64,000 nt of DNA. Origin: Candidatus Pacearchaeota archaeon. GTDB lineage: Archaea > Nanobdellota > Nanobdellia > Pacearchaeales > GW2011-AR1. The stretch is taken from positions 325,386 through 389,385 of the forward strand of contig JBBACR010000001.1 of NCBI GenBank assembly GCA_041656875.1. Direction: 5' to 3'. A program made the translations under genes and the position numbers. Shown here one piece after another: positions 1 to 64,000 of the stretch (within the stretch, counting starts at the first letter, position 1; the number at the start of each line of letters is the position of its first letter). The notes beneath the pieces are model-generated. The model made no database searches, was not told the origin of the DNA, and saw nothing but the letters and a program-made list of their open reading frames with translations.

Positions 1-577
1 ATCTTTCGTATGGAATTTCTTCATATAATTTTGAATCATCGTTATTGAAAATATAGCATGTTATCTTTCCTGTTTTGAGATTCTTAATTATCTTATAGCA
101 AAAAGCAGGAACTATTATGTTGTCTTTTTGTTCAAAAGAAAACCCGCCACAAATTATTAATAGCGAATCGTTTTGTGACTGTTTACGAACCTTTGTTTCA
201 ATAGTTTTCCAGTGTCCTCTATTGCATTCAACAGTTTGAGGTAATGCATTATAAAATCTGAACGTTTCTTCTTCATATTGACAGTTATATGCAAAATCTT
301 CTGCGTTTGCCATATGACCTATGTCATAACCTGAATGCGAATAATTTTTATTTGACTGTCCTGTTTTAATGCCATCTGTTTTAAATGTGAAATGTTCATC
401 TGCTCTACTGCATGTTCCACCGCCATGATATAATTTGTAAACAACAAACAAGGGATTTTTTGCATCATAACTGAAGTAACTTTTATAAATATCAGTAGTT
501 ATAACGGTATCAACTTTTTGACCGAATGATGATAATGTTATAAAAGCAAACATTAAAATTAAAAGAATCTTTTTCAT
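1..577 (-). CDS. secreted DNA/RNA non-specific endonuclease (Endonuclease_NS / NucA-like); 3' end runs off window start
   Basis: Not in ORF track (truncated). Minus-strand ATG at 575-577; translation MKKILLILMFAFITLSSFGQ (signal peptide) ... SGYDIGHMANAEDF (DRGH-type catalytic motif) ... YNALPQ (N-x-x-PQ metal-binding motif). Confidence 0.6.
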   Translation of the reverse strand, partial: MKKILLILMFAFITLSSFGQKVDTVITTDIYKSYFSYDAKNPLFVVYKLYHGGGTCSRADEHFTFKTDGIKTGQSNKNYSHSGYDIGHMANAEDFAYNCQYEEETFRFYNALPQTVECNRGHWKTIETKVRKQSQNDSLLIICGGFSFEQKDNIIVPAFCYKIIKNLKTGKITCYIFNNDDSKLYEEIPYER

Positions 578-584
578 ATAGTAA

Positions 585-1067
585 TTATTTTCGTGTTATC
601 ATTGACTCCAACTTGAATCCAATGCAATATCTTTTAGGTTTTTCGACAATAAGATTCGATACTTTACGTTTTTTACTTTGCGGAATAGAAACAACAGCTT
701 TAATTTTCATGTTAAATCGTTGCTCAAATTCAAATACAAGAATTGAATCGTTTTGCGAATTATCGTATATTACATTATTTGTTCCGTATTCATATAATCT
801 TAATATAGGCATATATTCATAACTTGAGCATATGCTCATTCTATAATCTCTGCCAGAAAAAATGTCAAATACTGTTTCAAGTATTTCAACATCTGAAATA
901 TTCGCACTTTTACTTACGCCTTGTCCTTTATCGTTCACAACCAATTGATAACTGTCATGATAATTATTTACAGTATCATTATGGCATGTATTCCAATATC
1001 CGTTGCAATCTTGAGATTTTAAATTTAAAGACAAAAACAAAAGAACGAATAATAGAATGTATCTCAT
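585..1067 (-). CDS. secreted hypothetical protein (N-terminal signal peptide); possible partner/inhibitor of the adjacent nuclease
   Basis: ORF track 160 aa; MRYILLFVLLFLSLNLKSQ hydrophobic leader; immediately upstream of the nuclease gene on the same strand. Confidence 0.45.
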   Translation of the reverse strand: MRYILLFVLLFLSLNLKSQDCNGYWNTCHNDTVNNYHDSYQLVVNDKGQGVSKSANISDVEILETVFDIFSGRDYRMSICSSYEYMPILRLYEYGTNNVIYDNSQNDSILVFEFEQRFNMKIKAVVSIPQSKKRKVSNLIVEKPKRYCIGFKLESMITRK

Positions 1068-1471
1068 ATTTTAAATATTTTTAAAGGTTTTTTTGTTTTT
1101 TTAGCATATTTTATACTATCATTTGTACCTGATGATACGCCATCCCAAAAAGCAATAACAATATGGGCATTATCAACAATATCTTTATTTCTTCGCATTC
1201 CTGCATTTGCATCATATTGTTTACCCCACTTGTTGATTAATATTCTTGCATTTGGATGTGATAAATCATCCCAAGATGGTATGAAAATTAATGTTTCTAA
1301 CGAATTTTCATTAGCCCATTTTTCACCCAATTTGTCTGCGCCGTTTGCGCCACCTGATACTACTGTTATTTTATGATCTTTATAATATTCTTTTAAAGTG
1401 TTCATGACACTTTTCAATTTATCATAATCATTAAAAGATCTTGAACCAACAATAGCAATTTTAAGATTCAT
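1064..1471 (-). CDS. SLOG-fold (DUF2493 / DprA-LOG-like) Rossmann protein
   Basis: IAIVGSRSF ... VVSGGANGAD glycine-rich motifs typical of the SLOG/DUF2493 family; class B motif upstream. Confidence 0.4.
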   Translation of the reverse strand: MNLKIAIVGSRSFNDYDKLKSVMNTLKEYYKDHKITVVSGGANGADKLGEKWANENSLETLIFIPSWDDLSHPNARILINKWGKQYDANAGMRRNKDIVDNAHIVIAFWDGVSSGTNDSIKYAKKTKKPLKIFKI

Positions 1472-1483
1472 ACAGTCAATACT

Positions 1484-1510
1484 AAAATTTATTTATATAT
1501 TATATACAAG
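1484..1510 (-). promoter_or_regulatory. class B AT-rich start-proximal motif
   Basis: gene-sense TTGTATATAATATATAAATAAATTT, 20 nt before ATG. Confidence 0.4.
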
Positions 1511-1561
1511 AAAAGCAAATAGTTTCCTACTTGCTTATCAGTTATTTGAATTTATATTTCG

Positions 1562-2575
1562 TTATTCCTTGTGAAACATGTAGTTTTCGCTTTTCGGCGT
1601 TGTGTCATTAAAATATCCAGTGTATTCTTTACCGCCGTACGTAAATGAATAATTCTTTCCAGTTTTTATTGATAAACTACGTGCAATGGATTTATCTAAA
1701 AGAAACGTATTATATTTTGACCATGGAAATACATATTTCGATAATTCAGATTCAGGACCATAATTTTCAGAAACAAACTCATCCCAAGTTGGTATTAGAT
1801 TTTTCTTAATTGGATTTGCTGATTCTTCTTTTGCAAATGGCTCTTTAAAATCAATTACACCTTTTTCTAAATCATCTATTGCACCCGGTGCTTTTGCAGG
1901 CTGTGGCATATAAACTCTGTCAGGTGCATCTTTAATTGGTTGATTTGATTTTCTCAACAATAAAACATTATTCCACATGTAATCTGCAAGTTCATCTTTA
2001 CTTTTTGTGTATGCATCCAAAACAGTTTCCGTTACGTTTTTCTTTACGTATGATTTAAACGCTTCTTCAGACATGTCATAAAGATTTGTTCCTTCAGGTG
2101 ACGACGTTGGTATTTTATTTGAATTTGCAGCAATTGCGAGTTGAATAATTTTTAATGCTTCAATAGGTTCAACATTTATTTTCATATCGTTAACAATAAC
2201 TCTAGTATTAGGATTAACAATATATGCTTCAACCCATCGGTGATGGCCATCAATAATGTACTTACCGTTTAATGTAACAACTGGTGAATTATTAATTGCA
2301 GCCGCACGGCCTTTAAGCATATCATGTAAACTATCTAAAGATTTACCTGCTAATGAATGCTTAATTGACGATTCAAGTAAAAGTTGTTTTTGACAAGGTA
2401 TTAAATTTCTTGCAACAACTTCGCCTGTTGTAAATTTTATCTTTTCGTCATCTGGAAAACCATCTTCACGTCCCGATTTGATTAAAGATTTAACTTTATC
2501 CTTTGCAGCGTCATCCATTAATTGTTTGACAAATCGAGTATATCCTAATTTTACGATATTAGATAAGTATGACAT
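1562..2575 (-). CDS. ParB/Srx-like nuclease domain protein
   Basis: YIIDGHHRWVEAY contains the DGHHR ParB N-terminal (ParBc) signature; 337 aa. Confidence 0.5.
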   Translation of the reverse strand: MSYLSNIVKLGYTRFVKQLMDDAAKDKVKSLIKSGREDGFPDDEKIKFTTGEVVARNLIPCQKQLLLESSIKHSLAGKSLDSLHDMLKGRAAAINNSPVVTLNGKYIIDGHHRWVEAYIVNPNTRVIVNDMKINVEPIEALKIIQLAIAANSNKIPTSSPEGTNLYDMSEEAFKSYVKKNVTETVLDAYTKSKDELADYMWNNVLLLRKSNQPIKDAPDRVYMPQPAKAPGAIDDLEKGVIDFKEPFAKEESANPIKKNLIPTWDEFVSENYGPESELSKYVFPWSKYNTFLLDKSIARSLSIKTGKNYSFTYGGKEYTGYFNDTTPKSENYMFHKE

Positions 2576-2587
2576 TAATTTTATTTT

Positions 2588-2869
2588 TTAAGCTTTTTCA
2601 AATCTCGATGAATTTAAAGAACGAATATCTTTTGAACTATCTTCAATTGCGTATACTCGTAAGTTACTTCCATCATATCCATCTGCAATAAAAATCTGTC
2701 CAATTGGGTATTTCTTAAATCCTGCAATTGCGGAACCTAACATTGTATGCTCACTTTTTTGGACTTCATTATATGCAGCATCTGTTAATTTTACTTTATC
2801 ACCTCTTTTAAAATTAGATGAATTTGATTCATTGATGAATTCTTCGATTGTAGGTATTCTTCTTTTCAT
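2588..2869 (-). CDS. RIPT-leader family protein (93 aa), start revised to internal Met
   Basis: ORF track 2588..2914; upstream gene stop at 2871; true start MKRRIPTIEEFINE matches the conserved leader. Confidence 0.55.
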   Translation of the reverse strand: MKRRIPTIEEFINESNSSNFKRGDKVKLTDAAYNEVQKSEHTMLGSAIAGFKKYPIGQIFIADGYDGSNLRVYAIEDSSKDIRSLNSSRFEKA

Positions 2870-2870
2870 A

Positions 2871-3152
2871 TTATTCGCCTGTAACGTCTGACCACGTGTA
2901 TATGTTATTTGCATTTTTCGTTATTGATAAAATGACAGTCTCATCTTTTTCAAGTTTTCTTTCAAGCCATTCGATAATTCCTTTGCCATTTGTTATGCTT
3001 GTAATTGTCGATTCTTCAACTTTTGGCGCAGGTGCTGTTTCAGCTTCCTCATCTGTTGTTATGAATGCATCAAACGTTTTGAATTTTTCTTCTTGATTTT
3101 CTTGTTCGTTTGGAACTTCTGAATTGATTAATTCTTTAAAATCTTTTATCAT
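2871..3152 (-). CDS. hypothetical acidic protein
   Basis: ORF track 93 aa, tightly packed co-directional array. Confidence 0.4.
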   Translation of the reverse strand: MIKDFKELINSEVPNEQENQEEKFKTFDAFITTDEEAETAPAPKVEESTITSITNGKGIIEWLERKLEKDETVILSITKNANNIYTWSDVTGE

Positions 3153-3159
3153 GATTACT

Positions 3160-3840
3160 TTATTTTGTTAAGCTTGCGTATAATGCAGCATAGTGTTCTG
3201 CTTTTTGTTTTATTTCAGCAATACGAGTTTTCATTCTGGCTTGGTCAATTTCTTGTACGCCATTGCTAATCCAATCTGTTGTTTTTGCCTTTGTTTTTGC
3301 AATTTCTTCTGTTGGCGCTTGCACAAATTCAACAGTTCCGCCATAACCCCAACCTTTATATGGGTCAGTGTATATAAATACTTCAAACCATTTATCTTTG
3401 AATGCTTCTGGCATTTTTTCATACATATAAGATTCGATATCATTCCATCCTATCCATTTGCCATTATCATATTCCAAATCAACACTTGTTCCTGCAATTC
3501 TATCAGTTGTAATAACTTTTATATCATTATTGCTATCTATATAAAATGTATATTTGCCATTAAATGAAGAAGGACCCCATTGTCTGTCTAGTGCTTTCGT
3601 GTAACTTTTCGATTGCAAAATTTCTGAAAACCATCCATGGCCTTTTGCTTCATTTGATACAAATTTTTTAATGATATCATATGTATCAGGACCAAATTTT
3701 ATAGGACTTAATCCTTTTAAAATTTTACTTAGATACTTTATAAGTGCATTATCGACATCGGTATTTCTTGCTTCATTTAATACATTAATTTTTTGATTTT
3801 CATTAATGTATTCTTCAATCGTTGGTATTCTTCTATTCAT
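3160..3840 (-). CDS. RIPT-leader family protein (226 aa)
   Basis: MNRRIPTIEEYINE leader; class B motif 8 nt upstream of ATG. Confidence 0.6.
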   Translation of the reverse strand: MNRRIPTIEEYINENQKINVLNEARNTDVDNALIKYLSKILKGLSPIKFGPDTYDIIKKFVSNEAKGHGWFSEILQSKSYTKALDRQWGPSSFNGKYTFYIDSNNDIKVITTDRIAGTSVDLEYDNGKWIGWNDIESYMYEKMPEAFKDKWFEVFIYTDPYKGWGYGGTVEFVQAPTEEIAKTKAKTTDWISNGVQEIDQARMKTRIAEIKQKAEHYAALYASLTK

Positions 3841-3847
3841 ATAAAAC

Positions 3848-3870
3848 TTATTTTATTATATATTCACAAA
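3848..3870 (-). promoter_or_regulatory. class B motif
   Basis: gene-sense TTTGTGAATATATAATAAAATAAG. Confidence 0.45.
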
Positions 3871-3876
3871 TAAAAC

Positions 3877-4611
3877 TTAAAATAATCCTTTTGCGCCTTT
3901 ATGATCTTTTTGAAAATAACAAAAAAGACATTTGTGTGCACATTGCGCTCTACTATTCAACAATTCAAATTTATTATCTAAACAATGACAAGTAGTTCGT
4001 TGGTATCCTGCTGGTTTTCCAGGTTCAACTCCAAGAATTTGACAATCCAATTCTGATATACAAGGTGTTGACGGTAATCCTTCTTCTGCACATAATGCTG
4101 GCATTTCAAATTCTCGCCATATTCTTTTTCTTATATCTAAAGGTAAATTGAAAGATGTGTATTTTAATTGAAAACCTTTTTCTTCAATTCTTTTTTGCGT
4201 ATGTGGATAGTTATCGTAAAACGATATTCTTACTCTACACATGTTTTCTTTAAGATTTGCTTTTGCCTCTTTCCACACATTTATCGAATTATACATATAA
4301 TTGGATATTGGCATTATCGGGTCAATTCTTAAAACAACACGTTGCGGACCTAATAATTCAACAAATTTATAAAGGTATTCTAAACTTTCTTTTGCGGATG
4401 GTGCATTAGGTTCTAAAGCAGTTCCACCATTTCCTGTTATTGTACAATGCACAATAATATTATAAGGTACATTAAGTTCGCTTATAATTTCATATATTTT
4501 TTTAGGGTTTTTAGATATAATGATTGCGGGATTCTTTTCAGATACCCATTTAATCCAACGATGGTCAAATGCAGCATCCCCATGTTCCGTAATTCCTATT
4601 TTTCTCGACAT
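3877..4611 (-). CDS. Cys-rich protein with C-terminal CX3CX2C (radical-SAM-like 4Fe-4S motif), DUF1848-like
   Basis: C-terminus ...AQCAHKCLFCYFQ = C-x3-C-x-F-C; additional Cys pairs CHC, CISELDC; class B-like motif upstream. Confidence 0.4.
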   Translation of the reverse strand: MSRKIGITEHGDAAFDHRWIKWVSEKNPAIIISKNPKKIYEIISELNVPYNIIVHCTITGNGGTALEPNAPSAKESLEYLYKFVELLGPQRVVLRIDPIMPISNYMYNSINVWKEAKANLKENMCRVRISFYDNYPHTQKRIEEKGFQLKYTSFNLPLDIRKRIWREFEMPALCAEEGLPSTPCISELDCQILGVEPGKPAGYQRTTCHCLDNKFELLNSRAQCAHKCLFCYFQKDHKGAKGLF

Positions 4612-4621
4612 CTATAATTTT

Positions 4622-4645
4622 TGTTTTTTGTTATATATTCATATT
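4622..4645 (-). promoter_or_regulatory. class B-like motif
   Basis: gene-sense ATATGAATATATAACAAAAAAC. Confidence 0.35.
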
Positions 4646-4654
4646 TTTAAACTG

Positions 4655-4702
4655 AAAAACCTTGACTAATATCACTAAAAGCAATCGTAGTCAAGGTTTT
4701 TG
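4655..4702. terminator. bidirectional rho-independent terminator hairpin after thyX
   Basis: aaaaa-CCTTGACTA-(19 nt loop)-TAGTCAAGG-ttttt. Confidence 0.6.
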
Positions 4703-4733
4703 ATTATTTTAGAATCGCGATATCACGTATTCT

Positions 4734-5462
4734 TTAGAATGTGATATCATCAAAAATAATTGGAATTTGTTTTTTGAAATCCTCAAGTAACGGAATTGTC
4801 AATTCACGCATTTGTGGATGTGCTGCGGTAGAACAACGAAGTTTGAAAAAATGTCTCCATTCACGAAGATTGCATGCCATATTGATTTCTGTTTTTAATG
4901 AATTTGGCAATACCGCTCTTGCTTCTTGAGGTTTCCAACCACGTTTTAATAAAGATTGATATGAAATTTCAGCAGTTGCCATTGCATTTAAAAATACAAG
5001 TTCATTGTAATCTTTATCTGTAAATTCTTGTTCTTCGGGTATTTCTGCAAATTGTTTTGCAATAAGTTTACTGTCATGAATTCCTAATTGAATTTCATCA
5101 ACCCATGGCGGTAGTATAAATTGAATATCAGCACCATTTTTTTGTTCGTCAGAGTAATCAACATATCGTGTTGATTCTTGAGCAAAACTTGCAATACGAT
5201 GTCTTACTAGTTCGTGTGAAACACCACGATCACAAGTGAACTTAACAGATATCATTCCACCAAATTCAAGCATTGCTTCATGACCTTTTGAAAGCAGAAC
5301 ACCTTTGATTAATTTTCTAGCAGAAATAGCTTCACCATTTTCTCCATGTTCAATTCGACCTTCGGATTTATAACATGTGCGAGCAGCAACTTCAATTTGT
5401 TTTAGAATTTGTTCTCCATCTATTGGAGTAGTAATTGTGTAAGAAGGTTTTATTAATTTCAT
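4734..5462 (-). CDS. thyX: FAD-dependent thymidylate synthase ThyX
   Basis: VRHRIASFAQESTRY = ThyX RHRx7-8S motif; 242 aa typical length; hairpin terminator immediately downstream. Confidence 0.85.
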   Translation of the reverse strand: MKLIKPSYTITTPIDGEQILKQIEVAARTCYKSEGRIEHGENGEAISARKLIKGVLLSKGHEAMLEFGGMISVKFTCDRGVSHELVRHRIASFAQESTRYVDYSDEQKNGADIQFILPPWVDEIQLGIHDSKLIAKQFAEIPEEQEFTDKDYNELVFLNAMATAEISYQSLLKRGWKPQEARAVLPNSLKTEINMACNLREWRHFFKLRCSTAAHPQMRELTIPLLEDFKKQIPIIFDDITF

Positions 5463-5498
5463 AAAAATAAAAGGATTAATGTATAATATTTGTATACA

Positions 5499-5735
5499 TT
5501 AATCCTTAATAGTTTTAGGTAATTTTAATGAGTAATACGGATTATACTGATATGCAATTAACGGATATGCTAATTCGATATTTGCATATTTTGTAATGAT
5601 TCCTCTGTTTTTATTATATCTTTCAATCGTTAAATAGCCATTCATTATACCTTGGTATGTTCCACGACCAAGACATTTAATGTACTTCTTTTTTAATTTT
5701 CTAGGCAGTTTCATTTTCGATTGAAATAGGAACAA
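5499..5735 (-). CDS. hypothetical small protein
   Basis: ORF track 78 aa; overlaps next ORF by 35 nt. Confidence 0.3.
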   Translation of the reverse strand: MFLFQSKMKLPRKLKKKYIKCLGRGTYQGIMNGYLTIERYNKNRGIITKYANIELAYPLIAYQYNPYYSLKLPKTIKD

Positions 5736-5928
5736 CTTCGATAAACTCAGGTGCCATATAAAGATGCATTAAAGTTCCGCATTCTCGCGAATCTAAACTG
5801 CAATATTTGTACTTCTTTTTGCCGTACCACGTACGATAAGGTATTTCAACCATAAAATCATGTACGTATTCAGATTGTCGAAGTATTTCTTCTTTTTCTG
5901 CTTCAGTACTTACCGTAATTTTTAACAT
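5701..5928 (-). CDS. hypothetical small protein
   Basis: ORF track 75 aa. Confidence 0.35.
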   Translation of the reverse strand: MLKITVSTEAEKEEILRQSEYVHDFMVEIPYRTWYGKKKYKYCSLDSRECGTLMHLYMAPEFIEVVPISIENETA

Positions 5929-6137
5929 GATATTCCTGTTGGCTTGTGAATTACTTTTATTGCTGTTACTTCGTACCGAGGATTTCTTTCGAAACGATCA
6001 TTTGATACATCACATTGAACAAACTCAATTGTTATTTCATTTACCGGTACTTTAAGATCTGCAGCAATTAATTCAGCTAATTGCTTCTTCTTAATTTCAT
6101 ACGTTTTTGTAACGTTTTCACCATTTATGATTCCCAT
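5922..6137 (-). CDS. hypothetical small protein
   Basis: ORF track 71 aa. Confidence 0.35.
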   Translation of the reverse strand: MGIINGENVTKTYEIKKKQLAELIAADLKVPVNEITIEFVQCDVSNDRFERNPRYEVTAIKVIHKPTGISC

Positions 6138-6138
6138 A

Positions 6139-6807
6139 TTACTTTGTATTATTTATATGAATGTCAACTACTTTTCTTTTAAATTGTCCAAGATTATATT
6201 TATCTTTATTGCCGGTGTATCCGCCATGTTTAAAACCTTTTTCTGTCCATATGAAAAAATCAGCAGGACCTTTTAAGCCTTTTTGAAAAATAACAACGTC
6301 ATTTTTAGTTGAACCTTGAGAAACAAATTTAATCGTGCAATTTTCTCCACCCCATGAAACTGTGTTAGGACATGCGTGTATAAGATTTTCAATTGAATGC
6401 TTAATATCAATTGGCAATTGCGTTATTTCGATATCTTGGTCGTATACGTTAATGTTATTTTGATATTCTTTTATTTTTGCTTCCCATTTTTTGTTTTTAT
6501 GCAAAATTTCTGGCAAGATATCATTTACAATATCAATTCCGGTTTTTTCACCAAGTTCGATATAAATACTTAATAAACATTGTAAAGCATCGGCCAATTC
6601 TTCCTTTAAGTGTTCTTTATCGTATGGCTTATAAGTATGTCCTAAGTACTTCAATGCTTCAGCTGTCATTTCACCAAATTCTTCATCGAACTTCATGAAC
6701 TTTGCTTCAATCGGTTTTGTTTCAAGTTTATTCAATCTTTCGATGTCATCAAGGATTACATGCAATTGCAATCCTAGTATTGTGTTTCTGTCGAGATTAT
6801 GATTCAT
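6139..6807 (-). CDS. MazG-like NTP pyrophosphohydrolase fused to a ~75-aa C-terminal domain shared with the next gene
   Basis: EEFGEMTAEALKY ... EELADALQCLLSIYIELG MazG EExxE/EELxD motifs; C-term WGGENCTIKFVS...GPADFF...HGGYTGNK paralogous to 6797..7339. Confidence 0.6.
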   Translation of the reverse strand: MNHNLDRNTILGLQLHVILDDIERLNKLETKPIEAKFMKFDEEFGEMTAEALKYLGHTYKPYDKEHLKEELADALQCLLSIYIELGEKTGIDIVNDILPEILHKNKKWEAKIKEYQNNINVYDQDIEITQLPIDIKHSIENLIHACPNTVSWGGENCTIKFVSQGSTKNDVVIFQKGLKGPADFFIWTEKGFKHGGYTGNKDKYNLGQFKRKVVDIHINNTK

Positions 6808-7339
6808 GATATTTTATGTTATTTTTATTAACGTTATTAATATAATATGCAAGTTCAACAATTGTGTATGATTCTTTATATCCGGTGTATGCACCATGAT
6901 AAAATTTGCCTTCTTTGTAATAGAACCAATCAGCAGGTCCTCGTACGCCTGCCTCGAAAACAATGATATCGTCGTATGTTGGATTTCCGCTTACAAATTC
7001 AATCGTTTTATTTTTACCGCCTCTTGAAACCATGTCAGGATACATTGCGACCAATTCGTCAATCATACCATTTATTTCCTTTGGTAATTTTGAATCGTTT
7101 TCGCCAGATAAAAGAATCAAAAATGAATTAGTTTTTAATGGACATTCCTCAAAAATTTCGTGTTTGATTGTAGGTTCAACATTTGAATCGTTATGATAAG
7201 CAAGTAACTTAAAATAACTACCTTCATTTAACGTATCTTTATGATTACACGAAATTTGAAACATTGAGCCAGAACCTTTTATAAAATGCTTATAAACAAA
7301 CGGACAATTATGGCAGTTTGTTACTTTGATTTCTTCCAT
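6797..7339 (-). CDS. hypothetical protein with CxxC N-terminus and the shared GGxNxTIxFVS...GPADxF...HGxYTGxK domain
   Basis: C-terminal ~75 aa aligns residue-by-residue with C-terminus of 6139..6807. Confidence 0.45.
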   Translation of the reverse strand: MEEIKVTNCHNCPFVYKHFIKGSGSMFQISCNHKDTLNEGSYFKLLAYHNDSNVEPTIKHEIFEECPLKTNSFLILLSGENDSKLPKEINGMIDELVAMYPDMVSRGGKNKTIEFVSGNPTYDDIIVFEAGVRGPADWFYYKEGKFYHGAYTGYKESYTIVELAYYINNVNKNNIKYHES

Positions 7340-7340
7340 A

Positions 7341-9539
7341 TTATTTTTTTATAAATGATAATGTATTTCCGTTAACTATTGCAATATAATATCCAGCAGA
7401 TAAATTTTCAACATTAATTGATTCTTCATCTGTAATTTCTTTTTCTATTACAGAAACACCATTTGCACCTATAATTTTTACTTTAGATGTTCCTATATTT
7501 TTAATTTTAATATAATCAGTTGTAGGATTTGGATATATTGAAATTTCATTTGTAATAATACCAACGGCCGTAGTATCTCCAACCGATGTAGTATCTTCAA
7601 TTCCTGCTTGAATAATTATGATTGTTTTTGATACGTTGCCTACAGGTTTTACCTCATCTGCCGCATATACTGTGATTTTAGCAGTTCTCTTTGTTTTTGT
7701 CGTATTTGCGCTTGCGGTAAATGATATTGAGTTTTGATTGCCAACAGTAGTTACAGTTAACCATGTTTGGTCAGAATTTACTTGTATGTAACCTGCATTT
7801 GATATTGCATACAGATTTTTAAAATTCGATGAACTTGATAAGACAATTGTTGCTGTATCAATTGTTATAATAACATCAGCAGGTTCTTGGGTAACAATTA
7901 TTGAATCTTTTACATTTCCTGCCCAAACAGTAACCTTTGCATGTCGGGGTATTGACATTGGATTTGCTTGTGCAGTAAATGTAATTACAGAATTTGTGAT
8001 TGCTGCAGTTAACCATGGTTCTGATGAAATTGGATAAAGCGAAGTATTTGAAGTAACTGTTACTGTTGCAATACTGTTAGTATCTTTACCAATACTTATA
8101 GAATCTTTCAAAATTGTTATTGTGCCATTGCCTGGTTTTTGTATAATCGTTAATGTTTTAGATGCGGGAACTCCTTTAATTGAATAAAGAATATGTGCTG
8201 TAGCAGTTCGAGTGGTTACATTTGGGTTTTCTTCAATTGCTTTAAATTCAATTGTTCCATTTCCATTTGTTTGCAAATTACTTGTGGTTAACCAAGAATC
8301 ATTTGATTCAACAGTCCATGTTGCATTTGATGATACATTGAAAGATACCGTACTGTTTTTTGTGTAATCAATTGTTGCAGTCGTTGAAACAAGGTCAATA
8401 TATTCGATACCTGCAGGTTGTGTAATTGTTATGATTTGGTCAGCAATGCCGTTTCCTTTAATTGTAACTGTTGCAGTTCTGTCAATAAGTGTTGGATTTA
8501 CAGATGCAATCAAGTTAATAGTTGTTCCATTTGTTGTTAAACTTAACCATGTTTGGTCAGATGTAGCAGTCCATTGTACATTTGCATCAATTGTAACATT
8601 TGCTGTATTTACAATATTAATAGTATTTGATGTAACGGATATGTATGGACTTTCGCCTTCTTGCACAATTGTCAAAGTATCTGCTATTGTATCCGCATAA
8701 CTAGTTGAATTGGTAGTTAATTGTGTTGTTGCTATTACAATTTTTGCAGTTCTTTTTGATGTAGTATGATTTGCTGATAACGTATATGAAACTGTACCGC
8801 CATCCAATCCAGTTGAATTATTAATAGTTATCCATGGCGAATCTGATGTTGCTGTCCAATCGCCTTGTCCTGTAAATGTGTTATCATATGATGCAGAAGT
8901 ACTTGGCACTGTATCAACCGTTTTTGTCAATAATACGCCATTCATTTCAAATATGTACGTAGATGCGGGGATAGTTACCAAGTTTTTATACAATTGCAAT
9001 GAACCGAACGGAACATAATAACTGACAGTATATGTACTATACGTTAAATTTGTAGGAGGGACTTTCGAGAAAAGATAAATGAAACTCCTATTTGCTTTTG
9101 TTCCACACAACGTGAACATTGCATATGAACCGATTGACGTTACATTTTTTGGTATAGCTAACCATCTAAGCGATGTGCATTGATAAAATGCGTATTTTCC
9201 GATTGCTGTCAATGATTGCGGTAATTTAATCCAAGTAATGACAAACCGATAAAACGCACTGTCGGGGAGTGCATTATTTGCATAAATTTTAGTTCCACTG
9301 TTATATTCAACAATGTTAGCATTTGATAAATCAACTGTCTTTAATTGATTTTTCATTGTTGTCATGAACACAAAATCACGGTAATCAATAGGACCAGTTA
9401 CGATTAAATCGGTAACTGTTGTAGTAGTAAATTTCACTGACATTTCGCCAGCGGCAGTAGAGTTGTACGTTGAGTACACTTGGGCGTTTACTGCGATTGC
9501 AATAAAAAATCCCGTCAATAAAAGGAATAGTTTTTTCAT
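7341..9539 (-). CDS. secreted BspA-type leucine-rich-repeat / multi-BACON protein with T9SS C-terminal sorting domain
   Basis: Signal peptide MKKLFLLLTGFFIAIAVNAQ; LRR_5-like AIGKYAFYQCTSL..IPKNVTSIGSYAMF; five W....WL BACON-like modules; C-term IYPNPTTDYIKIK...LSAGYYIAIVNGNTLSFIKK = T9SS CTD; degenerate class A promoter upstream. Confidence 0.7.
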   Translation of the reverse strand: MKKLFLLLTGFFIAIAVNAQVYSTYNSTAAGEMSVKFTTTTVTDLIVTGPIDYRDFVFMTTMKNQLKTVDLSNANIVEYNSGTKIYANNALPDSAFYRFVITWIKLPQSLTAIGKYAFYQCTSLRWLAIPKNVTSIGSYAMFTLCGTKANRSFIYLFSKVPPTNLTYSTYTVSYYVPFGSLQLYKNLVTIPASTYIFEMNGVLLTKTVDTVPSTSASYDNTFTGQGDWTATSDSPWITINNSTGLDGGTVSYTLSANHTTSKRTAKIVIATTQLTTNSTSYADTIADTLTIVQEGESPYISVTSNTINIVNTANVTIDANVQWTATSDQTWLSLTTNGTTINLIASVNPTLIDRTATVTIKGNGIADQIITITQPAGIEYIDLVSTTATIDYTKNSTVSFNVSSNATWTVESNDSWLTTSNLQTNGNGTIEFKAIEENPNVTTRTATAHILYSIKGVPASKTLTIIQKPGNGTITILKDSISIGKDTNSIATVTVTSNTSLYPISSEPWLTAAITNSVITFTAQANPMSIPRHAKVTVWAGNVKDSIIVTQEPADVIITIDTATIVLSSSSNFKNLYAISNAGYIQVNSDQTWLTVTTVGNQNSISFTASANTTKTKRTAKITVYAADEVKPVGNVSKTIIIIQAGIEDTTSVGDTTAVGIITNEISIYPNPTTDYIKIKNIGTSKVKIIGANGVSVIEKEITDEESINVENLSAGYYIAIVNGNTLSFIKK

Positions 9540-9567
9540 TTTGTTTAAGAATTGGTTAAATTATATG

Positions 9568-9610
9568 TAAAATCAAATATAAACTATATTTGATGTAATA
9601 GCAATAGAAA
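9568..9610 (-). promoter_or_regulatory. class A promoter element (degenerate copy), upstream of T9SS-CTD protein gene
   Basis: taaaatcaaatataaactatatttgatgtaatagcaatagaaa; minus strand carries TATATTTG (-7 box). Confidence 0.4.
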
Positions 9611-9632
9611 ATGAAATTATTTTCAAAAAAAG

Positions 9633-10445
9633 TTAAAATAATGTTACAGATTTTTCAACAAGTTTTTTTCCTTCAGTTATTTTTGCAAATTCTTTGATAA
9701 TTTTACGGAATTCTTCTGGAATTATTCGCAAAACGCGTTCTGCTAATTCATTAGGCAATTTTTCATAAAACACATATGCAAGGCCACAAGCAATTGCAGC
9801 CAATGTATCGGTATCTCCACCATGCATAATGCTTTCTCTAAGTACTTCGGTAAAATCATTTCCAGTAAAGAAACAATTGAATGCTTCATGAACACCTGTT
9901 ATCGAATGTAAAGAATTTTTACGTGTATCAACATCACCTGGTTTTTTGTATTCATAACCATATGTTGATTTCAACATTTTGTACAATTCAGATTTATCTT
10001 TGCAAGTTCGCGCCATGAATGTTACATGAGCAAGTTGCATTACAGCGTCAAGCGAATCTGTATGATTATGTGTGCATGATGATTGTTTTACAGCTTGTCT
10101 TAAAACTGTTGGCAAATCGTTGTAAAATAACGGAATTGATAACCCACGCATTGCTGAACCATTTCCATAGCTGTTGTACGCAGCTCTATCACCGGCAGTA
10201 TTTGCCCATTTTGTAAACATTCCGCCGTATCCCATTCTTGGGTATTTTCTAGCATATTTTTGAATCATCATATCAAATGGACGGTTTTTCAATAAAGCTT
10301 CAGAAACAGCCAATGTTAAAATTGTATCATCTGTAAAACGATTTGCCTTTGTTATAAATTTGAACTCTGGGCTGATATCAGTTTTCCATTCCTTTGTTGA
10401 CCCAACAACATCGCCGATTACAGCGCCAAGTAAAAAGTATTTCAT
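9633..10445 (-). CDS. ADP-ribosylglycohydrolase (ARH family)
   Basis: N-term LLGAVIGDVVGSTKEW and C-term GGDTDTLAAIACGLA match ARH metal-binding motifs. Confidence 0.7.
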   Translation of the reverse strand: MKYFLLGAVIGDVVGSTKEWKTDISPEFKFITKANRFTDDTILTLAVSEALLKNRPFDMMIQKYARKYPRMGYGGMFTKWANTAGDRAAYNSYGNGSAMRGLSIPLFYNDLPTVLRQAVKQSSCTHNHTDSLDAVMQLAHVTFMARTCKDKSELYKMLKSTYGYEYKKPGDVDTRKNSLHSITGVHEAFNCFFTGNDFTEVLRESIMHGGDTDTLAAIACGLAYVFYEKLPNELAERVLRIIPEEFRKIIKEFAKITEGKKLVEKSVTLF

Positions 10446-10446
10446 G

Positions 10447-10761
10447 TTATGCCATTTGTTTTTTTAATTCAGCAATTCTTTTTTCTAAATTTTCTATAGT
10501 ATTTTGCAGTTCAACATTATCCTTGAATGCGTCAACCGTAATTATTTGTAATCCTTGATATAATTTTGTAGCGGATTCATTAATATGTTTCAACGCTGTT
10601 TTTTTGGTTCCTAATAAATTTGAACTAATGAAAGGGTCAATCCCAACTCGAACGCGTTCTTTATAAACAGTATCAATACAGTATGTATCTTGTAACGTTA
10701 ATTTAATGTTATTTGCGATAATTGGTGTTCTTAATGTTTTGTTATGTTGTTGTAGTAACAA
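10447..10761 (-). CDS. hypothetical protein
   Basis: ORF track 104 aa. Confidence 0.4.
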   Translation of the reverse strand: MLLQQHNKTLRTPIIANNIKLTLQDTYCIDTVYKERVRVGIDPFISSNLLGTKKTALKHINESATKLYQGLQIITVDAFKDNVELQNTIENLEKRIAELKKQMA

Positions 10762-10764
10762 TTT

Positions 10765-11194
10765 TCACAATTCAACGTCAACATCTTTTTTATTACGTTC
10801 AGCATAAATTTTATGCACGATATCATAAAATGCAGCGGTAAATGTATCGTGACAAATAATTACAAGTGGTTTTGACCTGCGACCGTCTGCAATTGGAAAT
10901 TTTAACGATAAATTCATTCTTGATGAATTTTTTGCAATTGATGTTTTATCGCCATAAATTTTATGCACCCAAATTTTACCGTTTTTTTTCAGTAAATACC
11001 CATTTTACAGATTTTGTTTTGATTGTAGTATCTTCCATTTCAATAGTTGTACTGATGTTTTTCCATTTATTTGCAGGAATCAACGTTACATGCAAACCAA
11101 TTGCTTTTGCGTAGTTAAAAGCACCAGTTTCTCTAAAAAGTTCAAAATCTTTTAAATAAGATTGACGGATTTTTGGATTTTCAATTATTGTCAT
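10765..11194 (-). pseudogene. 2H phosphoesterase (LigT / 2'-5' RNA ligase-like) split by a frameshift in an A8 tract
   Basis: ORFs 10976..11194 (contains HVTL) and 10765..10968 (contains HDTF, table start is GTG) are offset by 1 nt across gaaaaaaaacgg at ~10983-10990; removing one A gives a continuous ~140-aa protein with two H-x-T-x motifs. Confidence 0.4.
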
Positions 11195-11217
11195 AAGTAG
11201 TGATTTTTAATGTTTTT

Positions 11218-11270
11218 ATCAATTAATTAAAATCAAATATACAACATTTATGATGCAATAGCAATAGTTT
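11218..11270 (-). promoter_or_regulatory. class A promoter element
   Basis: atcaattaattaaaatcaaatatacaacatttatgatgcaatagcaatagtt; minus strand = ...TATTGCTATTGC-N20-TATATTTG...; 23 nt upstream of ATG. Confidence 0.55.
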
Positions 11271-11276
11271 TGGCAA

Positions 11277-12197
11277 TTATTTTTGATAAATTTCGTGAAC
11301 TACAATTTTCATTTTTGCAATATCTTGCGAAACGATTCTTAAAGCTTCATCTCGATTATTTTTTTCAGGATACTCTCTTACGCATTCATCACCAATCCAT
11401 AACATTGCTTTATATGAACGGCTTTTCACAACGTCTTCAACCGTTACATTTAATTTCACAATATCATTTGAAACAATTACATCATCCTCAACAACTTTCG
11501 GTTGTTCATTGTTTACTGTATTAAATGATACGTCCAATGTTTTCTTTTGTTGTTCTAATCTTTGCGTTCTGAGATTTTCATCAATATCATCTTGATTAAG
11601 ACCAAGTTGTCCGTATAAACTTGCAGATTCAACCTTGACTGGGATTCCTTTATAATCAATACATGCTTTTTCATAAATATTCAAATCTTCAACATCTGGT
11701 AACAATGTATCTGAATCAAAGCCATCAACTTTTGATAAATAATACTTTATGACATGATACATATCAGGTCCAACAACGAATTTACAACGTTTATCGAAAA
11801 CATCATACATTCTTTTGTACTCTAACTTTGCAACTTCGCCTACTGTGTTTGCGATACGATATTTTAAAATGGTTTTTATAGACATATACATTCTATATCC
11901 AATTGTTGATTTTGGAAATTTGTCTTTAACTATAAACGAATAGCTATTCTCGCTTCCTTCAATCAATCGCGTACATGTTCCATTTTTATGAAACTTATAA
12001 ATAGAATATGGCAAAGTTACAATATCTCGTACTTTTATAATATAGTCATCCGAATAAGTCCATGGCATATTCAGTATGTGCGCATAAAAGCTATAAATTA
12101 ATGAACTTTTTAATATGTGTAATTCAATACTTCTATTCGTTGCTGCTTGTCTGTACAATTCTGTTCCGTATACTGTCATATTCTTAATTGTTTTCAA
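11277..12197 (-). CDS. hypothetical protein (306 aa)
   Basis: ORF track; no recognised motif. Confidence 0.45.
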   Translation of the reverse strand: MKTIKNMTVYGTELYRQAATNRSIELHILKSSLIYSFYAHILNMPWTYSDDYIIKVRDIVTLPYSIYKFHKNGTCTRLIEGSENSYSFIVKDKFPKSTIGYRMYMSIKTILKYRIANTVGEVAKLEYKRMYDVFDKRCKFVVGPDMYHVIKYYLSKVDGFDSDTLLPDVEDLNIYEKACIDYKGIPVKVESASLYGQLGLNQDDIDENLRTQRLEQQKKTLDVSFNTVNNEQPKVVEDDVIVSNDIVKLNVTVEDVVKSRSYKAMLWIGDECVREYPEKNNRDEALRIVSQDIAKMKIVVHEIYQK

Positions 12198-12549
12198 TTA
12201 TAATTCCTAATGCTTTAGACAAAACCCGTTCTGTTAATGAATCAAAATCAGGTAATTCCAATTCATCATTTGTTTTGACTTTTATTGTTTTAAATGCAAC
12301 GCCATCAGCATCAAGTATTTCCATGCGATAAAATATTTCATCTCGTACATTAACACCAACTTCATAAGTTACAGTAAAGTCATTACTTAATTCATAAACT
12401 GCTTTAATTTTATGCGCATTTTTTGCAACAATTGATGCGGCTGTTATTTCGATTTTTTCATCAAAGAAAAAGTTTTCAATAACATCAATTTCTTCTGCTG
12501 CATTTATAATATGTTCGCATGAACTGCTTATGCTTATATTTAATTCCAT
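12184..12549 (-). CDS. hypothetical protein
   Basis: ORF track 121 aa. Confidence 0.4.
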   Translation of the reverse strand: MELNISISSSCEHIINAAEEIDVIENFFFDEKIEITAASIVAKNAHKIKAVYELSNDFTVTYEVGVNVRDEIFYRMEILDADGVAFKTIKVKTNDELELPDFDSLTERVLSKALGIIIENN

Positions 12550-12550
12550 T

Positions 12551-13087
12551 CTAACGTTTTTTAGGGTTCATTACATTGTCTAATGATAAATTGGCAGATT
12601 CCTTTGTTTTAAAGAAATTGTTTGTTCTTTTACGATACGTTGTTTTATAATCGTCAGAAACGTAAGTATCTTGACAAACTTTACCACTAGAATTGATAAA
12701 CCAATAAAAAGTTGGTATATGAATATTATCTTCGATAACAGTGCATATTACCTTAGTTCCATTTTTAAGTGAATACTTATGAGGAACACCAGGCGTTGTT
12801 GATTGCAATACTTCTTGAACAATAAGTGCTGTTTTTTCACCTATTCCATTACCTATTACTTTAACCTTGTCAGGTCTTAAGTAAACAGAATCGCCTTTTT
12901 TATATTTTGGCATTGCAAATTCAACAAAGAAATGTGGTTCTTTTGTTGGGTCAAACATGCATGGTGCTGATGTTGTGTTCCAGTACCATACGCCTACACC
13001 TCTATCTGATACCATGTCTCCTACGTTATATCCGCCAGGAAATTTTGATTTTAAAATAAATGTTCTTACTTGTGGCATATCTTTCAA
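12551..13087 (-). CDS. hypothetical protein
   Basis: ORF track 178 aa; class B motif upstream. Confidence 0.45.
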   Translation of the reverse strand: MKDMPQVRTFILKSKFPGGYNVGDMVSDRGVGVWYWNTTSAPCMFDPTKEPHFFVEFAMPKYKKGDSVYLRPDKVKVIGNGIGEKTALIVQEVLQSTTPGVPHKYSLKNGTKVICTVIEDNIHIPTFYWFINSSGKVCQDTYVSDDYKTTYRKRTNNFFKTKESANLSLDNVMNPKKR

Positions 13088-13092
13088 TTTTA

Positions 13093-13114
13093 AATTTTAT
13101 TTTATATACAGAAA
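13093..13114 (-). promoter_or_regulatory. class B motif
   Basis: gene-sense TTCTGTATATAAAATAAAATTT. Confidence 0.45.
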
Positions 13115-13116
13115 TT

Positions 13117-13368
13117 TCAATTAGTTTTACTTAATATTTCAAAATTATATGCATGACCTGTTTGTGAGACAACAAATTTAACTTTCATGCCAATATACGG
13201 TTTTATTGATTGCCGTTGCATATATCCTCGGCCGCCTACGTTTTTTGCATCTATTAATACTTGCGGATAACCTTCGCCATCAATTCCTCTTACACTATCA
13301 ATAAAATATGTTACCCCATCATCACCTAATACTGCAGCACTGTAACTGTCTTTTATTATTCCTTCCAT
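13117..13368 (-). CDS. hypothetical protein
   Basis: ORF track 83 aa. Confidence 0.35.
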   Translation of the reverse strand: MEGIIKDSYSAAVLGDDGVTYFIDSVRGIDGEGYPQVLIDAKNVGGRGYMQRQSIKPYIGMKVKFVVSQTGHAYNFEILSKTN

Positions 13369-13904
13369 TAAAAAATCACTTTTGCATTTTCGTTTAAATA
13401 TAATTCAGGATCGTAAGAAACATATTGAATTCTTGCAATATCGTGACAATGTTTATCACGAATTCCACCAGCATCAATTGCAAATGCAGCAGATACTTTC
13501 AATTCAGTTTCTTTATAAGTTTCTTTTGTTGCTGTTGTTGGAATCAATACTTTTAAGCCATTTCCTGACGGCGTGATAAAAGCAGCAAAAACGTAATTTA
13601 GTTTTGTTGCTCTTTTTTTCAAATCTTCAACATTTTCAACATGGTCAATGTCAAGACAAATGAATCCATTATATTCAGCCATTCCGTTTATAGAACGGGT
13701 AATGAATTGTCCTGTTGGCGTAAAAAGTGGCAACTTGTATTTAAGGTCCTCTCGTTTTTTCTTATCGGTTTCTTTGAAAATTGGTTCAACAAGATTCTTA
13801 AATTTGCCGTTTTTTATATCAGCAAGAATTTCGGTAATATCTCTATTGCCTGAAGGCGTTGTAACTTTTACAGATGGAAATTCGGAAACAATAAATTTAG
13901 ACAT
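13368..13904 (-). CDS. possible archaeo-eukaryotic primase-like (VirE-N / BT4734-like) small domain protein
   Basis: GFICLDIDH (hhhDhD-like), TPSGNGLKVLIP (sGxG motif), DKHCHDIARIQY; weak motif-level match only. Confidence 0.3.
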   Translation of the reverse strand: MSKFIVSEFPSVKVTTPSGNRDITEILADIKNGKFKNLVEPIFKETDKKKREDLKYKLPLFTPTGQFITRSINGMAEYNGFICLDIDHVENVEDLKKRATKLNYVFAAFITPSGNGLKVLIPTTATKETYKETELKVSAAFAIDAGGIRDKHCHDIARIQYVSYDPELYLNENAKVIF

Positions 13905-13916
13905 AATAAAAAGTTT

Positions 13917-14486
13917 TTAGTTAATACTTGTTGTTAATTCAATGCCGTTTTTTGCAGATTTATTGCGAATTGTGATTAAATAATCTTTAGCAATATTATA
14001 ATCATCAGTTGCTTTTTTCAATTCGTTTTTGAACCATGCAGAAACATTTGATTTTAATTTTGTTCCTATCGGGACAATATACGTTTTGCCATCAATGATA
14101 CTTTCAAAATATAATTTATGGTCAGCAATGTTTATAAGTTTACCAGGATGCAGAATTATTCGTTTTGATGAATAATAACGAGGTGATAAATAAGTTTCAC
14201 CAATTATTGGAGTGCCAGTAATTGATTGATTTGCAACAGGTTCAGCATATGTTGATTCGTATACAGTAACAATGCCTTTTGCAATATTTTCATCTATAAA
14301 TTTGCAAGTAAAACCGTTTTCATCAACGAATTCTTTTCCTTTTGCTGAACATTTACGAACATGATATGTTTTAACACCTTTCTCGAAAATGGAATCTCGT
14401 ATTTTCATTACTTTTACGAATTTTGCAAACCTTGATATTTCTGAAATATCAAGGACTTTTCCGATTAAATTTTCACCTGTTTCCAT
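13917..14486 (-). CDS. hypothetical protein; start revised from TTG (14501) to ATG METGENL
   Basis: Table start codon is TTG lying inside the class A promoter element; first ATG at 14484-14486. Confidence 0.45.
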   Translation of the reverse strand: METGENLIGKVLDISEISRFAKFVKVMKIRDSIFEKGVKTYHVRKCSAKGKEFVDENGFTCKFIDENIAKGIVTVYESTYAEPVANQSITGTPIIGETYLSPRYYSSKRIILHPGKLINIADHKLYFESIIDGKTYIVPIGTKLKSNVSAWFKNELKKATDDYNIAKDYLITIRNKSAKNGIELTTSIN

Positions 14487-14496
14487 AAATTTGTTT

Positions 14497-14547
14497 ATCA
14501 ATTAATTAAAATCAAATATACAACATTTTTTGTGCAATAGCAATGGT
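14497..14547 (-). promoter_or_regulatory. class A promoter element
   Basis: same 50-bp consensus. Confidence 0.55.
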
Positions 14548-14560
14548 TTTCTTGATTATT

Positions 14561-14698
14561 TTATAACGAATCAACCAAATTTCTAATGTCTTCTCTATTC
14601 TTCATAGATTCGGACGGGTAAACTGGCGTAAACAAAATATGTAAAAATTGAATAAGAAGGATTGCAATAAGGCAACAACCGATAAATAAATCTTCCAT
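14561..14698 (-). CDS. small hydrophobic protein (~45 aa), approximate coordinates
   Basis: Below ORF-track cutoff; MEDLFIGCCLIAILLIQFLHILF... single TM helix. Confidence 0.25.
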   Translation of the reverse strand: MEDLFIGCCLIAILLIQFLHILFTPVYPSESMKNREDIRNLVDSL

Positions 14699-14704
14699 AT
14701 TATT

Positions 14705-15295
14705 TTAGTTTCTAAGTTTTAACATTTCTCTGCGGTGTGCAACAAATTCAGATGGTTTCATATTGTCACAATCAATATCACCATGGTAATAACTCCAGCA
14801 TTCAAATGATGGTCGAATTGTTATGTATTCTTCTAATCCTTCTTTGACAAATTCATCAATTTTTGCTAGCATCAATTCCTCGTTTTTTTCGATTGCACTC
14901 GGATTATTTATTATGTTTATTTTATGGCATTCCCACGTTCCTTTTGAATGTATTAATGAATCAGCATTAATTGTTGGGTCATTTAAATGACTTGGTGCAA
15001 GATTTTTACAATCATCAATTGCAATCATCCATCTTTGGAATTCAGATATAAGCCATTGAAGTTTTTGGAACTTATCAGAACAAAAAGTATTTGAAATTTC
15101 ATTAGATAAATCCATGAAATTGTCTTTTGAGTTAGGTTTGAATGACATTTCAAAACAAGTCCATAAAGAACCATTCAATAATCTTTTACTTGCATCGTTT
15201 TTTATGTAATCTTGTTTTCGAGTAAGAACTAATGCATTCGGTATTGAGTATTGCAAATCAATTCTGAAGTTTACTTTTGTTTTCATAATTAGCAA
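14705..15295 (-). CDS. hypothetical protein
   Basis: ORF track 196 aa. Confidence 0.45.
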   Translation of the reverse strand: MLIMKTKVNFRIDLQYSIPNALVLTRKQDYIKNDASKRLLNGSLWTCFEMSFKPNSKDNFMDLSNEISNTFCSDKFQKLQWLISEFQRWMIAIDDCKNLAPSHLNDPTINADSLIHSKGTWECHKINIINNPSAIEKNEELMLAKIDEFVKEGLEEYITIRPSFECWSYYHGDIDCDNMKPSEFVAHRREMLKLRN

Positions 15296-15483
15296 TTTTG
15301 TTTAAAGTTAGACATTATAACTGCAATTTCGGATAATGTATTAGATAACTCATTACATGTAAGATACTGATTAGCATCATTTACATATTCTAATTCGATT
15401 TCTTCTGCCTTTTCAACGTCATTAAATCCACATTTGTTAAGGTCAAAATTAAAATTCCAAATTATATCTTCTGCTGTAATCAT
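15289..15483 (-). CDS. hypothetical small acidic protein
   Basis: ORF track 64 aa; class A promoter element 12 nt upstream. Confidence 0.4.
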   Translation of the reverse strand: MITAEDIIWNFNFDLNKCGFNDVEKAEEIELEYVNDANQYLTCNELSNTLSEIAVIMSNFKQNC

Positions 15484-15494
15484 GTTTTATTTTT

Positions 15495-15543
15495 ATCAAT
15501 TAATTAAAATCAAATATACAACATTATTTAAGCAATAGCAATT
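15495..15543 (-). promoter_or_regulatory. class A promoter element (divergent with class B element for the plus-strand RIPT array)
   Basis: same consensus. Confidence 0.55.
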
Positions 15544-15556
15544 TTTTACGATACTT

Positions 15557-15589
15557 TTTTATGAATATATAAAATAAATTATTAATATT
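15557..15589 (+). promoter_or_regulatory. class B motif heading the plus-strand RIPT-leader gene array
   Basis: TTTTATGAATATATAAAATAAATTATTAATATT then ATG. Confidence 0.45.
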
Positions 15590-15829
15590 ATGGAAAGAAG
15601 AATACCAACAATTGAAGAATTTTCAGCAAAGCCAGAAGAAACTAATGAAGCTGTTGGAACTGTAGACTTACATTTCAAAGCAAAAATGTTCTGTCAAGAA
15701 GTTTTGAAATTAGGAACAAAAAATAACTTATTTGATACTTATATGAAAAGTCATCAAATAAATCCAGATGATTTAAGCGATTTCATGGTAGCAGTTATTG
15801 AAAACATTCAAACAAATTATTTAGTATAA
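15590..15829 (+). CDS. RIPT-leader family protein (79 aa)
   Basis: MERRIPTIEEF leader; class B motif immediately upstream; first gene of plus-strand array. Confidence 0.55.
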   Translation: MERRIPTIEEFSAKPEETNEAVGTVDLHFKAKMFCQEVLKLGTKNNLFDTYMKSHQINPDDLSDFMVAVIENIQTNYLV

Positions 15830-16137
15830 TGAAAAAAAGAATACCCACTTTAGATGAACACATTAATGAATCAAAATTGAATGAATTTTGCACTACTACT
15901 GTTTATAAATTCTCTGGCTCTGCTTCTCAATGGAATGAATTGCTTAAACTTTTAGATAAACTTGAGAATAAGAAAGAATTGGCATATGATTCCGAAGATT
16001 TACCGTATGGTGCACAATCATTTGCAGTATTCGATATTTTGCCAAAAAAACCTGAGACAGTTAATTGTCATATCATAGATTTAGAAACATTAATTCCAAA
16101 AGACTTAATGAAATTTATTTCACCAATATCAAAATAA
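15829..16137 (+). CDS. RIPT-leader family protein (102 aa)
   Basis: MKKRIPTLDEHINE leader; start overlaps previous stop (TAATG). Confidence 0.55.
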   Translation: MKKRIPTLDEHINESKLNEFCTTTVYKFSGSASQWNELLKLLDKLENKKELAYDSEDLPYGAQSFAVFDILPKKPETVNCHIIDLETLIPKDLMKFISPISK

Positions 16138-16145
16138 TAAGATAA

Positions 16146-17255
16146 ATGAAAAATAGAATACCTACGTTTGATGATTTTTTATTCGAAAGAACACCAGATA
16201 AAATTCCACATCCAAAACATAAATGGTTTGAAGTTAATCCAAAAGATTATGACGATTTGGAAGATGATTTTTATAAATTGATTCAAACTGCATATAAAGA
16301 TGTTCCTGGCGGTCACTTGAAAGTTCAAAAACCAGATGACGTATTTGATGCTGGATGGACTTATTGGGTTGCAATGGATAATGATAATAATCCCGATTTT
16401 AATGTTGTGAAAGGTTATAAAGTAACACCATACGGTTATAAATCAGCAGTTGCAGGTCATGATGTTACAAAGGTATCAAAAACTGATTATCTTACTAAAT
16501 TTGCTGAAGATATGAGCAAACCTGGTAAATACGCTGAGGTTTCTGAAAAACTAGCAGAAATTCTTATCAATAAATATCATGTTCATATTGTATCAAATCC
16601 CGATGCAATTAAAGCAGTACTTGGTAAAAGCGATGTTGTGTTTTATGGCAAAAATCCTGAGAATCCTTCAATGCCTGGTGATGGATGGTATACACGAAAA
16701 ATTGCAGGCGGCGTTCATGCAAAAATATTAGTAGGAAAACCTATTGTACAGGAATCTGTTACAGAAGGACTTGATAACGGTAAACCTACCGTTTTAGTTC
16801 TTCACGGATATGAATCATCAGTATATCCTCCAAGATTAAAAGTATTATCTGCAGATTATAATTTATTAACGCCTGAAATGGATTATGACCATAACCAAGG
16901 ATTGTTTGAAAAAACATACCAAACGTATAAAAATGCAAATATTGATTTAATAGTCGGTTCATCAATGGGCGGATACTTTGGATATTATTTAGCATCATTA
17001 CTTGATGTTCCTGCTTTATTATTCAATCCCGCGGTAATCGAAACAACATCAGGCATCAAAAAACAAGAAGTTCGAAAAGGCAAATATAATCCTGCAATTT
17101 ATGTTGTTTCAGGCAAAGATGATGATATCGTTATTTCATGGAAACTTAAACAATGGTTTAAGGAAAACGCAAGAAACTATGAATTTATTACTGAAAACAT
17201 GGGACATCGCCCTTCCGATGAAACTTATATAAAATATGTTAAAAAATATGTATAA
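16146..17255 (+). CDS. RIPT-leader protein with C-terminal alpha/beta hydrolase domain
   Basis: MKNRIPTFDDFLFE leader; LVLHGYESS ... VGSSMGG (GxSxG nucleophile elbow) ... D ... H. Confidence 0.6.
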   Translation: MKNRIPTFDDFLFERTPDKIPHPKHKWFEVNPKDYDDLEDDFYKLIQTAYKDVPGGHLKVQKPDDVFDAGWTYWVAMDNDNNPDFNVVKGYKVTPYGYKSAVAGHDVTKVSKTDYLTKFAEDMSKPGKYAEVSEKLAEILINKYHVHIVSNPDAIKAVLGKSDVVFYGKNPENPSMPGDGWYTRKIAGGVHAKILVGKPIVQESVTEGLDNGKPTVLVLHGYESSVYPPRLKVLSADYNLLTPEMDYDHNQGLFEKTYQTYKNANIDLIVGSSMGGYFGYYLASLLDVPALLFNPAVIETTSGIKKQEVRKGKYNPAIYVVSGKDDDIVISWKLKQWFKENARNYEFITENMGHRPSDETYIKYVKKYV

Positions 17256-17607
17256 AAGAATACCAACATTTGATGAACATGTAAATGAAGGCACATGGAA
17301 TAATGAAAAATATGGTTTCAGAATATCGAAATTTTTAGAACAGCATACAGGTAAAAACCTAACAGGCGAAATGAAAGTTCAAATTATTTTTAACGATTTT
17401 TTCAAAGCAAGTACTTATGAATATGCTAATAATTTATTATTGTGTTCAAGAATCGAAGGTTACATTAAATCGTATAAAATTCTTGAACATGATAGATTGA
17501 TAGGCAGTTACAGAAATATATTTATTGTAGATGTTGATGTAATTAAATGGTACGAATTTTTACGCAAACTAGATGATGGTCATTTAGATAACTTTAAAAT
17601 ATTATAA
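17248..17607 (+). CDS. RIPT-leader family protein, start revised to MYKRIPTFDEHVNE
   Basis: ORF track starts 17236; conserved leader begins at second Met. Confidence 0.5.
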   Translation: MYKRIPTFDEHVNEGTWNNEKYGFRISKFLEQHTGKNLTGEMKVQIIFNDFFKASTYEYANNLLLCSRIEGYIKSYKILEHDRLIGSYRNIFIVDVDVIKWYEFLRKLDDGHLDNFKIL

Positions 17608-17610
17608 GAA

Positions 17611-17883
17611 ATGAAAAAGAGAATACCAACATTTGATGAACATGTAAACGAAGGCATATTGCAAAGTTTTATTGATTTGTTCAAGAAAAAACCTGATGTA
17701 AGTACATGGACGCCACCAGAATTTAAAATTGAAGCAACATTAAAAAAGATTTTAACTGACGATGGCTGGACAAACTTAGGACGTGATGAAGAAGGCCGAC
17801 TAATCGGAAACAATACAAAGTACGGCGGTAATGGATTAGATGTTATCGAAACAATGCGTGATGAAAAAAAATTAAACTTCTAA
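17611..17883 (+). CDS. RIPT-leader family protein (90 aa)
   Basis: MKKRIPTFDEHVNE leader. Confidence 0.55.
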   Translation: MKKRIPTFDEHVNEGILQSFIDLFKKKPDVSTWTPPEFKIEATLKKILTDDGWTNLGRDEEGRLIGNNTKYGGNGLDVIETMRDEKKLNF

Positions 17884-17884
17884 T

Positions 17885-18658
17885 ATGAAAACCAGAATTC
17901 CATCTTTTGATGATTTCTTATTTGAATCTAATGATAGAATCATTACATTATATCATGGGACGGCTTCTGGGAAATTATCATCTATAAAGCTTAACGGACT
18001 TGATACTAATGCAGAAACAAATCAAAAAACGCATGGCTTTAATACAAGTAATCAAATTTCATTAAGCTTTAATTATTCTGATGCATATTATTATGGTTCA
18101 TTATTTGTTAAAACAAACGAACCAGTTACTGTTTTGATAATTAAACTTCCGTATTCGTATATAGCAGGAAAAGGGCTTTCGTTAAACGAAGTTCTTGTTA
18201 AACAAAATATATCATCAAAATACATAATAGGTGCATATAAAGACAAAGATATCGTAAAATTAGATAAATTGTCAACAAATGAAACATATGTAAATCCTGA
18301 TATGCTATCAACAAGTGATTTGCAACATTATAAGTCGCATTATAAAATTAACGAATCAATTGATGCCTTAGAAAAGATGGGGATCCAAGCAGATCCTGAC
18401 AAACCTTCAATATTCTTATATACGATATATCGTACGCCAAGTTCCGATGAAATTAAGGAATTTGAAAATTATCCGCAACTTACAGCTGATGAAATATTGA
18501 ACGGTTTTTGTTATACATGCATTGGCAGAGGAATTACGTCAAGTAGAAATATTGCATTAATAAAAGATAGCATAAATATGCTTATTGCTGCATACCCAGA
18601 TGATCCTCGATATACTGAAGCATTAAGAATAAGCGATGAATTAAAACCTAAATTTTAA
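17885..18658 (+). CDS. RIPT-leader protein with Tpt1/KptA- or PARP-like (H-Y-E class) ADP-ribosyltransferase-fold domain
   Basis: MKTRIPSFDDFLFE leader, then ITLYHGTASGKLSSIKLNGL (compare E. coli KptA FLYHGTASRFLDEIKKQGL, recalled from memory) and YSDAYYYGSLF (Y-x-Y segment); lacks the Tpt1 N-terminal R-H-R-R lobe. Confidence 0.4.
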   Translation: MKTRIPSFDDFLFESNDRIITLYHGTASGKLSSIKLNGLDTNAETNQKTHGFNTSNQISLSFNYSDAYYYGSLFVKTNEPVTVLIIKLPYSYIAGKGLSLNEVLVKQNISSKYIIGAYKDKDIVKLDKLSTNETYVNPDMLSTSDLQHYKSHYKINESIDALEKMGIQADPDKPSIFLYTIYRTPSSDEIKEFENYPQLTADEILNGFCYTCIGRGITSSRNIALIKDSINMLIAAYPDDPRYTEALRISDELKPKF

Positions 18659-18861
18659 AACATTACTTCATAAATTGTTTTACCTTTTTCTGTAATTTCC
18701 CATTCGTTTTTCTCATTGCATACAGCAAGTCCTAAATGAACCATTTTTTGCAATGCTAAAATTATATCTTCTTCAGAAATATTTTCAATAATCGGAAGCT
18801 CATGAAAGATTTTTTCTTTTATGAGCTTCGTGTATATTATGCTTACTTGTTTATCATTCAT
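18655..18861 (-). CDS. hypothetical small protein
   Basis: ORF track 68 aa; convergent overlap with 17885..18658. Confidence 0.35.
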   Translation of the reverse strand: MNDKQVSIIYTKLIKEKIFHELPIIENISEEDIILALQKMVHLGLAVCNEKNEWEITEKGKTIYEVMF

Positions 18862-19625
18862 ATTAATTGTCCTTTCTTATTAAATACCATGTATCTAAAT
18901 TTTATGCCCGATTTTAGTACAGCAGCCATTTTTAACGCATTTATATCTTCATTTTTTTGAAATGTCCATTCTGATTTAACTTCAATTATAGTATGCAAAG
19001 ACTTGATATAAATATCTGGCACATATAAATGCTTTTTTTCATTACACACATAAAAAATATTGCCAAGTTCTTTGCGTATAGCTTTTCCTCCTATTATTAT
19101 ATCTTCTTCATTATAAGATAACAGCAATAATAAAATTGCTTTATTTTCGTATCCTTGCGTTTTCACAACAGCGCCTGACGGCAATATGAATTTATGCCAT
19201 TTATATCGACCTCCGTAATTCAAAGCATCTGCCCTTTTTATTTTGTTCTCCTCTATACTATTGTATAATAATAATTTTTGTGATAAATTCTCTCGCCATT
19301 TTGCGTTATGTGATACAGCTTTCATAGATTCTGAAACGCGTGCACGAAGTTCATGAGTCCATCTATTTGGATCCTTAAGATGTATTTCCATTTTTTCTTT
19401 GTACATTGGATCTTCATATTTTTTTTTCATACTGCAATTTCGCGAACACGCAACTCTCCTATATGGCGTAAACATTTTACCGCATATCGGGCAAGCAATA
19501 TCTTGCAATTTATTTTTTTGTATTCTTGCTTTGCCAATGCAAGAACGGGAACAAAATTGTGCACTTTTTTTATTTGTTTTGAATTCTTTGTTACATACCG
19601 AACAATTTTTAATATATGTTGTCAT
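18858..19625 (-). CDS. putative homing endonuclease: N-terminal Zn ribbon plus C-terminal PD-(D/E)xK domain
   Basis: CSVCNKEF...CSRSC, CPICGK...CSRNC; C-term YVPDIYIKSLHTIIEVKSEWTF (PD...E-V-K); paralog of 38948..39850. Confidence 0.5.
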   Translation of the reverse strand: MTTYIKNCSVCNKEFKTNKKSAQFCSRSCIGKARIQKNKLQDIACPICGKMFTPYRRVACSRNCSMKKKYEDPMYKEKMEIHLKDPNRWTHELRARVSESMKAVSHNAKWRENLSQKLLLYNSIEENKIKRADALNYGGRYKWHKFILPSGAVVKTQGYENKAILLLLLSYNEEDIIIGGKAIRKELGNIFYVCNEKKHLYVPDIYIKSLHTIIEVKSEWTFQKNEDINALKMAAVLKSGIKFRYMVFNKKGQLI

Positions 19626-19673
19626 GATTTTTATTTATATATTAAAAGATACGCATTGTTATTTTGAAGTTAT

Positions 19674-21410
19674 TTAAAATCTTACATATACACATCTATC
19701 TAAAAAATCTTGAGGAAACATATGTCTATTCTGCGTAATTAGCCTGAAAAAATCGCTATCTAGAATATACGTTGTTGCGTAATCGTTTTCATTCCTAACT
19801 GAACGACCAACACCCTGTAAGACCGACAGTATTGTAATCCATGCGTACCAATCTTTATCTGTCTTCATTTTCGCATTTACGAATTTGTCCATGAGCGATG
19901 GGTAAGGAACTTTTGCAAATATTTGAAACCGGGACTTATCATTTCCTAAATCTAATCCTTCTAATAGACTGGGACCCATTAGAACTTTATTGTTTGCACT
20001 GCTAAAATCAAATAAAACATTTTTTTTATCTGAACTATTTATGTATGAAATAATTCTATCACTTTTTATGTTTTCATTCAAGTATACACTATTTGTGTAA
20101 CTTCCGGTGTGAATGATTCCATTCTCATTTTTGTGTTTTTCTAAAATTTCTGTTATTTTATTTGCAATTTTTGGCAAAGCAACTTCTTTATTTTTAAACG
20201 ACATGCTTACACCTTGATAAATTAATATTGGCGAACGGTCAAAATTGAATGTACTAGGTATTTTTCTATACTTTGCATTGTTTGCATTTATACTTTTTGC
20301 AAACAGCGTAGGTTCACCCATCGTTGCTGTCATCATGACAGCAAAGTTATTTTTGTCATGAAAATGTTTTTTCATGAGGTATTTTTCATTGATGCAATTA
20401 AACTGTATATTTGCACCGTTTTGGTTTTTAATCATTGCTCTAATATCAGTTGACGCAATAATTTGATTATAATCTTCAAATTTACAATGTAGATCTTTGC
20501 ATTCATCGCACAAGTTTAATCCTTTTCTCCATTCTGCTGGAACTGATTTGCCAGCATATTTTCTTCCTACGAATTTTTTTATTTCATCGGCGTGTTGAAC
20601 AAACGAATGAAGCATTTTCTCAAACATTCTGTTATGAATAAACAATTTTGCATTATCGTCTTCAGCAACAATTTTATTTATGATTTCTTTCAATTCATAT
20701 CCGCTATACGGAACTGCCATTGAATGTTCAGCAAGGAATCCTCGTAAACGTTCAAGCATAGGATATGTATTATCATTTACAATAGGACTAAAGTGTTTTT
20801 GTACAATGTTAACAACTTTATGCGCCTCATCGCATATAATAAAATCACGTTCATCAAATAACGCATGAGACGAATCCGTCATTTTTTCCAATACGTAATT
20901 CATTTGTATCAAATAATACGAATAGTTGAATATTGATGTTGGAGTAAAACTTGCGTAATCTCTTGCAAAATAATAAGGGCAGTCCTTATAACATGGTAGT
21001 TGTTTTGTTGCATTTGAATTTAAGTGCTTCATTTTACATTCACCAAGACTATGTTTTTCTTGGTTTTCTGTACAAAGATAATTATCAACACCTTTTACAC
21101 TTCCAAATCCTAAATGCAATTTCAATACGTCTTGTTCGTATTGGTCTTGTAATGCAAGATCTGATGATAGAATATATCCTTTTTTGCCGAATCTGTTTAA
21201 TACATATGAGGAGCATAATGCAATTAATGATTTACCGCTACCTGTTGGTGCGTCGATAAGATATATCTTTTTTTCTTCACCCATGCATGTTGCAACAACA
21301 TCAATAATTGCTTCTTTTTGACCTGTCCTGAACTCGAAATTTGTCCACCCATGATTTTTAACGAACATGTCAATATATTCGTTTATTTTATCTTCAAGTT
21401 CTTGATTCAT
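19674..21410 (-). CDS. DinG/XPD (Rad3)-family DEAH helicase with Fe-S Cys cluster
   Basis: Walker A IDAPTGSGKSL; motif II IICDEAHKV; four Cys CTEN..C..C..C between motifs I and II. Confidence 0.75.
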   Translation of the reverse strand: MNQELEDKINEYIDMFVKNHGWTNFEFRTGQKEAIIDVVATCMGEEKKIYLIDAPTGSGKSLIALCSSYVLNRFGKKGYILSSDLALQDQYEQDVLKLHLGFGSVKGVDNYLCTENQEKHSLGECKMKHLNSNATKQLPCYKDCPYYFARDYASFTPTSIFNYSYYLIQMNYVLEKMTDSSHALFDERDFIICDEAHKVVNIVQKHFSPIVNDNTYPMLERLRGFLAEHSMAVPYSGYELKEIINKIVAEDDNAKLFIHNRMFEKMLHSFVQHADEIKKFVGRKYAGKSVPAEWRKGLNLCDECKDLHCKFEDYNQIIASTDIRAMIKNQNGANIQFNCINEKYLMKKHFHDKNNFAVMMTATMGEPTLFAKSINANNAKYRKIPSTFNFDRSPILIYQGVSMSFKNKEVALPKIANKITEILEKHKNENGIIHTGSYTNSVYLNENIKSDRIISYINSSDKKNVLFDFSSANNKVLMGPSLLEGLDLGNDKSRFQIFAKVPYPSLMDKFVNAKMKTDKDWYAWITILSVLQGVGRSVRNENDYATTYILDSDFFRLITQNRHMFPQDFLDRCVYVRF

Positions 21411-21426
21411 TATTTATCTAATCTTT

Positions 21427-21455
21427 TTATGTAATATATAATTATATACATAAAG
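21427..21455. promoter_or_regulatory. near-palindromic class B element in divergent region (helicase <- -> 21471)
   Basis: tatgtaatatataattatatacataaag reads as class B motif on both strands. Confidence 0.4.
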
Positions 21456-21470
21456 TAAAAAAAGTTTATC

Positions 21471-21911
21471 ATGAATCAACGAATACCTACGTTTGACAAT
21501 TTCCTGTTTGAAGCAGGAATAAAATATGAACCTGGTTCGATTAGCGAACTATTAGCAGGACTGCGCGGTAACCAAGAGTTTTATGATTTTTGCAAAAAAC
21601 ATGGACATCCAAATCCACAAGCCTGGAATCCTATGGAATTTACGATGAGTTCTTGTACATTCGTTGCAAAATTTTTAGAGGAAAAAGGATTTGGTAAAGC
21701 ATTATCAAGTCACGGTCCATACGGCATGGCACCACATGCTTTTGTTTTGTATAACGGATTATATTATGATTATGAAGCAAGAGAAGGCGTTAAGAATGTT
21801 TATGACTTGCCAAACTTTCAAGATTTACGATACAATGTTAAAAAAGGTGATTCCTGGCCAAATTACAAAAAAGAAATAGTCAAAAACGTACAAAATTTTA
21901 ATTTTCAATAA
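21471..21911 (+). CDS. RIPT-leader family protein (146 aa)
   Basis: MNQRIPTFDNFLFE leader; near-palindromic class B element upstream. Confidence 0.55.
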   Translation: MNQRIPTFDNFLFEAGIKYEPGSISELLAGLRGNQEFYDFCKKHGHPNPQAWNPMEFTMSSCTFVAKFLEEKGFGKALSSHGPYGMAPHAFVLYNGLYYDYEAREGVKNVYDLPNFQDLRYNVKKGDSWPNYKKEIVKNVQNFNFQ

Positions 21912-22825
21912 TGAAGCTACGAATACCAAATTTTGATGATTTTATATTTGAATCTAATTATGAATGGATTCCAATGACCGTTGCATCTGCTAAAATTGTT
22001 GCTGATGGCATGATAAAATTGTTTGCGCCAAATAGTGATGAAATTGCAAAAAACAAAAAAATTGCCGAACTTGTATTAGCTGCGCTAGAAAAGCATATTG
22101 AACGTATGAAGTATTTCGATAAATTTCCCGACTTCAAGAAATTGATTGAGGATAACGTAAAACATATAATTGCAAATGATAAACGTCATGGCATCGAACC
22201 TGAAGACCCAAACATGGTTAAGGCATATGCAATGGAATATGCAATGGAAACAATTTACGAAAGAACAAAGGGCCAAGAATCACAAGAAGAAAAAGACAAG
22301 AAAACACAAGTTACATTTTTCAATAAAGTTTTTAATGAAGGCGCGGCATTACGCACAAAAGCAATTACAAATGCTGGTTTGAAATTTTACAAACAGAACT
22401 TGTTTGCATTTGAGGAAATAAACAGAAAATTACGAACAGATCATTCAAAAATGAGTGAGCATGATTGGTCAGTTGCAACTGATGTAGGAAATGCAATTGA
22501 CTTATTTAAAACATCAAAAGAAGTAACGGTTTTCCGTATTATTGATTCTGAAGATTTTCCATTTTCATTAAGCAAAGGAAAAAAGTTTACAGAAAAAGGA
22601 ATACTGTCAACATCATTTGACATTAATTATCTTTTAGAAAACAAAGAAAATTTTGAATCACCAGTTATATTGCAAATAGTAGTTCCGTCTGGCACTACAT
22701 ATTACAGATTTCCGAATGATTTTGAATCAGAAGTAGTTTTTGATTGTGATCATGAGATTATAATAACTGATAATTCATACGAATATTTAGACACACCAAT
22801 CATAAAATGCAAAATTATAAAGTAA
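21911..22825 (+). CDS. RIPT-leader protein with C-terminal R-S-E mono-ADP-ribosyltransferase domain (T4 Alt/Mod-like)
   Basis: MKLRIPNFDDFIFE leader; VTVFRII (Arg), GILSTSFD (STS), NDFESEVVF (ExE) with canonical spacing. Confidence 0.55.
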   Translation: MKLRIPNFDDFIFESNYEWIPMTVASAKIVADGMIKLFAPNSDEIAKNKKIAELVLAALEKHIERMKYFDKFPDFKKLIEDNVKHIIANDKRHGIEPEDPNMVKAYAMEYAMETIYERTKGQESQEEKDKKTQVTFFNKVFNEGAALRTKAITNAGLKFYKQNLFAFEEINRKLRTDHSKMSEHDWSVATDVGNAIDLFKTSKEVTVFRIIDSEDFPFSLSKGKKFTEKGILSTSFDINYLLENKENFESPVILQIVVPSGTTYYRFPNDFESEVVFDCDHEIIITDNSYEYLDTPIIKCKIIK

Positions 22826-22827
22826 CA

Positions 22828-23202
22828 ATGAATCAACGAATACCAAATTTTGATGATTTTGTTAATGAAGCAAAATCTGTTCCTAGAGAAAATACAGAAC
22901 GTGAAACTGTATTAGATTACATTATCAAAAACAAACAAGTCCGTTTAGAAAAGCTCAAGGAAATTAAAGCGCCTGAAATTATCATCACAGGAACTGAGAA
23001 CCAAATACATTTATTAAAATCAGGTCAATCAAAAATTAAAGGACTTGACATTTACGGTTCTAATATTTATAAAACGTTGGAATGGAGAAAAGGCAATGGT
23101 GGAGTTGATTTCATACAATTTGTAATGAATGATGATTCAGTTATAAATTATTTTCCAAATGCAAAATACGGAGCATTTTTCGCACCTAATACTAAAAAAT
23201 AA
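22828..23202 (+). CDS. RIPT-leader family protein, start revised to MNQRIPNFDDFVNE
   Basis: ORF track 22807 start; leader begins at third Met. Confidence 0.5.
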   Translation: MNQRIPNFDDFVNEAKSVPRENTERETVLDYIIKNKQVRLEKLKEIKAPEIIITGTENQIHLLKSGQSKIKGLDIYGSNIYKTLEWRKGNGGVDFIQFVMNDDSVINYFPNAKYGAFFAPNTKK

Positions 23203-23522
23203 TGGAAAGCTTATATATCATAACAGACGGAGAAAAATACAAAATAGGTTATAGCAAAGACGTGGCTAATCGTAAGAGACAACTACAGACAGCAAACGGA
23301 TCTTTACTGGATATTGTATTTGAATTTGAAACGGTTCATGGAATGAAATTAGAAAGATCCATTCAACGGTCAATGAAACATAAAAACATTATCGGCGAAT
23401 GGTTTGATTTAGAAAAAGAAGATATTGCAAAAATAAAAGAACTTTGTATTTTGCAAGAAAAAAACTTTAACATCATAAAGAAAAATGAAACAGAGAATTC
23501 CTACGTTAGAGGACTTTATTAA
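23202..23522 (+). CDS. T5orf172 (GIY-YIG-related) domain protein
   Basis: YKIGYSKDVANRKRQLQT ... IIGEWFDL matches T5orf172 KIG.T...RRL..L and GEWF signature. Confidence 0.65.
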   Translation: MESLYIITDGEKYKIGYSKDVANRKRQLQTANGSLLDIVFEFETVHGMKLERSIQRSMKHKNIIGEWFDLEKEDIAKIKELCILQEKNFNIIKKNETENSYVRGLY

Positions 23523-23940
23523 TGAATCGTCGAATGAAATTTTCACTAGTTCTGACATTATAGATTTGCAAAAAAATGGTGCAAGACCAGACGACACTTG
23601 GCAATCAATAAAATCATCGGCAAAATTTCAAAAAATAGATAATGTTAGTATTTCAAAAATTAATTGGTCAGAAAAAAATGTTGATATTTTAAAGAAACAA
23701 GAACGCAGATTAAACCGATTATTCGATGAAGATGATGGCACACAATACTATAAAGATGCCATTAAAAGAGAACAGTCAGAATTACAGCATATACAAAATC
23801 TTATTCAAATGGTAAAAAGCAATAAAAAATTAAATCCGATTGTTGTAGATTCAAATTATAGATTGCTTGATGGTTTTCATAGAATAGGTGCATATCAAAT
23901 TGCAGGTAAAAAAACTATTGACATATTTAAAGAAATTTGA
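23485..23940 (+). CDS. RIPT-leader protein with ParB-like nuclease domain
   Basis: MKQRIPTLEDFINE leader; C-term LLDGFHRIGAY (DGxHR ParB motif). Confidence 0.55.
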   Translation: MKQRIPTLEDFINESSNEIFTSSDIIDLQKNGARPDDTWQSIKSSAKFQKIDNVSISKINWSEKNVDILKKQERRLNRLFDEDDGTQYYKDAIKREQSELQHIQNLIQMVKSNKKLNPIVVDSNYRLLDGFHRIGAYQIAGKKTIDIFKEI

Positions 23941-23994
23941 TAATTTTTAAATTTATACTGCATGTGCCATTACAAAGAAAAATATACATACACA

Positions 23995-24741
23995 ATGAAA
24001 AACAGAATACCAGCATTTGATGACTTCATAGTTGAACGAGAATTTCCATTTACAGATACATCATTTGTTACACGGATTCTTACTAAATTAAAATCTCAAA
24101 TTTTAGAAAAAAATTTAGGAAACCTTGAAGTTGAAACAATTTTAAATAAAGCATTTAGAAGTTTTTTAGTTTCTTTTGAAAGTAACAGTGGACAATCTGC
24201 ATTTGATGATATGACTAGAGTCGGACTGATTCAATCACGAATTGACCAAGACGGCAACATAATTGTTGATTATGCAGATTATTTTTATGAAACATTTGAA
24301 GACGAAGAATTATATGATGAATTTGGAACAGTTCTTGCAAGAATTCTTGCGCATGAAAGAACGCATGCAGGCCAATTAGATAAAATACGAATGGGAAGAA
24401 ATTCTTATGACTTTTACAACATTTTAGGAAAAATAGGTAAAGACCCATCAAACCGTTTTAAATATTTGTCAAGCAAACAAGAAATGATGGCATTTGCGGT
24501 TGAATGCGTAGAAGAATTCAGAGGAATGGGATATTCCGATTCTGATATTTTACGTAAAATTAAAACACCGTTTAAAGACTATCAAGAATCCAATATTTTC
24601 TATTTATACATTGACTATTTCGATTATAGAGGTCATGTATTCGATAACGACGAAAAGGAAAGAAAAAAATGCAAAGACGTAATTGACGGATTCTTAAAAT
24701 ATATGTATCAATATATAACAAAACCGAAATCTTTAGAATAA
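23995..24741 (+). CDS. RIPT-leader protein with HExxH zinc-metallopeptidase motif
   Basis: Start revised to MKNRIPAFDDFIVE; LARILAHERTHAGQ = HExxH. Confidence 0.4.
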   Translation: MKNRIPAFDDFIVEREFPFTDTSFVTRILTKLKSQILEKNLGNLEVETILNKAFRSFLVSFESNSGQSAFDDMTRVGLIQSRIDQDGNIIVDYADYFYETFEDEELYDEFGTVLARILAHERTHAGQLDKIRMGRNSYDFYNILGKIGKDPSNRFKYLSSKQEMMAFAVECVEEFRGMGYSDSDILRKIKTPFKDYQESNIFYLYIDYFDYRGHVFDNDEKERKKCKDVIDGFLKYMYQYITKPKSLE

Positions 24742-25205
24742 TGCAATTTAAACAACTATTAAATATGAATGAAGCAAAACAAATTTGGAACAAAAAAGTG
24801 TTCCTAGGTGGCACATGTAATGAATCTAAATGGCGTGATGAATTAATCAAAAAACTTAAGATTGACTATTTCAATCCAGTTGTTCCAGATTGGACCGAAG
24901 AATGCTATCAAGAAGAATTAAGACAACGGGAATCATGCGATTTTTGTTTGTACGTTATTACACCAAAAATGACAGGCAGTTATTCAATTGCTGAAGTAGT
25001 TGACGATTCAAATAAACGTCCAGAAAAAACTGTTTTTTGTTTTGTTTCAACAGATGAAGATAAAGAATTCGATAAAGCACAAAACAAAAGTTTGGATAAA
25101 GTTGGCGTAATGGTTGCATCTAATGGCGGTACTTATTTGAAATCATTAGATGAAGTTGCAAACTTTTTAAACATGGAATATTACATAGAGAATAATGAAA
25201 AATAG
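24741..25205 (+). CDS. nucleoside 2-deoxyribosyltransferase-like Rossmann protein
   Basis: VFLGGTCNESKWRDELIKKL...YFNPV resembles NDT/YtoQ-like fold; weak. Confidence 0.3.
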   Translation: MQFKQLLNMNEAKQIWNKKVFLGGTCNESKWRDELIKKLKIDYFNPVVPDWTEECYQEELRQRESCDFCLYVITPKMTGSYSIAEVVDDSNKRPEKTVFCFVSTDEDKEFDKAQNKSLDKVGVMVASNGGTYLKSLDEVANFLNMEYYIENNEK

Positions 25206-26205
25206 AATACCTACATTTGAATCATTTGAATTTAATGATTGCACACAATTATTTGAATTATCGAATAATAGTACTTTATATCATCATTCAATGGCAAAAT
25301 TTAAAGTAGGTGATGTAATTACTTCACAGAAAAATGGTGATGGCGTTCATTGGCTTGCAAATGATCCAATGGAAATTGGATTAGAATTTTTCAGAAAAAA
25401 ACATTATCCTGATAGACCTTCACGTTTCGATTGCGTATATTCAAGCATAATCCCAAGAACGCGATTTTCAGACAAAGGATATTTATATGTAGTGCAACCA
25501 GTTGGAAGTCTTTTTATGACAGATTCAATGATTATTGATAGCTTAGGCGATGAATTTATGAGAGAACGAATGACCCCGTATTATGAAACATTAACTATTA
25601 ATGATTTCAAAAAAAATCCAGAGGAAGCTGAAAGAATTCTTTCTTATTATTCTGCAAAAAGATATTGGGATGGCGTTAAATCGCTGCCTAGGGAAAGATG
25701 GGGCGATATTGAAGTATTATCAAATTCCGCAATTGTGACACAGGTAATTGAAGATTCAGGAACAGTATTACGTCCAGGAATGGATGTTGTGGTTACGGAA
25801 GATAACATTATAGATGTGACAATGACTATTTATAATCAGCACCCGAAAGAAAATGATACTCAATTATTCGATAATGAACAAATTGCAACAATGTTAAGTT
25901 ATATTGAAAAACATATCATAAACGGCAAATTTGAACAGCAATCTTATAATAAAAATGTCTATGATATTCGCGGGTATTTAAGAAAAGATGCAAAACTTAA
26001 AACTACATTTATACGTACAAATTTAGCAAAAAATGTGCATACGTATGATACCGTAAAAGGAAAGTATAGTTTAATAACATTCGATTTATACATCGATGGC
26101 CATTTATTCAAACGTGCAAATGAAGCACCGCTTTTCAGACTTGAAACAGCAATGTATTTGAAAAATAAAGCTTATGATATTGGTATGTATCTAAAGAAAG
26201 TTTAG
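25195..26205 (+). CDS. RIPT-leader family protein (336 aa)
   Basis: MKNRIPTFESFEFN leader. Confidence 0.55.
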   Translation: MKNRIPTFESFEFNDCTQLFELSNNSTLYHHSMAKFKVGDVITSQKNGDGVHWLANDPMEIGLEFFRKKHYPDRPSRFDCVYSSIIPRTRFSDKGYLYVVQPVGSLFMTDSMIIDSLGDEFMRERMTPYYETLTINDFKKNPEEAERILSYYSAKRYWDGVKSLPRERWGDIEVLSNSAIVTQVIEDSGTVLRPGMDVVVTEDNIIDVTMTIYNQHPKENDTQLFDNEQIATMLSYIEKHIINGKFEQQSYNKNVYDIRGYLRKDAKLKTTFIRTNLAKNVHTYDTVKGKYSLITFDLYIDGHLFKRANEAPLFRLETAMYLKNKAYDIGMYLKKV

Positions 26206-26384
26206 TAATACCAGCAGCCAAGGCATTCTTCGATTCTGTTATCAAATTCGTATAAATCAGATAACGTTTGCTCGCCTTCTGGAAATGGCTCGTTTGTTTC
26301 AATTTTTTGCAATAAATCTTTAAGGTGTTTTACAAGATCTGTTCTAACTTTATTCGTTAGTTCTATTTCAACACTTTTTTCCAT
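26202..26384 (-). CDS. hypothetical small protein
   Basis: ORF track 60 aa. Confidence 0.3.
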   Translation of the reverse strand: MEKSVEIELTNKVRTDLVKHLKDLLQKIETNEPFPEGEQTLSDLYEFDNRIEECLGCWYY

Positions 26385-26815
26385 TACTTATTATCTATAA
26401 TATCTTTGATTGCTTTTTTGTTTTTGATAAAGAATACCTCAACTCCATCTTCATCGTCAATCGAATCCAATAAACCTTTACGTTTTAAATTGTAAAGAAA
26501 CACTGTTGACGCGCAGTTTTGTATTTCTAATAGCAATTCTTCTTCTGTAGGTTCTGTTAGATATAAACAAATAGTGCCGTCTTCGATAAAGTTTTTTAAT
26601 GTCTTTTCGCCATAAACACTAGTTATTGCTGCTTCATAAACTTCATCCGGCGCATCGGTAACCATCTCGTTTCTTGATGCAGCGTCATCAATCAATACTG
26701 CTTTTAATGTAGGAACAAACGATCTTAAGTAATCCTGAATTTCTTCAGGATACTTAGGAAGGTTATATGTATTATTGTTGAAAGTTATCATAATCCTCTT
26801 TACTTTTGAATTCAT
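26384..26815 (-). CDS. hypothetical protein
   Basis: ORF track 143 aa. Confidence 0.4.
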   Translation of the reverse strand: MNSKVKRIMITFNNNTYNLPKYPEEIQDYLRSFVPTLKAVLIDDAASRNEMVTDAPDEVYEAAITSVYGEKTLKNFIEDGTICLYLTEPTEEELLLEIQNCASTVFLYNLKRKGLLDSIDDEDGVEVFFIKNKKAIKDIIDNK

Positions 26816-26990
26816 TAAACCCTGTGATAATTAGATTAGACGTACTTGTATTTCTATCCATTATTTGTTGTTTCAATTTTGAATACAATGGCATTGTTTC
26901 TGATTCAACGTAATGAATACCGTAGCCGGAAGCCGAACGTTCATCTTTTCGTCCTTCCATGTATATATAGTAAAAAATAAAATATCTCAT
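26772..26990 (-). CDS. hypothetical small protein
   Basis: ORF track 72 aa. Confidence 0.3.
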   Translation of the reverse strand: MRYFIFYYIYMEGRKDERSASGYGIHYVESETMPLYSKLKQQIMDRNTSTSNLIITGFNEFKSKEDYDNFQQ

Positions 26991-26993
26991 TAT

Positions 26994-27173
26994 TTATCTG
27001 TAAAGAATTGTTAATGTATAACATACTTCGAGGTAATGTGTCGATTCCTTTGTTGATTGTGATTGCGTCATTTGCAATACTTCGATACCTTGAGCTTCTT
27101 CAGATATCAACCAATTATTCATACCATTTTCAATATCGCTAGGATAATTTCCGCTGATTACTTTTACTTTCAT
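26994..27173 (-). CDS. hypothetical small protein (59 aa, below ORF-track cutoff)
   Basis: MKVKVISGNYPSDIENGMNNWLISEEAQGIEVLQ...; fills an otherwise empty 180 nt gap; ATG overlaps stop of upstream gene. Confidence 0.35.
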   Translation of the reverse strand: MKVKVISGNYPSDIENGMNNWLISEEAQGIEVLQMTQSQSTKESTHYLEVCYTLTILYR

Positions 27174-27174
27174 A

Positions 27175-28434
27175 TTACATTAAATATTTAATTCCGTTTA
27201 CTTCAATAAAATATCTGAACCAAGATTCATTACGAATCTCCGATTCTTTCATTGTTTTTTCTTCACTTCTGTAAGAATATCTGTCAGGTTTTTCTATATT
27301 GATAACTATTTTGTTATTCTTTTCATCTAATGTATACTTTCCAGTTACATAAGTACTTACCTTTTCTATATCAGATTGTACCCAACTGTACGAATTTCTG
27401 TATGGCTCATTAAGATATCCGTTGCCGACAAATTTAAATGTTCCACGACTTTTAGATATCATTGGATATAATGATGTTGAATATCCACGTGAGCATTTCG
27501 ATTTCCATTTTACAATTTCTTCGTCAATGTTAACAGCTTCTTCAAAAACACTTGATACTTTAATTTTGTTCAATGACAACAAATAATTAGCATTCGATTG
27601 TCGCATGTTAATTTTATTTGGTGCATAATTTGGCGGTTCATTTTTTAAAACTTTCAAATCATAACTTTGTTTTGCAAGATTATATGTATCGACAAATTCC
27701 TCAATAGAAATAACAGATTTTCCAGATGGCTTCTTTGTTATTACTTGTAATGATGTGAAGAATTCATAATCGCCATTTGAATCCATTAGCACATGTAAAC
27801 GTTCGTCTTTTATTGTGTAATGAGCAGAAGATCTGTACGCACTGAATGAATGACTTGCAGAAATACCCCAGCATTTGCCAATGTATGTGTATATTTTTTC
27901 ATTCTTCATTTCGATTTCATCACCATTCAACAAATCCGTAGGTTTTATTGTAATTGCATTTTTCTTTCTTGTTGATTCTGTGGCAGACTCATATAATGCA
28001 GAATTTGTTGCAAGTAAAGCAAGATCTTTACCTTCCCATGCCCATACACAAGTGCCAACAAGTTTTCCTTCAATGATTGTTGAATTGCAAACCAATGCAA
28101 CTAAATTTGCTGCTGTGATTTCAAGGTCAAATCCATAAGGATCTGATATTCTGAACATTGTTCGTCCAGAAGAAAACCATTCGGAACTTCTTTTATCAAA
28201 TTCACTAAAGTAAAAACCTTCACGTGGAATATTGTCGAGAACCTGTGGCGCAATATTTTTATCTCGCCATCCTTCCCAAGATGTCTCTTTACGTAATTTG
28301 CCTTTGTCTCTAAAAGTTGCATATCCAAGTAAATATGATGGGCCATCAAAGTATTCTCCATCTACACCTCTAATATGCTTATGCTGTCTTTTATTGAAAC
28401 CTACTTCAATTTTTTCAGGAATTATCAATGCCAT
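27175..28434 (-). CDS. hypothetical protein (419 aa)
   Basis: ORF track; no motif recognised. Confidence 0.5.
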   Translation of the reverse strand: MALIIPEKIEVGFNKRQHKHIRGVDGEYFDGPSYLLGYATFRDKGKLRKETSWEGWRDKNIAPQVLDNIPREGFYFSEFDKRSSEWFSSGRTMFRISDPYGFDLEITAANLVALVCNSTIIEGKLVGTCVWAWEGKDLALLATNSALYESATESTRKKNAITIKPTDLLNGDEIEMKNEKIYTYIGKCWGISASHSFSAYRSSAHYTIKDERLHVLMDSNGDYEFFTSLQVITKKPSGKSVISIEEFVDTYNLAKQSYDLKVLKNEPPNYAPNKINMRQSNANYLLSLNKIKVSSVFEEAVNIDEEIVKWKSKCSRGYSTSLYPMISKSRGTFKFVGNGYLNEPYRNSYSWVQSDIEKVSTYVTGKYTLDEKNNKIVINIEKPDRYSYRSEEKTMKESEIRNESWFRYFIEVNGIKYLM

Positions 28435-28441
28435 AATTTAT

Positions 28442-28852
28442 TTAATTTTTAGTTAGTAAATATTTTAATTTTTCAATTTCTTGAAGTTTTTCTTCAATTT
28501 GTTTGTTGATTTCAGCATTTCTTTTTTTGTCTGCCAATTGTTGTGCTGTCATTTTTGCTTCTGCTTCCTCTTCTTGTATTTTATCTGCAAGTGTTTTTGC
28601 ATTTATTACAATAGGATCATTTAAAGGAAAAATACAAACTTCATAATCACTAATTGTTTTTTTAGGATCTGCTTTTCCACTATACGGACGATAGCTTCCT
28701 GCTTCTCTTATAAAATTTTTCAAAGCATCAATAGCACCTTTGGATGTTGCCCATGATGCTTTAGGTTGACAACCAGGATTAATAAATTTTGTATCACCAA
28801 CTAATCGAATGCGATACATGAATTTTTCTTTCGGCTTTTTAATTTTTGACAT
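28442..28852 (-). CDS. hypothetical protein with coiled-coil C-terminus; paralogous to C-terminal third of 28869..29969
   Basis: KFMYRIRLVGDTKF...DYEVCIFPLNDPI vs KYLYRIRMKGDTKY...DYEICMLPVNDPI. Confidence 0.45.
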   Translation of the reverse strand: MSKIKKPKEKFMYRIRLVGDTKFINPGCQPKASWATSKGAIDALKNFIREAGSYRPYSGKADPKKTISDYEVCIFPLNDPIVINAKTLADKIQEEEAEAKMTAQQLADKKRNAEINKQIEEKLQEIEKLKYLLTKN

Positions 28853-28868
28853 GACAATAAGATTTTAA

Positions 28869-29969
28869 TTACTTAACGTTAATGTATTGAGTTTTAAGCA
28901 ATTCGATTTCTGCAATTTTTTCATCAATTGCTTTTTGTAAATCTGCTTTTTTCTTTTTAATTTCGCGTTGTTTTGCGGATAATGCCTTTTCTTTTTCTTT
29001 TTCAATACGTAATCTTACAAAAACATCAGCAGAAACTGTAATAGGATCATTTACAGGCAGCATACAGATTTCGTAATCTGCTAATGTTTGATTTCCATGC
29101 ATATGACTTTTAATAGCGTCAATTGCACTTGAAGCACGTTGCCATGTTGATTTCGATTTATACCCAGGTGATAAGTATTTTGTGTCACCTTTCATTCGAA
29201 TTCTGTATAAATATTTTGGTTCAGCAGGTTTTTTGCTTTTTGCAACTGCTGCAGTTACCGCATTATTACTTTTTTTGCATGAATCCTCATTATTTTCTTT
29301 CATTGCATCAATGATTGATGTAATGCCATTCTTTTTCGATTTTAATGGAAATTCAGTATTTGATAATTGAGCTTTGATATCTTCATACTCAGCTTTTTGC
29401 TCAACTATTGTTGGCACTCTTGTTAATCCCATATAAGCATGTATTGTTCTGTCTTGTCCTGCAATTGTGCGAGAAGAAGGTGTAAATGTTCCTGGTTTTA
29501 TTAAAGCGTCAGGATCTGTAACAACTGTTGACCTTGTAACTGGTGTAGATGCTTTATCATTAATTGAAAGTTCACCTGACTTTTCATTATAATCAACATC
29601 AATTTTTGAAATTGCACCTGTACGTATTGCAGCAGCAAATGTTACATCTTTAATGTCAAACCCATTGATTTCTAATGTTTTTCTAACTAAAGTAGTTTTA
29701 TCAAGAACGATTTTCTGTTTGTACTTCATGTCAGCAGGTTCATTAATAGCAAATGTTAATGAATATTCATTATCAGATACTGTAATAATAAAACCGTTCT
29801 TTACTCTAATTTTGTCAGTTCCATTGATAATGGCATTAGACAAATCGAGAATTGTTTCATGTTGCAAACGAGGTTGCATAATGTTTGCCATTTTAGGCAA
29901 TGAACCTAAAAGATTCATCCAGTCGAAGTTATCGACAAGTGCTTGTGCTAAATTGATTGGTGTTGTCAT
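28869..29969 (-). CDS. hypothetical protein (366 aa) sharing C-terminal domain with 28442..28852
   Basis: see paralogy above. Confidence 0.5.
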   Translation of the reverse strand: MTTPINLAQALVDNFDWMNLLGSLPKMANIMQPRLQHETILDLSNAIINGTDKIRVKNGFIITVSDNEYSLTFAINEPADMKYKQKIVLDKTTLVRKTLEINGFDIKDVTFAAAIRTGAISKIDVDYNEKSGELSINDKASTPVTRSTVVTDPDALIKPGTFTPSSRTIAGQDRTIHAYMGLTRVPTIVEQKAEYEDIKAQLSNTEFPLKSKKNGITSIIDAMKENNEDSCKKSNNAVTAAVAKSKKPAEPKYLYRIRMKGDTKYLSPGYKSKSTWQRASSAIDAIKSHMHGNQTLADYEICMLPVNDPITVSADVFVRLRIEKEKEKALSAKQREIKKKKADLQKAIDEKIAEIELLKTQYINVK

Positions 29970-29974
29970 ATTTC

Positions 29975-30211
29975 TTATAATTGTGATTTAAAAATGTCTA
30001 AATGTTTTGCGGTTGATATTGTGTATAAATGTTCGGTGAGTTCTGTACAATTATGATACTTTTCAAAATTACGTATCATTCGATTGCATGCGTTGATATG
30101 TCCTTGACGTGTGCAAGATTCAATAGTTTTGCAAATTTTTTCTACGCTATCTTCAATTATTATAGCTGTATATGGATTCCATGGAATCCATATTTCCGGT
30201 GTCTCGTTCAT
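29975..30211 (-). CDS. hypothetical small Cys/His-containing protein
   Basis: ORF track 78 aa. Confidence 0.35.
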   Translation of the reverse strand: MNETPEIWIPWNPYTAIIIEDSVEKICKTIESCTRQGHINACNRMIRNFEKYHNCTELTEHLYTISTAKHLDIFKSQL

Positions 30212-30642
30212 TATTTTGTTAATTTAGTTAGCATGTATTGTACTTCAGATTCTGTTAGTTTGATTACGTTCTTCAATTTTATTTTGCAGATTTCATCAAT
30301 TGATAACATGGAATACACTAATGAATTTTCATTGTCGGCAATCAATAATGCAACGGCAAATGCAGTTGTTGTATCATTAGCAACAGCAAGGTTTTCATTT
30401 AACGTTTTTACCGTTTGTCTGAAATTTGCATTTTCAATTGCAGCTTCAGATAATTCATTTTGTATTTCATTAATACTCCAAAGTTTATTTTCGATTTCCG
30501 TCCCGTTCAAAAAAGAAAAATCACTTCGAATATTACTTCGGAATCTTTCCAATTCTCCAGGAAATGCTTGTGCAAAATATGAATCAGAATTCATCAATTC
30601 TTCAATCAATTTAATTTCGGCGTTTTTCGATAATGTTCCCAT
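30211..30642 (-). CDS. hypothetical protein
   Basis: ORF track 143 aa. Confidence 0.45.
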   Translation of the reverse strand: MGTLSKNAEIKLIEELMNSDSYFAQAFPGELERFRSNIRSDFSFLNGTEIENKLWSINEIQNELSEAAIENANFRQTVKTLNENLAVANDTTTAFAVALLIADNENSLVYSMLSIDEICKIKLKNVIKLTESEVQYMLTKLTK

Positions 30643-30663
30643 ACAATAAAGTTTTAAGTTAAA

Positions 30664-30801
30664 TTAAGCAAAAATCCACATTGAAACAAAAAATAAACCA
30701 AAAAAACCAAGAATGATTACAAATCCTTTAATTGCTTCAGCTTTTTCATTTGTAGGATTTACAACAATTTCAGATAATTTAGTGTCAGTATAATTTTCCA
30801 T
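30664..30801 (-). CDS. small tail-anchored membrane protein (~45 aa), first gene after a class A promoter
   Basis: Below cutoff; MENYTDTKLSEIVVNPTNEKAEAIKGFVIILGFFGLFFVSMWIFA; ATG 14 nt downstream of promoter element. Confidence 0.35.
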   Translation of the reverse strand: MENYTDTKLSEIVVNPTNEKAEAIKGFVIILGFFGLFFVSMWIFA

Positions 30802-30815
30802 AGCGATTTGTTTTT

Positions 30816-30867
30816 ATCAATTAATTAAAATCAAATATACAACATTTATGAAGCAATAGCAATAGTT
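30816..30867 (-). promoter_or_regulatory. class A promoter element
   Basis: same consensus; followed by small membrane protein ORF. Confidence 0.55.
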
Positions 30868-32486
30868 TATGAAAATAATTTTACATAAGATGATAATGAA
30901 TCGTATGCATCTGTTAATTTGAATTCTTCAACTATTAATTTTCCATCGTATATTTTGCCGTTTATTGCATCAACTGAAATAAAATCGCCTTCTTTATAAA
31001 CTTTATTGTTAATTGTTAATGTTAATGTTTTCATATCAATTGTCATATTGCTACAGCCAACAACACAAGGTTTATTCATTTGTCTTGCAACAATTGCTGC
31101 GTGGCATGTCATACCACCTCTTGTTGTTATAACGCCATCTGATAATTTCATACCAATTAAATCAGCAGGTGATGTATCAATTCTAACTAAAATTGAGTTT
31201 TCTCCGGATTTATTAAATTTTTCAACACTTTCATTATTAAAAGCAATACGGCCAACCGCAATACCGCTTGATGCACTTAATCCTGTTGAAATATGAATAT
31301 CGTTTACTTTTAATCTTTTTGCATTAAGAAAATGCAATTGAGTTTTATCTATTCTATTCAATGCAGTATTAGGTGATATTAAACCTTCGCACGCCATATC
31401 ATATGCAATATTAACAGCGCCAAGTATATTACATTTTGCATTTCTTGTTTGTAAAATGTAAACAATTTCATTTTCTATCGTAAATTCGATATCTTGAACA
31501 TCGCCATAATGTTGCTCTAATTTATTAGCATAAGATATGAGTTTACTATATGCAATTGGCATTGATTCTTCTAATGAAATGTAGTTTTTATTTCGTTCAG
31601 TTTCATCTATAAAATTATCAGTTGCCCATTTTGCCGATTCATATTTCGATATTTTTTTAGGTGTAACAACACCTGATACGATATCTTCACCTTGTGCTTT
31701 TGTCAAATATTCTCCAGTTATCAGATTTTCACCTGTAATAGGATTTCGTGTAAATAATACACCCGTTCCTGAATTGTCATTTATATTTCCAAAGACCATT
31801 GATTGTACAACAACAGCAGTTCCTAATGAATCATCTATGCCGTATGATTTTCTGTAATAAACAGCAACATCATTATTGAAAGAATTGAATACTGCAGATA
31901 TTGAACGGAATAACTGCGTGTATACATCAATAGGAAATTCTTCACCGATTTCTTTGAAATACAACTTTTTATATTCTGCAATTGCTGTTTGCAATTCTTC
32001 TACTGTTGCGTTATTATTGCAAAAATCAAATAAATCTTCATCGATGCCAGACACATGAATTGCAAAAGTTTCGATGAATTTCAAATATAATCGTAATGGA
32101 AATATTGCATCTCCAGTTTCTTTAGCAATTACATTAACAATATCATCATTGATTCCAACATTTAAAATTGTTGTCATCATGCCAGGCATTGATTCAACAC
32201 CGCTTGAACGTATTGATAAAAGTAATGGATTAGAACTTCCGCCGAACAACTTGTTTGTTTCTGATTCTAATGTTTTTATATCATTAGTAATATGCTGTTT
32301 TAATTCAGATGTTATGTTTTTATCGTTTTTCCATTTTGCGTATGCATCAGTTGAAACAATAAAACCGTATGGCAATGAAACATTCAAACGATTCATTTCT
32401 AAAAGATTGAATCCTTTTCTACCTACTGCTGTTAATTCGGCAGTATCTGAAAAATTTGTTCTAAAAAAATACGATAGTTTATTCAT
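30867..32486 (-). CDS. PEP-utilising enzyme family protein: PpsA/PPDK N-terminal ATP-grasp plus phosphohistidine swivel domain, no PEP-binding TIM barrel (rifampin-phosphotransferase-like architecture)
   Basis: N-term VGRKGFNLLEMNRLNVSLPYGFIVSTDAY; C-term GGMTCHAAIVARQMNKPCVVG = PEP-utilisers phosphohistidine signature; start revised from TTG to ATG (MNKLSYFF). Confidence 0.6.
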   Translation of the reverse strand: MNKLSYFFRTNFSDTAELTAVGRKGFNLLEMNRLNVSLPYGFIVSTDAYAKWKNDKNITSELKQHITNDIKTLESETNKLFGGSSNPLLLSIRSSGVESMPGMMTTILNVGINDDIVNVIAKETGDAIFPLRLYLKFIETFAIHVSGIDEDLFDFCNNNATVEELQTAIAEYKKLYFKEIGEEFPIDVYTQLFRSISAVFNSFNNDVAVYYRKSYGIDDSLGTAVVVQSMVFGNINDNSGTGVLFTRNPITGENLITGEYLTKAQGEDIVSGVVTPKKISKYESAKWATDNFIDETERNKNYISLEESMPIAYSKLISYANKLEQHYGDVQDIEFTIENEIVYILQTRNAKCNILGAVNIAYDMACEGLISPNTALNRIDKTQLHFLNAKRLKVNDIHISTGLSASSGIAVGRIAFNNESVEKFNKSGENSILVRIDTSPADLIGMKLSDGVITTRGGMTCHAAIVARQMNKPCVVGCSNMTIDMKTLTLTINNKVYKEGDFISVDAINGKIYDGKLIVEEFKLTDAYDSLSSYVKLFS

Positions 32487-32489
32487 AAT

Positions 32490-32542
32490 CAATTTTTAAA
32501 ATCAAATATACAACATTTAGAAATCATTAGCAATGGTTTCAT
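32490..32542 (-). promoter_or_regulatory. class A promoter element
   Basis: ttttaaaatcaaatatacaacatttagaaatcattagcaatggtt. Confidence 0.5.
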
Positions 32543-32550
32543 CTAAAACT

Positions 32551-32979
32551 TTATAATAAAATTTGTAGCATTGTGATTCGTTTCTTTTCACAATTGTTTC
32601 TTTTTATAAATAACTTAAATTCTAAAACCTCACGACCTGGTGGAACGTTTACTCCTTTTTTATTGAAATGATATTTCAATTGTAAAAATTCAGGATATCC
32701 ACGTTTCATGTGTTCTGCATTGCAAATTGGAATATAAACACTTGAATGCATGTCGCCATCATGTAATGCTTTTAAACTATAACGTCTAATCAACGTGTCA
32801 GCCGCACCGTATAACAGTAATTTAAAAGTTAATTCATTAGGTTCCCATTCAGATGGCGATTGTGGCCATTGTTCGTCATGATAATCTGCTTGTTCACAAA
32901 TTGCAGACATGCACCGTTTCTCACAAAAATTTCCAATTGCTTTTGCAAATGATTTGATACTAATTTTTGGTTTTTTCAT
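32551..32979 (-). CDS. hypothetical protein
   Basis: ORF track 142 aa. Confidence 0.4.
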   Translation of the reverse strand: MKKPKISIKSFAKAIGNFCEKRCMSAICEQADYHDEQWPQSPSEWEPNELTFKLLLYGAADTLIRRYSLKALHDGDMHSSVYIPICNAEHMKRGYPEFLQLKYHFNKKGVNVPPGREVLEFKLFIKRNNCEKKRITMLQILL

Positions 32980-33694
32980 TTTCTTCTAAGTATTTGTTTG
33001 CTGCTTTACGAACTTGTTCTTTTGATTTAAACTCGCCAATTTGTGTTAAAATACCATCTTCGTGTGTTTTTTTGCCTTCATAATTAGCATGAAATAACAA
33101 AAATCGTGATTCTGTTACCGTGATAATAGGTATTTCAGATTTCCCTAAGCCAGTTCTATTTTTTTCTGTTTCTAAATAATATGATGCCCAAACCTTAGTT
33201 TTTATAATAAACGTTGGCCTACGCCAATCATCTTTTTTCAATTCGCCACAGCCGTTTTTTCTATATATCCATGATATTGTTGAATTTTCTAATTGTTCAA
33301 ACTTATCAGGCACATAATTTTCATGCAACTTTTGTCCTTTATCATATTGGTCATCCCAAGTAAACTTTAATTGCGATGCGGTTTTGGGCGTTATTTGCAA
33401 ATCGTACGGTTCGTACTCTATTCCATTAATATCTTTAGCAGTTACTTCTAAACATGATACCATTTTTTTGAACATACCGCCTCTTAAGTTAATCGACATT
33501 GTATCGCTTCCAAATTTGTATAATGAATTGAATTGCACAATAGTTCCTGCAGGAATTTTGTACGATTTATTTTTTGAATCGTATATATCAGCGTATGCTG
33601 CAAATTTAAAACGTGCGCCCCACGATGTATGTAATTCCCAATCATTTAAAAGAATTATGCATTCTTTACTTGCTGGCAACCAAAGTTTACTCAT
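32960..33694 (-). CDS. hypothetical protein
   Basis: ORF track 244 aa. Confidence 0.45.
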   Translation of the reverse strand: MSKLWLPASKECIILLNDWELHTSWGARFKFAAYADIYDSKNKSYKIPAGTIVQFNSLYKFGSDTMSINLRGGMFKKMVSCLEVTAKDINGIEYEPYDLQITPKTASQLKFTWDDQYDKGQKLHENYVPDKFEQLENSTISWIYRKNGCGELKKDDWRRPTFIIKTKVWASYYLETEKNRTGLGKSEIPIITVTESRFLLFHANYEGKKTHEDGILTQIGEFKSKEQVRKAANKYLEENEKTKN

Positions 33695-33917
33695 TAGTCT
33701 CCTCTTTTCGTTTTTTTCTGTATGTCTTCACAATCTGATTCCAAGCATCTTTATTTTCTTTTCGCCATTCACGATTATAATCGGCGACCTTTTCTTTGTT
33801 TTTATCTCGCCATTTTTTTTGATACTCTTTTAATTTCTCTGGATTGTTTTGTCGCCATTCCTTTTGAGCTTGACGTTGTCTTTCCTTTTGTTCTTCTTCA
33901 GTGAGTTTGCTTGACAT
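33687..33917 (-). CDS. highly basic Lys/Arg/Trp-rich small protein
   Basis: repeated WRxxN/K-rich segments; likely nucleic-acid binding. Confidence 0.35.
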   Translation of the reverse strand: MSSKLTEEEQKERQRQAQKEWRQNNPEKLKEYQKKWRDKNKEKVADYNREWRKENKDAWNQIVKTYRKKRKEETNE

Positions 33918-33925
33918 AATGTTAA

Positions 33926-34273
33926 TTATTTTAAAGTATCTTCAGAATTTTCATCTGAAGCTGTTGGTATAGGTTCAACGGATGAACCAAATAGTTTCAT
34001 TCTTTTTGTTGTTCTTTTATTCATTTCTTTACCAATGAAATTTGCATTTTTATGGAATTTTTTTATTCTTGCAGGTTCAGCAGTCTTTAAATCGAAATAT
34101 ATGCCTTCTTTATCTTCACGTTTATCAACTATTTGAAAGGAAACAACATTACCTTCTGCATCAATAATCATTGATAATGCTAGTCCTAATCTGTGAAAAA
34201 ATTGTCGGTTCGCTTCTTGAAGATATCCTTTATCTCTAAATTCTTCTCCAGACATTGTTTTCAAATCTTCCAT
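33926..34273 (-). CDS. hypothetical protein
   Basis: ORF track 115 aa. Confidence 0.4.
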   Translation of the reverse strand: MEDLKTMSGEEFRDKGYLQEANRQFFHRLGLALSMIIDAEGNVVSFQIVDKREDKEGIYFDLKTAEPARIKKFHKNANFIGKEMNKRTTKRMKLFGSSVEPIPTASDENSEDTLK

Positions 34274-34539
34274 TACTTTTCGTCAAATTTTGGAATAGTT
34301 GAAACAAATTTTATACCGTTCTTTTCATCTGTATTTTTCCAAATTGTCTTTTGAGCAGTCTCGCTGTATTTTTCAGACAATACTTTTACGTTATTGAAAC
34401 GTTTATATGTTGCAACATATTCGTCTGGATTTTCAATGTTATAAATCTTTTCGCCGTTTTCGTTTACAATAAACCAGCCTTTCATTATACATTTTTCTTT
34501 GTGTCCTGGTTTTAAAACAGGTTCCTTAGTTTCTTCCAT
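34273..34539 (-). CDS. hypothetical protein
   Basis: ORF track 88 aa. Confidence 0.4.
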   Translation of the reverse strand: MEETKEPVLKPGHKEKCIMKGWFIVNENGEKIYNIENPDEYVATYKRFNNVKVLSEKYSETAQKTIWKNTDEKNGIKFVSTIPKFDEK

Positions 34540-35042
34540 ATTGTTTCTTTTTTATTTTGTGAATTTTCGTTTTCGTATAAAGCTTTATGCCTATCAGGTA
34601 TTTCAAATGAACCGCATATTTTATCTTCAGATTTATTTGGTGTTGGACTAGTCAAATTATGTGTATTGTACCAAGGTCCTTGACATAATACAGAATTTTC
34701 AAGGTTTGTCTCCCATTCTTCTTTTGTTATTGTCATTTTAGCACCAGCAAACCCGGGTTCGCTTATAAGATAATCACCATACCGTATGTTTGGGTATTTT
34801 CTTGGACTAAAGTCAGGTTCGGTTTTTCCTCTACTTTTAAAATCATCAATACTTTGTTGATTTTGTTGATAAATTGGACTTACCGACACCTCAACATATT
34901 CATTGCATTTATTGCAATAAAATCCATTGTAATCTGTTTCTGCAGGTCTTTTTATTTTGTAAGATCCGCAATGATTGCAAACTACTGGGATCTTTTGTTT
35001 TGTTTCTTCATTAAAGAAGTAATCATAAACGTTTCCTGACAT
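34512..35042 (-). CDS. zinc-ribbon protein
   Basis: CNHCGS...CNKCNEY Cys4. Confidence 0.4.
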   Translation of the reverse strand: MSGNVYDYFFNEETKQKIPVVCNHCGSYKIKRPAETDYNGFYCNKCNEYVEVSVSPIYQQNQQSIDDFKSRGKTEPDFSPRKYPNIRYGDYLISEPGFAGAKMTITKEEWETNLENSVLCQGPWYNTHNLTSPTPNKSEDKICGSFEIPDRHKALYENENSQNKKETIWKKLRNLF

Positions 35043-35052
35043 ATCAAGTATT

Positions 35053-35415
35053 TTAATTTATTTCAACATATAATTCAGTATATAATTCATGTCCTTCTGA
35101 TTGTAAAATTTCCTTTTTTGCTTTATCAATTGCTTCTTTTTTAATGTCGTCATCAGCAATTAAAAACCAATCATTTAATTTTGCAATACGAACTAGCTCA
35201 TTATAGTATTCTTCATCAATTTTACCTTTTAATGGAATTTGTGGGCATAACGGACTGTCGAATGATAACTTTCTACCATCCCAATAAATCAAAAAGTAAT
35301 CATGTTCATCACCACCTATTCCAATCAATCTTGCAACATTGTGATATCCCGTAATTAAAAATTGACCTTTACGTTCATTGAATAACTCAAGTAATCTTTC
35401 TAAACTTTTATCCAT
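35053..35415 (-). CDS. hypothetical protein
   Basis: ORF track 120 aa; class B motif 3 nt upstream of ATG. Confidence 0.45.
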   Translation of the reverse strand: MDKSLERLLELFNERKGQFLITGYHNVARLIGIGGDEHDYFLIYWDGRKLSFDSPLCPQIPLKGKIDEEYYNELVRIAKLNDWFLIADDDIKKEAIDKAKKEILQSEGHELYTELYVEIN

Positions 35416-35418
35416 TTG

Positions 35419-35445
35419 ATTATTATTTTATTTTATATACACAAG
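35419..35445 (-). promoter_or_regulatory. class B motif
   Basis: gene-sense CTTGTGTATATAAAATAAAATAATAA-ATG. Confidence 0.45.
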
Positions 35446-35456
35446 CAATTAAAAGT

Positions 35457-36302
35457 TTACTTTTTCAGTTTATTCTCCAGCATCGGTATAATTACCAATT
35501 CAAATGTTTCCTTTTCTGTTATGTAGTTATCTTTGTTTACCTGACCAATGCTTCTACTTGAAATAGAGCATGTTGATTGTTTGAATACTGATTCAAGAAA
35601 CTTTGGATCGTCAAATTTGATTTCATTATTCTGATTTGCATAACCAACAATTTCATCTTTATATTTTACAGGAATTGTGTATAACTTCATTTTTGTAAGT
35701 CGTTCTTCACGTCTTAATAACGTGTCAGCCCATTTTACACTTGCATTAAAAGTATCAGAATCGTTTTCAGTATTTATCATGCACATTGCTGCTTTTCGAT
35801 ACTCATCATATGTTGATTGTTTTTCATTGATTTTTGCAAACTCGTCCTTTGTTTTCCCATCACGCAATTTGACGCGTTTTAATCTGGCTTTGAAATCATC
35901 GGTTGCATTTGTTCCCGCAACAACCGCAATTACTTTATCGTATTTTGATGAATTGCCCAAAGACAATGCTTGTGCACATTCAACTAATACGTAATCTGCA
36001 TGCTGATTATCGCACCACATATCAAATAATGTATTGATATATGGAATCATAAAATCTTCGATTATTTTTTTCTTTTCATGATTTTCATAGAATTCTGTTA
36101 CGAATTCTCGTTTCAATCGAAATTCTTCTGTGAAGCAATCCTCACCAAATACTTTTTTATACACTTCTTGCACTACAGGATTCTTTAATGCAATTCTGTT
36201 TTCATTATCAACAAAAAATACAGGAACGCCAAGTTCTTGGAATTTTTTAGCAACAGTAGTTTTACCTGCTCCAATATTTCCAGTAAGTAATACTTTTAAC
36301 AT
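35457..36302 (-). CDS. dephospho-CoA kinase (CoaE)-family P-loop kinase with ~80-aa C-terminal extension
   Basis: LLTGNIGAGKTTVAKKFQELGVPVFFVDNE; ADYVLVECAQAL; VIAVVAGTNATDDFKARLKRVKLRDGKTKDEF align with CoaE GLTGGIGSGKST / DADxIA / DRVLVV..RLxxRDG blocks. Confidence 0.55.
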   Translation of the reverse strand: MLKVLLTGNIGAGKTTVAKKFQELGVPVFFVDNENRIALKNPVVQEVYKKVFGEDCFTEEFRLKREFVTEFYENHEKKKIIEDFMIPYINTLFDMWCDNQHADYVLVECAQALSLGNSSKYDKVIAVVAGTNATDDFKARLKRVKLRDGKTKDEFAKINEKQSTYDEYRKAAMCMINTENDSDTFNASVKWADTLLRREERLTKMKLYTIPVKYKDEIVGYANQNNEIKFDDPKFLESVFKQSTCSISSRSIGQVNKDNYITEKETFELVIIPMLENKLKK

Positions 36303-36463
36303 TATTTTTTTTCTTTAAATTGTTTTTTATACGAATTCCATGTTTTCTTACAAGATGTTGTAAACATCGGTTTATCATTTAATCTATCTTCTTCAGATTT
36401 ATAAATGTAATAAGTTGTTTGTTCTAAAAAGACTGCTCCGTTGATTGATTCTGTTTTAATCAT
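36302..36463 (-). CDS. hypothetical small protein (~53 aa, below cutoff; coordinates approximate)
   Basis: MIKTESINGAVFLEQTTYYIYKSEEDRLND...; start/stop overlap neighbours (ATGATTAA, TAATG). Confidence 0.3.
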   Translation of the reverse strand: MIKTESINGAVFLEQTTYYIYKSEEDRLNDKPMFTTSCKKTWNSYKKQFKEKK

Positions 36464-36674
36464 TTTCAATATGTTTTAATTCGTTTGCATACCATTCACC
36501 AACCCACCTTTGATATCTAGGTTTTACCATAACGTAAAAGCCATTTTGAGAAATAACTCTTCCATATATCGGCCGAGGTTTATTTTCAAATTGTTTACCC
36601 AAGTTACCAATAATTATAACTTTTTCGCCATTTACATACGTATGTCGGGCTCTTTTTTGTTTTGGTTTTTCCAT
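36456..36674 (-). CDS. hypothetical small protein
   Basis: ORF track 72 aa. Confidence 0.35.
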   Translation of the reverse strand: MEKPKQKRARHTYVNGEKVIIIGNLGKQFENKPRPIYGRVISQNGFYVMVKPRYQRWVGEWYANELKHIEND

Positions 36675-36766
36675 GATATGCTACTATACATTAATGTTAT
36701 TCTAATGAACTTATTATAACTTTTAATATACAACTATATCAAAAATTATAAGTCAGATATGAATTT

Positions 36767-36964
36767 CTATTTTGGGTTAATAATTATTTTATATCCTTCA
36801 GTTATTGCAATTTCCATATGTCCAAAATCAAGACACCGTCCTACTGTAAATCTTGGGTGATTAGATTCAAATATTCTTAATTGAATTCCATCATTATCTT
36901 TCCACATGCTGCCTGCTTGACTTTTAGGTTCCGCAAAGCATACAATTTCTCCGTATTTTGCCAT
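36767..36964 (-). CDS. hypothetical small protein
   Basis: ORF track 65 aa; class B motif upstream. Confidence 0.4.
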   Translation of the reverse strand: MAKYGEIVCFAEPKSQAGSMWKDNDGIQLRIFESNHPRFTVGRCLDFGHMEIAITEGYKIIINPK

Positions 36965-36970
36965 AATTTA

Positions 36971-36992
36971 ATATTTTATATTATATACACAA
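36971..36992 (-). promoter_or_regulatory. class B motif
   Basis: gene-sense TTGTGTATATAATATAAAATATTAAATT-ATG. Confidence 0.45.
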
Positions 36993-37006
36993 AAGGCAGA
37001 TAGTTT

Positions 37007-37040
37007 AACTTTGAAAAGTTTTAAAACTTTGAAAACTTTA
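37007..37040. promoter_or_regulatory. direct 16-bp repeats (AACTTTGAAAAsTTTw x2), candidate operator for MerR-type regulator
   Basis: aactttgaaaagtttt aa aactttgaaaacttta in divergent intergenic region. Confidence 0.3.
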
Positions 37041-37072
37041 ATGAATATATAAATAAATTAATACTTATAAAC
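37036..37072 (+). promoter_or_regulatory. class B motif upstream of MerR-family gene
   Basis: CTTTAATGAATATATAAATAAATTAATACTTATAAAC-ATG. Confidence 0.45.
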
Positions 37073-37279
37073 ATGACACTTTACACACCTGCGCAAGTTG
37101 CAAAATTATTCGGCGTATCAACTAACACAATCCGAAACTACGAATCTCAAGGTATTATTCCTAAAAGATTGCCAAGCGGTTATAGGAAATACACAATTCA
37201 AAACATCAAGGAACTTGTGGACCTTTTAGGAATTGACTCCGATGAAATTAAAAAAATTCTAACAGATGAACAAAACTAA
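37073..37279 (+). CDS. MerR-family HTH transcriptional regulator
   Basis: LYTPAQVAKLFGVSTNTIRNYESQGII...GYRKYT. Confidence 0.6.
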   Translation: MTLYTPAQVAKLFGVSTNTIRNYESQGIIPKRLPSGYRKYTIQNIKELVDLLGIDSDEIKKILTDEQN

Positions 37280-38444
37280 ATACTTTTACGTTTACAAACT
37301 TGTACATAAGGAAACTGACGAATTTTACATAGGTTCTAGAGTTTGCAATTGTAAACCTGAAAAAGATATAAACTATCTTGGTTCAATGAAAACATGGAAA
37401 ACCGATAAATCGAAACTTTTAAAATCAATTCTTAAAACTGATTTTACTGCGACTGAGGATATGATTGAATTTGAAAGTAAACTTATATCAGAAAACATTA
37501 AAAACCCACTAAATCGAAATTACCACATTCCTAATTTAGGTTTTAGAACACACGGCAAAACTGCAGTTAAAGATAAAGATGGCAATGGGTTTCTTGTTGA
37601 CGTTAACGACGAAAGAATACTAACAGGCGAACTTCATCATGCGTGTAAAGGAAAATTTACGGCGCAAGACAGAGATGGAAATACTTTTCAAATTGCAATA
37701 AACGATAATATGTTTTTATCAGGTAACGCTTTCGGTTTAGCGAAAGGGATGCTGCCTGTTAAAGATAAAGATGGCAATACGTTTCAGGTTAATAAAAACG
37801 ATCCTAGATTTATTTCAGGCAATGTAACATCAATTTTTAAAGGAAAGGTTGTTGTAATTGATAAAAATAATAATACACTACAAGTAGATACTAACGATCC
37901 TAAATATATTTCTGGGGAATATGTGCATAACACAACAGGAAAGACAACTGTTAAAGATGAAAATGGAAATACGTTCCAAATTAACACAAACGATGAAAGA
38001 TATGTATCAGGAGAACTTCATCATATGAATATTGGTAAAGTTCCTGTTAAAGACAAAGAAGGCAATAGCTTTCAAGTTGCTAAAAATGATCCTCGACTTT
38101 TATCTGGTGAATTACAGCATGTTACAAAAGGTGCCAACATCGGTAAATGTATCGTTAAAGATGCAAATGGCAAAATATATCGTGTAGATCGTACAGATCC
38201 TCGGTTCATATCAGGCGAACTTGTGCATATTGCAGCAGGAAGAATTACTGTAAAGGACAAAGAGGGTAATACATTCCAAGTTGATAAAAACGATCCTAGA
38301 TATTTATCAGGCGAATTAATCAGTATTAACGCGGGTATGGCGTGGGGAACTGGAAAAGATAATACGCCTATCAGAACAAAAATCGATGATCCAAGATTTA
38401 AAACTGGAGAATTACAGCGAGGTCGAAAATACAGAATACGTTAG
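37266..38444 (+). CDS. GIY-YIG homing endonuclease with nine ~29-aa tandem DNA-binding-type repeats
   Basis: FYVYKLVHKETDEFYIGS (GIY-YIG); repeats VKDKDGNxFQVxxNDPRxxSGELxHxxxG x9. Confidence 0.6.
   Translation: MNKTKYFYVYKLVHKETDEFYIGSRVCNCKPEKDINYLGSMKTWKTDKSKLLKSILKTDFTATEDMIEFESKLISENIKNPLNRNYHIPNLGFRTHGKTAVKDKDGNGFLVDVNDERILTGELHHACKGKFTAQDRDGNTFQIAINDNMFLSGNAFGLAKGMLPVKDKDGNTFQVNKNDPRFISGNVTSIFKGKVVVIDKNNNTLQVDTNDPKYISGEYVHNTTGKTTVKDENGNTFQINTNDERYVSGELHHMNIGKVPVKDKEGNSFQVAKNDPRLLSGELQHVTKGANIGKCIVKDANGKIYRVDRTDPRFISGELVHIAAGRITVKDKEGNTFQVDKNDPRYLSGELISINAGMAWGTGKDNTPIRTKIDDPRFKTGELQRGRKYRIR
37560..38350 (+). repeat. nine tandem ~87-bp coding repeats (29-aa modules) inside GIY-YIG gene
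   Basis: VKDKDGNTFQVNKNDPRFISGELxHxxKG-type units. Confidence 0.6.
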
Positions 38445-38968
38445 TCACGTTTATTGTAAACCGTAAACTCTTCTTCAGGAACGAATACCAATTCGTTTTT
38501 AGCACGAGTACATGCGACGTAGTCTATGTTGCGTTCTTGCTGTATGTCCATATCCTTTTTCGCCCATGGTGCTTGTAGGATTTTTGGTTCAATGATAAAT
38601 ACTTTGTGCGATTCTAAACCTTTAACTTTATGAATTGTTGAACAACAAATTCCTGCTTTATTATCAGCAAAGATTGCAGCAATCAATGATGTTAATTCAG
38701 AAACCTTACTTAAACGTTTTGAATCTGTAAGAATTTCCATTACTTGAATTTTTTCTTCGAAATTTCTGTACGATGTTGTGTTTGTTGCCTCTTCAGGTGT
38801 CATTCCTAAGCCCATCAATTTAACTCTAATTTTTGAAAGGTCACCGTAAAGTGTTGAAATTGCACCTTTAATAGTTGGGCGTTTTGTTTTCTCCAACATT
38901 GTGATTAAGTTTTTTCCTATATCAGAACCTTTAACGTATGCTTTTTTATGTTGAGCAATAAATTTCAT
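38441..38968 (-). pseudogene. isolated UvrD/PcrA-type helicase C-terminal fragment (motifs V-VI only)
   Basis: STIHKVKGLESHKVFII and YVACTRAKNELVF correspond to helicase C-terminal motifs; no N-terminal ATPase part in window; flanked by two homing-endonuclease genes. Confidence 0.4.
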
Positions 38969-39850
38969 ACAAAGGGTAACAAGTGGACGAGTTGTACGGC
39001 AAAGAAAATGAAAGCACCGATAATTAAAATTTGTCCTTTTTGCTTAATTGAATTTATTGCAAAACGAACAAAGTCAGTTTTTTGTTGTAGATCGCATGCG
39101 CAAACATATGCAGCAAACAAACCCGAACGTATTGCATTAAGTTCTTTAAATGCAAAAGCTAGATGGACGGATGCTACATTCAGAAATCATATGTTAGAAG
39201 AAATTAAAAATTTTGCATCATCTGCGGAATTCAAAGAAAAACAGTCGGTTGTTCAAAAGGAAAGACAATCTCATCAATCGGTAAAAGCGGAAATTAGCAA
39301 ACGTTCCAAAGAACAATGGGCAAGACAAGAAACGAAGGAAAAACAATCTGCATCGCAAAAAATTGCGCAAAATAAGTCAGACGTTAAAGAAAATAAGTCA
39401 CACAAACTTAAGCAAATAACAAATGAATGGCACTGGCGTAAAAGACAATCCCAAAATATGTTAAATTTATGGAAAAATGCAGATTATGCAGAACGTGTAT
39501 TTGCTGGAAATAAAGCAGCAATGTATAAACGTTACGATTTTATATTGCCATCTGGCACAATAGTAAAGTTGCAAGGATATGAACCTCGCGCATTGCGTGA
39601 ACTGTTAGAAACTTATCATGAATCAGATATAGTAATCGGCGTTAAAGAAATGAATTCCGTCATAGGAACAATTTCGTATTTGTTTGAAAGTAAAGAAAGA
39701 ACATATTATCCAGATTTTTATATAAAGTCAACTAATACAATAATAGAAGTTAAAAGCACGTGGACGTTTGAATCGGAAAAGGAAAAAAATATAGCAAAAG
39801 AACAAAGTTGTTTATCAAAAGGATTTGCTTTTAAATTTATTATTTATTAA
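38948..39850 (+). CDS. putative homing endonuclease (Zn ribbon plus PD-(D/E)xK), paralog of 18858..19625
   Basis: CPFCLIEF..CCRSH; C-term YYPDFYIKSTNTIIEVKSTWTF. Confidence 0.5.
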   Translation: MLSNKFHTKGNKWTSCTAKKMKAPIIKICPFCLIEFIAKRTKSVFCCRSHAQTYAANKPERIALSSLNAKARWTDATFRNHMLEEIKNFASSAEFKEKQSVVQKERQSHQSVKAEISKRSKEQWARQETKEKQSASQKIAQNKSDVKENKSHKLKQITNEWHWRKRQSQNMLNLWKNADYAERVFAGNKAAMYKRYDFILPSGTIVKLQGYEPRALRELLETYHESDIVIGVKEMNSVIGTISYLFESKERTYYPDFYIKSTNTIIEVKSTWTFESEKEKNIAKEQSCLSKGFAFKFIIY

Positions 39851-40535
39851 ATCGTGCAAATGCCTTCTCTGTTATAAATATTTTTCTCGACTTTTTAAAT
39901 TCTAACAAATTCTTAGACGAAGTATAGCTCATTGCACTTGACAGATAATGTTTAAAATTTTCAACCCAACCGTCAATTGTGTATTCAACAGGATTCATTC
40001 TTGTAATTCCTTCCGACGTTTTTATTACGTCAGCGCCTAAAGATTTTTGTGCACCTTTAGTACTCATTCCTCTAAATTTTTTGAAAAATTGAGTTCCGTA
40101 ATTAAATGCAATTTCTGTTTCCTCTGCATATTGATTCACCTTTTCACCTGGTTCAGTCCAGCCATCGTTCTTTTTATTTTGTTTGTATGTATCGCCACAA
40201 CTTTCCAATGCTTTATTGAAAATTGAACCAATCATACAAAAATCAGCACCTAACGCAAGTGCTTTAAGTATATCTGAGTAACTTTTAAATCCACCATCTG
40301 CAATTATTTTTGCAGGTTTTTCTAATCTTAAAGACATTTCATAGCATTCAGAAATAAGTGATGCCATTGGATAACCTATTCCTGTTTGAACAGTTGTAAG
40401 ACACCCGCTGTTATGAACAATAATTCCGTTTATATTATATGAATGATCTGTTTCTATACATAAATCATGTACTGTACCTTCGTAATATTCAACACTTTTT
40501 TTTATTTCTATTAAATTAAAACTTCGTTTTCCCAT
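39840..40535 (-). CDS. guaC: split-intein C-fragment (IntC, 42 aa) fused to GMP reductase C-extein
   Basis: MGKRSFNLIEIKKSVEYYEGTVHDLCIETDHSYNINGIIVHN (intein blocks F and G) then SGCLTTVQTGIGYPMASLISEC...ADGG (GuaC catalytic-Cys loop and downstream motifs). Confidence 0.6.
   Translation of the reverse strand: MGKRSFNLIEIKKSVEYYEGTVHDLCIETDHSYNINGIIVHNSGCLTTVQTGIGYPMASLISECYEMSLRLEKPAKIIADGGFKSYSDILKALALGADFCMIGSIFNKALESCGDTYKQNKKNDGWTEPGEKVNQYAEETEIAFNYGTQFFKKFRGMSTKGAQKSLGADVIKTSEGITRMNPVEYTIDGWVENFKHYLSSAMSYTSSKNLLEFKKSRKIFITEKAFARFNK
40410..40535 (-). other. IntC segment of split intein
   Basis: blocks F/G, terminal HN followed by +1 Ser. Confidence 0.55.
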
Positions 40536-41623
40536 GATTTTATTCTTTTAAATTCGCATTTTAGATATGTTCGTATTTCTTCTTCTCGTATTTTATCTTT
40601 CTCTCGTAAGTTCCCATTTCTATCAAAATGATATGGCTCATCATATTCATATACAATATTATTTATTTCATCATAGCCATCAACAAAATAACCTAAATCT
40701 TTAATATGATATTCGCCGCCGTTCAATGCATGACATATTTGCGTATTTGTCTTTTTTGCAAGTTTATCAAAATACGTGCAGCCATTTACATTAAAATTGG
40801 GTTGATGAATACAACCGTTTGGAAAATACATTGCAATACGTTTAAGCATTGTAACTCTAAGATTTCTTCTATGTTCTGTTGAAAATTCGCGGCCTTTTAA
40901 TGATTCTGATATTTTATCTAAAATGTCATTCCATTTATCTGTTTCTTTTAACTTTCGTATCGCGTTTTTCATATTTTGTTTGTATGCTTCAAACTTTATA
41001 TCTGCCACTTCTTTCCCATATTTTTCTTCCCACACAGAATAAACAGATTTACCAAACATTGGATTATTATCGCATGAACTCGCAAACTGTTGTCTCACTT
41101 TGTACGCTTCAAACTTTATATCTGCCACTTCTTTCCCATATTTTTCTTCCCATACAGAATAAACAGATTTACCAAACATTGGATTATTTTCGCCATCGTA
41201 TTTTCCTTTCATCCCATCAGACCTATGTTTTTTCATTTCTGGAGAATGCCGTTTATTATAAAACGGATTATTTTCGCCGATAAAATTTTCTTTGATATGA
41301 TTATCCCACATCGAATTGCCTGTTTCTTCACCATACTTTCCAATCCATATTGTCTTCAAAGATTTTTCAAACATTGGATTATTTTCGCCTTTAATTCTGC
41401 ATTTTCTACATAGAAAGATTTTATCCAATTTTGGCCGTGATCTTTGAACAGTTTCATGTCCGCAATCGCTGCATATAATTTTATTGAATTTCATATTTGC
41501 TTCCTTTGCACGCATTTCATTGCCATCAATAAACTTAAATACAAAACAATTTTTATTTTTTAATTCATACGCAATAACTTGAACGTCATCAATATAAAAT
41601 GTCGGTATTATTTTTGTTTCCAT
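40511..41623 (-). CDS. free-standing homing endonuclease between intein halves: Zn finger, NUMOD3-like repeats, C-terminal Vsr/DUF559-like PD-(D/E)xK
   Basis: Own ATG after 60-nt AT-rich spacer; CSDCGHE..CRKC; GENNPMFGKS x3; C-term VDGYDEINNIVYEYDEPYHF; frames differ from both intein halves. Confidence 0.6.
   Translation of the reverse strand: METKIIPTFYIDDVQVIAYELKNKNCFVFKFIDGNEMRAKEANMKFNKIICSDCGHETVQRSRPKLDKIFLCRKCRIKGENNPMFEKSLKTIWIGKYGEETGNSMWDNHIKENFIGENNPFYNKRHSPEMKKHRSDGMKGKYDGENNPMFGKSVYSVWEEKYGKEVADIKFEAYKVRQQFASSCDNNPMFGKSVYSVWEEKYGKEVADIKFEAYKQNMKNAIRKLKETDKWNDILDKISESLKGREFSTEHRRNLRVTMLKRIAMYFPNGCIHQPNFNVNGCTYFDKLAKKTNTQICHALNGGEYHIKDLGYFVDGYDEINNIVYEYDEPYHFDRNGNLREKDKIREEEIRTYLKCEFKRIKSWENEVLI
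40981..41198. repeat. ~97-bp near-perfect tandem duplication (period 120 bp) inside intein-associated HEG
   Basis: 40981-41078 vs 41101-41198 identical except 2-3 positions; encodes duplicated NNPMFGKSVYSVWEEKYGKEVADIKFEAYK. Confidence 0.7.
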
Positions 41624-41684
41624 TTCTTGTTTATTTTATATATAAAGAATATGAAATGCAAATTATACAAGAATTGGAGTTGGG

Positions 41685-42500
41685 CTAATATTGAATCAAT
41701 AAATGTGTGTTTTCATCCAAATCAACAGCAGATATCCATTTTGCATATGCTGATATGTTATCATCATCGACTATATCTTTATACTTTTTGTCAATAACGT
41801 AGTATTCATGATTCATTGTTGAACCTTCACCATTAATAAATATTATGTCTTCTTCTTTATTATATGTATATGTTTCTATTACTTTTTGCCATATGTTTGT
41901 GTGTGTTAAGACATAATCACCAACTTTAACATCTTCTATATTTTTCAATCCTGTTTTTGTCAAAACTTTTGTTCCTCTGATGAAACAGCCGCCTCCAATA
42001 CCGCAACGAATTGCATCGGCGCCAGCAATTGATAAATCCCAATACGTTTCTGGATTAGCAATATTACCTACCATAAGATACAATTTTGTTCCGTATTTTC
42101 TTTTTGCTGCACCGATAGCGGATGACAAACTTGCCATGTGTCCATTAGCAATATCAATAAGTACATAATACGTTCTATCATTACCTAAGATTAATTTAGA
42201 TAATGTTGAATCTTTTAAAAACAAATCAGTAAATTGCGTTAAACTGTATGATTTAAAAATTTTTGCAAAATCGCTGTAATCTTGAGACCTTGCATCTTGT
42301 ACTCTTGGAAATACTGCATATATGTTATTATTCAAAAAATATTCATAGTTATCATTATTAATAACAGTATCCATTGGTGCTGTCATAATTGGTAACATGC
42401 CATCATCATTAAACAAATTGCATTCGCTTCTTGATGAAATTTCCGTCGATACGGATGGGACGATAAGAATATCGTCAAAATCAAATTTTCTTTCTATCAT
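41685..42500 (-). CDS. guaC: GMP reductase N-extein fused to split-intein N-fragment (IntN, ~99 aa)
   Basis: MIERKFDFDDILIVP, PIMTAPMDTV, VLIDIANGH, MVGNIA, CGIGGG then CFIRGTKVLT...GSTMNHEYYV (intein blocks A,B) to stop; start revised to Met-17 of table ORF. Confidence 0.6.
   Translation of the reverse strand: MIERKFDFDDILIVPSVSTEISSRSECNLFNDDGMLPIMTAPMDTVINNDNYEYFLNNNIYAVFPRVQDARSQDYSDFAKIFKSYSLTQFTDLFLKDSTLSKLILGNDRTYYVLIDIANGHMASLSSAIGAAKRKYGTKLYLMVGNIANPETYWDLSIAGADAIRCGIGGGCFIRGTKVLTKTGLKNIEDVKVGDYVLTHTNIWQKVIETYTYNKEEDIIFINGEGSTMNHEYYVIDKKYKDIVDDDNISAYAKWISAVDLDENTHLLIQY
41688..41987 (-). other. IntN segment of split intein
   Basis: Cys1 codon at 41985-41987; blocks A and B; ends at stop. 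Confidence 0.55.
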
Positions 42501-42735
42501 CTTTTCCTTTTTTAAGTGCTTTTTCGATTCCGTCGCATATTGCAACAAAATCTGGGTTTAACGATTGTCTTAAATATACGCCTGTGCCTTGTAATGAAGT
42601 TTCGGCATAACACTCAACAAGTTCGATAATTCTATTCTGAATTTCTTTTTTATTGTGTTTCCAATCAGCGCCTTTTGTTTCTTTTGACATTTCAATCATT
42701 TTCATGATTGCTTTTAGTTCTTTATCAAAATCCAT
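42481..42735 (-). CDS. hypothetical protein
   Basis: ORF track 84 aa. Confidence 0.4.
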   Translation of the reverse strand: MDFDKELKAIMKMIEMSKETKGADWKHNKKEIQNRIIELVECYAETSLQGTGVYLRQSLNPDFVAICDGIEKALKKGKDDRKKI

Positions 42736-42738
42736 AAA

Positions 42739-43686
42739 TTAATGTTTTAGTTTACAATTATCAAAATGAAATAATTTAAAATTACTTTTTCCAGATTTTC
42801 CACAATGCGGGCATTCGTACACTGGTCTATATTGGTTTTTTGCAATTTCCCGTTTCTTTTTACGAAATGCTTCACGTTCTTCTTCTGTCATCTTTGCAAA
42901 ATATGCTTTACTAGTTTCGCGTAATTTTTCACGCCGTTTCTGTTTATCATCTTCGGACTTTGCATCAATTGTTTGTTTGAATTTTGCTGTGCGTTCTTTA
43001 AGTTTATCTTCTGACATATTCAATACACGTTCGCTAGCATCTTTGCGGATTTTTTCTTTATGTTCATCAGTTAAATTATTAAACGCATTCCGTAAATTCT
43101 CTTTTTTCAATTCTCTTTCATCGTCTGTTAAATTACGCCATTGTTGTCTTACATTTTCTTTGCAATTTTCTTTCTGTTCGTTTGTCATGTTAGACATTCC
43201 TTGCTTTACCGCATTTGCAATATTTTGTCTTTCATCTTGCGACAATTTTGACCATCTTTTCTGCATTCCAAGAGAATGCTTTTGCTTTTGTTCTTCCGCA
43301 ATAATATCAGATTTATAAATCTCGGCGTATGTTTTTCCTTTTAATGCATCAGATAATTTTGTTCGTGTTTCCGCAGTAGGACTATAATCCAGTATCAATT
43401 TACCGCCGCCAGTGATTAAATTCATACATAATGGCTCATTTATTAAAGTGATTGTTACAATTTCTTTTTCTCTTAAAACAACAGATGCTCTATCTTTGCA
43501 ATATTCTAAAATTTCAGTTTTAAAATTGTTACGTCCATACTTTTGTATTGAACGCCACAAATATAATCCCGAACCAATGTAACCATCATTCAAATCAAAA
43601 GTAGAATGCATACCGATATAAAACTTATTATTTATAAGATTTGTTGTTTTATAAATATAATGATACGTGTGAGGTTTCCTTGCCAT
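42739..43686 (-). CDS. GIY-YIG homing endonuclease with NUMOD-like repeats and C-terminal Zn finger
   Basis: YHYIYKTTNLINNKFYIGMHS...YIGSG; repeated ...NxTDxExxK modules; CPHCGKSGK..C..H. Confidence 0.6.
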   Translation of the reverse strand: MARKPHTYHYIYKTTNLINNKFYIGMHSTFDLNDGYIGSGLYLWRSIQKYGRNNFKTEILEYCKDRASVVLREKEIVTITLINEPLCMNLITGGGKLILDYSPTAETRTKLSDALKGKTYAEIYKSDIIAEEQKQKHSLGMQKRWSKLSQDERQNIANAVKQGMSNMTNEQKENCKENVRQQWRNLTDDERELKKENLRNAFNNLTDEHKEKIRKDASERVLNMSEDKLKERTAKFKQTIDAKSEDDKQKRREKLRETSKAYFAKMTEEEREAFRKKKREIAKNQYRPVYECPHCGKSGKSNFKLFHFDNCKLKH

Positions 43687-43691
43687 AACTT

Positions 43692-43715
43692 TAATTTTTA
43701 TTTATATATTAAAGT
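43692..43715 (-). promoter_or_regulatory. class B motif
   Basis: gene-sense CTTTAATATATAAATAAAAATTAAAG. Confidence 0.4.
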
Positions 43716-43731
43716 TTACGGTACATTTTAT

Positions 43732-44313
43732 TCACGCCCAATATCCTCTAGCGTCAGTGCCATCACCCATATCCCAATCACTATCTTTGTCAATGTTGAC
43801 AACACCAGTTCCTTTTATGATAGTGTTCATTTCAGCCCATTCTGCATTGGCAAGATCATTAGCTTTTCTGATACATTCTGAACGTTCTTCTGCTGTTTGT
43901 TTGCCGTCTGTTGTAACCACACGATATAATTTTTCGCCTTTAGGTTTGTCTTTTGTTTCTTCTATTAATTCAAAATCGAATTCTTGGTCATATAGATATC
44001 CACAGCGTTCAGCGTAATCATCTTTTAAATGGTTTTCACAAAGTTCAATCCAACGTTTCATTTGTTTGACTTTTAACCCTTTGCTTGTATTTTCTTCATA
44101 ACCTTTATCTATATCGGCTAATAGAATTCCCATTTGAAATTTTTGCATTTCAAGAATATATGCGTAATCCCATGGACGCATTTTAGTTACAACTTTGAAA
44201 TATTTTCTTAATGCCCAAAACGTCCATTTTGCATCATAATACAAATCAACCCATTTAAGCCAAAAGTAATATTTAAGATTAAAAAGGAAGATATCTTTTT
44301 TAGTTCTTTTCAT
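43732..44313 (-). CDS. hypothetical protein
   Basis: ORF track 193 aa. Confidence 0.45.
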   Translation of the reverse strand: MKRTKKDIFLFNLKYYFWLKWVDLYYDAKWTFWALRKYFKVVTKMRPWDYAYILEMQKFQMGILLADIDKGYEENTSKGLKVKQMKRWIELCENHLKDDYAERCGYLYDQEFDFELIEETKDKPKGEKLYRVVTTDGKQTAEERSECIRKANDLANAEWAEMNTIIKGTGVVNIDKDSDWDMGDGTDARGYWA

Positions 44314-44318
44314 ATTTT

Positions 44319-44678
44319 TTATTTTTTATCTTTTTTGCAATATGCATCCCATGCACATAATATTTCGTAAAATGCATCAGTACTATCTGCTAAATATTCT
44401 TTATTATCAATTGTTGCTTCCATTGGCGTTTCACCAAATTGACAATCATACATAAACCATTCAAGCCAATTCGATTCGCATTCTTCTGGTGTATCACAAT
44501 GCTCAACTGTTATAGCCCACAATCTTTGAAATGCCAAATTCAATTGAACAGATAATGTTGATGCCATATTGCCATCAATGTATGTTTGCATGAATTCTGT
44601 AAACTTGTTTTCAAGTTCGTGTTGTTCTTTGACTGCATTGATTATGTAATCAAAATCTTTTTTACTTATCATCATCAA
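44319..44678 (-). CDS. hypothetical protein
   Basis: ORF track 119 aa. Confidence 0.4.
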   Translation of the reverse strand: MMMISKKDFDYIINAVKEQHELENKFTEFMQTYIDGNMASTLSVQLNLAFQRLWAITVEHCDTPEECESNWLEWFMYDCQFGETPMEATIDNKEYLADSTDAFYEILCAWDAYCKKDKK

Positions 44679-45258
44679 TATCTTTAATGTTGAACTCTAC
44701 ATTTCCTGTTCCGTTCATTTCGATTGTTGCTCGAACAACTTCCCCGAAATCTTCACCTTCCGCAATTTTTGCAAATTCTTTCAATTTGCTTTCGTCCATT
44801 TCATTAACTTGACTAATGATATCGTACAACGTTTTAATCAGTGCAGCATCGGCTTCAGTTAATAAATTTGCGCCACATTGAGGACATGGTTTGTTTAACC
44901 ATTCTGCAATTACAGCATCAGCATCTGTCCATAAGACGGTATTATCTTGCCATCCGCATTTTGGATTATCGCATTTTATCCCGTTGCTTTCGATTTCAAC
45001 ATTTACTTTTTCTTTTGCCATTTTTTTGATTTTTATTATTAATGTTTCCTTTTCCAAATGATTATCTAAAAAGGGACTGTTCGTTGTGATTGTTCCATCT
45101 GCAAGTTCATAATAGATTTTGCCATCTACCGAATAAACAAGTGGAATACCACGTTCTTTGTTTTCTAATTGTACTTCACGAATTGCTTTATTACCAATGC
45201 TTTGAATTTCAAATCCTTTTAAGTACAAATTAAGATCATCAAATTTTTTGACTTCCAT
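44662..45258 (-). CDS. zinc-ribbon containing hypothetical protein
   Basis: CDNPKC...CPQC. Confidence 0.4.
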   Translation of the reverse strand: MEVKKFDDLNLYLKGFEIQSIGNKAIREVQLENKERGIPLVYSVDGKIYYELADGTITTNSPFLDNHLEKETLIIKIKKMAKEKVNVEIESNGIKCDNPKCGWQDNTVLWTDADAVIAEWLNKPCPQCGANLLTEADAALIKTLYDIISQVNEMDESKLKEFAKIAEGEDFGEVVRATIEMNGTGNVEFNIKDIDDDK

Positions 45259-45282
45259 AATTTATTTTTTTTACAAACAACG

Positions 45283-45501
45283 TCAAACAGTTGTTTTTAT
45301 GTACCCATGATTATAAGGGTCTCCTTCAATGTGGTTTAGTTTATATTCAGCAAGTATTTCAATTACAATGTTTTTCATTGCTGTTGAATTTCCTGTTACA
45401 AAAATAACATCAACATTTGCATTCCAGTGTCTTTCAATTTCTCGTATAATATCATTTCTAACGGATATGTGAGAACGTCCATGCAAATCTAAAACGTACA
45501 T
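45283..45501 (-). CDS. Smr-domain protein
   Basis: VLDLHGRSHISVRNDIIREI...VIFVTGNS...IVIEIL fits Smr LDLHG core. Confidence 0.5.
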   Translation of the reverse strand: MYVLDLHGRSHISVRNDIIREIERHWNANVDVIFVTGNSTAMKNIVIEILAEYKLNHIEGDPYNHGYIKTTV

Positions 45502-45503
45502 AT

Positions 45504-45914
45504 TTATTCAAATTTATAAGATTTCAGTGTTTGAAATCTTTTTGTTAAATCGTCAATTTCTTCTGGAAAGCAAGGTCCTATACCTATGCATGTTATTGTC
45601 GGTTCAGTGAAAACTGTATAACCTGCATCTTTTATTATTGCAACAGGAATGTTTCTTGCTTTCACATCTTCTGCTAACTTTAATAATTTGTCAAGACTTT
45701 TGCATCCCAATATAATTTTAACAAATGGTCCATCTAACCAAAGTTGTAAAGCAGAACCTTCCTTTGTAATTAATGTTCGAACGTCGCCAGACTTTGTCAT
45801 TTGATTATACACAGGTGCTTCACTTGCATGCGATATTTGTGCACCTAATTTGCCCATTGGCATAACTAAATCGGTTCTTACAACAATAACTTGTTTTGGT
45901 AAATTTTGAGGCAT
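45504..45914 (-). CDS. peptidyl-tRNA hydrolase, PTH2 family
   Basis: QVIVVRTDLVMPMGKLGAQISHA ... DAGYTVFTEPTITCIGIGP aligns with PTH2 VVRxDL.MGKGK.AAQCSHA / DAGxT..T.LGIGP. Confidence 0.8.
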   Translation of the reverse strand: MPQNLPKQVIVVRTDLVMPMGKLGAQISHASEAPVYNQMTKSGDVRTLITKEGSALQLWLDGPFVKIILGCKSLDKLLKLAEDVKARNIPVAIIKDAGYTVFTEPTITCIGIGPCFPEEIDDLTKRFQTLKSYKFE

Positions 45915-45929
45915 ATTGCTTTTTATTTG

Positions 45930-45950
45930 TTTGATTTATATATACATAAC
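45930..45950 (-). promoter_or_regulatory. class B motif (longer spacer)
   Basis: gene-sense TTATGTATATATAAATCAAACAAATAAAAAGCA-ATG. Confidence 0.4.
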
Positions 45951-45956
45951 TATCCG

Positions 45957-47105
45957 TTAGTTTTCTACTATATGCAGTTCATGCGCTTCAATATTCAACG
46001 GCACTTCTAATTTTTTGCGCATTTTATCCATCACGCATAACGGAACTTGTTCTTTTTCTGTTCTGCTTAAATTTTGTTTTACACAATCAGCATAAGGTGT
46101 TGCAATAAAAATTATTTTTACATACGCCTTATACGAAGTGAACAATGAAATAAGTCCTTCTCTCATTTGTCTTGTTATGTTAGTTGCATTCCAAACAAAA
46201 TCAATTCCTTTTGCCATATATTCTTTGGCAGTTTTCTTTGCTTCTTGAATAACACGACCTTGTTCATCAGTCGGCTTTATTTTTAATCTTCTTCGTATTT
46301 CGTCTAAAGATATCACAGGTATTCCTGACATATGTTTCGATATGTAATAATCTTTACCCGAACCAGGCAAACCTACCATCATGCATACGGTTGATTTTGT
46401 ATCATCAAACGGACAATCTGAATGATGATGTGTTCTTTCAACAAGATACTTATATTTTGCAATTCCTGTTCCGAATTCGTATGCACCGTCAATAAGATCC
46501 AAATCAAAAGCTAATAATAAAAAGTAATCAATTGCTTCAAGTCTTTTATCAATGTCTGATGCAATTCTTCCTTTAAAATCACTTTTTGTCATGTAATAAA
46601 GATTGTCCATTCTGCAATCTTGTGACATTTTAATAATTGAACGTTCTTGTTCTTCTCTTGTTTTATCAATAAGCCATGTAGGTTTTCCATGATATAGAAT
46701 AAGATTGCAAATTTCGATACGATCCAAAATAGGCATCTTATCACCATTAATTATTGATACTTTAAGGTTCTCTAATAATTCCCATGCAATTTTTGCGCCT
46801 GTTGCTTCGTGTCCATGTGCTCTAATTTTGCCATCCTCTAATTTTGAGACTATCGGTTTTGCAATATCATGAAGTAACAATGCATAATTTATAATTGTTA
46901 TGTCATGCGCGCATAACGATAATTCTTCATCAATTCCGTCAAGTTCATTACAAATTTTTTCAAATTCGTCAAGAACCATTTTTGTATGTGTTAGCACATC
47001 GCCTTCACCGTGCCAGTCTGGATTTTGTTCGCATAATGACATTGCATTTAAGTATGGATGCAATTCTTTCCATTGCGGAACAACATAATCATAAAATTTA
47101 CTCAT
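45957..47105 (-). CDS. HD-Pnk: N-terminal HD phosphoesterase plus C-terminal P-loop 5'-OH polynucleotide kinase (end-healing enzyme)
   Basis: NPDWHGEGDVLTHT, LLLHDIAKP, HGHE (HD motifs); CMMVGLPGSGKDYY Walker A; architecture as described for Runella HD-Pnk. Confidence 0.65.
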   Translation of the reverse strand: MSKFYDYVVPQWKELHPYLNAMSLCEQNPDWHGEGDVLTHTKMVLDEFEKICNELDGIDEELSLCAHDITIINYALLLHDIAKPIVSKLEDGKIRAHGHEATGAKIAWELLENLKVSIINGDKMPILDRIEICNLILYHGKPTWLIDKTREEQERSIIKMSQDCRMDNLYYMTKSDFKGRIASDIDKRLEAIDYFLLLAFDLDLIDGAYEFGTGIAKYKYLVERTHHHSDCPFDDTKSTVCMMVGLPGSGKDYYISKHMSGIPVISLDEIRRRLKIKPTDEQGRVIQEAKKTAKEYMAKGIDFVWNATNITRQMREGLISLFTSYKAYVKIIFIATPYADCVKQNLSRTEKEQVPLCVMDKMRKKLEVPLNIEAHELHIVEN

Positions 47106-47108
47106 TTC

Positions 47109-48302
47109 TTATAATTTTAATAGTCCTTGTTCAATATGTCCCGAATATAATTCTCTAAGTTTATCGTGTCCGATATTCAATATTTCAGATTCAAGTTTCG
47201 CTCTCCTCCAATTTTTCGACCAATGTTCATCGGTTTTCACATGTTTTGCTCTTACATATTTGTAAACAGAATTGTAAAACATGTCATTTGGAAATTCTTC
47301 TTGTATTCTAGCAACCACGCCTTCTTTAGGTGATTCAAATATCATATCGTTCGATAAATGAGATGTGTGTGTCATCAAATCATTTATTATGTCTTCCATT
47401 GTTTGCGGCTGTTGAACACGGAATTTATTTTCAACTCGCCAGTTTGATGAATCAACTCTGAAAAGAATCGGAACAGTTACAAAATCAAACATTTTTGCCC
47501 AATATTCTGTTTCCTCCCACGATAAGAAAACATCATGTTTCATATTTCTTACACCAAATACGTAAAAGTGTTCCTGCAATCCAGAATAAATAATAGAATG
47601 CTCACCATACATATTTTCGCCACAAATTTCAAGGTCGAAATCTTTTAAATCATTTTTGATTGAATCCCATTTGGGTTTAAGCCATTGCGCCCATGGGTTT
47701 TTTGTTGGTGCTGTTCGTGATCTTGCAAATAAACCGTATTGTGAAATACTTGTGTTTTCGCCATCAAGTTTTTCTGTTATGATAACAGGTCTTTTGTAAA
47801 GAATATTTGTATTTTTTGCAATCCTATCATCTGATGTTGTACCAGGTGAAAATGGAAAATGATAAGTTCGAGGATACTTATCAACAATAGGATCATACGG
47901 TTTATCGAAATCTTTAAGACGAGATTGTATGATCTTTTGAACATTTGCATTGCGGAAGATATATCCTTTCAATCTTCGTCCATCTTTTAAAATTGGATTT
48001 CCCCATTTATCATAATCCATAACAAATTCGTTAAGTGATAAATCGGAAGGATATAATATGTTTTTTATTTTTGCGTGCGATCTTAAAAATTCGCAAGATA
48101 TTTCAGTTTCCTCTGCCAACATATGATGTTCAAAACACAATGAAACACCGTTATCTAAATAATAACCGCCGTCATCGAATAACGAACGGTCGATTATATG
48201 ATGTGCATCAACTGCAGGTTTTCCGCATATAACGCATTTATGATTATCTCGTTTGAATACAGATTCTTTGAATTCTGTTCTATTTAACAATGTCTGATTC
48301 AT
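47109..48302 (-). CDS. HNH endonuclease domain fused to ATP-dependent RNA ligase (covalent nucleotidyltransferase) domain
   Basis: CVICGK..DAHHIIDRSLF...NGVSLCFEHH (HNH); ITEKLDGENTSI (motif I KxDGxN), ICGENMY (III), KEGVVARI (IV), VRAKHVK (V). Confidence 0.6.
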   Translation of the reverse strand: MNQTLLNRTEFKESVFKRDNHKCVICGKPAVDAHHIIDRSLFDDGGYYLDNGVSLCFEHHMLAEETEISCEFLRSHAKIKNILYPSDLSLNEFVMDYDKWGNPILKDGRRLKGYIFRNANVQKIIQSRLKDFDKPYDPIVDKYPRTYHFPFSPGTTSDDRIAKNTNILYKRPVIITEKLDGENTSISQYGLFARSRTAPTKNPWAQWLKPKWDSIKNDLKDFDLEICGENMYGEHSIIYSGLQEHFYVFGVRNMKHDVFLSWEETEYWAKMFDFVTVPILFRVDSSNWRVENKFRVQQPQTMEDIINDLMTHTSHLSNDMIFESPKEGVVARIQEEFPNDMFYNSVYKYVRAKHVKTDEHWSKNWRRAKLESEILNIGHDKLRELYSGHIEQGLLKL

Positions 48303-48332
48303 ATATAATTTATTTTATATTATATACACAAA
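48303..48332 (-). promoter_or_regulatory. class B motif upstream of HNH-RNA ligase
   Basis: gene-sense TTTGTGTATATAATATAAAATAAATTATAT-ATG. Confidence 0.45.
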
Positions 48333-48351
48333 GTGTTCAAAGTTTATAAAT

Positions 48352-49044
48352 TTATGATTTTAAAATTTCTGGCCATGCTGCATAATCAACATTTTCAGAC
48401 ATGCAATATTCGCGAACTGAACGCTTTTGAGCAGCAGACATTTTATCAGGCAATACAAAATTAGGTGGGTCAGTCCAACCTAATATACGAGCCCATCCCA
48501 TATCTTGTAGAATTTCATAATGATATTTGCCAAATTGCTTTTCAACAAATCCGTATTTATCGCAAAGTTCTGGACAATTGTCTTTTAAGTAATCTGCAGC
48601 AAATTCTTCATGACACGCAAAACCTACCCAATGAACATGGCCTGACGGTTCAATCCAACAAGATTTATATGTTCTACGAACAACTTCAATACTTACTTCT
48701 TCAATTTTTTTAAGTTCTTTTGTTCCTTCGGTTTTTGCAACTTTTGGTTTTCTTGTTGCTTTCTTGCGTTTTTTTGCAAACACTAGTCTGCCTTCAATAA
48801 CAGGAACAGATAAAATAGTATCATACGGTTTTGCATTTGTTTTCTTGAATGAAAGAACAACCCATTCAAATACTAATTGAAAATCGAATTCTCTGCATAA
48901 TGAAGGTATTTGGTCGTCAACCCAATTTCTTGCTTCATATATTGAGTCGAATGTTGTATCTTCAATAACAGTTTCAAAAACTGCTTTGTAAAAAGATGCA
49001 TTCTCGCAATACGTACAATAAAATATGAGTTTTGTGTTTTTCAT
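48352..49044 (-). CDS. hypothetical protein
   Basis: ORF track 230 aa. Confidence 0.45.
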   Translation of the reverse strand: MKNTKLIFYCTYCENASFYKAVFETVIEDTTFDSIYEARNWVDDQIPSLCREFDFQLVFEWVVLSFKKTNAKPYDTILSVPVIEGRLVFAKKRKKATRKPKVAKTEGTKELKKIEEVSIEVVRRTYKSCWIEPSGHVHWVGFACHEEFAADYLKDNCPELCDKYGFVEKQFGKYHYEILQDMGWARILGWTDPPNFVLPDKMSAAQKRSVREYCMSENVDYAAWPEILKS

Positions 49045-49268
49045 TATATTAAAACTTTAACAATTTTTGAATCAAAAGATCCATTACTTTCAACGATAAC
49101 AAATTGCTTGGGATACTTTGAATTTTCATTTAAATTTATCGCATGAATTTCACATTCTTCAGCAGAATCAAAATAATGTTTAAATTTACCGGTTGCTGTT
49201 TTTGAATTTTTATTACCTTGTACTCTTAGTGAGCCGTATTGATAATAATATAAAAGATATGTTAACAT
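49044..49268 (-). CDS. hypothetical small protein
   Basis: ORF track 74 aa; class A promoter upstream. Confidence 0.4.
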   Translation of the reverse strand: MLTYLLYYYQYGSLRVQGNKNSKTATGKFKHYFDSAEECEIHAINLNENSKYPKQFVIVESNGSFDSKIVKVLI

Positions 49269-49279
49269 TTTTTGTTTGT

Positions 49280-49331
49280 TTAATTGTTAAAAATCAAATA
49301 TACAACATTAATGAAGCAATAGCAATAGATT
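49280..49331 (-). promoter_or_regulatory. class A promoter element (subtype 2: ttgttaaaatc...)
   Basis: same consensus. Confidence 0.55.
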
Positions 49332-49336
49332 ATGCA

Positions 49337-49687
49337 TTAAAATTTTTCTGGCTCTCCTTGTTTTTCTTCAATTAATTTGTAAAATTCTGCATGAATTCCA
49401 GGCCAAGATGAATGCACTCTATATGCAGGAAATTTAACATTTTGTTTTTCGCATTCTTTTTTCAAATATTCAGCACAATCCAAACCTGTTTTAGGACCAA
49501 GTATGTTATAATCGAAAGATACAAAATTTGGAATACCGTTTTCCTCAATTACATTGATAAAATCGCCATACGATAACGCTAATTTGAATTCCGCAGTATC
49601 ATAAATTGATTCATCACCAGGATAATCACGACAATGTTTTGGTTGACGTTCATCGTCAAGAAATAAATTATAACTCATAAGTTGCAA
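49337..49687 (-). CDS. hypothetical protein
   Basis: ORF track 116 aa. Confidence 0.4.
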   Translation of the reverse strand: MQLMSYNLFLDDERQPKHCRDYPGDESIYDTAEFKLALSYGDFINVIEENGIPNFVSFDYNILGPKTGLDCAEYLKKECEKQNVKFPAYRVHSSWPGIHAEFYKLIEEKQGEPEKF

Positions 49688-50171
49688 GTTTTTCGTTTAA
49701 TTCGTTAATGTATTTTTGGTAAGAATTGATTGTGTTTTTTATTTCAGCAATTTTACGTTCGCGAACAAGTTTTATTTTTGTTGCAATTTCTTCATCGGTT
49801 GCTTTGCGAAATTGCCCTAGCATTAAACCCATATCAGAATCAGCAACTGAAACCGTTTCACCATAGTTATAGAATTTTTCAATTTGATATGCTTCACCAA
49901 CGTTTCCTTCGCTATTGTAATTTACGTAGTATTCAGCAAATCTTTTTCCTTTTACCGGAGCGTGATTATCTAAAGCAGTAACCCAATCACCAACTTTTAA
50001 ATTTTCAAATGATGTTATCATGCCTTGTTTAAGATATGACTCATACATTTCTTTTGCTTCGGAATAATTTTCAGGTTTGTACGGATATAAATTACGCAAT
50101 GTTTTCAACATTTTTGCCGAATGATTACGGTATGCAGTTGATGCGTTTATATATTTTTTATTGGTTTCCAT
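49668..50171 (-). CDS. hypothetical protein
   Basis: ORF track 167 aa. Confidence 0.45.
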   Translation of the reverse strand: METNKKYINASTAYRNHSAKMLKTLRNLYPYKPENYSEAKEMYESYLKQGMITSFENLKVGDWVTALDNHAPVKGKRFAEYYVNYNSEGNVGEAYQIEKFYNYGETVSVADSDMGLMLGQFRKATDEEIATKIKLVRERKIAEIKNTINSYQKYINELNEKLATYEL

Positions 50172-50301
50172 AATGAGTGCTGCGCGATTAACACCTGCGG
50201 TATTGCAAAGGGAATTATCTTTAACGATATGAGATATAAGACGTTTATATATGCAATGATTTCTTTTGGATTTGTTATCATATTTTTAAAATTTTGTTTT
50301 G

Positions 50302-50352
50302 TTTAATTGTTAAAATCAAATATACAACATTAATGAAGCAATAGCAATAGTT
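50302..50352 (-). promoter_or_regulatory. class A promoter element (subtype 2)
   Basis: same consensus. Confidence 0.55.
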
Positions 50353-50575
50353 ATGCAACTTTTTTTATTTTTAATGTTAACATAAATTTTGACATCAACA
50401 AATCTCGAAATCTTCTAAGAACTTCGGGCTTATCCATTTCTGAACCAATTTTGACTGTAAAGAAAATATCAAATTCGTCATGTTTAATATAAGTACCGCC
50501 GCATTGCGCCGCGCCTACAAATAAGTATTGTAATGCTTTTTCTGCCGTCATTTTATTTAAAGATAAATTTAACAA
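50351..50575 (-). CDS. hypothetical small protein
   Basis: ORF track 74 aa. Confidence 0.35.
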   Translation of the reverse strand: MLNLSLNKMTAEKALQYLFVGAAQCGGTYIKHDEFDIFFTVKIGSEMDKPEVLRRFRDLLMSKFMLTLKIKKVA

Positions 50576-50756
50576 TTGCTATCTGTTCATCAACGGTATA
50601 TCCGTTTTTTATTCCTTCTTCAATATCTTTTGATATGTTATTCATGCGAACAATAATTCTATCATCTGATAAGAATTCTTGCCAATCAGATTCATTCATC
50701 CAAGATTCTCTGAAAACATCTGATAGCAATTTTTTGATTTCTTTTTCGTATTTCAT
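50553..50756 (-). CDS. hypothetical small protein
   Basis: ORF track 67 aa. Confidence 0.35.
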   Translation of the reverse strand: MKYEKEIKKLLSDVFRESWMNESDWQEFLSDDRIIVRMNNISKDIEEGIKNGYTVDEQIAIVKFIFK

Positions 50757-50757
50757 A

Positions 50758-51171
50758 TTACCCGAAAATTACTTCTTGATACACTATTGATTGTAAAAGC
50801 GAATCTGCAGTACATGCATCATCATTGCCTTCAACGTAATCAATTAAAGTTGTTGCCGGTGCAAACTTGTAGTTTTCATGCACCATTTCTAGGGTAATTT
50901 CGCGATTATATTCGCCTTCGCATTCCTCATCAATAATTTGCAATGTTTTACCATTTCTCAATATTTCAACAAGTACATCTTCGAAACAAATAGTTTCACT
51001 TGGGATTTCGTTGTTCAACATTTTTGCTTTAAGTGAACATTTTGCATCAAGATAATCGGATTGCATATAGTCAAGTCGTAAACCGTATCCTTGGAATTCA
51101 GAAATTCCGCCATTGCATAAAGCTGAATGAAAGTATTCTTCAGCTTCTTTTTTTGATAAAATAATTTCCAT
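50758..51171 (-). CDS. hypothetical protein
   Basis: ORF track 137 aa. Confidence 0.4.
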   Translation of the reverse strand: MEIILSKKEAEEYFHSALCNGGISEFQGYGLRLDYMQSDYLDAKCSLKAKMLNNEIPSETICFEDVLVEILRNGKTLQIIDEECEGEYNREITLEMVHENYKFAPATTLIDYVEGNDDACTADSLLQSIVYQEVIFG

Positions 51172-51175
51172 ATTC

Positions 51176-51572
51176 TTATTTTGCTAAAAGTGAATCAAAT
51201 ATTTCTTTTTGCGATTTTGTCATATCAGGAACGTATATGAATTCATAATTCTCATATGCATGTTCGATACGTAACATTTTTACTCGTCTTGAATAAATGC
51301 CATTTGCTGTTTCTTCAATTTGCTCGATGATATCATCAGTATCATCAGTATGTGGTTTTGCTACTGCAATTGCGGTTAGTCTTGCAATGTATTCTGCTTT
51401 TTCTTTTTGCAAGGAATCAGGAACTTCGTCGTTAATTGATATTTTGTACTTTGGATACTCCTGGCTTTTCCATTGCGCCTTTTGATTTTGGTGTACACGC
51501 AATAACAAATAATGTTAAAATTATAGCAATAGCATTGGCAGATACAACAAAACGTGTGATATAACATTTCAT
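51176..51572 (-). pseudogene. lipoprotein gene with apparent frameshift between signal peptide and body
   Basis: ATG at ~51572 encodes MKCYITRFVVSANAIAIILTLFVIAC (lipobox-like) then stops after 46 aa; the 110-aa body ORF 51176..51508 is in another frame and its table start is TTG with no ATG; frames meet in T/A homopolymer runs ~51470-51500. Confidence 0.35.
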
Positions 51573-51592
51573 AATTTTAAGATTTAAGATTT

Positions 51593-51644
51593 ATCAATTA
51601 ATTAAAATCAAATATACAACATTATGAATGCAATAGCAATGGTT
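51593..51644 (-). promoter_or_regulatory. class A promoter element
   Basis: same consensus; preceded by hairpin terminator. Confidence 0.55.
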
Positions 51645-51671
51645 TATGCAAATATTTTCAAAAAATGTGTA

Positions 51672-51701
51672 AAAAAAAAGGAACCCGATTGAGTTCCTTT
51701 G
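51672..51701 (-). terminator. rho-independent terminator
   Basis: aaaaaaaaa-GGAAC-ccgattga-GTTCC-ttt; on minus strand the stem is followed by T9. Confidence 0.6.
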
Positions 51702-51722
51702 TGATGTTATAATAATGTATGT

Positions 51723-52364
51723 TTATTTGTTATATTTCTTACCGCTGAATACATCGGATTTGATGACATAGTTTACTAATTTTTGAGATCCCATGTCAAA
51801 TAAGTTATTTGTTGAAACAATAAAACACCAATCAGAATACATTTTTATAACAAATACATCCTTTGCAACTTCGTTTACTTTGCCGCCATCATGCGACAAT
51901 TTCTTTAACGCTAATTTAGGACTATCTGCAGATACTGTTGTTGAACCGTAGTTATTGCCTCTATTTGCTAATGCGCTTTCAATTGCTCCTTTGATTGTTT
52001 CTTTACCGACGCCGCCCATGCTAACACTTATGACATAATATTCTGTTCCGTATTCGATAAGACCCCACTTATTTAATTGTTTTGCAATTGCTGGATATTT
52101 TTCTGGCGTAAATAAATCAAAGTGTGATTCAAAGTCAGAAATTTCTACATCACTATAATGTTCTTGATTAGGATTTGCATACGTTAAGTATACATACTGT
52201 TTTTTTGGAGAATATTGTGCAGCTTTCTTTATATACGGTTCTCCCTTTAAAAACCTTCCTATGTCACCATTCAAATTACTTGTGCATATATAAATTTCTA
52301 ATGGCTTTTTAGCAGCTTCATTAACAAATTCAAAGCTATCAAATGTAGGTATTCTGTTTTTCAT
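51723..52364 (-). CDS. RIPT-leader family protein (213 aa)
   Basis: MKNRIPTFDSFEFVNE leader. Confidence 0.55.
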   Translation of the reverse strand: MKNRIPTFDSFEFVNEAAKKPLEIYICTSNLNGDIGRFLKGEPYIKKAAQYSPKKQYVYLTYANPNQEHYSDVEISDFESHFDLFTPEKYPAIAKQLNKWGLIEYGTEYYVISVSMGGVGKETIKGAIESALANRGNNYGSTTVSADSPKLALKKLSHDGGKVNEVAKDVFVIKMYSDWCFIVSTNNLFDMGSQKLVNYVIKSDVFSGKKYNK

Positions 52365-52366
52365 AA

Positions 52367-52939
52367 TTACTTTTTCTTTTTATTGCATTCGTATAAATTT
52401 GATGTAATTTGTGGTGGCAATTGCTCAAATTTCATATCAGCATATTTTTCACAATCATCAGGATCTTCGCACGCGCCAGATACTGCTTCACATCTATCAT
52501 CAAAACTCATTTTATCCCATGTTTGTTTTGTAATAAGAACTTGTTTGCCTTCATTTGTTTTGATTTCATCATACAGTTCTTTCAACTTCTTACCGCCAAA
52601 TTTGCTTATAAGATTTTTAAATTCGTCTTTGAATCTTTTTTCAAATTCCGCAAAAGTATCGCATTCATCAGCTAATGCATAAACGTCAGAAAGATCTGAT
52701 TCGTTTACAAAACTTTCATTTGTTTCGCTTTGAACTCTGTTATACAACTCGTGCAATTTCACACCTTTAAAATTACGAACAAATTGTTTAAAATCTACGT
52801 TAAATCTTTTGTCGAATTCTTCAAATGTATCACATTCTTTTGCTAACGATTCTATATCAGATAGTATGTCAGATATTTCTTTTTCATTAACTTTTGATTC
52901 GTTGATGTATTCATCGAGTGTAGGTATTCTTCTTTCCAT
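52367..52939 (-). CDS. RIPT-leader family protein with internal duplicated ~45-aa module
   Basis: MERRIPTLDEYINE leader; ECDTFEEFDKRF... repeated as ECDTFAEFEKRF...; class B motif upstream. Confidence 0.55.
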   Translation of the reverse strand: MERRIPTLDEYINESKVNEKEISDILSDIESLAKECDTFEEFDKRFNVDFKQFVRNFKGVKLHELYNRVQSETNESFVNESDLSDVYALADECDTFAEFEKRFKDEFKNLISKFGGKKLKELYDEIKTNEGKQVLITKQTWDKMSFDDRCEAVSGACEDPDDCEKYADMKFEQLPPQITSNLYECNKKKK

Positions 52940-52948
52940 TATATGTAC

Positions 52949-52969
52949 TTTATTTTATATATTCCAATT
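52949..52969 (-). promoter_or_regulatory. class B motif
   Basis: gene-sense TTGGAATATATAAAATAAAGTAC. Confidence 0.4.
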
Positions 52970-54374
52970 ATTTAATAGCATTTATATAATAATTTCGCTC
53001 AAAGTATTTAGTCAAACTTCCATGCATATCAGGACCATAATTTTTGAATGATTTTTCTAAATTTGAATACGATGGCCTTTGGAATACCGTCATGGGAACT
53101 GCAAGATACGATTTGTCATTTCTTTGAATATCGCATAAAATCCAATCCCATATGTCTCTAAGGTTATTATCGTTTAAATCTGTTATATGTTCTGTTCTTT
53201 TAATAATTTCATCAAATACCGTATGATTGTAACATATTGCATGCGCTAACAAACCTTCCTTCAATTTCAATAAATTGGCAGATGATTGAAAAACATAAGT
53301 ATTTAACCAAACGCCAAAATACAAAAGTTCCCAATCAGTTTCCTGCACTTGACACGTTGCTTTATAAATTGTATTATGAACAGACTTTGCATTACGGAAA
53401 ATTACATCATCTTCAAATATCAGGATATTTTTTAATCCTTTATCTTTTGCATATTTTATTAATGTAGAAAAAGATTTCAAACAGCCTAACGGGCCATTTT
53501 CATTTTCGATTGCAGAGAATCTTTTAACCCTATCTTTAATTCCAATTGCATCAAATTCGATTAAGCATTCTTCCCATCTATCTTTACGGCTATCTAAATT
53601 GATACACCAAATTTCTTCAAAAAAATCAAATGGATTGTGTAAAGGCTCACTGTTTATCGTTTTGAATTGTGGCGTTATACCAGCAGCAATTAATTCGGTT
53701 GAAAATGTTTCTTCTGATTCAATAAAATCTTTTATGTATCTTTGGTTATACATTTTAATACAAAGATTCTTATGGTAATCAATTACGTTTTGAGCGTCAG
53801 AATACGATTCATATTGCAATGCAATCATGGGTGATGCCATTACTGTTATGTTATCATATTGTAATTTTTGCAATTTTACATCGTATATGTTTTCATGCGT
53901 ATCGGTATACGAATTTTCATTGAATAATGATATTACTGAATCGTATATGTTTGCATTATAGCAAACAGCATGTGTATACGCAGCATCACGTATTTTTGCA
54001 AGGTTAGGTCGAATATGTCCAAAATCATGAACTACATATGCACCAAAATAAAATAAAGACCAATTGATTTCTTTTAATTGATTTACGCAGTTGCTTATTG
54101 TATTGATGTCAGCTGTAAATTCTACATCATCCTCAAATATAAGAATGTTTTTCAATCCTTTATCTTTTGCATATTTAATTATTGCAACATTCGATTTTAT
54201 AATTCCATCGATGTGTGATTCGTGATTTTCAATTGCCGAAAACCGTTGAACACGATGCTCTATGCCAATTTTAGAAAATTCTTCAAGCGCATGATTCCAT
54301 CTGTCTTTTCGACGGTCTAAATTAATACACCAAATTTCTTCAAAAAAATCAAAAGGGTTTGTGTCTATTGACAT
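52968..54374 (-). CDS. tandem-duplicated glycosyltransferase family 25 (LOS/LPS-type) protein
   Basis: two copies of NPFDFFEEIWCINLD(R/S)RKDRW...RFSAIEN...GLKNILIFEDDV; nucleotide-level duplication also visible (e.g. 53565-53640 vs 54290-54365). Confidence 0.55.
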   Translation of the reverse strand: MSIDTNPFDFFEEIWCINLDRRKDRWNHALEEFSKIGIEHRVQRFSAIENHESHIDGIIKSNVAIIKYAKDKGLKNILIFEDDVEFTADINTISNCVNQLKEINWSLFYFGAYVVHDFGHIRPNLAKIRDAAYTHAVCYNANIYDSVISLFNENSYTDTHENIYDVKLQKLQYDNITVMASPMIALQYESYSDAQNVIDYHKNLCIKMYNQRYIKDFIESEETFSTELIAAGITPQFKTINSEPLHNPFDFFEEIWCINLDSRKDRWEECLIEFDAIGIKDRVKRFSAIENENGPLGCLKSFSTLIKYAKDKGLKNILIFEDDVIFRNAKSVHNTIYKATCQVQETDWELLYFGVWLNTYVFQSSANLLKLKEGLLAHAICYNHTVFDEIIKRTEHITDLNDNNLRDIWDWILCDIQRNDKSYLAVPMTVFQRPSYSNLEKSFKNYGPDMHGSLTKYFERNYYINAIK

Positions 54375-54376
54375 AT

Positions 54377-54595
54377 TTATTCTTTATGAAAGATTGCTTC
54401 TAATATTTTGTTATCTGATTCCAAGAATTCTTGTACCTCAGCATAAGGTTTTAAAACAATGTATATTTCATTTACACCGTTTTTATCTTTTGTTCCAATA
54501 AATTCGATGCGGGTTGTATGTTTCTCTCTCCAGTTATTTGATATTTTACAAGTTCCTAAGATTAGAGTTTCTGCACCGCCGTTGATTATTTTCAT
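54377..54595 (-). CDS. hypothetical small protein
   Basis: ORF track 72 aa. Confidence 0.35.
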   Translation of the reverse strand: MKIINGGAETLILGTCKISNNWREKHTTRIEFIGTKDKNGVNEIYIVLKPYAEVQEFLESDNKILEAIFHKE

Positions 54596-54617
54596 GATTT
54601 CATAACATTATTTTATG

Positions 54618-54920
54618 TTATGGAGTTTTAAGTGATGCTACGCATTCTCTATAGCATGTCCACAATTTATTATCAATTTCGTATAACTTATTAACGTTTT
54701 CACGTTCGTCAGACCAAGGAATTTGAACTTTAAAATGATACACATTTTCTAGAACTTTGCCTGTTCCGTTACAATTTTCGCATGTCACAAAAGTACTATC
54801 TCTAAATCCATGTTCCTCTCGTTTACCACTGCCTTTACACGTTTCGCATAACTTAATATCCATTGTTTTATATATTACTTTGTTGTTGGACTTTCGAATG
54901 TTTATCTGATACTTTGGCAC
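54618..54920 (-). CDS. DnaJ-type CxxCxGxG zinc-finger protein
   Basis: CETCKGSG and CENCNGTG repeats. Confidence 0.45.
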   Translation of the reverse strand: MPKYQINIRKSNNKVIYKTMDIKLCETCKGSGKREEHGFRDSTFVTCENCNGTGKVLENVYHFKVQIPWSDERENVNKLYEIDNKLWTCYRECVASLKTP

Positions 54921-55107
54921 GTTCTTTTTCTAATGCACGTGTGATTTTACTCTTTGGAAAGAAAACCCTAATTAAAGAAACCGGAACTAAGGGTGCCCAC
55001 CAAAATGTTAACCAAATAGGAATATGTCCTATTGCAAATAATGAAACTAAAATTGCAACAACTGCTATTCCGATTGTTCCAAAAAATATGTAATCAGCTA
55101 TTCTCAT
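54868..55107 (-). CDS. small two-TM membrane protein
   Basis: ADYIFFGTIGIAVVAILVSLFAIGHIPIWLTFWWAPLVPV. Confidence 0.4.
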   Translation of the reverse strand: MRIADYIFFGTIGIAVVAILVSLFAIGHIPIWLTFWWAPLVPVSLIRVFFPKSKITRALEKERAKVSDKHSKVQQQSNI

Positions 55108-55811
55108 TAATATGCATTTAAGTGTGCCATCAATTCAATTACGCCTGATGTTGCTGGTTTTTGTATATGAACAAAAGAGACATCAGATTTTGAATTTACT
55201 TCAGCAGGGTCGATTAAATAAATTTCAGTTGTGGTTGCAATATCAAGTAATGATGCTGCAGGATATACTTGTAAGCTTGTTCCTACAACGACAACAATAT
55301 CAGCATCACGTACAATTTTTGCAGCTTCATGCATTTTAGGAACTGCTTCGCCAAAGAACACAACAGCAGGTCTGTAATCAGGTCTTTCTTTTAAATCTAA
55401 AGGAGCGTATCCTATATCAATTGTTTGCGAATTATCACCTCTTAATACATAAACAGGATCTTGGTCTTTACGAATTTTTGTTAATTCACCATGAATATGT
55501 AAAATATTTGTACTTCCCGCTCGTTCGTGTAAATCATCAACGTTTTGTGTAATCACATGTACGTCAAAGTGTTTTTCAAGTCGGACGATATTAAAATGCG
55601 CGCTATTGGGTTTTATTGATTCAAGATCTTTTCGTCTTTCATTATAAAACTCATTCATTTTATCTTTCATCGAATGCCAAGATCTGATATTTGCATATAC
55701 AGCAGGATCATATTTTTCCCATAAGCCCCCTTTGTCACGATATGTATCAATTCCGCTTTCTTTTGAAATACCAGCACCTGTTATGAATACTAATTTTTGT
55801 TTCTTTTCCAT
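55107..55811 (-). CDS. Sir2-family NAD-dependent deacylase/ADP-ribosyltransferase lacking the Cys4 zinc ribbon
   Basis: VFITGAGISKESGIDTYRDKGGLW; ITQNVDDLHERAG; HIHGE; VVFFGE; VVVGTS; the segment between HG and VFFGE contains no cysteine. Confidence 0.7.
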   Translation of the reverse strand: MEKKQKLVFITGAGISKESGIDTYRDKGGLWEKYDPAVYANIRSWHSMKDKMNEFYNERRKDLESIKPNSAHFNIVRLEKHFDVHVITQNVDDLHERAGSTNILHIHGELTKIRKDQDPVYVLRGDNSQTIDIGYAPLDLKERPDYRPAVVFFGEAVPKMHEAAKIVRDADIVVVVGTSLQVYPAASLLDIATTTEIYLIDPAEVNSKSDVSFVHIQKPATSGVIELMAHLNAY

Positions 55812-56290
55812 TATTCTAAATTTTGTGTTATTACCGATATTGACTTAAGTGATTCAATCAACGCTTCTCTTGCTGGTAAATGTTTCCTACATGTGTATGT
55901 AATTGATAAAAATCCTAATATAAATTGTAAAGAATATTTTTCAGTTGACAATTTTGCTAGAATGTCATTGCATTCTTCGTATTTTTTTTCAATACATAAA
56001 TCATCAAGTCTATCCATTACAAAATCTAATACACGTGCAGTACTTTCCATTGAAATAATGCAATCTAGCATTATGTAAAATGCTTTTGTTTTATCTTCGA
56101 TACTTAAATCCGATTTATCTTCTTTATACATTGGATTATTTGGGTCAATGCATAAGTCAATTTCTCTGATTAAACCGCATGCTTCACGCCATGTGTATTC
56201 GTTTGTTTGTTCACCAATATTATTTGCAATATGTTCTAGAAACTTTTTTGTTTCTAGCAGTACCATATTTAGATGTTCGTTATTCTTCAT
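55811..56290 (-). CDS. hypothetical protein
   Basis: ORF track 159 aa. Confidence 0.4.
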   Translation of the reverse strand: MKNNEHLNMVLLETKKFLEHIANNIGEQTNEYTWREACGLIREIDLCIDPNNPMYKEDKSDLSIEDKTKAFYIMLDCIISMESTARVLDFVMDRLDDLCIEKKYEECNDILAKLSTEKYSLQFILGFLSITYTCRKHLPAREALIESLKSISVITQNLE

Positions 56291-56669
56291 CGTTATTCTT
56301 TAATTTTCTCAACTCGAGTATTCGCATATTAGGATTATTATTAATTTCTTGTTTTATCCAATCAGCATATTGTGCAGCAGTTTCTACTGAATCGAAATAC
56401 AAACAAATTGACTTTGCATCTTCATTATTGCCTTGACATATGAGGATATATGGTCTCAAATAAACCGCATTATCAATAATTGCATAATAAGATAGCGCGC
56501 CAATATCTTCTAATGTAACTTTTGTTTGCTTAAACGTTACATCATTTTGTTTATTTTTTATGCATTCAGTTAATTTTGTTGTATAGATAGTATGCAAAGA
56601 TTTATCATGAACTTCGATATCTCTAATATTATTTACATTAATGTATCTTTTAAATAGCATCCTTTTCAA
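56280..56669 (-). CDS. hypothetical protein
   Basis: ORF track 129 aa. Confidence 0.4.
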   Translation of the reverse strand: MKRMLFKRYINVNNIRDIEVHDKSLHTIYTTKLTECIKNKQNDVTFKQTKVTLEDIGALSYYAIIDNAVYLRPYILICQGNNEDAKSICLYFDSVETAAQYADWIKQEINNNPNMRILELRKLKNNDEE

Positions 56670-57057
56670 TTATTAAGTTATTTTTTAAATTATCTATCAT
56701 GTATCGACGCCATAATCTGCTAACAGGATGTGGCAATTTTTTATGTTCAACTTTTAAATCGTCAAGTGCTTTACCAGCAGTTTTACCACATGCAATTATT
56801 GCAAACCAAGAATCTCTATCAATTGCTGATTTAACCCATTTTAAATCAACAGGAAACTTTGTATCTTTGTTATCTGCAATTTCTGGAGTTGTTTCAGTAA
56901 ACCAAAGTTCAAAGTGTTCTTCAAGAGAAAGCAGTCTTGAATATGTTGCGTTTTTTCGATTGATGATTCTTGTATCATATACAGGAATCTTGAACTTGTT
57001 TTTACGATATCCGTAAAAATTTTCAAGTACAATAAGTATTTTTGGTTTTTCTTCCAT
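56650..57057 (-). CDS. hypothetical protein
   Basis: ORF track 135 aa. Confidence 0.4.
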   Translation of the reverse strand: MEEKPKILIVLENFYGYRKNKFKIPVYDTRIINRKNATYSRLLSLEEHFELWFTETTPEIADNKDTKFPVDLKWVKSAIDRDSWFAIIACGKTAGKALDDLKVEHKKLPHPVSRLWRRYMIDNLKNNLIIEKDAI

Positions 57058-57275
57058 TACGCAATAAGTAATACTTTTGATGCAATTCTTTCAACATTTT
57101 CAATATTTGTTTCTTTTGCAGTTTTTAATGCTGCAAGATAACCGTCAATGTATCCTTCTTTGGCAGCACCAAATTTATCTTCGGAAATTCTACCGACAGC
57201 ATGCAATCCGTTATATGTATGAAATTTATCTTCAGCGTATTGCCATGCAACAAATTCTAGTTCATCATTCTCCAT
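57057..57275 (-). CDS. hypothetical small protein, start revised to MENDELEF
   Basis: class B motif cattgtgtatataaaataaaattgatacc lies immediately 5' of this ATG; table's longer N-terminus would overlap the motif and the GATase 3' end. Confidence 0.4.
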   Translation of the reverse strand: MENDELEFVAWQYAEDKFHTYNGLHAVGRISEDKFGAAKEGYIDGYLAALKTAKETNIENVERIASKVLLIA

Positions 57276-57283
57276 TGGTATCA

Positions 57284-57305
57284 ATTTTATTTTATATACA
57301 CAATG
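57284..57305 (-). promoter_or_regulatory. class B motif (inside 3' end of GATase gene)
   Basis: gene-sense CATTGTGTATATAAAATAAAATTGATACC-ATG. Confidence 0.4.
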
Positions 57306-57912
57306 AAGGAAAAGTTTTACTATACAGCCATTCAGAAACAATTCTTTCGCAAAAAGTACCTCTTACTTCTTCACGTTCAGGATGCCATTGAACAAGCATA
57401 CAATTATCGCCTGCCCACGCCATTTCTATAATGCCATCATCTGATTTTGCAACAGGATGGATATCTTGTCCCAATGTTTTTATTGCTTGATGATGTCTTG
57501 AATTAACTTCAGCTTGCATTCCATTGATTGCAATAAAATGCCAACTTGATTCTAAAGATGGCAGTGGCTCATTTGCAATTGCAACTGCATTTGCCGAATG
57601 ATTTATTTTTGTTTGCGTTTCATTTAAAATGTCACCGTATAAAGTGCCGCCTAATGCAACATTTACTAATTGTAAACCACGGCAGATACCAAGAACTGGG
57701 ATATTTCCGTATGCTGAACCAAACCATTTTGTTTCTCTTAAATCTCGTTCAAAATTTTTACCAATATCAGCTCCACCACAAAGTAATAACATGCTAAATT
57801 TATCGGTTATGAGTTCATCTTCGTTAAGTACATGGTATTTCAATTGACGGTATTCAAGCCATTCTAAATAATTATTTAGTTGATTCTTATGTGGCGGTGC
57901 AACTGCTATCAT
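57292..57912 (-). CDS. class I glutamine amidotransferase (PuuD / peptidase C26-like)
   Basis: LGICRGLQL (Cys nucleophile), NSRHHQAI, VQWHPE (His-Glu). Confidence 0.7.
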   Translation of the reverse strand: MIAVAPPHKNQLNNYLEWLEYRQLKYHVLNEDELITDKFSMLLLCGGADIGKNFERDLRETKWFGSAYGNIPVLGICRGLQLVNVALGGTLYGDILNETQTKINHSANAVAIANEPLPSLESSWHFIAINGMQAEVNSRHHQAIKTLGQDIHPVAKSDDGIIEMAWAGDNCMLVQWHPEREEVRGTFCERIVSEWLYSKTFPSLCI

Positions 57913-57928
57913 TTTGCTTTCATTTAAA

Positions 57929-58801
57929 TTAATTACGTTTTCTTTTTTTTGCTGATTCGCGCATTTTTTGTTTCGTTTCGTCTGTTCGTTTTTGACCTCT
58001 CCTAGATTCTGCTGCTTTGTCTATAGATTCTTGCTTTTGTCTTACACCTCTTGTTATACCTACCAATTCACCTGATAAATATCTGGGGTCATCTCGTAAA
58101 ACTTTGTATGTTTTACCTGATGCGTCTTTAACCATTACCATTCCCTTTGATATGTTTACCAATTCCCCCGATAAATATCTAGGATCGTTTTTATCAACTT
58201 GTAATGTACAGCCATTGGCATCTTTAACAGTTACTCTTCCTTTAGCAATACCCACCAATTCGCCAGATAAATATCTTACGTCGTCAGGTAATACAGAAAA
58301 ATAATTGCCATTTGCATCTTTAACACTTATACGTCCTTTAAACATGTGAATTAATTCACCAGATACATATCTTGGATCATTTTTATCAACCATATGATAA
58401 TTATTATCTGAATCTAATGTTGGCACAATGCCTTTTGTTACGCCAACAAAATTCCCAGATAAATACAGTTCGCTGTCTTTACGTAATAACTTCACATTTC
58501 CGTTAGCATCCTTTAGTGATGCTGCACCTGTTGTGTGAAAGCCAACAGATGGAATATGATAGTTTTCATTTAAAGGATCTTCAATCCATTTTGAAATTTC
58601 TTCAGTTTCAAACTTAATAGCATCTTCTCTACAAATAAAGTCATCTTTAATAATTTCCTTTTTTAGTTTTGTTTTGTTAGGTTTCCAAGTTTTCATTGAA
58701 CCTAAATAAGAATCTAGAGTAGGATGAACTTCTGAACTTCTGGAACCTATATAGAATTGTTTAGTTTCTATATGTTCAATTCGATATACATAATGATACA
58801 T
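57929..58801 (-). CDS. GIY-YIG homing endonuclease with tandem 29-aa repeats, paralog of 37266..38444
   Basis: MYHYVYRIEHIETKQFYIGS; repeats VKDANGNxxxVxxDDxRYLSGELVGIxKG x5-6. Confidence 0.6.
   Translation of the reverse strand: MYHYVYRIEHIETKQFYIGSRSSEVHPTLDSYLGSMKTWKPNKTKLKKEIIKDDFICREDAIKFETEEISKWIEDPLNENYHIPSVGFHTTGAASLKDANGNVKLLRKDSELYLSGNFVGVTKGIVPTLDSDNNYHMVDKNDPRYVSGELIHMFKGRISVKDANGNYFSVLPDDVRYLSGELVGIAKGRVTVKDANGCTLQVDKNDPRYLSGELVNISKGMVMVKDASGKTYKVLRDDPRYLSGELVGITRGVRQKQESIDKAAESRRGQKRTDETKQKMRESAKKRKRN
58036..58516 (-). repeat. five to six tandem ~87-bp coding repeats in paralogous GIY-YIG gene
   Basis: VKDANGNYFSVLPDDVRYLSGELVGIAKG-type units. Confidence 0.55.
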
Positions 58802-58818
58802 ACATTTAAATATTTTTA

Positions 58819-58841
58819 ATTATTTATATTATATATCAAAA
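58819..58841 (-). promoter_or_regulatory. class B motif upstream of GIY-YIG HEG
   Basis: gene-sense TTTTGATATATAATATAAATAATTAAAAA. Confidence 0.4.
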
Positions 58842-58844
58842 TTG

Positions 58845-58881
58845 ATATAGGAATAAATTAAAGTTTAATATAGGAATAAAT
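58845..58881. repeat. 16-bp direct repeat x2 (TATAGGAATAAATTAA) between HEG promoter and GATase-fragment
   Basis: gatataggaataaattaaagtttaatataggaataaattaagtc. Confidence 0.5.
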
Positions 58882-58885
58882 TAAG

Positions 58886-58984
58886 TCTGTCGATTCTAAG
58901 ATATGATATTTTAAACCTAAAGAATCAAGCCAACCTGTATAATTTGGCATTTGGTTTGGATGTGCAGGTGCAAGTGCTATCATA
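58886..58984 (-). pseudogene. orphan 5' fragment (~33 codons) homologous to the start of the GATase gene
   Basis: minus-strand ATGATAGCACTTGCACCTGCACATCCAAACCAA... = MIALAPAHPNQMPNYTGWLDSLGLKYHILE vs GATase MIAVAPPHKNQLNNYLEWLEYRQLKYHVLNE; ATG overlaps stop of 58980..59699 (TAAGATATG). Confidence 0.45.
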
Positions 58985-59699
58985 TCTTAGGTGCTAATTT
59001 TCTAAAATCTGTTAATAATAACTTATGTGTTTGTTTGAATCTTGATTCCCAAACCGACCAATCCAATGGCATTTTTTTAATAGCATCAAGATAACAGTTT
59101 GCTGACGAATAATCAACTATTTTACCATGTGTTGCAATTTGAATACCAAATTCAACAATTCTTAAAGAATGAAACAATGATTTTTGTGCAATGTACGTTT
59201 CGCCGTCTGCAAGTTTCTTTTTTGCTTTAACCCATGAATTGCTTGATACTTGTGAAATTGAATGACGGAGTTTTTGCAAATTTAATTCAAATGTGTAATC
59301 GGTCTTTCCTTCAGACATGTGAGCAGGTAAAAAGAAGCATTCAAGTGCTGAAATTTCATGATTATCCAAATCTTTTTGAAAACCTTTTTCATTATAAAAT
59401 GTGAAGTTGTTTCCTAAAATTTCAACAGAATCAATTTTTTCTTCTGGTTGTTCACGAACAACAATAAAGTCAAAATCCGATTCGGATGTGTTACACCCAT
59501 ATACCCGTGAACCATATTGGAATTTTGAAATAACTTTTGGGTTATCTAAACCGGGTTCGCATGTTAATTCTAATTGTGGCGCATCAACTATTGTGTTGAA
59601 TATGAAATCTGCAATTGCAGTTTCAACTGCTGTTTCATTAGCCGCTGGCCTTCTTGCAGCATTCCACAATGCTTGTTTTTGTTCCTTTGTAAATATCAT
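58980..59699 (-). CDS. Pol-beta-superfamily nucleotidyltransferase
   Basis: GSRVYGCNTSESDFDFIVV = hG[GS]x9-13Dh[DE]h NTase signature. Confidence 0.45.
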   Translation of the reverse strand: MIFTKEQKQALWNAARRPAANETAVETAIADFIFNTIVDAPQLELTCEPGLDNPKVISKFQYGSRVYGCNTSESDFDFIVVREQPEEKIDSVEILGNNFTFYNEKGFQKDLDNHEISALECFFLPAHMSEGKTDYTFELNLQKLRHSISQVSSNSWVKAKKKLADGETYIAQKSLFHSLRIVEFGIQIATHGKIVDYSSANCYLDAIKKMPLDWSVWESRFKQTHKLLLTDFRKLAPKI

Positions 59700-59911
59700 A
59701 ACTCAATGTCCTTTCTTTTTATCATGTAATCTGAAATTTCTTTCTTCGTAATTCTTTTTTCAGATAGCAATTGTTTAATGAATGAATCAAAACAATGTAT
59801 CTGATATTTTCGCAATTCATTTGATAAATTAAGTTTAACACACGTCTTTCTTAATCTGTTGATATCTTTTTGATAAGCAGATCTTGTTTTACTTTCAGAA
59901 TCGTTTTTCAT
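59696..59911 (-). CDS. hypothetical small basic protein
   Basis: ORF track 71 aa. Confidence 0.35.
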   Translation of the reverse strand: MKNDSESKTRSAYQKDINRLRKTCVKLNLSNELRKYQIHCFDSFIKQLLSEKRITKKEISDYMIKRKDIEL

Positions 59912-59914
59912 ATT

Positions 59915-60370
59915 CTATTTTTCTCTATGTTTATGTAATTCTTTAATACGCTTTTCTTTTTCATTTTGAGTTTCATCATGAACTGCTTGCATTTCAGCGT
60001 CAAGTTTTGTTATAACAGCAATACCGAAAGGCCAACTGTTTATTTTGTTGCAAAGTGTCAGACCATTTTTTTCAGCAAAATCGGCAATTGCATTATCAAT
60101 AACTTCACCTATATGAAAACATGCATTGCTGTTAAAACCGTTTAATGGCAACTGTTTATCAATACTTATTTCGTCAGTATATAAGCAATCAACAGAATAT
60201 TTTTTATCAGGTCCAAATCCTCCCTTTGCAAGATACACGTCAAATTCAACATATACATTTAAAATTTTGCCAGTGTATCTATGAGATAGAGTTCTTGTAT
60301 TTTCAATCTCTGTAAATTTATCAATAAAACCGATACGAATATTCGATTCTTTATATTCTTTATAATCCAT
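59915..60370 (-). CDS. hypothetical protein
   Basis: ORF track 151 aa. Confidence 0.4.
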   Translation of the reverse strand: MDYKEYKESNIRIGFIDKFTEIENTRTLSHRYTGKILNVYVEFDVYLAKGGFGPDKKYSVDCLYTDEISIDKQLPLNGFNSNACFHIGEVIDNAIADFAEKNGLTLCNKINSWPFGIAVITKLDAEMQAVHDETQNEKEKRIKELHKHREK

Positions 60371-60373
60371 GAT

Positions 60374-60955
60374 TTAAAGTATTACATTCCACATTAAGTT
60401 ACAATAATTACAGCATTTGTCAATTTCGCTTTTTCGCATGAATTGCAATAAAGGTCGACCCATGTGTGCAGTTTCTTCCGCAATTTCATCAAGTTCATGA
60501 AATTGTCCACAATCATCACATTTAACTTTAATTGTTGATTTATCAGGCAATAAGTCCATGTAAACGGATCTTGGAACATCTAGCCAAACATCGCCGAAAA
60601 ATTTAACACCTACGTTTACACCGTCTTTGATGTAAAGCATGTCTTTAAAAATTCGAGATTCATCGTATGTAATGATATCTTGATTTGGAAATTTTGCAAT
60701 TAACGCTTCATGAATCTGTTCAATTGTTTGAAATCTTCCAGTTGAACTTCCAATATGCAAACAACAATAGCCATCTTTTCTTTCAAGATATTTTAATTCA
60801 GCTTCATCTGTTATAATACGTTGCAAATCCTCGCCGTGTGAAGTACTCAAAGCATGTATCTTTGGCACATAGTTTTCAATTTCAATGTAACGGCAATAAA
60901 AATGTTCAGCATCGGCGCATTGTCCTTCGAATGTTGATATGTTTCCCACAATCAT
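60374..60955 (-). CDS. hypothetical Cys-rich protein
   Basis: CDDCGQFHELDE...CCNYCN. Confidence 0.4.
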   Translation of the reverse strand: MIVGNISTFEGQCADAEHFYCRYIEIENYVPKIHALSTSHGEDLQRIITDEAELKYLERKDGYCCLHIGSSTGRFQTIEQIHEALIAKFPNQDIITYDESRIFKDMLYIKDGVNVGVKFFGDVWLDVPRSVYMDLLPDKSTIKVKCDDCGQFHELDEIAEETAHMGRPLLQFMRKSEIDKCCNYCNLMWNVIL

Positions 60956-61269
60956 TATATTACTGTTTTAGCGTTAATAAACATTTCAACTTGATTGTCA
61001 ACAATCATATGATGTAAATCACTAACATAAAAATGTTGTTGACCAAATAATTCGTTTGTTGCTTTTAGCGTAATTTTATAATCGTCAGCAACTTTATATT
61101 TTGATTCTGTTATTGTTGCAGGAACAATGTAATCAGGATCGTTACTGCTTGTGTGGGGAAAAAACCCAAATGCGGTACGAATAGGTTTCATTGGAACCAT
61201 GAATAAACATTTGTCGATTCCAATTTCAAGAATTTTACTTGTCAAATCGTGTAATTTGTGGTCAGTCAT
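60955..61269 (-). CDS. hypothetical protein
   Basis: ORF track 104 aa; class A promoter upstream. Confidence 0.4.
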   Translation of the reverse strand: MTDHKLHDLTSKILEIGIDKCLFMVPMKPIRTAFGFFPHTSSNDPDYIVPATITESKYKVADDYKITLKATNELFGQQHFYVSDLHHMIVDNQVEMFINAKTVI

Positions 61270-61280
61270 AATTTTTTAAA

Positions 61281-61334
61281 TTGTTAATTGTTTAAAATCA
61301 AATATACAACATTAATGCAGCAATAGCAATGGTT
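61281..61334 (-). promoter_or_regulatory. class A promoter element (subtype 2)
   Basis: same consensus. Confidence 0.55.
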
Positions 61335-61339
61335 TATGA

Positions 61340-61663
61340 TTAATATTTTGCAGGAAATGTTTTTCCTTTGAAAAACGGAACAATGTACATTTTAGCGTGC
61401 GGTACGTTTTCGTGTTTTCTTTCAAGATCCGATATTGCTTGTTCTGCACTTTCAATTGATTTGTAATTTTTATACTTATAGAATTCACCGGTTGTTTCGT
61501 TTCCGATAACAATTGTGTGCGTAAATAATGCATATTCTGCAAGATCTTTTTTCGATTGTTCTAATCGTTTTTCTTGTTCTTTTTTATCAATTTTGTTTGG
61601 AACTTCATTTGCAATAAATAAAGTTGAATGATTCCATATCATTCTATAAAAATACATGCTCAT
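61340..61663 (-). CDS. hypothetical protein
   Basis: ORF track 107 aa (preferred over overlapping 61312..61542). Confidence 0.4.
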   Translation of the reverse strand: MSMYFYRMIWNHSTLFIANEVPNKIDKKEQEKRLEQSKKDLAEYALFTHTIVIGNETTGEFYKYKNYKSIESAEQAISDLERKHENVPHAKMYIVPFFKGKTFPAKY

Positions 61664-61666
61664 AAC

Positions 61667-61876
61667 TTATGAATTAATGATTTGACTTTTAAAGATATAT
61701 TTACTGTTTAACATTAATGGAGGAAAATAAATTGGCCTTCCGTTTAAATCGGTAATATTTCCAATCGTTAAATAATTAATGTTATCTTGCCAAATTGTTC
61801 CTAAATAAATTTTATCACTTCCAATACTTGGGTGAAATTTGATTTGTTTTTGGTTTTGGTTTTTGCTGATTTTCAT
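61667..61876 (-). CDS. hypothetical small protein, start revised from TTG to ATG (MKISKNQ)
   Basis: table start TTG lies inside class A element. Confidence 0.35.
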   Translation of the reverse strand: MKISKNQNQKQIKFHPSIGSDKIYLGTIWQDNINYLTIGNITDLNGRPIYFPPLMLNSKYIFKSQIINS

Positions 61877-61888
61877 AACGATTGTTTT

Positions 61889-61940
61889 TATCAATTGTTT
61901 AAAATCAAATATACAACATTAATGAAGCAATAGCAAATAT
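61889..61940 (-). promoter_or_regulatory. class A promoter element (subtype 2)
   Basis: same consensus; preceded by hairpin terminator. Confidence 0.55.
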
Positions 61941-61959
61941 TTATGATAAAATATAACTA

Positions 61960-61995
61960 AAAAATGCAAGGGCATTTCTACCCTTGCATTTTATT
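61960..61995. terminator. bidirectional hairpin terminator after SPFH lipoprotein gene
   Basis: aaaaat-GCAAGGG-catttcta-CCCTTGC-attttatttc. Confidence 0.55.
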
Positions 61996-62017
61996 TCATA
62001 TTGCAATATGCAATAAT

Positions 62018-62845
62018 TTATTTCACCGGAAATGTTGCAGGCACATTAGCACCTTGAATAAACGTAATTGTTACATTTTTATGATCTTTTAACAATTCAA
62101 CTTGTTCTTTAGTAATTTCAAGTTGTCGAATATGTGTATACTCGGCAATTGTCATTCCCATCTGATTCATGTATGCCTTATCCGCAATTGCTTTATTTAT
62201 TTCCGCTTGTTTACGAGATAATTCAGCTGTTGCTCTGGCATTTTGTGTAAGAACAGATTGATTTTGTGCAGCAGTATTTTTTGTTTCTGTTAATACCTGG
62301 TCTGGTGGCGTTATTGCACCAATTGATACCTTTACTACATCAACAGGCAGGTTTATCGACTTTACGTATGCAACCATGCCATCAAATAATTTTGTTTCAA
62401 TTTGAGTACTTATCATTCGGTTACTTGATAATTCAAACATTTTGTATATACATGATTTGTCACGTACCATTGTTCTGAAAGTCGATTGAACATTATTAAG
62501 ATACCAAGCTATTCCGAAATCCTTATATAATCGTGGAGTTTTACCTGTCTGTATTCTTAATGTTATATATGCGCTAAACGATACTGGCGTATTGTCTGCG
62601 GGAATCATATTTGTAAAATCCTCAGTATACATAACTGGAGTAATAACAAATTCTTGATGGTCGGTTGAAAACATACACCATGTTGAACCTGTATTTATTG
62701 CGTAATCATCGACACCACCATGTCCAAAAATTATAGGTTTATACACTAAAACAGATTCCTGTCCCGGGTCTGGCTTTACTTGATAACAACTTTGAAGAGA
62801 GAAAAGCATGCACGTAGCTGCTAGAATTAAAATTAATTTTTTCAT
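62018..62845 (-). CDS. SPFH (band-7/prohibitin-like) domain lipoprotein
   Basis: MKKLILILAATCMLFSLQSC lipobox; C-terminal QVLTETKNTAAQNQSVLTQNARATAELSRKQAEINKAIADKAY SPFH-type helix. Confidence 0.5.
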   Translation of the reverse strand: MKKLILILAATCMLFSLQSCYQVKPDPGQESVLVYKPIIFGHGGVDDYAINTGSTWCMFSTDHQEFVITPVMYTEDFTNMIPADNTPVSFSAYITLRIQTGKTPRLYKDFGIAWYLNNVQSTFRTMVRDKSCIYKMFELSSNRMISTQIETKLFDGMVAYVKSINLPVDVVKVSIGAITPPDQVLTETKNTAAQNQSVLTQNARATAELSRKQAEINKAIADKAYMNQMGMTIAEYTHIRQLEITKEQVELLKDHKNVTITFIQGANVPATFPVK

Positions 62846-62882
62846 TTGATTAAGATAAGAATAAATTGGTTAATAAACTAAA

Positions 62883-63146
62883 TTAAATTACATTGAATTT
62901 CACACGATACAGTAAGCCTTCAGGTCCTGTTTCTGAGTTATACGGATTTTTCACGATTGCAGTTTGTCCTACTTCGATAGTTTCATCTAAGCCGTAGCAA
63001 TCAATTGCGATATCGCAATCTTCAGTTGCTTTGCCACCTGGTGTGCCATCTTCTTTTTTTGTTGACCAACAGTCAATCATTACGTTTGGTGATTTTTCAA
63101 TAATCGCCGAAATTTTGCGGATAGCCGCGAATCTAAGTTTTGCCAT
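62883..63146 (-). CDS. hypothetical protein
   Basis: ORF track 87 aa. Confidence 0.4.
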   Translation of the reverse strand: MAKLRFAAIRKISAIIEKSPNVMIDCWSTKKEDGTPGGKATEDCDIAIDCYGLDETIEVGQTAIVKNPYNSETGPEGLLYRVKFNVI

Positions 63147-63170
63147 TTTGTTTTATTTAAAGATTAATTT

Positions 63171-63413
63171 TTACTTACTGTTAGGTTTTATTCTACGGTT
63201 TAACAACTTAATATCCGTATTTAGACTATTGAGAACTGCAGCAATACCGTTTTTAAACATATCTTCATCAGGTTTTTCTGACAAGAAAGCTTGAAAATAA
63301 TCTAAGCTTTTCTTCAATTCGATAACGTCATCAATGTATTGTTGTTTTAATGTTTTCTCTGGCATGATTAAGATTTGAAAGGTTGAATTATGTATCCTGT
63401 ATAATCCGAGCAA
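63171..63413 (-). CDS. hypothetical protein
   Basis: ORF track 80 aa. Confidence 0.35.
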   Translation of the reverse strand: MLGLYRIHNSTFQILIMPEKTLKQQYIDDVIELKKSLDYFQAFLSEKPDEDMFKNGIAAVLNSLNTDIKLLNRRIKPNSK

Positions 63414-63634
63414 TTATCTTCTGGATTGTTATATTTTACTAATGTTGTCCATTCATCGTCCCCATTGTCATTAATTATAATGTCGTTATAATCAAACATG
63501 CAACCGTCGGCCCATGTTTCAGCATCGGCTTCAGTATAAAACTTTTGTTTAACAACAGTTTCATTATCACAACAATCATAAAATACAACTTCGAAAAGTG
63601 AAGTATCGGTATCATTTATCAATTGCTCTGCCAT
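63368..63634 (-). CDS. hypothetical acidic protein
   Basis: ORF track 88 aa; class A promoter upstream. Confidence 0.4.
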   Translation of the reverse strand: MAEQLINDTDTSLFEVVFYDCCDNETVVKQKFYTEADAETWADGCMFDYNDIIINDNGDDEWTTLVKYNNPEDNCSDYTGYIIQPFKS

Positions 63635-63644
63635 AATTTGTTTG

Positions 63645-63697
63645 TTTAATTAATAAAATCAAATATACAACATTAATTAAGCAATAGCAATAGAAAT
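63645..63697 (-). promoter_or_regulatory. class A promoter element
   Basis: same consensus. Confidence 0.55.
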
Positions 63698-63707
63698 GCA
63701 ATATATT

Positions 63708-63968
63708 TTATGGAAGTACTTCTATTTCTCTAACGTACCAGTCTTCATAAGAACCGAATACATTTGGATTTTCAGCAGTAAATTCAGGATCCATTAGTTT
63801 ACATTGATTATCAAATTCCAAAAACTTTTTATACTCTTCAGCTTTATGTTCTTCCATTGCTTTAATAGCACCTGCTTCTGAAAAATGAATACTTACAGTT
63901 CCACCAACACTTTCGCATGTATCTGAATTATAGCAAAATTCGTACAATATTGTTTTTTCAGTCATCAA
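63708..63968 (-). CDS. hypothetical protein
   Basis: ORF track 86 aa. Confidence 0.4.
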   Translation of the reverse strand: MMTEKTILYEFCYNSDTCESVGGTVSIHFSEAGAIKAMEEHKAEEYKKFLEFDNQCKLMDPEFTAENPNVFGSYEDWYVREIEVLP

Positions 63969-64000
63969 GCATTATTTTTAAGTTAAGTAATTCAATTTTT

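Follow-up and report, generated by a model that had tools for sequence, protein, structure and literature searches.

Closest described systems

Bacillus phage SPO1 runs a sigma cascade in which host sigmaA reads early promoters, gp28 middle promoters and gp33/34 late promoters, and middle transcription in phage T4 works by sigma appropriation through MotA/AsiA. T4 middle promoters combine a MotA box at -30, a spacer of N11-13 and TAtaAT, and T4 late promoters consist of TATAAATA at -13 to -6, which gp55 reads together with gp33 and the sliding clamp gp45 (PMC1524935). Promoters of ECF sigma factors typically carry an AAC -35 motif, e.g., tGAAACnTTTt (PMC5758882). Group 2 jumbo phages, Bacteroidetes phages included, encode a minimal sigma, a fuller sigma and gp33 (PMC7824862).

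The window studied here (the whole 64,000-nucleotide stretch that was analysed) is part of a misbinned phage contig of 425,361 bp, and its source is a T4-like phage of Bacteroidota, 425 kb in size. The phage is known from metagenomes only. Its AT-rich motif near start codons most likely marks two kinds of phage-specific promoter, each matching a phage-encoded sigma factor. A further motif of the window (class 1; ATTGCTATTGC-N-TGTTGTATATTTGATTTTA, 12 copies) resembles the Bacteroidota sigmaA promoter (-33 TTTG / -7 TAnnTTTG).

Two motifs with a common core

An earlier note on this DNA had cited 14 sites of an AT-rich motif, and all 14 were present as quoted, with the minus-strand starts at 48302, 36964, 35415, 57275, 3840, 13087, 52939, 43686, 58801, 45914 and 1471 and the plus-strand starts at 15590 and 37073 confirmed, and the near-palindromic two-way copy found as TATATAA/TTATATA at 21435-21448. 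The motif is real and enriched, but it is two motifs sharing a TATATAA core rather than one. Counting both strands of the window, 23 of 42 TATATAA occurrences are followed within 10-40 nt, on their own strand, by the ATG of an open reading frame of ≥45 codons, vs a background rate of 11.9% (binomial P=2.5e-11); by this rate, ATATATA ranked first and TATATAA second among 128 A/T-only 7-mers (median 16%). The strict consensus TGTATATAAnATAAAATA matched only 6 sites at ≤2 mismatches vs 0.32 expected from shuffles, so the count of 15 or more sites rests on the TATATAA core plus an A-rich tail. The commonest 8-mer of intergenic DNA was ATATATAA, with 15 of its 21 copies intergenic in a window whose intergenic share is 6.8%.

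Position weight matrices (PWMs) for the two motifs, class 2a and class 2b, were trained solely on parts of the same genome outside the window. They recovered 10 class 2a and 12 class 2b sites in the window vs 0.5 expected each, nearly all immediately 5' of a start and in gene sense. Among TATATAA copies outside these classes (n=74), no flank conservation was found.

Class 2a, a putative middle promoter

Class 2a has the form tGAAACTATT-N-cTG-TATATAAT, with a gap of ~10 nt after tGAAACTATT, which gives a two-box layout of -35 GAAACT, a 16-nt spacer and -10 TATAAT, the -35 being an ECF-type "AAC" box. Across 33 sites, a GAAACTATT box is conserved 19 nt 5' of TATATAA (AAACTATT at -19 to -12), along with TG at -2/-1. 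The genes headed encode the helicase, RNA ligase/PNK, PTH2, ThyX, topoisomerase II, NUDIX and guanylate-kinase-like proteins, and three copies precede homologous conserved non-coding elements of ~110 nt without an ORF. The class 2a sites in the window are as follows.

1492-1526, minus strand: GGAAACTATT..cTTG TATATAAT then an overlapping TATATAAATAAA; heads the SLOG/DprA-like gene 1064-1471; PWM 34.2 bits; -35 box inside a terminator-like hairpin, 1513-1536
5482-5516, minus strand: variant, AAAACTATT..AATG TATACAA; heads ThyX 4734-5462; PWM 15.8 bits; overlaps a 15-bp palindromic hairpin; absent from the earlier list
13094-13128, minus strand: heads the 178-aa ORF 12551-13087; PWM 36.7 bits
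21434-21468, minus strand: heads the Rad3/DinG-like helicase 19674-21410; core adjoins a plus-strand 2b core, giving the palindrome TATATAATTATATA; site kept in relatives L006 and L007
35425-35459, minus strand: heads ORF 35053-35415; PWM 25.3 bits
36973-37007, minus strand: heads ORF 36767-36964
45930-45964, minus strand: AAAACTAA..TATG TATATAT; heads PTH2 45504-45914
48312-48346, minus strand: heads RNA ligase 47109-48302 and the HD/AAA_33 kinase-phosphatase 45957-47105
57284-57318, minus strand: heads the 72-aa ORF 57057-57275; overlaps the 3' end of the GATase gene 57292-57912

We take class 2a to be a two-box "middle" promoter. Like T4 middle promoters, its sites pair a good TATAAT-like -10 with a non-sigma70 box in the -35 stead at a similar distance, stand on replication, nucleotide-metabolism and RNA-repair genes, at times in tandem with an early promoter, and in one strain (L128) head the gene of the late sigma. 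In strain L020, the class 2a promoter 5' of this gp55-like gene has lost its -10 to a 13-nt deletion. Unlike in T4, the box is GAAACTATT rather than TGCTT, and the reader is likely a phage ECF-type sigma rather than a remodelled host sigma. The -35 tGAAACTATTt, a near match to tGAAACnTTTt, has the hallmark AAC of group 4 ECF promoters such as that of B. subtilis sigmaW, tGAAAC(nTTTt)-N16-CGTA, although the TATAAT-like -10 differs from the usual CGT-type of ECF promoters, which counts against an ECF reading.

Class 2b, a putative late promoter

Class 2b, (t)GAATATATAAA(A)TAAAA, is a single box without a -35 that contains the T4 late core TATAAATA, and no upstream conservation was found across its 42 sites. 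It heads the tail sheath, tube-like, 327-aa, gp15-like and 761-aa genes, homing endonuclease genes (HEGs) and RIPT-leader genes, and also a 664-aa gene, to whose unit the terL N-terminal piece belongs. Units of the structural block (terL/tail/gp15-like) have neither a class 1 nor a class 2a site at their head, and the portal gene is without a clean class 2b site. The sites in the window are listed below.

3849-3865, minus strand: class 2b, GTGAATATATAATAAAATAAG; heads RIPT-leader gene 3160-3840
4624-4640, minus strand: class 2b, after a terminator-like hairpin; heads DUF1848 gene 3877-4611
15563-15579, plus strand: class 2b; heads RIPT-leader genes 15590-15829 and 15829-16137; forms a divergent pair, kept in L006 and L007, with the class 1 (TAnnTTTG) promoter at 15520
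17223-17239, plus strand: class 2b-like, within the end of gene 16146-17255; 22 nt 5' of RIPT-leader start 17248
19628-19644, minus strand: class 2b, TTTAATATATAAATAAAAATC-ATG; heads DUF7487/endonuclease-like gene 18858-19625; predicted leader ~1 nt
21432-21448, plus strand: class 2b-like, half of the bidirectional site; heads RIPT-leader gene 21471-21911
37043-37059, plus strand: class 2b; heads HTH gene 37073-37279 and HNH homing endonuclease 37266-38444
41629-41645, minus strand: class 2b; heads NUMOD3 homing endonuclease 40511-41623
43695-43711, minus strand: class 2b; heads GIY-YIG/NUMOD3 endonuclease 42739-43686
52948-52964, minus strand: class 2b; heads RIPT-leader gene 52367-52939
58822-58838, minus strand: class 2b; heads MYHYVY... 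(GIY-YIG-like) gene 57929-58801

HEGs, RIPT genes and DUF1848 are all that class 2b heads inside the window, so the label "late" derives from other parts of the genome. By analogy, we interpret class 2b as a late promoter of the T4 type, with core TATAAATA. The likeness to T4 lies in the one-box form (TATAAATA/TATAAAATA, no -35), in the units headed (tail and packaging modules, homing endonucleases, putative head-internal proteins) and in a gp55-like protein encoded within a T4-like module (gp46, gp15, gp4, gp2, gp20). The differences are longer conserved flanks (GAATA upstream, an A-run downstream), a Bacteroidota host and a genome of 425 kb.

The earlier comparison with T4 late promoters thus holds for one subclass, which contains TATAAATA, heads tail and packaging units elsewhere in the genome and is accompanied by an encoded gp55-like sigma. 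The motif does head the RIPT array, HEGs and RNA-repair genes, and its behaviour agrees with a phage-specific class distinct from TAnnTTTG; "a distinct promoter class" is apt in being promoter-like, but there are two such classes, two-box on RNA-repair, helicase and nucleotide-metabolism genes and one-box on HEG and RIPT genes.

Phage sigma factors and conservation in relatives

The earlier note had proposed a search for a phage sigma elsewhere in the genome, and two candidates were found, an ECF-type sigma and a gp55-like protein. Exact matches place the gp55-like, sigma, portal, gp15-like, topoisomerase II and tail proteins on the 425,361-bp contig, which carries the helicase and RNA ligase of the window together with both sigma genes. 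The gp55-like protein has only 121 aa vs 185 in T4; it matched the PHROG "late sigma transcription factor" (E=2.2e-11) and a purpose-built gp55 HMM (E=2e-8), with no Pfam match, and the top match of its family profile in PDB, and its sole link there, is T4 gp55 (7d7c_F, E=0.0038). Its gene neighbours are gp46-, gp15-, gp4-, gp2- and gp20-like (T4-type portal) genes. Unlike in T4, homologues of the partners gp33 and gp45 did not turn up when about 40% of the genome was searched with single-sequence phmmer.

The ECF-type sigma (215 aa) matched Sigma70_r2 (6e-11) and r4_2 (1.4e-4) and scored above the sigma70-ECF superfamily cutoff (TIGR02937, 44.2 bits, cutoff 42.9), its best solved relatives in PDB being SigW, sigmaE and AlgU. 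Unlike the usual ECF arrangement, its gene lies behind two class 1 (TAnnTTTG, early) promoters and is not autoregulated, and no anti-sigma factor was identified here.

In relatives whose helicases are 64-68% identical, orthologous intergenic regions retain both motifs while the flanks have diverged. Both sigma genes are conserved in relatives as well. One relative, whose tube protein is 70% identical, encodes its own gp55-like gene and carries GGAATAAATAGTA 5' of the sheath, portal and 903-aa genes (7 matches at ≤2 mismatches vs 1.6 expected, four of them 5' of these genes); its (A)ATAAATA echoes the weak conservation of position -13 reported for other T4-like phages (PMC1524935).

Alternative explanations

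We consider it probable that the motif is a DNA-level promoter signal in two classes with a common TATATAA, 2a being middle and read by an ECF-type sigma, and 2b late and read by a gp55-like sigma. A single class, in which one factor (the gp55-like sigma or a modified host RNA polymerase) reads TATATAA(A)ATAAA everywhere and the GAAACTATT box is no more than an optional element, upstream or activator-binding, MotA-box-like and tuning strength or timing only, would account for the core and A-rich tail common to both subclasses, for the 2b PWM cross-matching three 2a sites and for site 1492-1526 bearing both forms; moreover, the box at ~-34 to -26, 13 nt from TATAAT, has the N11-13 geometry of T4 MotA boxes (PMC1524935). 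We regard this as unlikely, since the two sets head different gene classes and differ in sequence, 2a having TG at -2/-1 and preferring TATATAAT and 2b carrying GAA and preferring TATATAAA. In L128, the gp55-like gene is itself headed by a class 2a site, so gp55 cannot be the only factor on which class 2a relies. The second sigma encoded in the genome is of the ECF type, a family that recognises -35 boxes with AAC. Host sigmaA might instead read class 2 as variant promoters with a -7 box of TAnnTAAT, involving no phage sigma and timed by other phage factors, as TGTATAT occupies the same place in classes 1 and 2a and the two stand in tandem 5' of topoisomerase II and NUDIX. However, T-8, T-7, T-6 and G-5 of the -7 box are nearly invariant in Bacteroidota (PMC6847099), whereas class 2 is A-rich there and lacks the TTTG, its -35 box is different or absent, and two phage sigma genes are present and kept in relatives; this makes such variants decidedly unlikely.

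The other suggestion of the earlier note, an enhancer of Shine-Dalgarno-less translation initiation lying in the mRNA just 5' of the AUG, fits an A-rich motif near the ATG (class 2b mode ~22 nt) and a host phylum without Shine-Dalgarno sequences in which the stretch 5' of starts tends to be A-rich, with A favoured at -3 (PMC6847099). It is nonetheless very improbable: spacing to the ATG varies (7-39 nt in 2b, 21-49 nt in 2a), the 2a box lies ~40-70 nt 5' of the ATG in register with the core rather than the ATG, non-coding elements stand after some copies, terminator-like hairpins often precede the sites, the motif lies at terminator and strand-switch boundaries, and 236 of 333 genes, tightly packed operon-internal ones included, are free of motifs of all three classes (1, 2a, 2b). 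We give equally little credence to a repeat that mobile cassettes of homing endonucleases carry along, or a hot spot of recombination, in either case without a regulatory role. Many class 2b sites do lie 5' of GIY-YIG/HNH/NUMOD3 endonuclease genes, and the promoter at 58822-58838 with the 5' end of its gene recurs at 93% identity in another part of the genome (L120), but non-mobile core genes (sheath, tube-like, gp15-like, helicase, RNA ligase) are also headed, the motif is kept at orthologous positions in relatives, and a HEG with its own promoter is already expected under the promoter model.

Proposed cascade

Under the two-class promoter reading, in which the assignment of sigma to class draws on architecture and analogy, class 1 TAnnTTTG promoters of host-sigmaA type would drive the ECF-type sigma gene early, host core RNA polymerase with this sigma would most likely read class 2a at the middle stage, the gp55-like gene would (in strain L128) be expressed from a class 2a promoter, and the gp55-like minimal sigma would most likely read class 2b late. 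The motif sites would then be transcription starts. If T4 geometry (core at -13 to -6) applies, late transcripts would start ~15 nt after the first T of TATATAA, which predicts leaders of ~1-10 nt, in line with the near-leaderless mRNAs proposed earlier. Such leaders would be far shorter than those of T4 late genes and free of Shine-Dalgarno sequences, and would be acceptable in a Shine-Dalgarno-less Bacteroidota host. As in SPO1, successive promoter classes would each be served by a phage sigma expressed from the preceding class, but the sigma families and promoter sequences are unrelated and the late step here is T4-like. Overall, the type of regulation would be a familiar one, a T4-style early/middle/late cascade, in a phage group that has been little studied.

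Genomic context and host

The Rad3/DinG-like helicase of the window lies on a contig of 425,361 bp that was submitted as a 'Candidatus Pacearchaeota' MAG, and near-identical contigs are deposited under 'Clostridia bacterium'. The gene content of this parent contig, with portal, sheath, terminase and gp2-, gp4-, gp15-, gp46- and gp55-like genes, shows that it is a misbinned huge phage. The window has 31% GC and is ~94% coding under the standard code. Its nearest GenBank phage is LR756500.1 (a 462-kb uncultured phage, 43% amino-acid identity), followed by the Bacteroidota jumbo phages Chryseobacterium MA9V-2, Tenacibaculum PTm1 and Lak; megablast with 20 kb gave no match in GenBank phages, and in an IMG/VR scan with the helicase the sole relative had 26% identity. 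A Bacteroidota host is suggested by a 732-aa window protein with a BACON domain and a Por_Secre_tail domain of type IX secretion.

This LRR/BACON protein (7341-9539, (-)) is early-promoter-driven, and its C-terminal sorting domain is that of type IX secretion. The phage also encodes an ADP-ribosylglycohydrolase, along with two proteins that have a PARP catalytic domain (window 9633-10445(-), L129 5444-6742(-) and L135 89-1168(+); L numbers denote loci of the same phage, its strains or its relatives). In T4, Alt and Mod ADP-ribosylate RNAP, and host-takeover functions are possible for all of these proteins.

A 21-mer of the class 1 motif (the TAnnTTTG type), lineage-specific in IMG/VR, retrieved 22 extra-window loci (176 kb, partly redundant), the proteins of which have exact matches on the same 425,361-bp contig as the window helicase and RNA ligase; the accession numbers of the matched contig proteins belong to one MAG series. 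An exact-protein look-up added a further 20.6-kb locus of the same phage (L145).

Two motif classes near start codons

The earlier note had proposed a single AT-rich promoter or initiation motif near start codons, and every site that it quoted is present with the quoted sequence. The 18-nt consensus TGTATATAAnATAAAATA matched only 6 sites at ≤2 mismatches (0.32 expected from shuffles), and the larger set thus shares just a shorter core. In an unbiased k-mer count, ATATATAA was the top intergenic 8-mer, with 15 of its 21 copies in the non-coding 6.8% of the window. TATATAA occurs 42 times on the two strands, and for 23 of these copies the ATG of a same-strand ORF with ≥45 codons follows 10-40 nt further on (random-position rate 11.9%; P=2.5e-11); in the extra-window loci it lies 7-45 nt upstream of 39 starts. 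ATATATA and TATATAA ranked first and second among all 128 A/T-only 7-mers (median 16%), and it is confirmed that the enrichment is not an artefact of AT-richness.

The motif is therefore real but not single, as alignment of 150 unique TATATAA sites on the core split them into two classes. Class 2a (33 sites) is a two-box element with AAACTATT at -19 to -12, T at -5/-4, TG at -2/-1 and usually TATATAAT next (consensus t.AAACTATTt.aaa.Tt.TG-TATATAAt-AtaaAAtt), in which tGAAACTATT stands in fixed register (n=33); it reads as a putative promoter with a -35 GAAACT, a 16-nt spacer and a -10 TATAAT. Class 2b (42 near-start sites) is a one-box element without the AAACT box and conserves only gaA-TATATAAA..AAaa; its logo, gaATATATAAA..AAaa, holds zero information upstream of -5, and many sites contain an exact TATAAATA. 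The other 74 TATATAA copies are mostly intragenic, with flanks that are not conserved.

Sites quoted in the earlier note, by class
Class 2a: 48302, 36964, 35415, 57275, 13087, 45914, 1471 and the helicase side of 21427-21455
Class 2b: 3840, 52939, 43686, 58801, 15590, 37073 and the plus side of 21427-21455

Position weight matrices trained on non-window loci alone picked out 10 window sites of class 2a and 12 of class 2b, where 0.5 of each would be expected; one of them is a variant of class 2a before ThyX (5496), missing from the earlier list. A scan for sigma70-type TTGACA/TATAAT gave fewer matches than shuffles and was uninformative, and an IMG/VR scan with a class 2 17-mer returned mostly unrelated AT-rich contigs, in which the class 2a pattern was rare.

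Both classes are distinct from class 1 (ATTGCTATTGC...TGTTGTATATTTGATTTTA), of which the window holds 12 copies, on the minus strand only.

Class 1 copies in the window
9583, 11243, 14522, 15520, 30841, 32512, 49304, 50326, 51618, 61308, 61915 and 63669, all (-)

Class 1 extends over ~45 nt and is nearly invariant (A-ATTGCTATTGC-N9-TGTTGTATATTTGATTTTAAttAATT), a conservation that far exceeds the needs of sigmaA recognition. Bacteroidota sigmaA promoters have TTTG at -33 and TAnnTTTG at -7, with T-8, T-7, T-6 and G-5 near invariant (PMC6847099); class 1 carries this -7 box, whereas class 2 has TATATAAA/T in its place. Dense tRNA arrays (Gln, Leu, Met, Arg, Lys, Gly) lie at L133 3588-4324 and 6237-6452 and at L021 907-2080, the L133 array with a class 1-like promoter upstream, after a small ORF and a terminator. 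The arrays were dropped as evidence for class 2a, their promoters being class 1-like.

Promoter or translation signal

As an alternative to a promoter, the earlier note had considered that the motif, lying close to start codons, enhances translation initiation in the mRNA. Several observations speak against this reading. The distance from core to ATG varies (21-49 nt in class 2a; 7-39 nt, mode ~22, in class 2b), and the class 2a upstream box holds its register to the core, not to the ATG. Terminator-like hairpins often precede the sites (1513-1536, upstream of 4637, L015 7085, L134 4618 and after the sheath gene), sites occur in divergent pairs (15484-15589 and 21411-21470), and 236 of the 333 genes examined lack any motif of the three classes. 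In addition, class 2a copies at L120 2222, L125 1459 and L131 896 are followed by homologous ~110-nt elements without an ORF.

Non-coding elements beginning a few nt after class 2a copies
L120 2229-2345 (+), ~110-nt element
L125 1466-1582 (+), ~110-nt element
L131 773-889 (-), ~110-nt element

Sequence blocks, GGTTTCGGAAAGGGT among them, recur in these three elements, which have a partly covarying stem; the gene that follows the element in L131 has its own class 2a copy. They matched no Rfam family, the Rfam search finding tRNAs only, and we consider them candidate phage small RNAs. Taken together, the arrangement of the sites fits a DNA-level promoter, which we favour over an mRNA-level initiation enhancer.

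Conservation across relatives is informative at several loci. In L006 and L007 (64-68% helicase identity), both oriented cores and the AAAC-N15 register are kept in the helicase/RIPT intergenic region while its flanks diverge, and at the divergent pair orthologous to 15484-15589 AATGAATATATAAAATAAAAT persists despite changes in the -33 region of class 1. In the more distant L146 (tube protein 70% identical), GGAATAAATAGTA precedes the portal gene, a 903-aa gene and, in two copies, the sheath gene, with 7 matches at ≤2 mismatches vs 1.6 expected, which points to a retained core (A/T)ATAAATA and mirrors the weak conservation of position -13 in T4-like phages (PMC1524935). L002 and L003 carry no footprint information, as their aligned helicase-upstream intergenic region is 100% identical.

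Genes behind each class

Among the genes behind class 2a are the helicase, RNA ligase with HD/AAA_33 kinase, PTH2, a SLOG/DprA-like protein and ThyX, as well as topoisomerase II, where a class 1 promoter stands in tandem; NUDIX-like and guanylate-kinase-like genes also lie behind class 2a. Class 2b lies upstream of virion and packaging genes, as late promoters do. It heads a 664-aa gene whose unit contains the N-terminal piece of terL, the 360-aa ORF that interrupts terL, the tail sheath with an adjoining 189-aa gene (the tube, judging by its place), genes of 327 and 761 aa and a gp15-like stabiliser of the tail sheath. Neither class 1 nor class 2a heads any unit of this structural block, and the portal gene has no clean class 2b site. 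In the window, class 2b stands before five RIPT-leader genes, a DUF1848 gene and endonuclease genes of the HNH, GIY-YIG, NUMOD3 and DUF7487 types.

The terL gene itself seemingly comes in two pieces, 164 aa N-terminal and 624 aa C-terminal, separated by the 360-aa ORF (L145 3046-3540, 3603-4685 and 4669-6543). This ORF has its own class 2b promoter and is probably an inserted homing-endonuclease-type gene. Elsewhere, a class 2b promoter and the 5' end of a MYHYVY... (GIY-YIG-like) endonuclease gene are duplicated at 93% identity (window 58526-58877 vs L120 3260-3611), with TTAATTTATTCCTATAT direct repeats upstream of the duplicated window region; homing endonuclease genes (HEGs) appear to move together with their own promoter. 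Look-up of the HEG at 40511-41623 returned no record.

The RIPT-leader genes form a large family of otherwise unrelated proteins with the common N-terminal leader M-x-(R/K)-R-I-P-(T/S)-(I/L/F)-(D/E/N)-(E/D)-(Y/F)-(I/L)-N-E.

Starts of RIPT-leader genes
Window: 2869(-), 3840(-), 15590(+), 15829(+), 17248(+), 17611(+), 21471(+), 52939(-)
Elsewhere: L130 66/809/1253; L133 663/1134/2569; L015 12281/12753

Most of them lie behind class 2b promoters. The internal proteins of T4 carry the capsid-targeting sequence MKTYQEFIAE. In their diverse bodies, conserved short leader and I-x-E motifs, the RIPT proteins resemble proteins with this targeting sequence (PMC3012670), and their possible roles are those of ejection or anti-defence proteins that are packaged and cleaved by a protease.

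A CUA-anticodon tRNA (amber suppressor; labelled Pyl by ARAGORN) is encoded at L015 6970-7043(+), the same gene as L131 9563-9636(-). General recoding of TAG was unsupported, as TAG still terminates ~10% of called genes and only two candidate ORF extensions beyond an upstream in-frame TAG were found (window 59696-59911 and L129 11947-12096).

Two phage-encoded sigma-like proteins

A search for a phage-encoded sigma factor elsewhere in the genome, which the earlier note had named as a check, found two sigma-like proteins on the same contig. The smaller is a gp55-like protein of 121 aa; its gene has a 761-aa gene on one side and genes like those of gp4, gp2 and the portal (gp20) on the other, with gp15- and gp46-like genes nearby. 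The protein matched phrog_234 ('late sigma transcription factor', E=2.2e-11) and our own five-sequence gp55 HMM (E=2e-8), and the top PDB match of its family profile was T4 gp55 (7d7c_F, E=0.0038). Pfam gave no match, the PDB search succeeded with the family profile and not with the single sequence, and tblastn of T4 gp55 against all phages had no Bacteroidota phages among the matches listed. We are thus moderately confident from homology that the genome encodes a gp55-family sigma factor, if a short one. In strain L128, the gp55-like gene lies behind an intact class 2a promoter inside a terminator-like hairpin (around 7360(-)); compared with L128, L020 6268-6347 lacks 13 nt (TATATAATTTCTA), the -10 included, a strain polymorphism before this gene.

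The second protein, of 215 aa, belongs to the sigma-70 family and is of ECF type (Sigma70_r2 6e-11, r4_2 1.4e-4; TIGR02937 44.2 bits vs a cutoff of 42.9), with SigW, sigmaE and AlgU as its best solved relatives (PDB). Its gene lies directly behind two class 1 promoters on the same contig. Relatives have counterparts of both proteins, and LR756500.1 encodes a homologue of the ECF-type sigma. Phmmer, an insensitive method here, gave no match to the T4 sliding clamp gp45, the late co-activator gp33, RpbA, DsbA, gp32 or gp59 in ~40% of the genome. Group 2 jumbo phages, Bacteroidetes phages included, have been described as having no RNAP but a minimal and a fuller sigma factor and gp33 (PMC7824862).

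A possible sigma cascade and its meaning

T4 gp55 needs only TATAAATA at -13 to -6 (PMC1524935), and class 2b is like the T4 late promoter in having a single TATAAATA in the -10 region and no conserved -35. ECF promoters typically have an AAC-containing -35, with B. subtilis examples of the form tGAAACnTTTt (PMC5758882), to which the tGAAACTATTt of class 2a is very close; an ECF-type sigma, the putative reader of class 2a, is also encoded and, behind its class 1 promoters, would be available before its regulon. However, ECF promoters commonly have a CGT-type -10 and an autoregulated sigma gene, whereas class 2a has the -10 TATATAAT and the sigma gene stands behind class 1. Class 2a is thus not a textbook ECF promoter, and we describe it as ECF-like in its -35 box and assign it to no defined ECF group. 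T4 middle promoters, in which the MotA box (a/t)(a/t)(a/t)TGCTTtA lies 11-13 nt upstream of TAtaAT, have a similar geometry, but class 2a has GAAACTATT in place of the MotA box.

With sigma factors assigned to promoters by architecture only, we tentatively propose a hybrid three-step cascade, to which we give not quite an even chance: sigmaA early, the ECF-type sigma in the middle (GAAACT-N16-TATAAT) and the gp55-like sigma late (TATAAATA), with ~0-10-nt leaders on most late, HEG and internal-protein mRNAs. Host sigmaA would read the class 1 promoters, those of the phage ECF-type sigma included. This sigma, replacing the MotA/AsiA sigma appropriation of T4, would then read class 2a and turn on the gp55-like gene, small RNAs and the genes of replication, nucleotide metabolism and RNA repair. 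The gp55-like product would in turn read class 2b, which stands before genes for virion and RIPT proteins and before HEGs. If T4 geometry applies, transcripts from class 2b would start ~15 nt past the first T of TATATAA, and the predicted leaders would be ~1 nt at 19625, ~7 nt at the modal spacing and at most ~20 nt. The 'near-leaderless' mRNAs of the earlier note are therefore plausible, dependent on this predicted start. The mRNAs of the host usually carry a leader (average 33 nt, 87% >10 nt, 5.5% leaderless in F. psychrophilum; PMC6847099).

Late motifs like TATAAATA have been described in jumbo phages and in numerous distant relatives of T4. Both the T4 late TATAAATA and the pairing of phage sigma factors with promoter classes of their own are well established, and the advance is accordingly incremental; T4-type late promoters and phage sigma cascades are classical. 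New here are their delineation in a Bacteroidota megaphage and the ECF-like middle class. What is known of the huge T4-related Bacteroidota phages (Lak, PTm1 and LR756500 relatives) comes almost entirely from metagenomes, and to our knowledge their promoter-level regulation has not been described. The class 1, 2a and 2b signatures would give early, middle or late timing from sequence to hundreds of unannotated genes, flagging the RIPT-leader family and many HEGs as late, and they offer defined templates, next to the two small sigma proteins, for in vitro assays of Bacteroidota RNA polymerase. Late leaders as short as those predicted would also be relevant to how SD-less translation starts in Bacteroidota.

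Follow-up and report, generated by a model that had tools for sequence, protein, structure and literature searches.

Background

The early promoters of phage T4 have been described as 'über' UP/-35/TGn/-10 promoters (Hinton 2010, PMC2988021). The repeated element analyzed here, located in a 64,000-nt stretch of DNA (hereafter the window), shares with them the occurrence of numerous near-identical copies within one T4-type genome, excellent matches to the boxes of the host primary sigma factor together with an AT-rich UP-like block, further consensus positions without an assigned contact, clusters of small non-essential genes downstream, and a separate late class containing TATAAATA alongside. 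In contrast to the T4 promoters, which are read by E. coli sigma-70, the element would be read in Bacteroidota (boxes at -33/-7, no TGn) and its sequence is unrelated; it has a conserved AATGTTG where T4 has the extended -10, and it also conserves ~17 nt of the predicted transcript, in two subtypes. The PeSLs of T4-like phages (Arbiol 2010, PMC2839356; Comeau 2014, PMC4122927) are partly comparable, being intergenic repeats of ~70–100 nt that join an AT-rich region to a strong host-type promoter, at times with a terminator hairpin, and that are concentrated among orphan genes, as is the case here. Unlike in PeSLs, a clear stem-loop is found in only 2 of the 12 window copies, the element lacks a poly-G/poly-C stem, and no Shine-Dalgarno site follows it.

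On the host side, the consensus of the Bacteroidota primary sigma factor (sigma-ABfr) is TTTG at -33 and TAnnTTTG at -7 (PMC6847099, PMC7366714, PMC9723704), the latter since revised to TAHHTTTG (PMC6847099, PMC7366714). Published Flavobacterium data show little signal at -33 (PMC6847099). In this genus, transcription starts 4–5 nt past the -7 box. The element has the perfect -7 box, the TTG at -35..-33 and an AT-rich leader of usual length, but whereas host promoters have ~6–9 informative positions in common, its copies have ~45, and its -33 box is ATTG instead of TTTG. A strong Bacteroides phage promoter, P_BfP1E6, is used as a synthetic-biology part (bioRxiv 10.1101/2025.03.18.644028). It is likewise phage-derived, with very strong constitutive expression by the host polymerase in Bacteroidota, although it comes from another phage and can be likened to the element by description only. 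We know of no many-copy family of P_BfP1E6.

Copies and anatomy of the element

A preliminary description of this DNA had listed twelve near-identical copies of a minus-strand element, and the repetition proved to be real. The minus-strand 19-mer AATGTTGTATATTTGATTT is present in the 64-kb window in 11 exact copies with 0 mismatches (plus-strand coordinates 11230, 14509, 15507, 30828, 32499, 49291, 50313, 51605, 61295, 61902, and 63656), against a mean of 0.50 expected from shuffled sequence, and 0 of 100 shuffles reached 11. A scan of the window with a 62-nt weight matrix returned exactly 12 sites on the minus strand and 0 on the plus strand; the 12 agree with the positions given earlier to within a few nt. 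Eleven copies score 56–84 bits and the twelfth (9615..9554) 24.6 bits, while shuffled sequence always stays at ≤ 0 bits; near-identity holds for the 11 but not for copy 12, in which ATAGTTTATATTTG replaces AATGTTGTATATTTG and ATAGTT replaces AATGTT.

Conservation runs well past the two boxes, as had been noted, and spans ~70 nt from -54 to +17: an A-tract (-54..-48), an upstream box ATTGCTATTGC (-36..-26) carrying TTG at -35..-33, a second TTG (-29..-27), the AATGTTG block (-19..-13), the -7 box TATATTTG (-12..-5, in 12/12 copies), and the AT-rich first ~17 nt after the predicted start site. The TTG-N20-TATATTTG architecture was found in all 12 copies, with the TTG 20 nt upstream of a box that fits 8/8 positions of both TAnnTTTG and TAHHTTTG (T-12 A-11 H H T-8 T-7 T-6 G-5). 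Given the Flavobacterium spacing, transcription would be expected to start 5–6 nt after the G, not ~7 nt past the box as first proposed. Two leader subtypes do exist, AATTAATTGATAAA in copies at 11–31 kb plus one at 51.6 kb and AACAATTAAAC in copies at 49–50 and 61–64 kb, but their clustering in separate parts of the map is only rough. The leaders are unstructured (minimum free energy 0 to -3.8 kcal/mol over 60 nt). The A-tract and the conserved transcript start are real, and it is reasonable to propose, as the preliminary description did, that the element may include an additional UP element, factor site or leader.

Placement relative to genes

All 12 cores (-35..-5) are wholly non-coding in a window with 5.5% non-coding DNA, a minus-strand ATG opening an ORF lies 17–40 nt past the G of TATATTTG in each case, and the elements head co-oriented gene runs, two of them behind a terminator hairpin. 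The mechanically assigned ORF start is a TTG within the element in three cases (14501, 32492, and 61894), one fewer than reported before.

From the right end of the window, and always on the minus strand, element 1 (63639..63709, i.e., -54..+17; -7 box TATATTTG at 63667..63660, TTG at 63690..63688) heads the gene 63634..63368. Element 2 (61885..61955; G of the -7 box at 61906) heads 61876..61667 and stands immediately downstream of an intrinsic-terminator-like hairpin (61961..61992, minus strand, 14 pairs and then a T run), element 3 (61278..61348; G 61299) heads ~20 minus-strand genes (61269..51723), and element 4 (51588..51658; G 51609) again directly follows such a hairpin (51677..51700, minus strand, 10 pairs and then T9). 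Element 5 (50296..50366; G 50317) is followed by element 6 (49274..49344; G 49295), which heads a long minus-strand run (49268..32551), and by element 7 (32482..32552; G 32503), with the variant upstream box ATTGCTAATGA, in front of a PPDK-like kinase gene (32486..30867). The top consensus match (84 bits) is element 8 (30811..30881; G 30832). Element 9 (15490..15560; G 15511) lies between two divergent genes, where a late-like (class-2) motif serving the plus-strand gene at 15590 points the other way, and the orthologous region is kept in the relatives L055 and L054. Elements 10 (14492..14562; G 14513) and 11 (11213..11283; G 11234) precede the divergent element 12 (9553..9623; G 9574), which retains the TTG at -35 and TATATTTG, and behind which lies the gene (9539..7341) of a 732-aa BACON/LRR protein that also has a type IX secretion sorting domain.

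Phage and host identity

The window is part of a ~425-kb T4-like phage, a relative of which, at 47% helicase identity, encodes the Gp23 capsid protein and the S77 prohead protease. There is no enrichment of Shine-Dalgarno motifs (5/107 genes vs. a 5.4% background), and the start-codon context has A-rich peaks at -13/-12 and -3. The gene behind element 12 encodes Por_Secre_tail (the type IX secretion C-terminal sorting domain), BACON and BspA-LRR domains, a BT4734-like domain is also present, and the nearest isolated phages have Chryseobacterium and Tenacibaculum as hosts. By these sequence signs, above all the lack of Shine-Dalgarno sites and the sorting domain with BACON domains, the host is a member of Bacteroidota. 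NCBI places the contig in an archaeal bin; as the lineage is T4-like, the most plausible reason for this label is that a low-GC contig was mis-binned.

A T4-late-like motif, (G/A)(T/A)ATATAAATAAA, is found in the other intergenic gaps at 15 sites, each 17–36 nt ahead of a start codon. It precedes the prohead protease gene in the relative, and in the window it stands in front of gene clusters whose products have a capsid-targeting-like N-terminus. Apart from it, the intergenic gaps of the window hold no further candidate early-promoter motif. As these gaps contain a second, late-like motif (ATATAAATAAA), the twelve elements are probably the early promoter class, a timing suggested by this contrast and by the likeness to T4.

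Conservation and alternative explanations

Among 185,579 bacterial and archaeal genomes none carries the element, the only matches being 3 partial, chance-like ones. A second phage lineage has 27 unique copies on a single strand of a 155-kb contig, many of them terminator and promoter composites like two of the window copies. Relatives at 68%, 64%, and 47% helicase identity retain TTGACA-N17-TAT(A/T)TT, in most copies followed by TG, together with the invariant AATGTTGTAT / AATGTTG; their conserved core includes a copy at the orthologous divergent intergenic region.

Across all lineages the TTG stands at exactly -35..-33, while the rest of the upstream box is uniform per genome: ATTGCTATTGC in the window and the 155-kb lineage, ATTGACATTGAC in L054, and GTTGACATT in L055 and L057. 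Co-evolution with a phage protein would produce such lineage-specific uniformity, in which case the element could depend on a phage factor and not just on host sigma: either an activator or remodelled sigma that binds ATTGCTATTGC while the host polymerase uses the -7/-10 box, or a phage sigma that reads the whole element. T4 middle promoters (MotA box at -30 plus sigma-70 -10) similarly have a box near -30 and then a host-type downstream box. TTGCTA loosely resembles the MotA box of T4, TGCTT(t/c)A, which serves in sigma appropriation. That box is centred at -30 (PMC2988021). MerR-type and XRE-type helix-turn-helix proteins are encoded in the window, and ~360 kb of the genome lies outside its 64 kb. 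In contrast to middle promoters, the element keeps TTG at the normal -35/-33 position, with TTGACA in relatives, which argues for direct contact by sigma region 4, and a search of the 113 window proteins (64 of ~425 kb) for sigma factor, RNA polymerase subunit, AsiA and MotA families gave no match. Recombination between 70-nt repeats, documented for PeSLs (PMC2839356), explains the uniformity just as well, and the only other motif in the gaps is the late-like one, with no alternative early-promoter candidate. Factor-dependent promoters of the middle type are therefore an unlikely explanation.

We give less credence still to PeSL-like mobile cassettes whose main role would be recombinational homology for the insertion, deletion or swap of gene blocks, with the promoter carried along. 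PeSLs act in this way in T4-like phages (PMC2839356, PMC4122927), and the ~70 nt of near-identity in direct orientation every ~5 kb, as well as the terminator and promoter composites (2 window copies and many in the other lineage), would suit the same role. Homologues of the flanked small genes are missing from the related lineage: no more than 7/116 window proteins match ~200 kb of it, essentially all homing-endonuclease-like or repeat proteins, and the elements are nearly identical between the two nonetheless. However, so few common proteins may merely reflect a comparison of non-orthologous genome parts, a convincing stem-loop is present in only 2/12 window copies, and no strain indels bounded by two elements were found, the sole strain difference seen (~10375) being within a gene and involving a DUF7487 gene. 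Retention of AATGTTGTAT and of the TTG at -35 at 47% helicase identity points to functional selection and not to homogenisation alone, and a recombinational role is compatible with the promoter reading and dependent on it.

Huge phages often carry polymerases of their own, and highly uniform promoters are typical of such enzymes. A promoter for a virion-packaged or early-expressed phage RNA polymerase (phiKZ-like, N4-like or crAss-like in style) would fit this uniformity in a window that covers 64 of ~425 kb, but it is highly improbable given the complete host-type box pair at correct spacing inside the element, a T4-like lineage (Gp23 and S77 protease in the relative) when T4 itself does not encode an RNA polymerase (PMC2988021), and the lack of any polymerase subunit family in the window.

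The classical TTGACA of the relatives and their occasional loss of the G at -5 (L055 12555, L054 15180) make the element also readable as an ordinary sigma-70-type promoter of a non-Bacteroidota host (TTGCTA-N17-TATATT, to which a generic sigma-70 scan gives a score of 9 of 12, with TTTG as part of a conserved discriminator), in line with the archaeal filing of the contig, but there is very little chance of this in view of the sorting and BACON domains on a phage protein, the absent Shine-Dalgarno sites and Bacteroidota-like start-codon context, the Chryseobacterium and Tenacibaculum isolates, and a G at -5 in 12/12 window copies and 25/27 copies of the 155-kb contig (lost in L018 (= L052) and L041).

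Conclusions

The box match, the signs of the host phylum, the position at the heads of gene runs and the core kept in relatives all favor the initial reading of a Bacteroidota-type minus-strand promoter. We consider it likely that the elements are strong, 'über' promoters, most probably of the early class, for the host primary-sigma polymerase in a ~425-kb T4-like phage of a Bacteroidota host. Host RNA polymerase with its primary sigma factor would bind the TTG at -35..-33 and TATATTTG at -12..-5, begin transcription 5–6 nt after the G, within ATTTTAA, and read leftward into runs of 1 to ~20 mostly small genes of unassigned function. The extra blocks, namely the A-tract (UP-like, perhaps contacted by the alpha subunit), the second TTG, AATGTTG, and the AT-rich unstructured first ~17 nt, may lift the promoter well above the average host promoter, so that the incoming phage genome would out-compete host genes, the same role that early promoters have for T4 in E. 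coli. A ~70-nt repeat that recurs in one orientation at intervals of ~5 kb probably owes its uniformity within the genome to recombination between copies, which could also shuffle the flanked gene blocks. Under this reading, the elements would be a further example of a known strategy of phage T4, the capture of the host polymerase, and not a new type of element.

Copies and anatomy of the element

The minus-strand 19-mer AATGTTGTATATTTGATTT was found in 11 mismatch-free copies in the window, as compared to a mean of 0.5 in dinucleotide-preserving shuffles (n = 100), none of which reached 11. A search with a 62-nt weight matrix derived from the 11 copies retrieved exactly 12 sites, every one of them minus-strand, in agreement with the 12 positions listed in the preliminary description, and an independent repeat finder recovered the same element families. 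The near-identity of all twelve that had been claimed there holds for 11 copies (56–84 bits, while shuffled sequence never scored above 0), but the copy at 9615..9554 is divergent (24.6 bits with the same matrix). This divergent copy (9554–9615) represents a recurring sub-variant with ATAGTTTATATTTG instead of AATGTTGTATATTTG, other copies of which lie in a second phage lineage, represented by a 155-kb contig (L011 at ~2161, L017 at ~8991, and L020 at ~93). In two sub-variant copies of that lineage, a long hairpin followed by TTTTT has the ATTGCTATTGAGG(TC/CA) box as its descending arm, so that a terminator overlaps the -33 region.

Positions follow the Flavobacterium numbering, which assigns -5 to the G of TAnnTTTG (PMC6847099); the consensus and information profile were built on 49 unique copies (12 from the window and 37 others). 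The consensus reads AAAAtAAtt (-54 to -46), aaACtATTGCTATTGC (-41 to -26), ttcAtt, AATGTTG (-19 to -13), TATATTTG (-12 to -5), ATTTTAA, and ttAATTgAtAAA. Conservation is arranged in blocks (-54 to -48, -36 to -26, and -19 to +3), since the -25 to -20 spacer and the -45 to -42 stretch are variable. A first TTG occupies -35 to -33, 20 nt before TATATTTG, and a second one -29 to -27.

The ~17 nt that follow the -7 box are conserved in two subtypes, both common to the two phage lineages. With elements named by the position of their -7 box G, subtype AATTAATTGATAAA is present at 11234, 14513, 15511, 30832, and 51609 (with a variant at 32503), and the AA(A)CAATTAAAC-like subtype at 49295, 50317, 61299, 61906, and 63660; the two subtypes described previously do exist, but their clustering in separate parts of the map is only rough when the positions are listed. 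The ATG that opens the ORF lies 17–40 nt after the G, and because this distance varies, the conserved leader is anchored to the promoter and not to the start codon, for which reason a translation signal was rejected. A structured RNA leader or riboswitch was rejected as well, as the leaders are unstructured (minimum free energy of 0 to -3.8 kcal/mol over 60 nt); Rfam covariance models gave no match at gathering score in the whole window. ORFs that start mechanically at a TTG inside the element were encountered at three positions (14501, 32492, and 61894) rather than four, the real ATG being located 6–18 nt further on.

Placement in the window

A simple gene map of the window contains 116 genes (95 minus-strand), with non-coding DNA accounting for only 5.5%. 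The cores of all 12 elements (-35 to -5) are wholly non-coding, and every element sits in a 64–155-nt gap immediately 5' of a minus-strand gene, heading 1 to ~20 co-oriented genes. A strong hairpin with a T run lies just 5' of elements 61906 and 51609, while no convincing hairpin was seen at the 10 other window copies. In the 155-kb lineage and in sequence L008, many elements follow a hairpin plus TTTTTTAGTTTAAAATAA. The tRNA scan of the window yielded no tRNA gene. In the 155-kb lineage, several elements begin right after sequence resembling a tRNA 3' end (GGTTCGAnTCC...; L007, L017 at ~2371, L020 at ~6290), by which apparent tRNA genes and putative early promoters would be interleaved there.

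Fit to Bacteroidota promoters and host assignment

Primary-sigma promoters of the phylum carry TTTG near -33 and TAnnTTTG at -7, the latter refined to TAHHTTTG, with a gap of 4–5 nt between box and transcription start and a mean leader of 33 nt (PMC6847099, PMC7366714, PMC9723704). The refined -7 positions are T-12, A-11, H, H, T-8, T-7, T-6, and G-5 (PMC6847099), and in Flavobacterium the -33 signal is weak, if detectable at all (PMC6847099, PMC7366714). All 12 window copies have TATATTTG, which agrees at all eight positions, and all 12 have TTG at -35 to -33 followed by a 20-nt gap, although most read ATTG, with A as the fourth base, where the published element is TTTG. The spacing between the -33 and -7 elements was reportedly placed at 19–21 nt by Bayley in 2000. 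A start ~7 nt downstream of the box had been proposed earlier; from the published gap it is expected 5–6 nt after the G, where the predicted first nucleotide is T or A. A generic sigma-70 scan reads the element as TTGCTA-N17-TATATT with a score of 9 of 12, and the sigma-70-type and Bacteroidota-type readings are the same geometry.

The host was also approached through features unrelated to the promoter. A 732-aa protein (7341–9539, minus strand), encoded behind the divergent element, contains a Por_Secre_tail type IX secretion sorting domain (36.1 bits, cut-off 27), together with four BACON repeats, a viral BACON domain, BspA-type leucine-rich repeats, and a signal-peptide-like N-terminus. To our knowledge, the type IX secretion system is confined to the Bacteroidota group; judging from its domains, this phage protein is apparently exported by the host's own system, which would make it an unusual accessory gene and good evidence on the host. 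Shine-Dalgarno-like tetramers precede 5 of 107 genes against a background of 5.4%, i.e., without enrichment, and the context of the start codons is rich in A, most strongly at -13/-12 and -3; such a context without Shine-Dalgarno sites is the Bacteroidota pattern (PMC6847099). A BT4734-like domain is encoded in the window as well. The sorting domain, the start-codon context, the BT4734-like domain, and the nearest isolated phages all point to a Bacteroidota host, and the first three back the label "Bacteroidetes-type" with evidence independent of the promoter.

The genome that carries the window

A public contig of 425,361 nt, labeled at NCBI as a 'Candidatus Pacearchaeota archaeon' MAG, holds exact copies of the window's helicase and kinase. 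The T4-like relatives, the homing endonucleases, and the Bacteroidota signals indicate that this label is a binning error and that the contig belongs to a phage of low GC (about 31%). The window has genes for a Rad3-type helicase, an RNA ligase, a polynucleotide kinase, ThyX, Sir2, an ADP-ribosylglycohydrolase, and several homing endonucleases, along with many orphans; structural genes were not found in it. By helicase (~30% identity), the nearest isolated phages are jumbo myoviruses of Chryseobacterium, Tenacibaculum, and Sphingomonas. One metagenomic relative (47% helicase identity) carries the T4 major capsid family Gp23 and an S77 prohead protease a few kb from its helicase, and the lineage is therefore probably T4-like. 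Among GenBank phages, neither a near-identity search with 12 kb of the window nor a search with the 78-nt element consensus gave a match, the latter possibly owing to low-complexity masking.

Several further features of the region were recorded. A near-identical strain (L026) is 99.97% identical to the window over 18 kb and diverges below about 10375 (L026 18053–18752), having there a DUF7487 gene where the window has its ADP-ribosylglycohydrolase gene (9633–10445). DUF7487 genes, which resemble mobile endonuclease-type genes, occupy two further window sites (18858–19625 and 38948–39850). A 539-aa pyruvate-phosphate-dikinase-like protein (30867–32486, minus strand), with its own promoter element (element 7), has the ATP-grasp and mobile His domains but not the PEP/pyruvate domain found C-terminally in cellular enzymes of ~900 aa, its identity to these being 43–45% at most; its PHROG family is named 'kinase', and a homology search with it returned an identical protein and otherwise only cellular enzymes (≤ 43% identity), with no orthologous context. 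Tandem coding repeats of 96 nt (32 aa) are present in two HNH/homing-endonuclease-like genes, eight copies (37564–38319) in the plus-strand gene 37266–38444 and four (58019–58373) in the minus-strand gene 57929–58801 (repeat families D4 and D14). Apart from the promoter elements, hardly any window DNA besides these repeat-bearing genes matches the related phage lineage.

Conservation and occurrence elsewhere

An exact 20-mer of the element was found on several IMG/VR contigs, and the box pair TTGCTATTG-N11-TTGTATATTTG on JGI contigs. Most of these contigs represent the one second lineage, whose 155-kb contig, encountered at ≥ 99.8% identity in several samples, carries 27 unique element copies, all on one strand. 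The genes flanked by elements are mostly orphans, and only 7 of the 116 window proteins have homologues in that lineage, essentially all of them homing-endonuclease-like or repeat proteins. The two stretches are probably non-orthologous regions of related large genomes; as the sampled DNA has no orthologous genes in common, their comparison was rejected as phylogenetic footprinting, which rests instead on relatives fetched with the helicase as anchor (68%, 64%, and 47% identity).

In these relatives the element takes the altered form (G)GTTGACATT-N5-TTTTAATGTTGTAT(A/T)TTT(G), that is, TTGACA-N17-TATATT. The divergent intergenic region 15484–15590 has orthologues in two of them (L055, 12441–12555; L054, 15100–15180), and in all three regions the element points in one direction and a second motif in the opposite one. 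TTG at -35 and AATGTTGTAT are invariant over the three. In all lineages taken together, the upstream box is uniform within each genome but different between genomes (ATTGCTATTGC, ATTGACATTGAC, GTTGACATT), and a few copies have lost the G at -5 (L055 12555 and L054 15180, as well as L018 (= L052) and L041 in the second lineage). A MITE or transposon was rejected, given that terminal inverted repeats are lacking, orientation and start-codon distance are fixed, and the core is kept at an orthologous site.

Among 185,579 bacterial and archaeal species representatives the element occurred in none, and the pattern TTGCTATTG-N11-TTGTATATTTG gave only three matches, namely a promoter-like site without the other blocks in a Paludibacter MAG and two Campylobacter coding sequences. 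As these share nothing beyond the searched pattern, borrowing of the element from a host genome was rejected; additional metagenome matches outside the family likewise have the pattern alone in common. The best helicase match in the phage collection (LR756500.1, 43%) has no element in the 41 kb around its helicase (best matrix score -2) and is too distant to inform on it. This uncultured phage (462 kb, 23% GC) has a recurring intergenic CGAAACTTTTT followed by a TATA-rich box (~27950 and ~38420), which may be its own promoter motif. A helicase search of IMG/VR returned only a relative of 26% identity, without the element.

A second, late-like motif class

Most other intergenic gaps of ≥ 35 nt contain (G/A)(T/A)ATATA(A/T)(A/T)ATAAA, including the T4-late-promoter-like TATAAATA, with neither TTTG nor an upstream box. 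A regular expression located 15 sites, at 1507, 3865, 4640, 13109, 19642, 35440, 36988, 41643, 43709, 45943, 48327, 52962, 57299, and 58836 on the minus strand and at 15563 on the plus strand, all 17–36 nt 5' of a start codon on the coding strand, whereas shuffles gave about 5 randomly placed matches; one more plus-strand site (37041) was found by eye. Sites occur on both strands. Of the plus-strand gene clusters, those at 15590 and 37073 open with the motif, and the one at 21471 does so more loosely; other genes preceded by it encode the helicase, the RNA ligase, and homing endonucleases. In the relatives it is conserved (L055 at 12441, minus, and 17640, plus; L057 at 15426, plus; L054 at 15100, minus), in one of them 5' of the prohead protease. 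These sites probably constitute a late class read with a gp55-like factor, by contrast with which the element would be the early class.

Sixteen otherwise unrelated window proteins, most of them in late-motif clusters, have an N-terminal peptide of ~14 aa in common, M-x-x-R-I-P-T-(F/L/I)-(D/E)-(D/E)-(F/H/Y)-(I/L/V)-x-E (e.g., MKNRIPTFDDFLFE). Their genes are located at 2588–2914, 3160–3840, 51723–52364, and 52367–52939 on the minus strand, and start at 15590, 15829, 16146, 17236, 17611, 17885, 21471, 21911, 22807, 23485, 23962, and 25195 on the plus strand; the coding DNA of the peptide makes up repeat families D6, D8, D10, D12, D13, D16, and D18. The prohead protease of T4 cleaves at (I/L/V)-x-E, and T4 internal proteins bear a capsid-targeting sequence, which we take the peptide, ending in this cleavage motif, to resemble. 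The proteins may be packaged in the head and injected, and the presence of such a peptide in late-motif clusters fits late expression.

Relation to known promoter systems and mechanism

T4 early promoters combine excellent matches to all host elements with "additional regions of consensus" (PMC2988021). The element resembles them in its many copies, each with boxes for host sigma, an AT-rich block of UP type, and further conserved positions, and a T4 affinity of the lineage is suggested by Gp23 and S77 of the 47% relative and by the late-like motif and gp21-type (I/L/V)-x-E peptide of the window. As a concept it is already known, namely a T4-style, probably early promoter family that is partly PeSL-like (early promoter with adjacent stem-loop/terminator). 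Searches of the literature found no account of the element itself, nor of any promoter family from jumbo or huge phages of Bacteroidota; one strong promoter of a Bacteroides phage serves as an engineering part (bioRxiv 10.1101/2025.03.18.644028).

We consider it likely that the elements are strong promoters for the primary-sigma holoenzyme of the host, out-competing host promoters at the start of infection. The holoenzyme would recognize TTG (-35 to -33) and TATATTTG, and the A-tract at -54 to -48 is placed where the UP contacts of the E. coli alpha subunit fall. Added strength would come from AATGTTG and from the AT-rich stretch that is transcribed first, and the blocks together could give a promoter that beats those of the host when infection begins. 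Being ~70 nt long and in direct orientation, the repeats probably also recombine, as PeSLs of T4-like phages do (PMC2839356, PMC4122927); this would account for their uniformity within a genome and may shuffle the orphan genes that they flank.

That a phage activator or phage sigma factor reads the lineage-specific upstream box appears rather unlikely. The window, 64 of ~425 kb, does encode MerR-type and XRE-type helix-turn-helix proteins, but no RNA polymerase or sigma gene was found in it, and MotA and AsiA families were absent from the 113 proteins scanned. Moreover, TTG is kept at the normal position (-35 to -33; TTGACA in relatives), unlike in T4 middle promoters, where a MotA box takes the place of the -35 element.

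A primarily recombinational role, which could coexist with the promoter reading and does not compete with it, seems improbable. A hairpin accompanies no more than 2 of the 12 window copies, and the strain sequence compared (18 kb and 15 kb) showed no indel bounded by elements. A promoter of a phage RNA polymerase is very hard to reconcile with the probable T4-like lineage and the host-type boxes, polymerase subunit families being absent from the window. Equally implausible is a sigma-70 promoter of a non-Bacteroidota host, given the host evidence and the fit of the -7 box.

There is a small chance that the blocks not needed by host sigma allow the phage to control its entire early regulon in a specific manner. 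The blocks in question are the lineage-specific ATTGCTATTGC box, the deeply invariant AATGTTG (-19 to -13), and the first ~17 nt of the transcript. A protein that is injected or made early may boost these promoters, as Alt does in T4; a factor may later switch them off, or a nuclease or repressor may recognize the common 5' leader. T4 RegB cleaves early mRNAs at GGAG, and a leader nuclease, if true, would be its counterpart in a host without Shine-Dalgarno sites.

The element defines one transcription class, probably the early regulon, in an uncultured phage of ~425 kb, where one copy per ~5 kb may amount to several dozen in the whole genome, and early and late units would be separable by sequence alone in this phage group. 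The T4 strategy of over-specified, very strong host-type promoters would thereby extend to the unusual promoter grammar of Bacteroidota. As promoter strength in this phylum is poorly understood and relevant to the engineering of gut and environmental Bacteroidota, the extra conserved positions (the A-tract at -54 to -48, AATGTTG at -19 to -13, and the transcript start) would serve as natural experiments on it.

Follow-up and report, generated by a model that had tools for sequence, protein, structure and literature searches.

Among the described systems the closest is that of phage T4, in which the unrelated proteins IPI, IPII, IPIII and Alt carry a short N-terminal propeptide, the capsid targeting sequence (CTS), that is removed by the gp21 protease. 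The N-termini of IPII and IPIII read MKTYQEFIAE followed by A, and it has been established by experiment that CTS positions 4 and 7 govern targeting and positions 8 and 10 processing (PMC9026906). The internal proteins of T-even phages are diverse and defence-related and have only the CTS in common (PMC3012670), a picture that also emerges from the polymorphism of the internal protein locus as reported by Repoila et al. 1994 (in PMC3012670), the description of which is confined to T-even coliphages and to few genes per phage. In the giant phages phiKZ, 201phi2-1 and SPN3US many head-internal proteins are likewise matured by a gp21-related protease cutting after Glu, and their propeptides are presumed to direct proteins into the prohead (PMC5694885), but most of these propeptides are 80 to 130+ residues long with no common short tag, and cleavage takes place at S/A/G-x-E or A-x-E, where P3 is a small residue.

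The leader considered here is 14 residues long and is common to 16 otherwise unrelated proteins of an uncultivated Bacteroidota megaphage, all encoded in a 64-kb stretch of DNA (the window) that is part of a genome of at least 425 kb. A sequence-only reading had reported 16 such ORFs, and all of them are indeed present at the starts it gave, each beginning M-x-x-R-I-P-[TSNA]-[FLI]-[DE]. A six-frame R[IVL]P scan of the window returned 16 matches to RIP[TSNA][FLI][DE], all at residue 4 of ATG-initiated ORFs, with no occurrence elsewhere and none internal, and the degenerate DNA form of the leader gave 10 matches against 0.00 expected from 100 dinucleotide shuffles. In four leader genes another in-frame ATG lies 5' of the leader; the conserved ATG is that of the leader. 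The same reading had the leader end in hydrophobic-x-Glu, which holds for 13 of the 16, where [ILVF]-x-E closes at residue 14, but not for those starting at 15590, 25195 and 52364, in which the x-x-E site is shifted 2 to 8 residues downstream (TNE at 18-20, LFE at 20-22 and VNE at 14-16, respectively).

Cluster 1 lies on the plus strand and opens with a gene for 79 aa (MERRIPTIEEFSAKPEETNE, 15590..15829), the stop of which is overlapped by the start of the next gene (102 aa, MKKRIPTLDEHINE followed by SKLNE, 15829..16137). Then come a 369-aa protein (16146..17255), the C-terminal alpha/beta hydrolase domain of which, as proposed from sequence, matches UPF0227 above the cut-off (30.8 bits), two small proteins of 119 aa (MYKRIPTFDEHVNE followed by G, 17248..17607) and 90 aa (MKKRIPTFDEHVNE followed by G, 17611..17883), and a 257-aa protein (17885..18658), for which the suggested H-Y-E fold of the Tpt1/PARP kind is supported: its N-domain (approximately residues 16-150) adopts an ADP-ribosyltransferase fold similar to that of Tpt1/KptA and DarT with H24, Y64 and E102 invariant, and its C-domain (approximately 170-257) corresponds to a widely distributed module of about 85 aa. 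Cluster 2, also on the plus strand, starts with a 146-aa protein (21471..21911) followed by an orphan protein of 304 aa (21911..22825) with C-terminal R, S-T-S and E-x-E motifs, which had been called an R-S-E ADP-ribosyltransferase; the motifs are there, but the only profile match is to ADPrib_exo_Tox and below threshold (17.5 bits). The remaining plus-strand genes encode a 124-aa protein (MNQRIPNFDDFVNE followed by A, 22828..23202) with a basic mature part of pI 9.4, a 151-aa protein (23485..23940), a 248-aa protein (23995..24741) in which an HExxH motif is present (AHERTH, kept as HEYVH in one homolog seen, L047) and a 336-aa protein with the variant leader end MKNRIPTFESFEFNDCTQLFE (25195..26205). 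The presumed ParB nuclease among these, 23485..23940, is ParB-like only weakly, at its C-terminus with a DGFHR motif (PHROG 1e-4, Pfam score below cut-off). On the minus strand, cluster 3 opens with a 226-aa protein (MNRRIPTIEEYINE followed by NQKINVLNE and then A, 3160..3840) and cluster 4 with a 190-aa protein (MERRIPTLDEYINE followed by SKVNE and K, 52367..52939); the other two minus-strand leader genes encode proteins of 93 aa (MKRRIPTIEEFINE followed by S, 2588..2869) and 213 aa (MKNRIPTFDSFEFVNE followed by A, 51723..52364).

A AATATATAA motif precedes all four cluster-first leader genes. In cluster 1 it is found as the promoter-like AATATATAAAATAAA (plus strand, 15564..15578) 17 nt 5' of the ATG, in cluster 2 (plus strand, 21433..21441) 29 nt 5' of the ATG, and in the minus-strand clusters (3856..3864 and 52955..52963) 15 nt 5' of the ATGs at 3840 and 52939. 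The motif furthermore precedes the protease gene of the related contig L005 and a gp25-like gene in contig L026, whereas a Bacteroidota sigma-A-like promoter element, present in 12 copies, is upstream of none of the 16 leader genes. Since the AATATATAA motif is also found upstream of non-leader genes, for example a homing-endonuclease-like one, it is no proof of late timing.

When MKxRIPTFDEFINE, followed by S, is set against the T4 CTS, F8, F11, I12 and E14 of the leader correspond to Y4, F7, I8 and E10, that is, to the four positions that have been functionally mapped, which supports the proposed role in capsid targeting. The two thus have in common an aromatic-x-x-F-I-x-E core and a hydrophobic-x-Glu end, [ILVF]-x-E here being like T4 rather than like the giant phages with their small P3 residue, and AlphaFold2 predicts a helix over leader residues 8-16 (pLDDT 60-67). 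The present leader is distinguished by its additional R-I-P-x segment.

The same leader recurs on 6 IMG/VR contigs (8 stretches) and in metagenome DNA (37 stretches, including about 5 high-GC matches that are unrelated), and it is in these relatives that the head genes come into view. In L005/L020, from JGI sample 3300014205, which also yields window-identical contigs, two leader ORFs are followed by a gene for a 683-aa Peptidase_S77 protein and then by one for a Gp23 capsid protein (126 bits). The L005 contig could stem from a close relative instead of the same phage. The 683-aa protein of L005 scores 44.8 bits against Peptidase_S77 (cut-off 27) and 5.5e-7 against T4 gp21 (phmmer), and has a long scaffold-like tail, so that it represents a protease-scaffold fusion. 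Leader ORFs are also found upstream of the protease gene in L021 and L022, and in L026 some 15 leader-variant genes stand in tandem, abutting the genes for protease and capsid protein. Across 27 homologs of the protease-scaffold protein [ILVFM]-x-E is retained in many conserved columns, for example as INES behind the protease domain (21/27), as VNE (27/27), as LNES at the C-terminus (27/27) and in a repeated [IL]-A-E-D-H-N unit. The capsid protein begins MKLLNE and has HALNE followed by SS upstream of its conserved core. The notion that the leader is a propeptide for a T4-type prohead protease directed to Glu is in good agreement with both the gene neighbourhood and these sites. In this phage itself, neither the 64-kb window nor the approximately 10 kb recovered on each side contains protease, scaffold or capsid genes, none of the 120 protease clusters listed sits on a contig as long as its own of 425 kb, and in LR756500.1, which among complete genomes has the closest helicase, the protease is without a flanking leader array.

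The cargo is hypervariable and consists mostly of orphan proteins, and is in this respect as diverse and fast-evolving as that of T4, with an ADP-ribosyltransferase-fold protein among its members, as Alt is in T4. In other phages, homologs of the ADP-ribosyltransferase domain of 17885..18658 are preceded by different CTS-like leaders (MSYVKTYESFLNE, MKYIPSFAEFINE, MKTFRQLLEG) or by none, which argues for the leader as a modular tag. In the relatives the cargo includes proteins resembling LicD and the 2H phosphoesterase Acb1, an anti-CBASS enzyme. The T4 internal proteins are uniformly basic, but the mature cargo here ranges in pI from 4.6 to 9.4.

That selection acts on the peptide had been concluded from synonymous codon variation, and this is valid for codons 6-14 (Pro CCA 8, CCT 7, CCC 1) but not for codons 4-5, which are AGA in 13/16 (genome usage 49%, p = 0.01) and ATA in 14/16 (genome usage 32%, p = 7e-6). 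This bias recurs in 58 leaders of related contigs, where the Ile of position 12 uses ATT, ATA and ATC equally, and there is therefore an additional RNA-level bias at the extreme 5' end. Together with the A-rich codons 2-3, the nearly identical leader DNA of the neighbours 17248 and 17611, and a T-even precedent in which CTS-coding DNA is proposed as a shuffling site (Repoila et al. 1994, in PMC3012670), it could be taken to mean that the leader is conserved as nucleic acid, either as a translation-initiation enhancer in a host without Shine-Dalgarno pairing or as a recombination cassette for gene shuffling. This is however very improbable, since residues are fixed at codons 6-14 despite free synonymous variation, since all genes need translation and only about 14% of window genes have the leader, and since the motif is kept across phages of 27-33% GC with diverged cargo; a nucleic-acid effect can moreover coexist with a peptide function and need not replace it. 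A degron or secretion signal can be virtually dismissed, even though the leader is short and N-terminal and a T9SS-sorted protein is also encoded in the window. The leader, being acidic and hydrophilic and lacking a hydrophobic core, does not qualify as a signal for Sec or Tat. T9SS signals lie at the C-terminus, and the Por_Secre_tail domain sits on a leaderless protein. There is nothing to connect the leader with host proteases, whereas a phage protease of matching specificity is encoded beside leader genes.

In principle any common binding partner, including a phage chaperone or modifying enzyme or an intracellular compartment, would fit a short conserved peptide at the N-termini of unrelated proteins, and the linkage to the protease is known from related contigs rather than this phage's own genome. 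Docking on such a non-capsid partner is nonetheless decidedly unlikely in view of the clustering with protease and capsid protein genes on four related contigs, the match to the T4 CTS residue for residue at functional positions, and the agreement of the closing [ILV]-x-E with conserved protease-scaffold sites. A small but real probability should be granted to the notion that the leader does direct proteins to the prohead core and undergoes cleavage, but that the cargo is not injected and instead serves in assembly (as core fillers, DNA-condensing or scaffold-accessory proteins), is degraded or is retained in the head. Indeed the protease-adjacent leader genes of L005, L021, L022 and L026 are small (35-130 aa) and positioned like the T4 core genes 67 and 68, and most of the cargo lacks a recognisable enzymatic domain. 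On the other hand, the ADP-ribosyltransferase fold, the alpha/beta hydrolase and the relatives' Acb1-like and LicD proteins have no obvious assembly role, hypervariable and mostly orphan cargo is what would be expected for arms-race effectors, and in T4 the internal proteins and Alt are ejected (PMC9026906).

We thus conclude that the leader is probably a T4 CTS-type propeptide for targeting to the prohead core, and we infer that the proteins bearing it are packaged, cut after Glu14 and ejected, with effector roles. Judging from the genomic context, phage-specific AATATATAA promoters would drive the leader genes along with the head genes, and the predicted-helical F-[DE]-[DE]-[FY]-[ILV]-x-E would dock the cargo on a scaffold core built from the coiled-coil tail of the fused protease-scaffold protein, around which the gp23-type shell would close. 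Peptidase_S77, a serine protease of the gp21 family, would then cut after the Glu of [ILV]-x-E and release mature cargo in the head, and would likewise cut up the scaffold at the [IL]-[AG]-E repeats in which it is rich and trim the capsid protein after L-N-E. By analogy with T4, the freed cargo may be ejected with the DNA and be active ahead of all phage gene expression, a set that might comprise ADP-ribosyltransferase-fold enzymes, the hydrolase and the ParB-like protein, and in relatives the Acb1-like 2H phosphoesterase.

A system of the T4 type is as such already known, and what is new is its great expansion and the longer tag. The 64 kb hold 16 copies, and one relative has about 15 in tandem, compared with about 4 in all of the T4 genome, and operon-sized arrays in an uncultivated megaphage lineage with a Bacteroidota host stand against the few genes of the T-even locus. 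The related phages also differ from T4 in fusing protease and scaffold in one protein of approximately 680 aa. Because the tag alone would suffice, any gene gaining it would become cargo, and such tag-only loading would account for the unrelated, mostly orphan cargo proteins.

All sixteen leader genes claimed by the sequence-only reading were recovered at the starts it had given, and all begin with M-x-x-R-I-P-[TSNA]-[FLI]-[DE]. A six-frame scan of the window found 16 occurrences of the motif, all of them at residue 4 of an ORF that opens with ATG and none internal to a protein, and a degenerate DNA pattern of the leader had 10 matches in the window against 0.00 expected from shuffles. By a rough gene call the window holds about 114 genes, about 14% of which carry the leader. 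They lie in four operon-like groups, at 15590-18658 and 21471-26205 on the plus strand and at 3840-2588 and 52939-51723 on the minus strand, and both plus-strand groups are islands, the rest of the window being almost wholly minus-strand. The notion that the proteins are otherwise unrelated is upheld: residues 1-14 are common to the sixteen, there is no similarity downstream, and Pfam and PHROG matches are diverse or absent. The proposed hydrophobic-x-Glu ending applies to 13 of the 16, which have [ILVF]-x-E at residue 14, but not in that position to the other three, where TNE, LFE or VNE follows at most 8 residues later.

The consensus leader, MKxRIPTFDEFINE/S (here and below a slash marks a cleavage point, presumed for the proteins of these phages), can be aligned with the capsid targeting sequence (CTS) of T4. 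The T4 genes (NC_000866) show that IPII and IPIII begin MKTYQEFIAE/A, IPI begins MKTFKEFTS...ITE/A and Alt begins MELITELFDE, and leader residues F8, F11, I12 and E14 align with T4 Y4, F7, I8 and E10. In the T4 CTS, according to a review of what Mullaney and Black found, capsid targeting depends on residues 4 and 7 and processing on residues 8 and 10 (PMC9026906). The leader variants of a more distant phage (L026, a 160-kb contig with a GC content of 27%) furthermore show that R-I-P can be absent, while [FL]-[DE]-x-[FY]-[IL]-x-E is retained. The leader does not match the phiKZ/SPN3US-type propeptides, since it has 14 aa and I, L, V or F at P3, whereas those are long (~80 to 130 or more aa) and cut at S/A/G-x-E (PMC5694885). 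The internal proteins of T-even phages are likewise diverse, with the CTS alone in common (PMC3012670); compared with T4, however, the present tag is longer and belongs to a distant phage lineage, the protease is fused to the scaffold, and the copy number is an order of magnitude higher. Full-text searches of a literature library found no description of the leader or of CTS arrays in Bacteroidota megaphages, an absence that does not by itself establish novelty.

No head or tail genes are found in the window or in the 10-kb flanks on each side, and it is in relatives that leader genes lie beside head-maturation genes. IMG/VR contig 3300014205_000673 (stretches L005 and L020), from a JGI sample that also holds contigs identical to the window, has leader ORFs MERRIPTIEEYSVNE (70 aa) and MERRIPSLDEFINE (132 aa) just upstream of the gene for a 683-aa protein (L005 3985-6036). 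The N-terminus of this protein is a Peptidase_S77 domain of the T4 gp21 family (44.8 bits, with the cut-off at 27; 5.5e-7 in a phmmer comparison with T4 gp21), the protease is followed by a long repeat-rich tail of ~500 aa, which we read as scaffold, and the gene after it encodes a Gp23-type capsid protein (126 bits). In the protein database, 1,294 proteins are related to this protease-scaffold fusion. In L021 and L022 the proteases are 69-72% identical to that of L005 (BLASTP) and leader ORFs are again found directly upstream, and in L026, whose protease is 44% identical to that of L005, ~15 successive leader-variant genes (e.g. MKQRISNLETYLNE, MKIPLFEDFINE, MSRIKSFEEFINE and MKQRILTFEQFITESKLNE) abut the protease and capsid protein genes. 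Gp21-family protease, scaffold and gp23-type capsid protein are present in the leader-bearing contigs L005/L020, L021, L022, L026 and L071. A scan of genome contigs with the protease profile returned five MAG contigs, all unrelated, and the samples behind the nearest protease clusters (P0001-P0003) are not those in which window proteins occur. DUF7487 genes were also observed 3' of the capsid protein gene in L022 and L071, and one strain (L014 1-966) has a DUF7487 gene where the window (10447-10761) has a 104-aa ORF, which suggests that DUF7487 is a mobile, possibly endonuclease-like element.

Matching sites occur in the presumed further substrates of the protease. Across an alignment of 27 protease-scaffold proteins (A4), [ILVFM]-x-E is retained at many conserved columns; INES directly follows the protease domain in 21 of the 27, and VNE as well as LNES near the C-terminus are present in every one of them. 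The tail contains ~8 repeats of a ~14-residue unit (..[IL]-A-E-D-H-N..) with a potential cleavage site per unit, and by analogy with T4 gp22 cutting of these units would yield short peptides. The capsid protein begins MKLLNE, and its HALNE/SS lies N-terminal of the segment aligned with T4 gp23 residues 93-131, at a distance of 48 residues; in gp23 itself the cleavage site, LTE/A, lies 28 residues ahead of that segment.

The cargo, i.e. the part of each leader protein downstream of the tag, is largely without recognizable family, and only a handful of the 61 leader proteins scanned match any Pfam family and few match PHROGs. The alpha/beta hydrolase proposed for 16146-17255 is confirmed (UPF0227, 30.8 bits), and the ParB call at 23485-23940 holds in so far as the protein is ParB-N-like, but weakly so. 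The suggested H-Y-E, Tpt1/PARP-like fold of the N-domain of 17885-18658 is borne out by profile and model alike, with H24, Y64 and E102 invariant in 10 homologs: a PDB profile search with the domain matched DarT (3.7e-4), Tpt1 (5e-3) and also PARP, the AlphaFold2 model has a pLDDT of 85.7, and Tpt1/KptA structures fill the top 18 Foldseek places (E from 2.8e-4), ahead of other ADP-ribosyltransferases (ARTs). This cargo has a predicted ART fold of the H-Y-E class and is Tpt1/KptA-DarT-like. The other ART candidate, 21911-22825, has three recognizable motifs, namely R (VFRII), S-T-S (LSTSF) and E-x-E (ESEVVF), ADPrib_exo_Tox scores 17.5 bits, below the cut-off of 23.4, and a single-sequence AlphaFold2 model is unusable (pLDDT 41); no homologs were found, which makes the protein an orphan. 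PDB sequence searches with each of the two candidates alone found nothing. In related phages the leader is carried by, among others, an Acb1-like 2H phosphoesterase (33.2 bits, over the cut-off) and a LicD-like protein. The 17885 ART domain has homologs elsewhere among phages, and these begin with different CTS-like leaders (MSYVKTYESFLNE, MKYIPSFAEFINE or MKTFRQLLEG) or with none, and the C-terminal module of 17885-18658 is also found behind a canonical leader on another N-domain, so that tag and cargo are separable modules.

This C-terminal domain (window 18400-18658; ~85 aa, PSIF.YT.YR.P...E...F...P.L.A..I..GF.YT.IGRG) is in its own right present in 152 representative proteins with many architectures and lengths of up to 1,405 aa. 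The same window that holds the two leader-tagged ART-like proteins also encodes an ADP-ribosylglycohydrolase without leader (9633-10445, minus strand, 101.8 bits), and these proteins may constitute a writer-eraser pair or a means of self-protection. Elsewhere on the minus strand, 45957-47105 (HD plus AAA_33, polynucleotide-kinase-like) adjoins 47109-48302 (RNA ligase with an HNH-like N-terminus), and the two look like a putative T4-style tRNA repair pair; a search for tRNA genes found none in the window.

The product of 21911-22825 (plus strand; P0125) is identical to NCBI WC979_02580, 'MAG: hypothetical protein [Candidatus Pacearchaeota archaeon]', on a 425,361-bp contig, which identifies the window as megaphage; the megaphage contig has been binned into an archaeal MAG. 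The GC content of the window is 31%, and a Bacteroidota host is indicated by a 732-aa protein (7341-9539, minus strand) combining LRR_5, several BACON domains and a C-terminal T9SS sorting domain (Por_Secre_tail). Through this protein the phage appears to exploit the type IX secretion system of its host. The helicase at 19674-21410 is nearest to huge uncultured phages (LR756500.1, 462 kb, 43% identity) and next to Lak phages, Tenacibaculum PTm1, Chryseobacterium MA9V-2 and PAU (~30-35%), and landfill, digester and other metagenomes hold proteins identical to window proteins. A cultured relative that carries the leader did not emerge from 50,697 phage records; against these, megablast of two window pieces of 10-12 kb gave no match, tblastn with a 20-aa consensus leader gave chance matches only, and an exact 50-mer from the window end is absent from IMG/VR.

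The spread of the leader was gauged by degenerate DNA patterns, a 44-aa leader profile having recruited only 18 candidates, with 4 hits in a large protein database. In IMG/VR the patterns located 8 leader-bearing stretches, spread over 6 contigs of 24-218 kb, and in metagenome DNA they located 37 stretches, ~5 of which are an unrelated high-GC family, and the distinct leader proteins, window included, number ~75 and measure 48-380 aa. A 264-aa ORF in one stretch (L045 2091-2885) has a second complete leader (MKRRIPTIDES) mid-protein and a third leader-like stretch C-terminally, and resembles a set of tandem leader genes joined by read-through or fusion. The leader family was not seen in the first 50 kb of Tenacibaculum phage PTm1, and LR756500.1 has no leader array beside its protease. 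ORFs of the latter (L003) at 1776 and 21930 begin MNELVPKYEDYIFEE and MKFIKDYISFLNEG, CTS-like N-termini of another flavour, and this suggests a wide occurrence of such tags among the huge phages of Bacteroidota.

A conserved intergenic element of ~60 nt (..CTATTGCTATTGC..AATGTTGTATATTTGATTTTAA..) is found in 12 copies on the minus strand of the window, just upstream of minus-strand genes (9523-9652, 11183-11312, 14463-14591, 15460-15589, 30780-30911, 32453-32581, 49247-49373, 50266-50395, 51558-51687, 61247-61377, 61855-61984 and 63612-63738). It contains TATATTTG, which fits the Bacteroidota sigma-A -7 box with its consensus TAnnTTTG, and the elements are therefore predicted to be, most probably, host-polymerase (early) promoters, recalling the promoter-stem-loop cassettes of T4-like phages. 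The sigma-A-like element precedes 30867-32492 (minus strand), which encodes a 541-aa PPDK_N / PEP-utilizers protein (PHROG 'kinase', E 2.9e-126). The ~60-nt element is 86-98% identical in L020, L009 and L007; as proof that the window and L020 belong to the same genome it was rejected, since L009 is nearly as similar. It is upstream of none of the 16 leader genes. The motif AATATATAA(A/T)ATAAA precedes the first gene of all four leader clusters; in L005 it stands before the protease gene and a leader gene, and in L026 before a gp25-like baseplate gene. It resembles the T4 late promoter, TATAAATA, and could act as a middle or late promoter specific to the phage. However, it is also found upstream of genes starting at 1471(-), 4611(-), 19625(-), 24741(+), 37073(+), 41623(-), 43686(-), 45914(-) and 54863(-), and since the genes behind it include homing-endonuclease-like (NUMOD3, T4-Seg-like GIY-YIG N-terminus), strain-variable DUF7487, DUF1848 and DprA-like ones, the argument for late timing of the leader genes is suggestive only.

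We consider it quite probable that the leader is a capsid targeting propeptide of the T4 type and that a gp21-family protease removes it. This is based on the common tag and its spread, the linkage to protease, scaffold and capsid protein genes in relatives, the agreement of its residues with those of the T4 CTS, the occurrence of matching sites both in the protease-scaffold protein and in the N-terminal region of the capsid protein, and the modularity of the tag. The leader would accordingly dock onto the scaffold and be cut after Glu14, and the cargo would be kept in the head, ejected into the host and there serve as effectors. A role in core assembly with no ejection fits these observations less well, as does binding of the leader to a partner outside the capsid. 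A degron or a secretion signal is likewise in poorer agreement with them, and the leader was rejected as a Sec, Tat or T9SS signal, since it is charged and without a hydrophobic stretch; regarding T9SS, the only carrier of Por_Secre_tail is furthermore the leaderless BACON protein at 7341-9539.

An element acting at the RNA or DNA level also fits less well. The sequence-only reading took free synonymous variation as a sign of selection on the peptide, and this is valid for codons 6-14, which vary freely while the residues are fixed, but not for codons 4-5, which are biased to AGA ATA. Arg4 is AGA in 13 of the 16 genes and Ile5 is ATA in 14 (e.g. window 15599-15604), compared with 49% and 32% genome-wide (p = 0.01 and 7e-6), and 58 leaders from relatives have the same bias, while Ile12 is without it. 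This suggests an RNA-level constraint beside the start codon; the A-rich bias however adds to selection on the peptide, which codons 6-14 support, and does not replace it.

T4 capsid targeting already serves as a protein-delivery tool, and if the leader is indeed such a propeptide, the T4 principle reaches a distant phage group; the rule of aromatic-x-x-F-I-x-E followed by cleavage is then suggested to be old and portable. More tentatively, and with rather less confidence than in the propeptide itself, the tag could be an ancient homolog of the T4 CTS, common to T4-like phages and Bacteroidota megaphages, which pre-loads the capsid with dozens of different enzymes, among them ADP-ribosyltransferases, an Acb1-like cyclic-nucleotide phosphodiesterase, hydrolases and ParB-like proteins, along with many orphans. 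A large share of host takeover and anti-defence would then reach the cell as protein, together with the DNA, and a search for the tag would suffice to read the ejected protein sets of uncultivated phages directly off their sequences. Provided that packaged proteins are what the tag marks, sequence alone labels the injected protein set of a whole uncultivated megaphage lineage, and dozens of orphan genes, together with the ART-fold protein and the Acb1-like enzyme, become ranked candidates for anti-defence or host-takeover effectors. One reason why huge capsids may be useful would then be the space that they offer for a protein arsenal.
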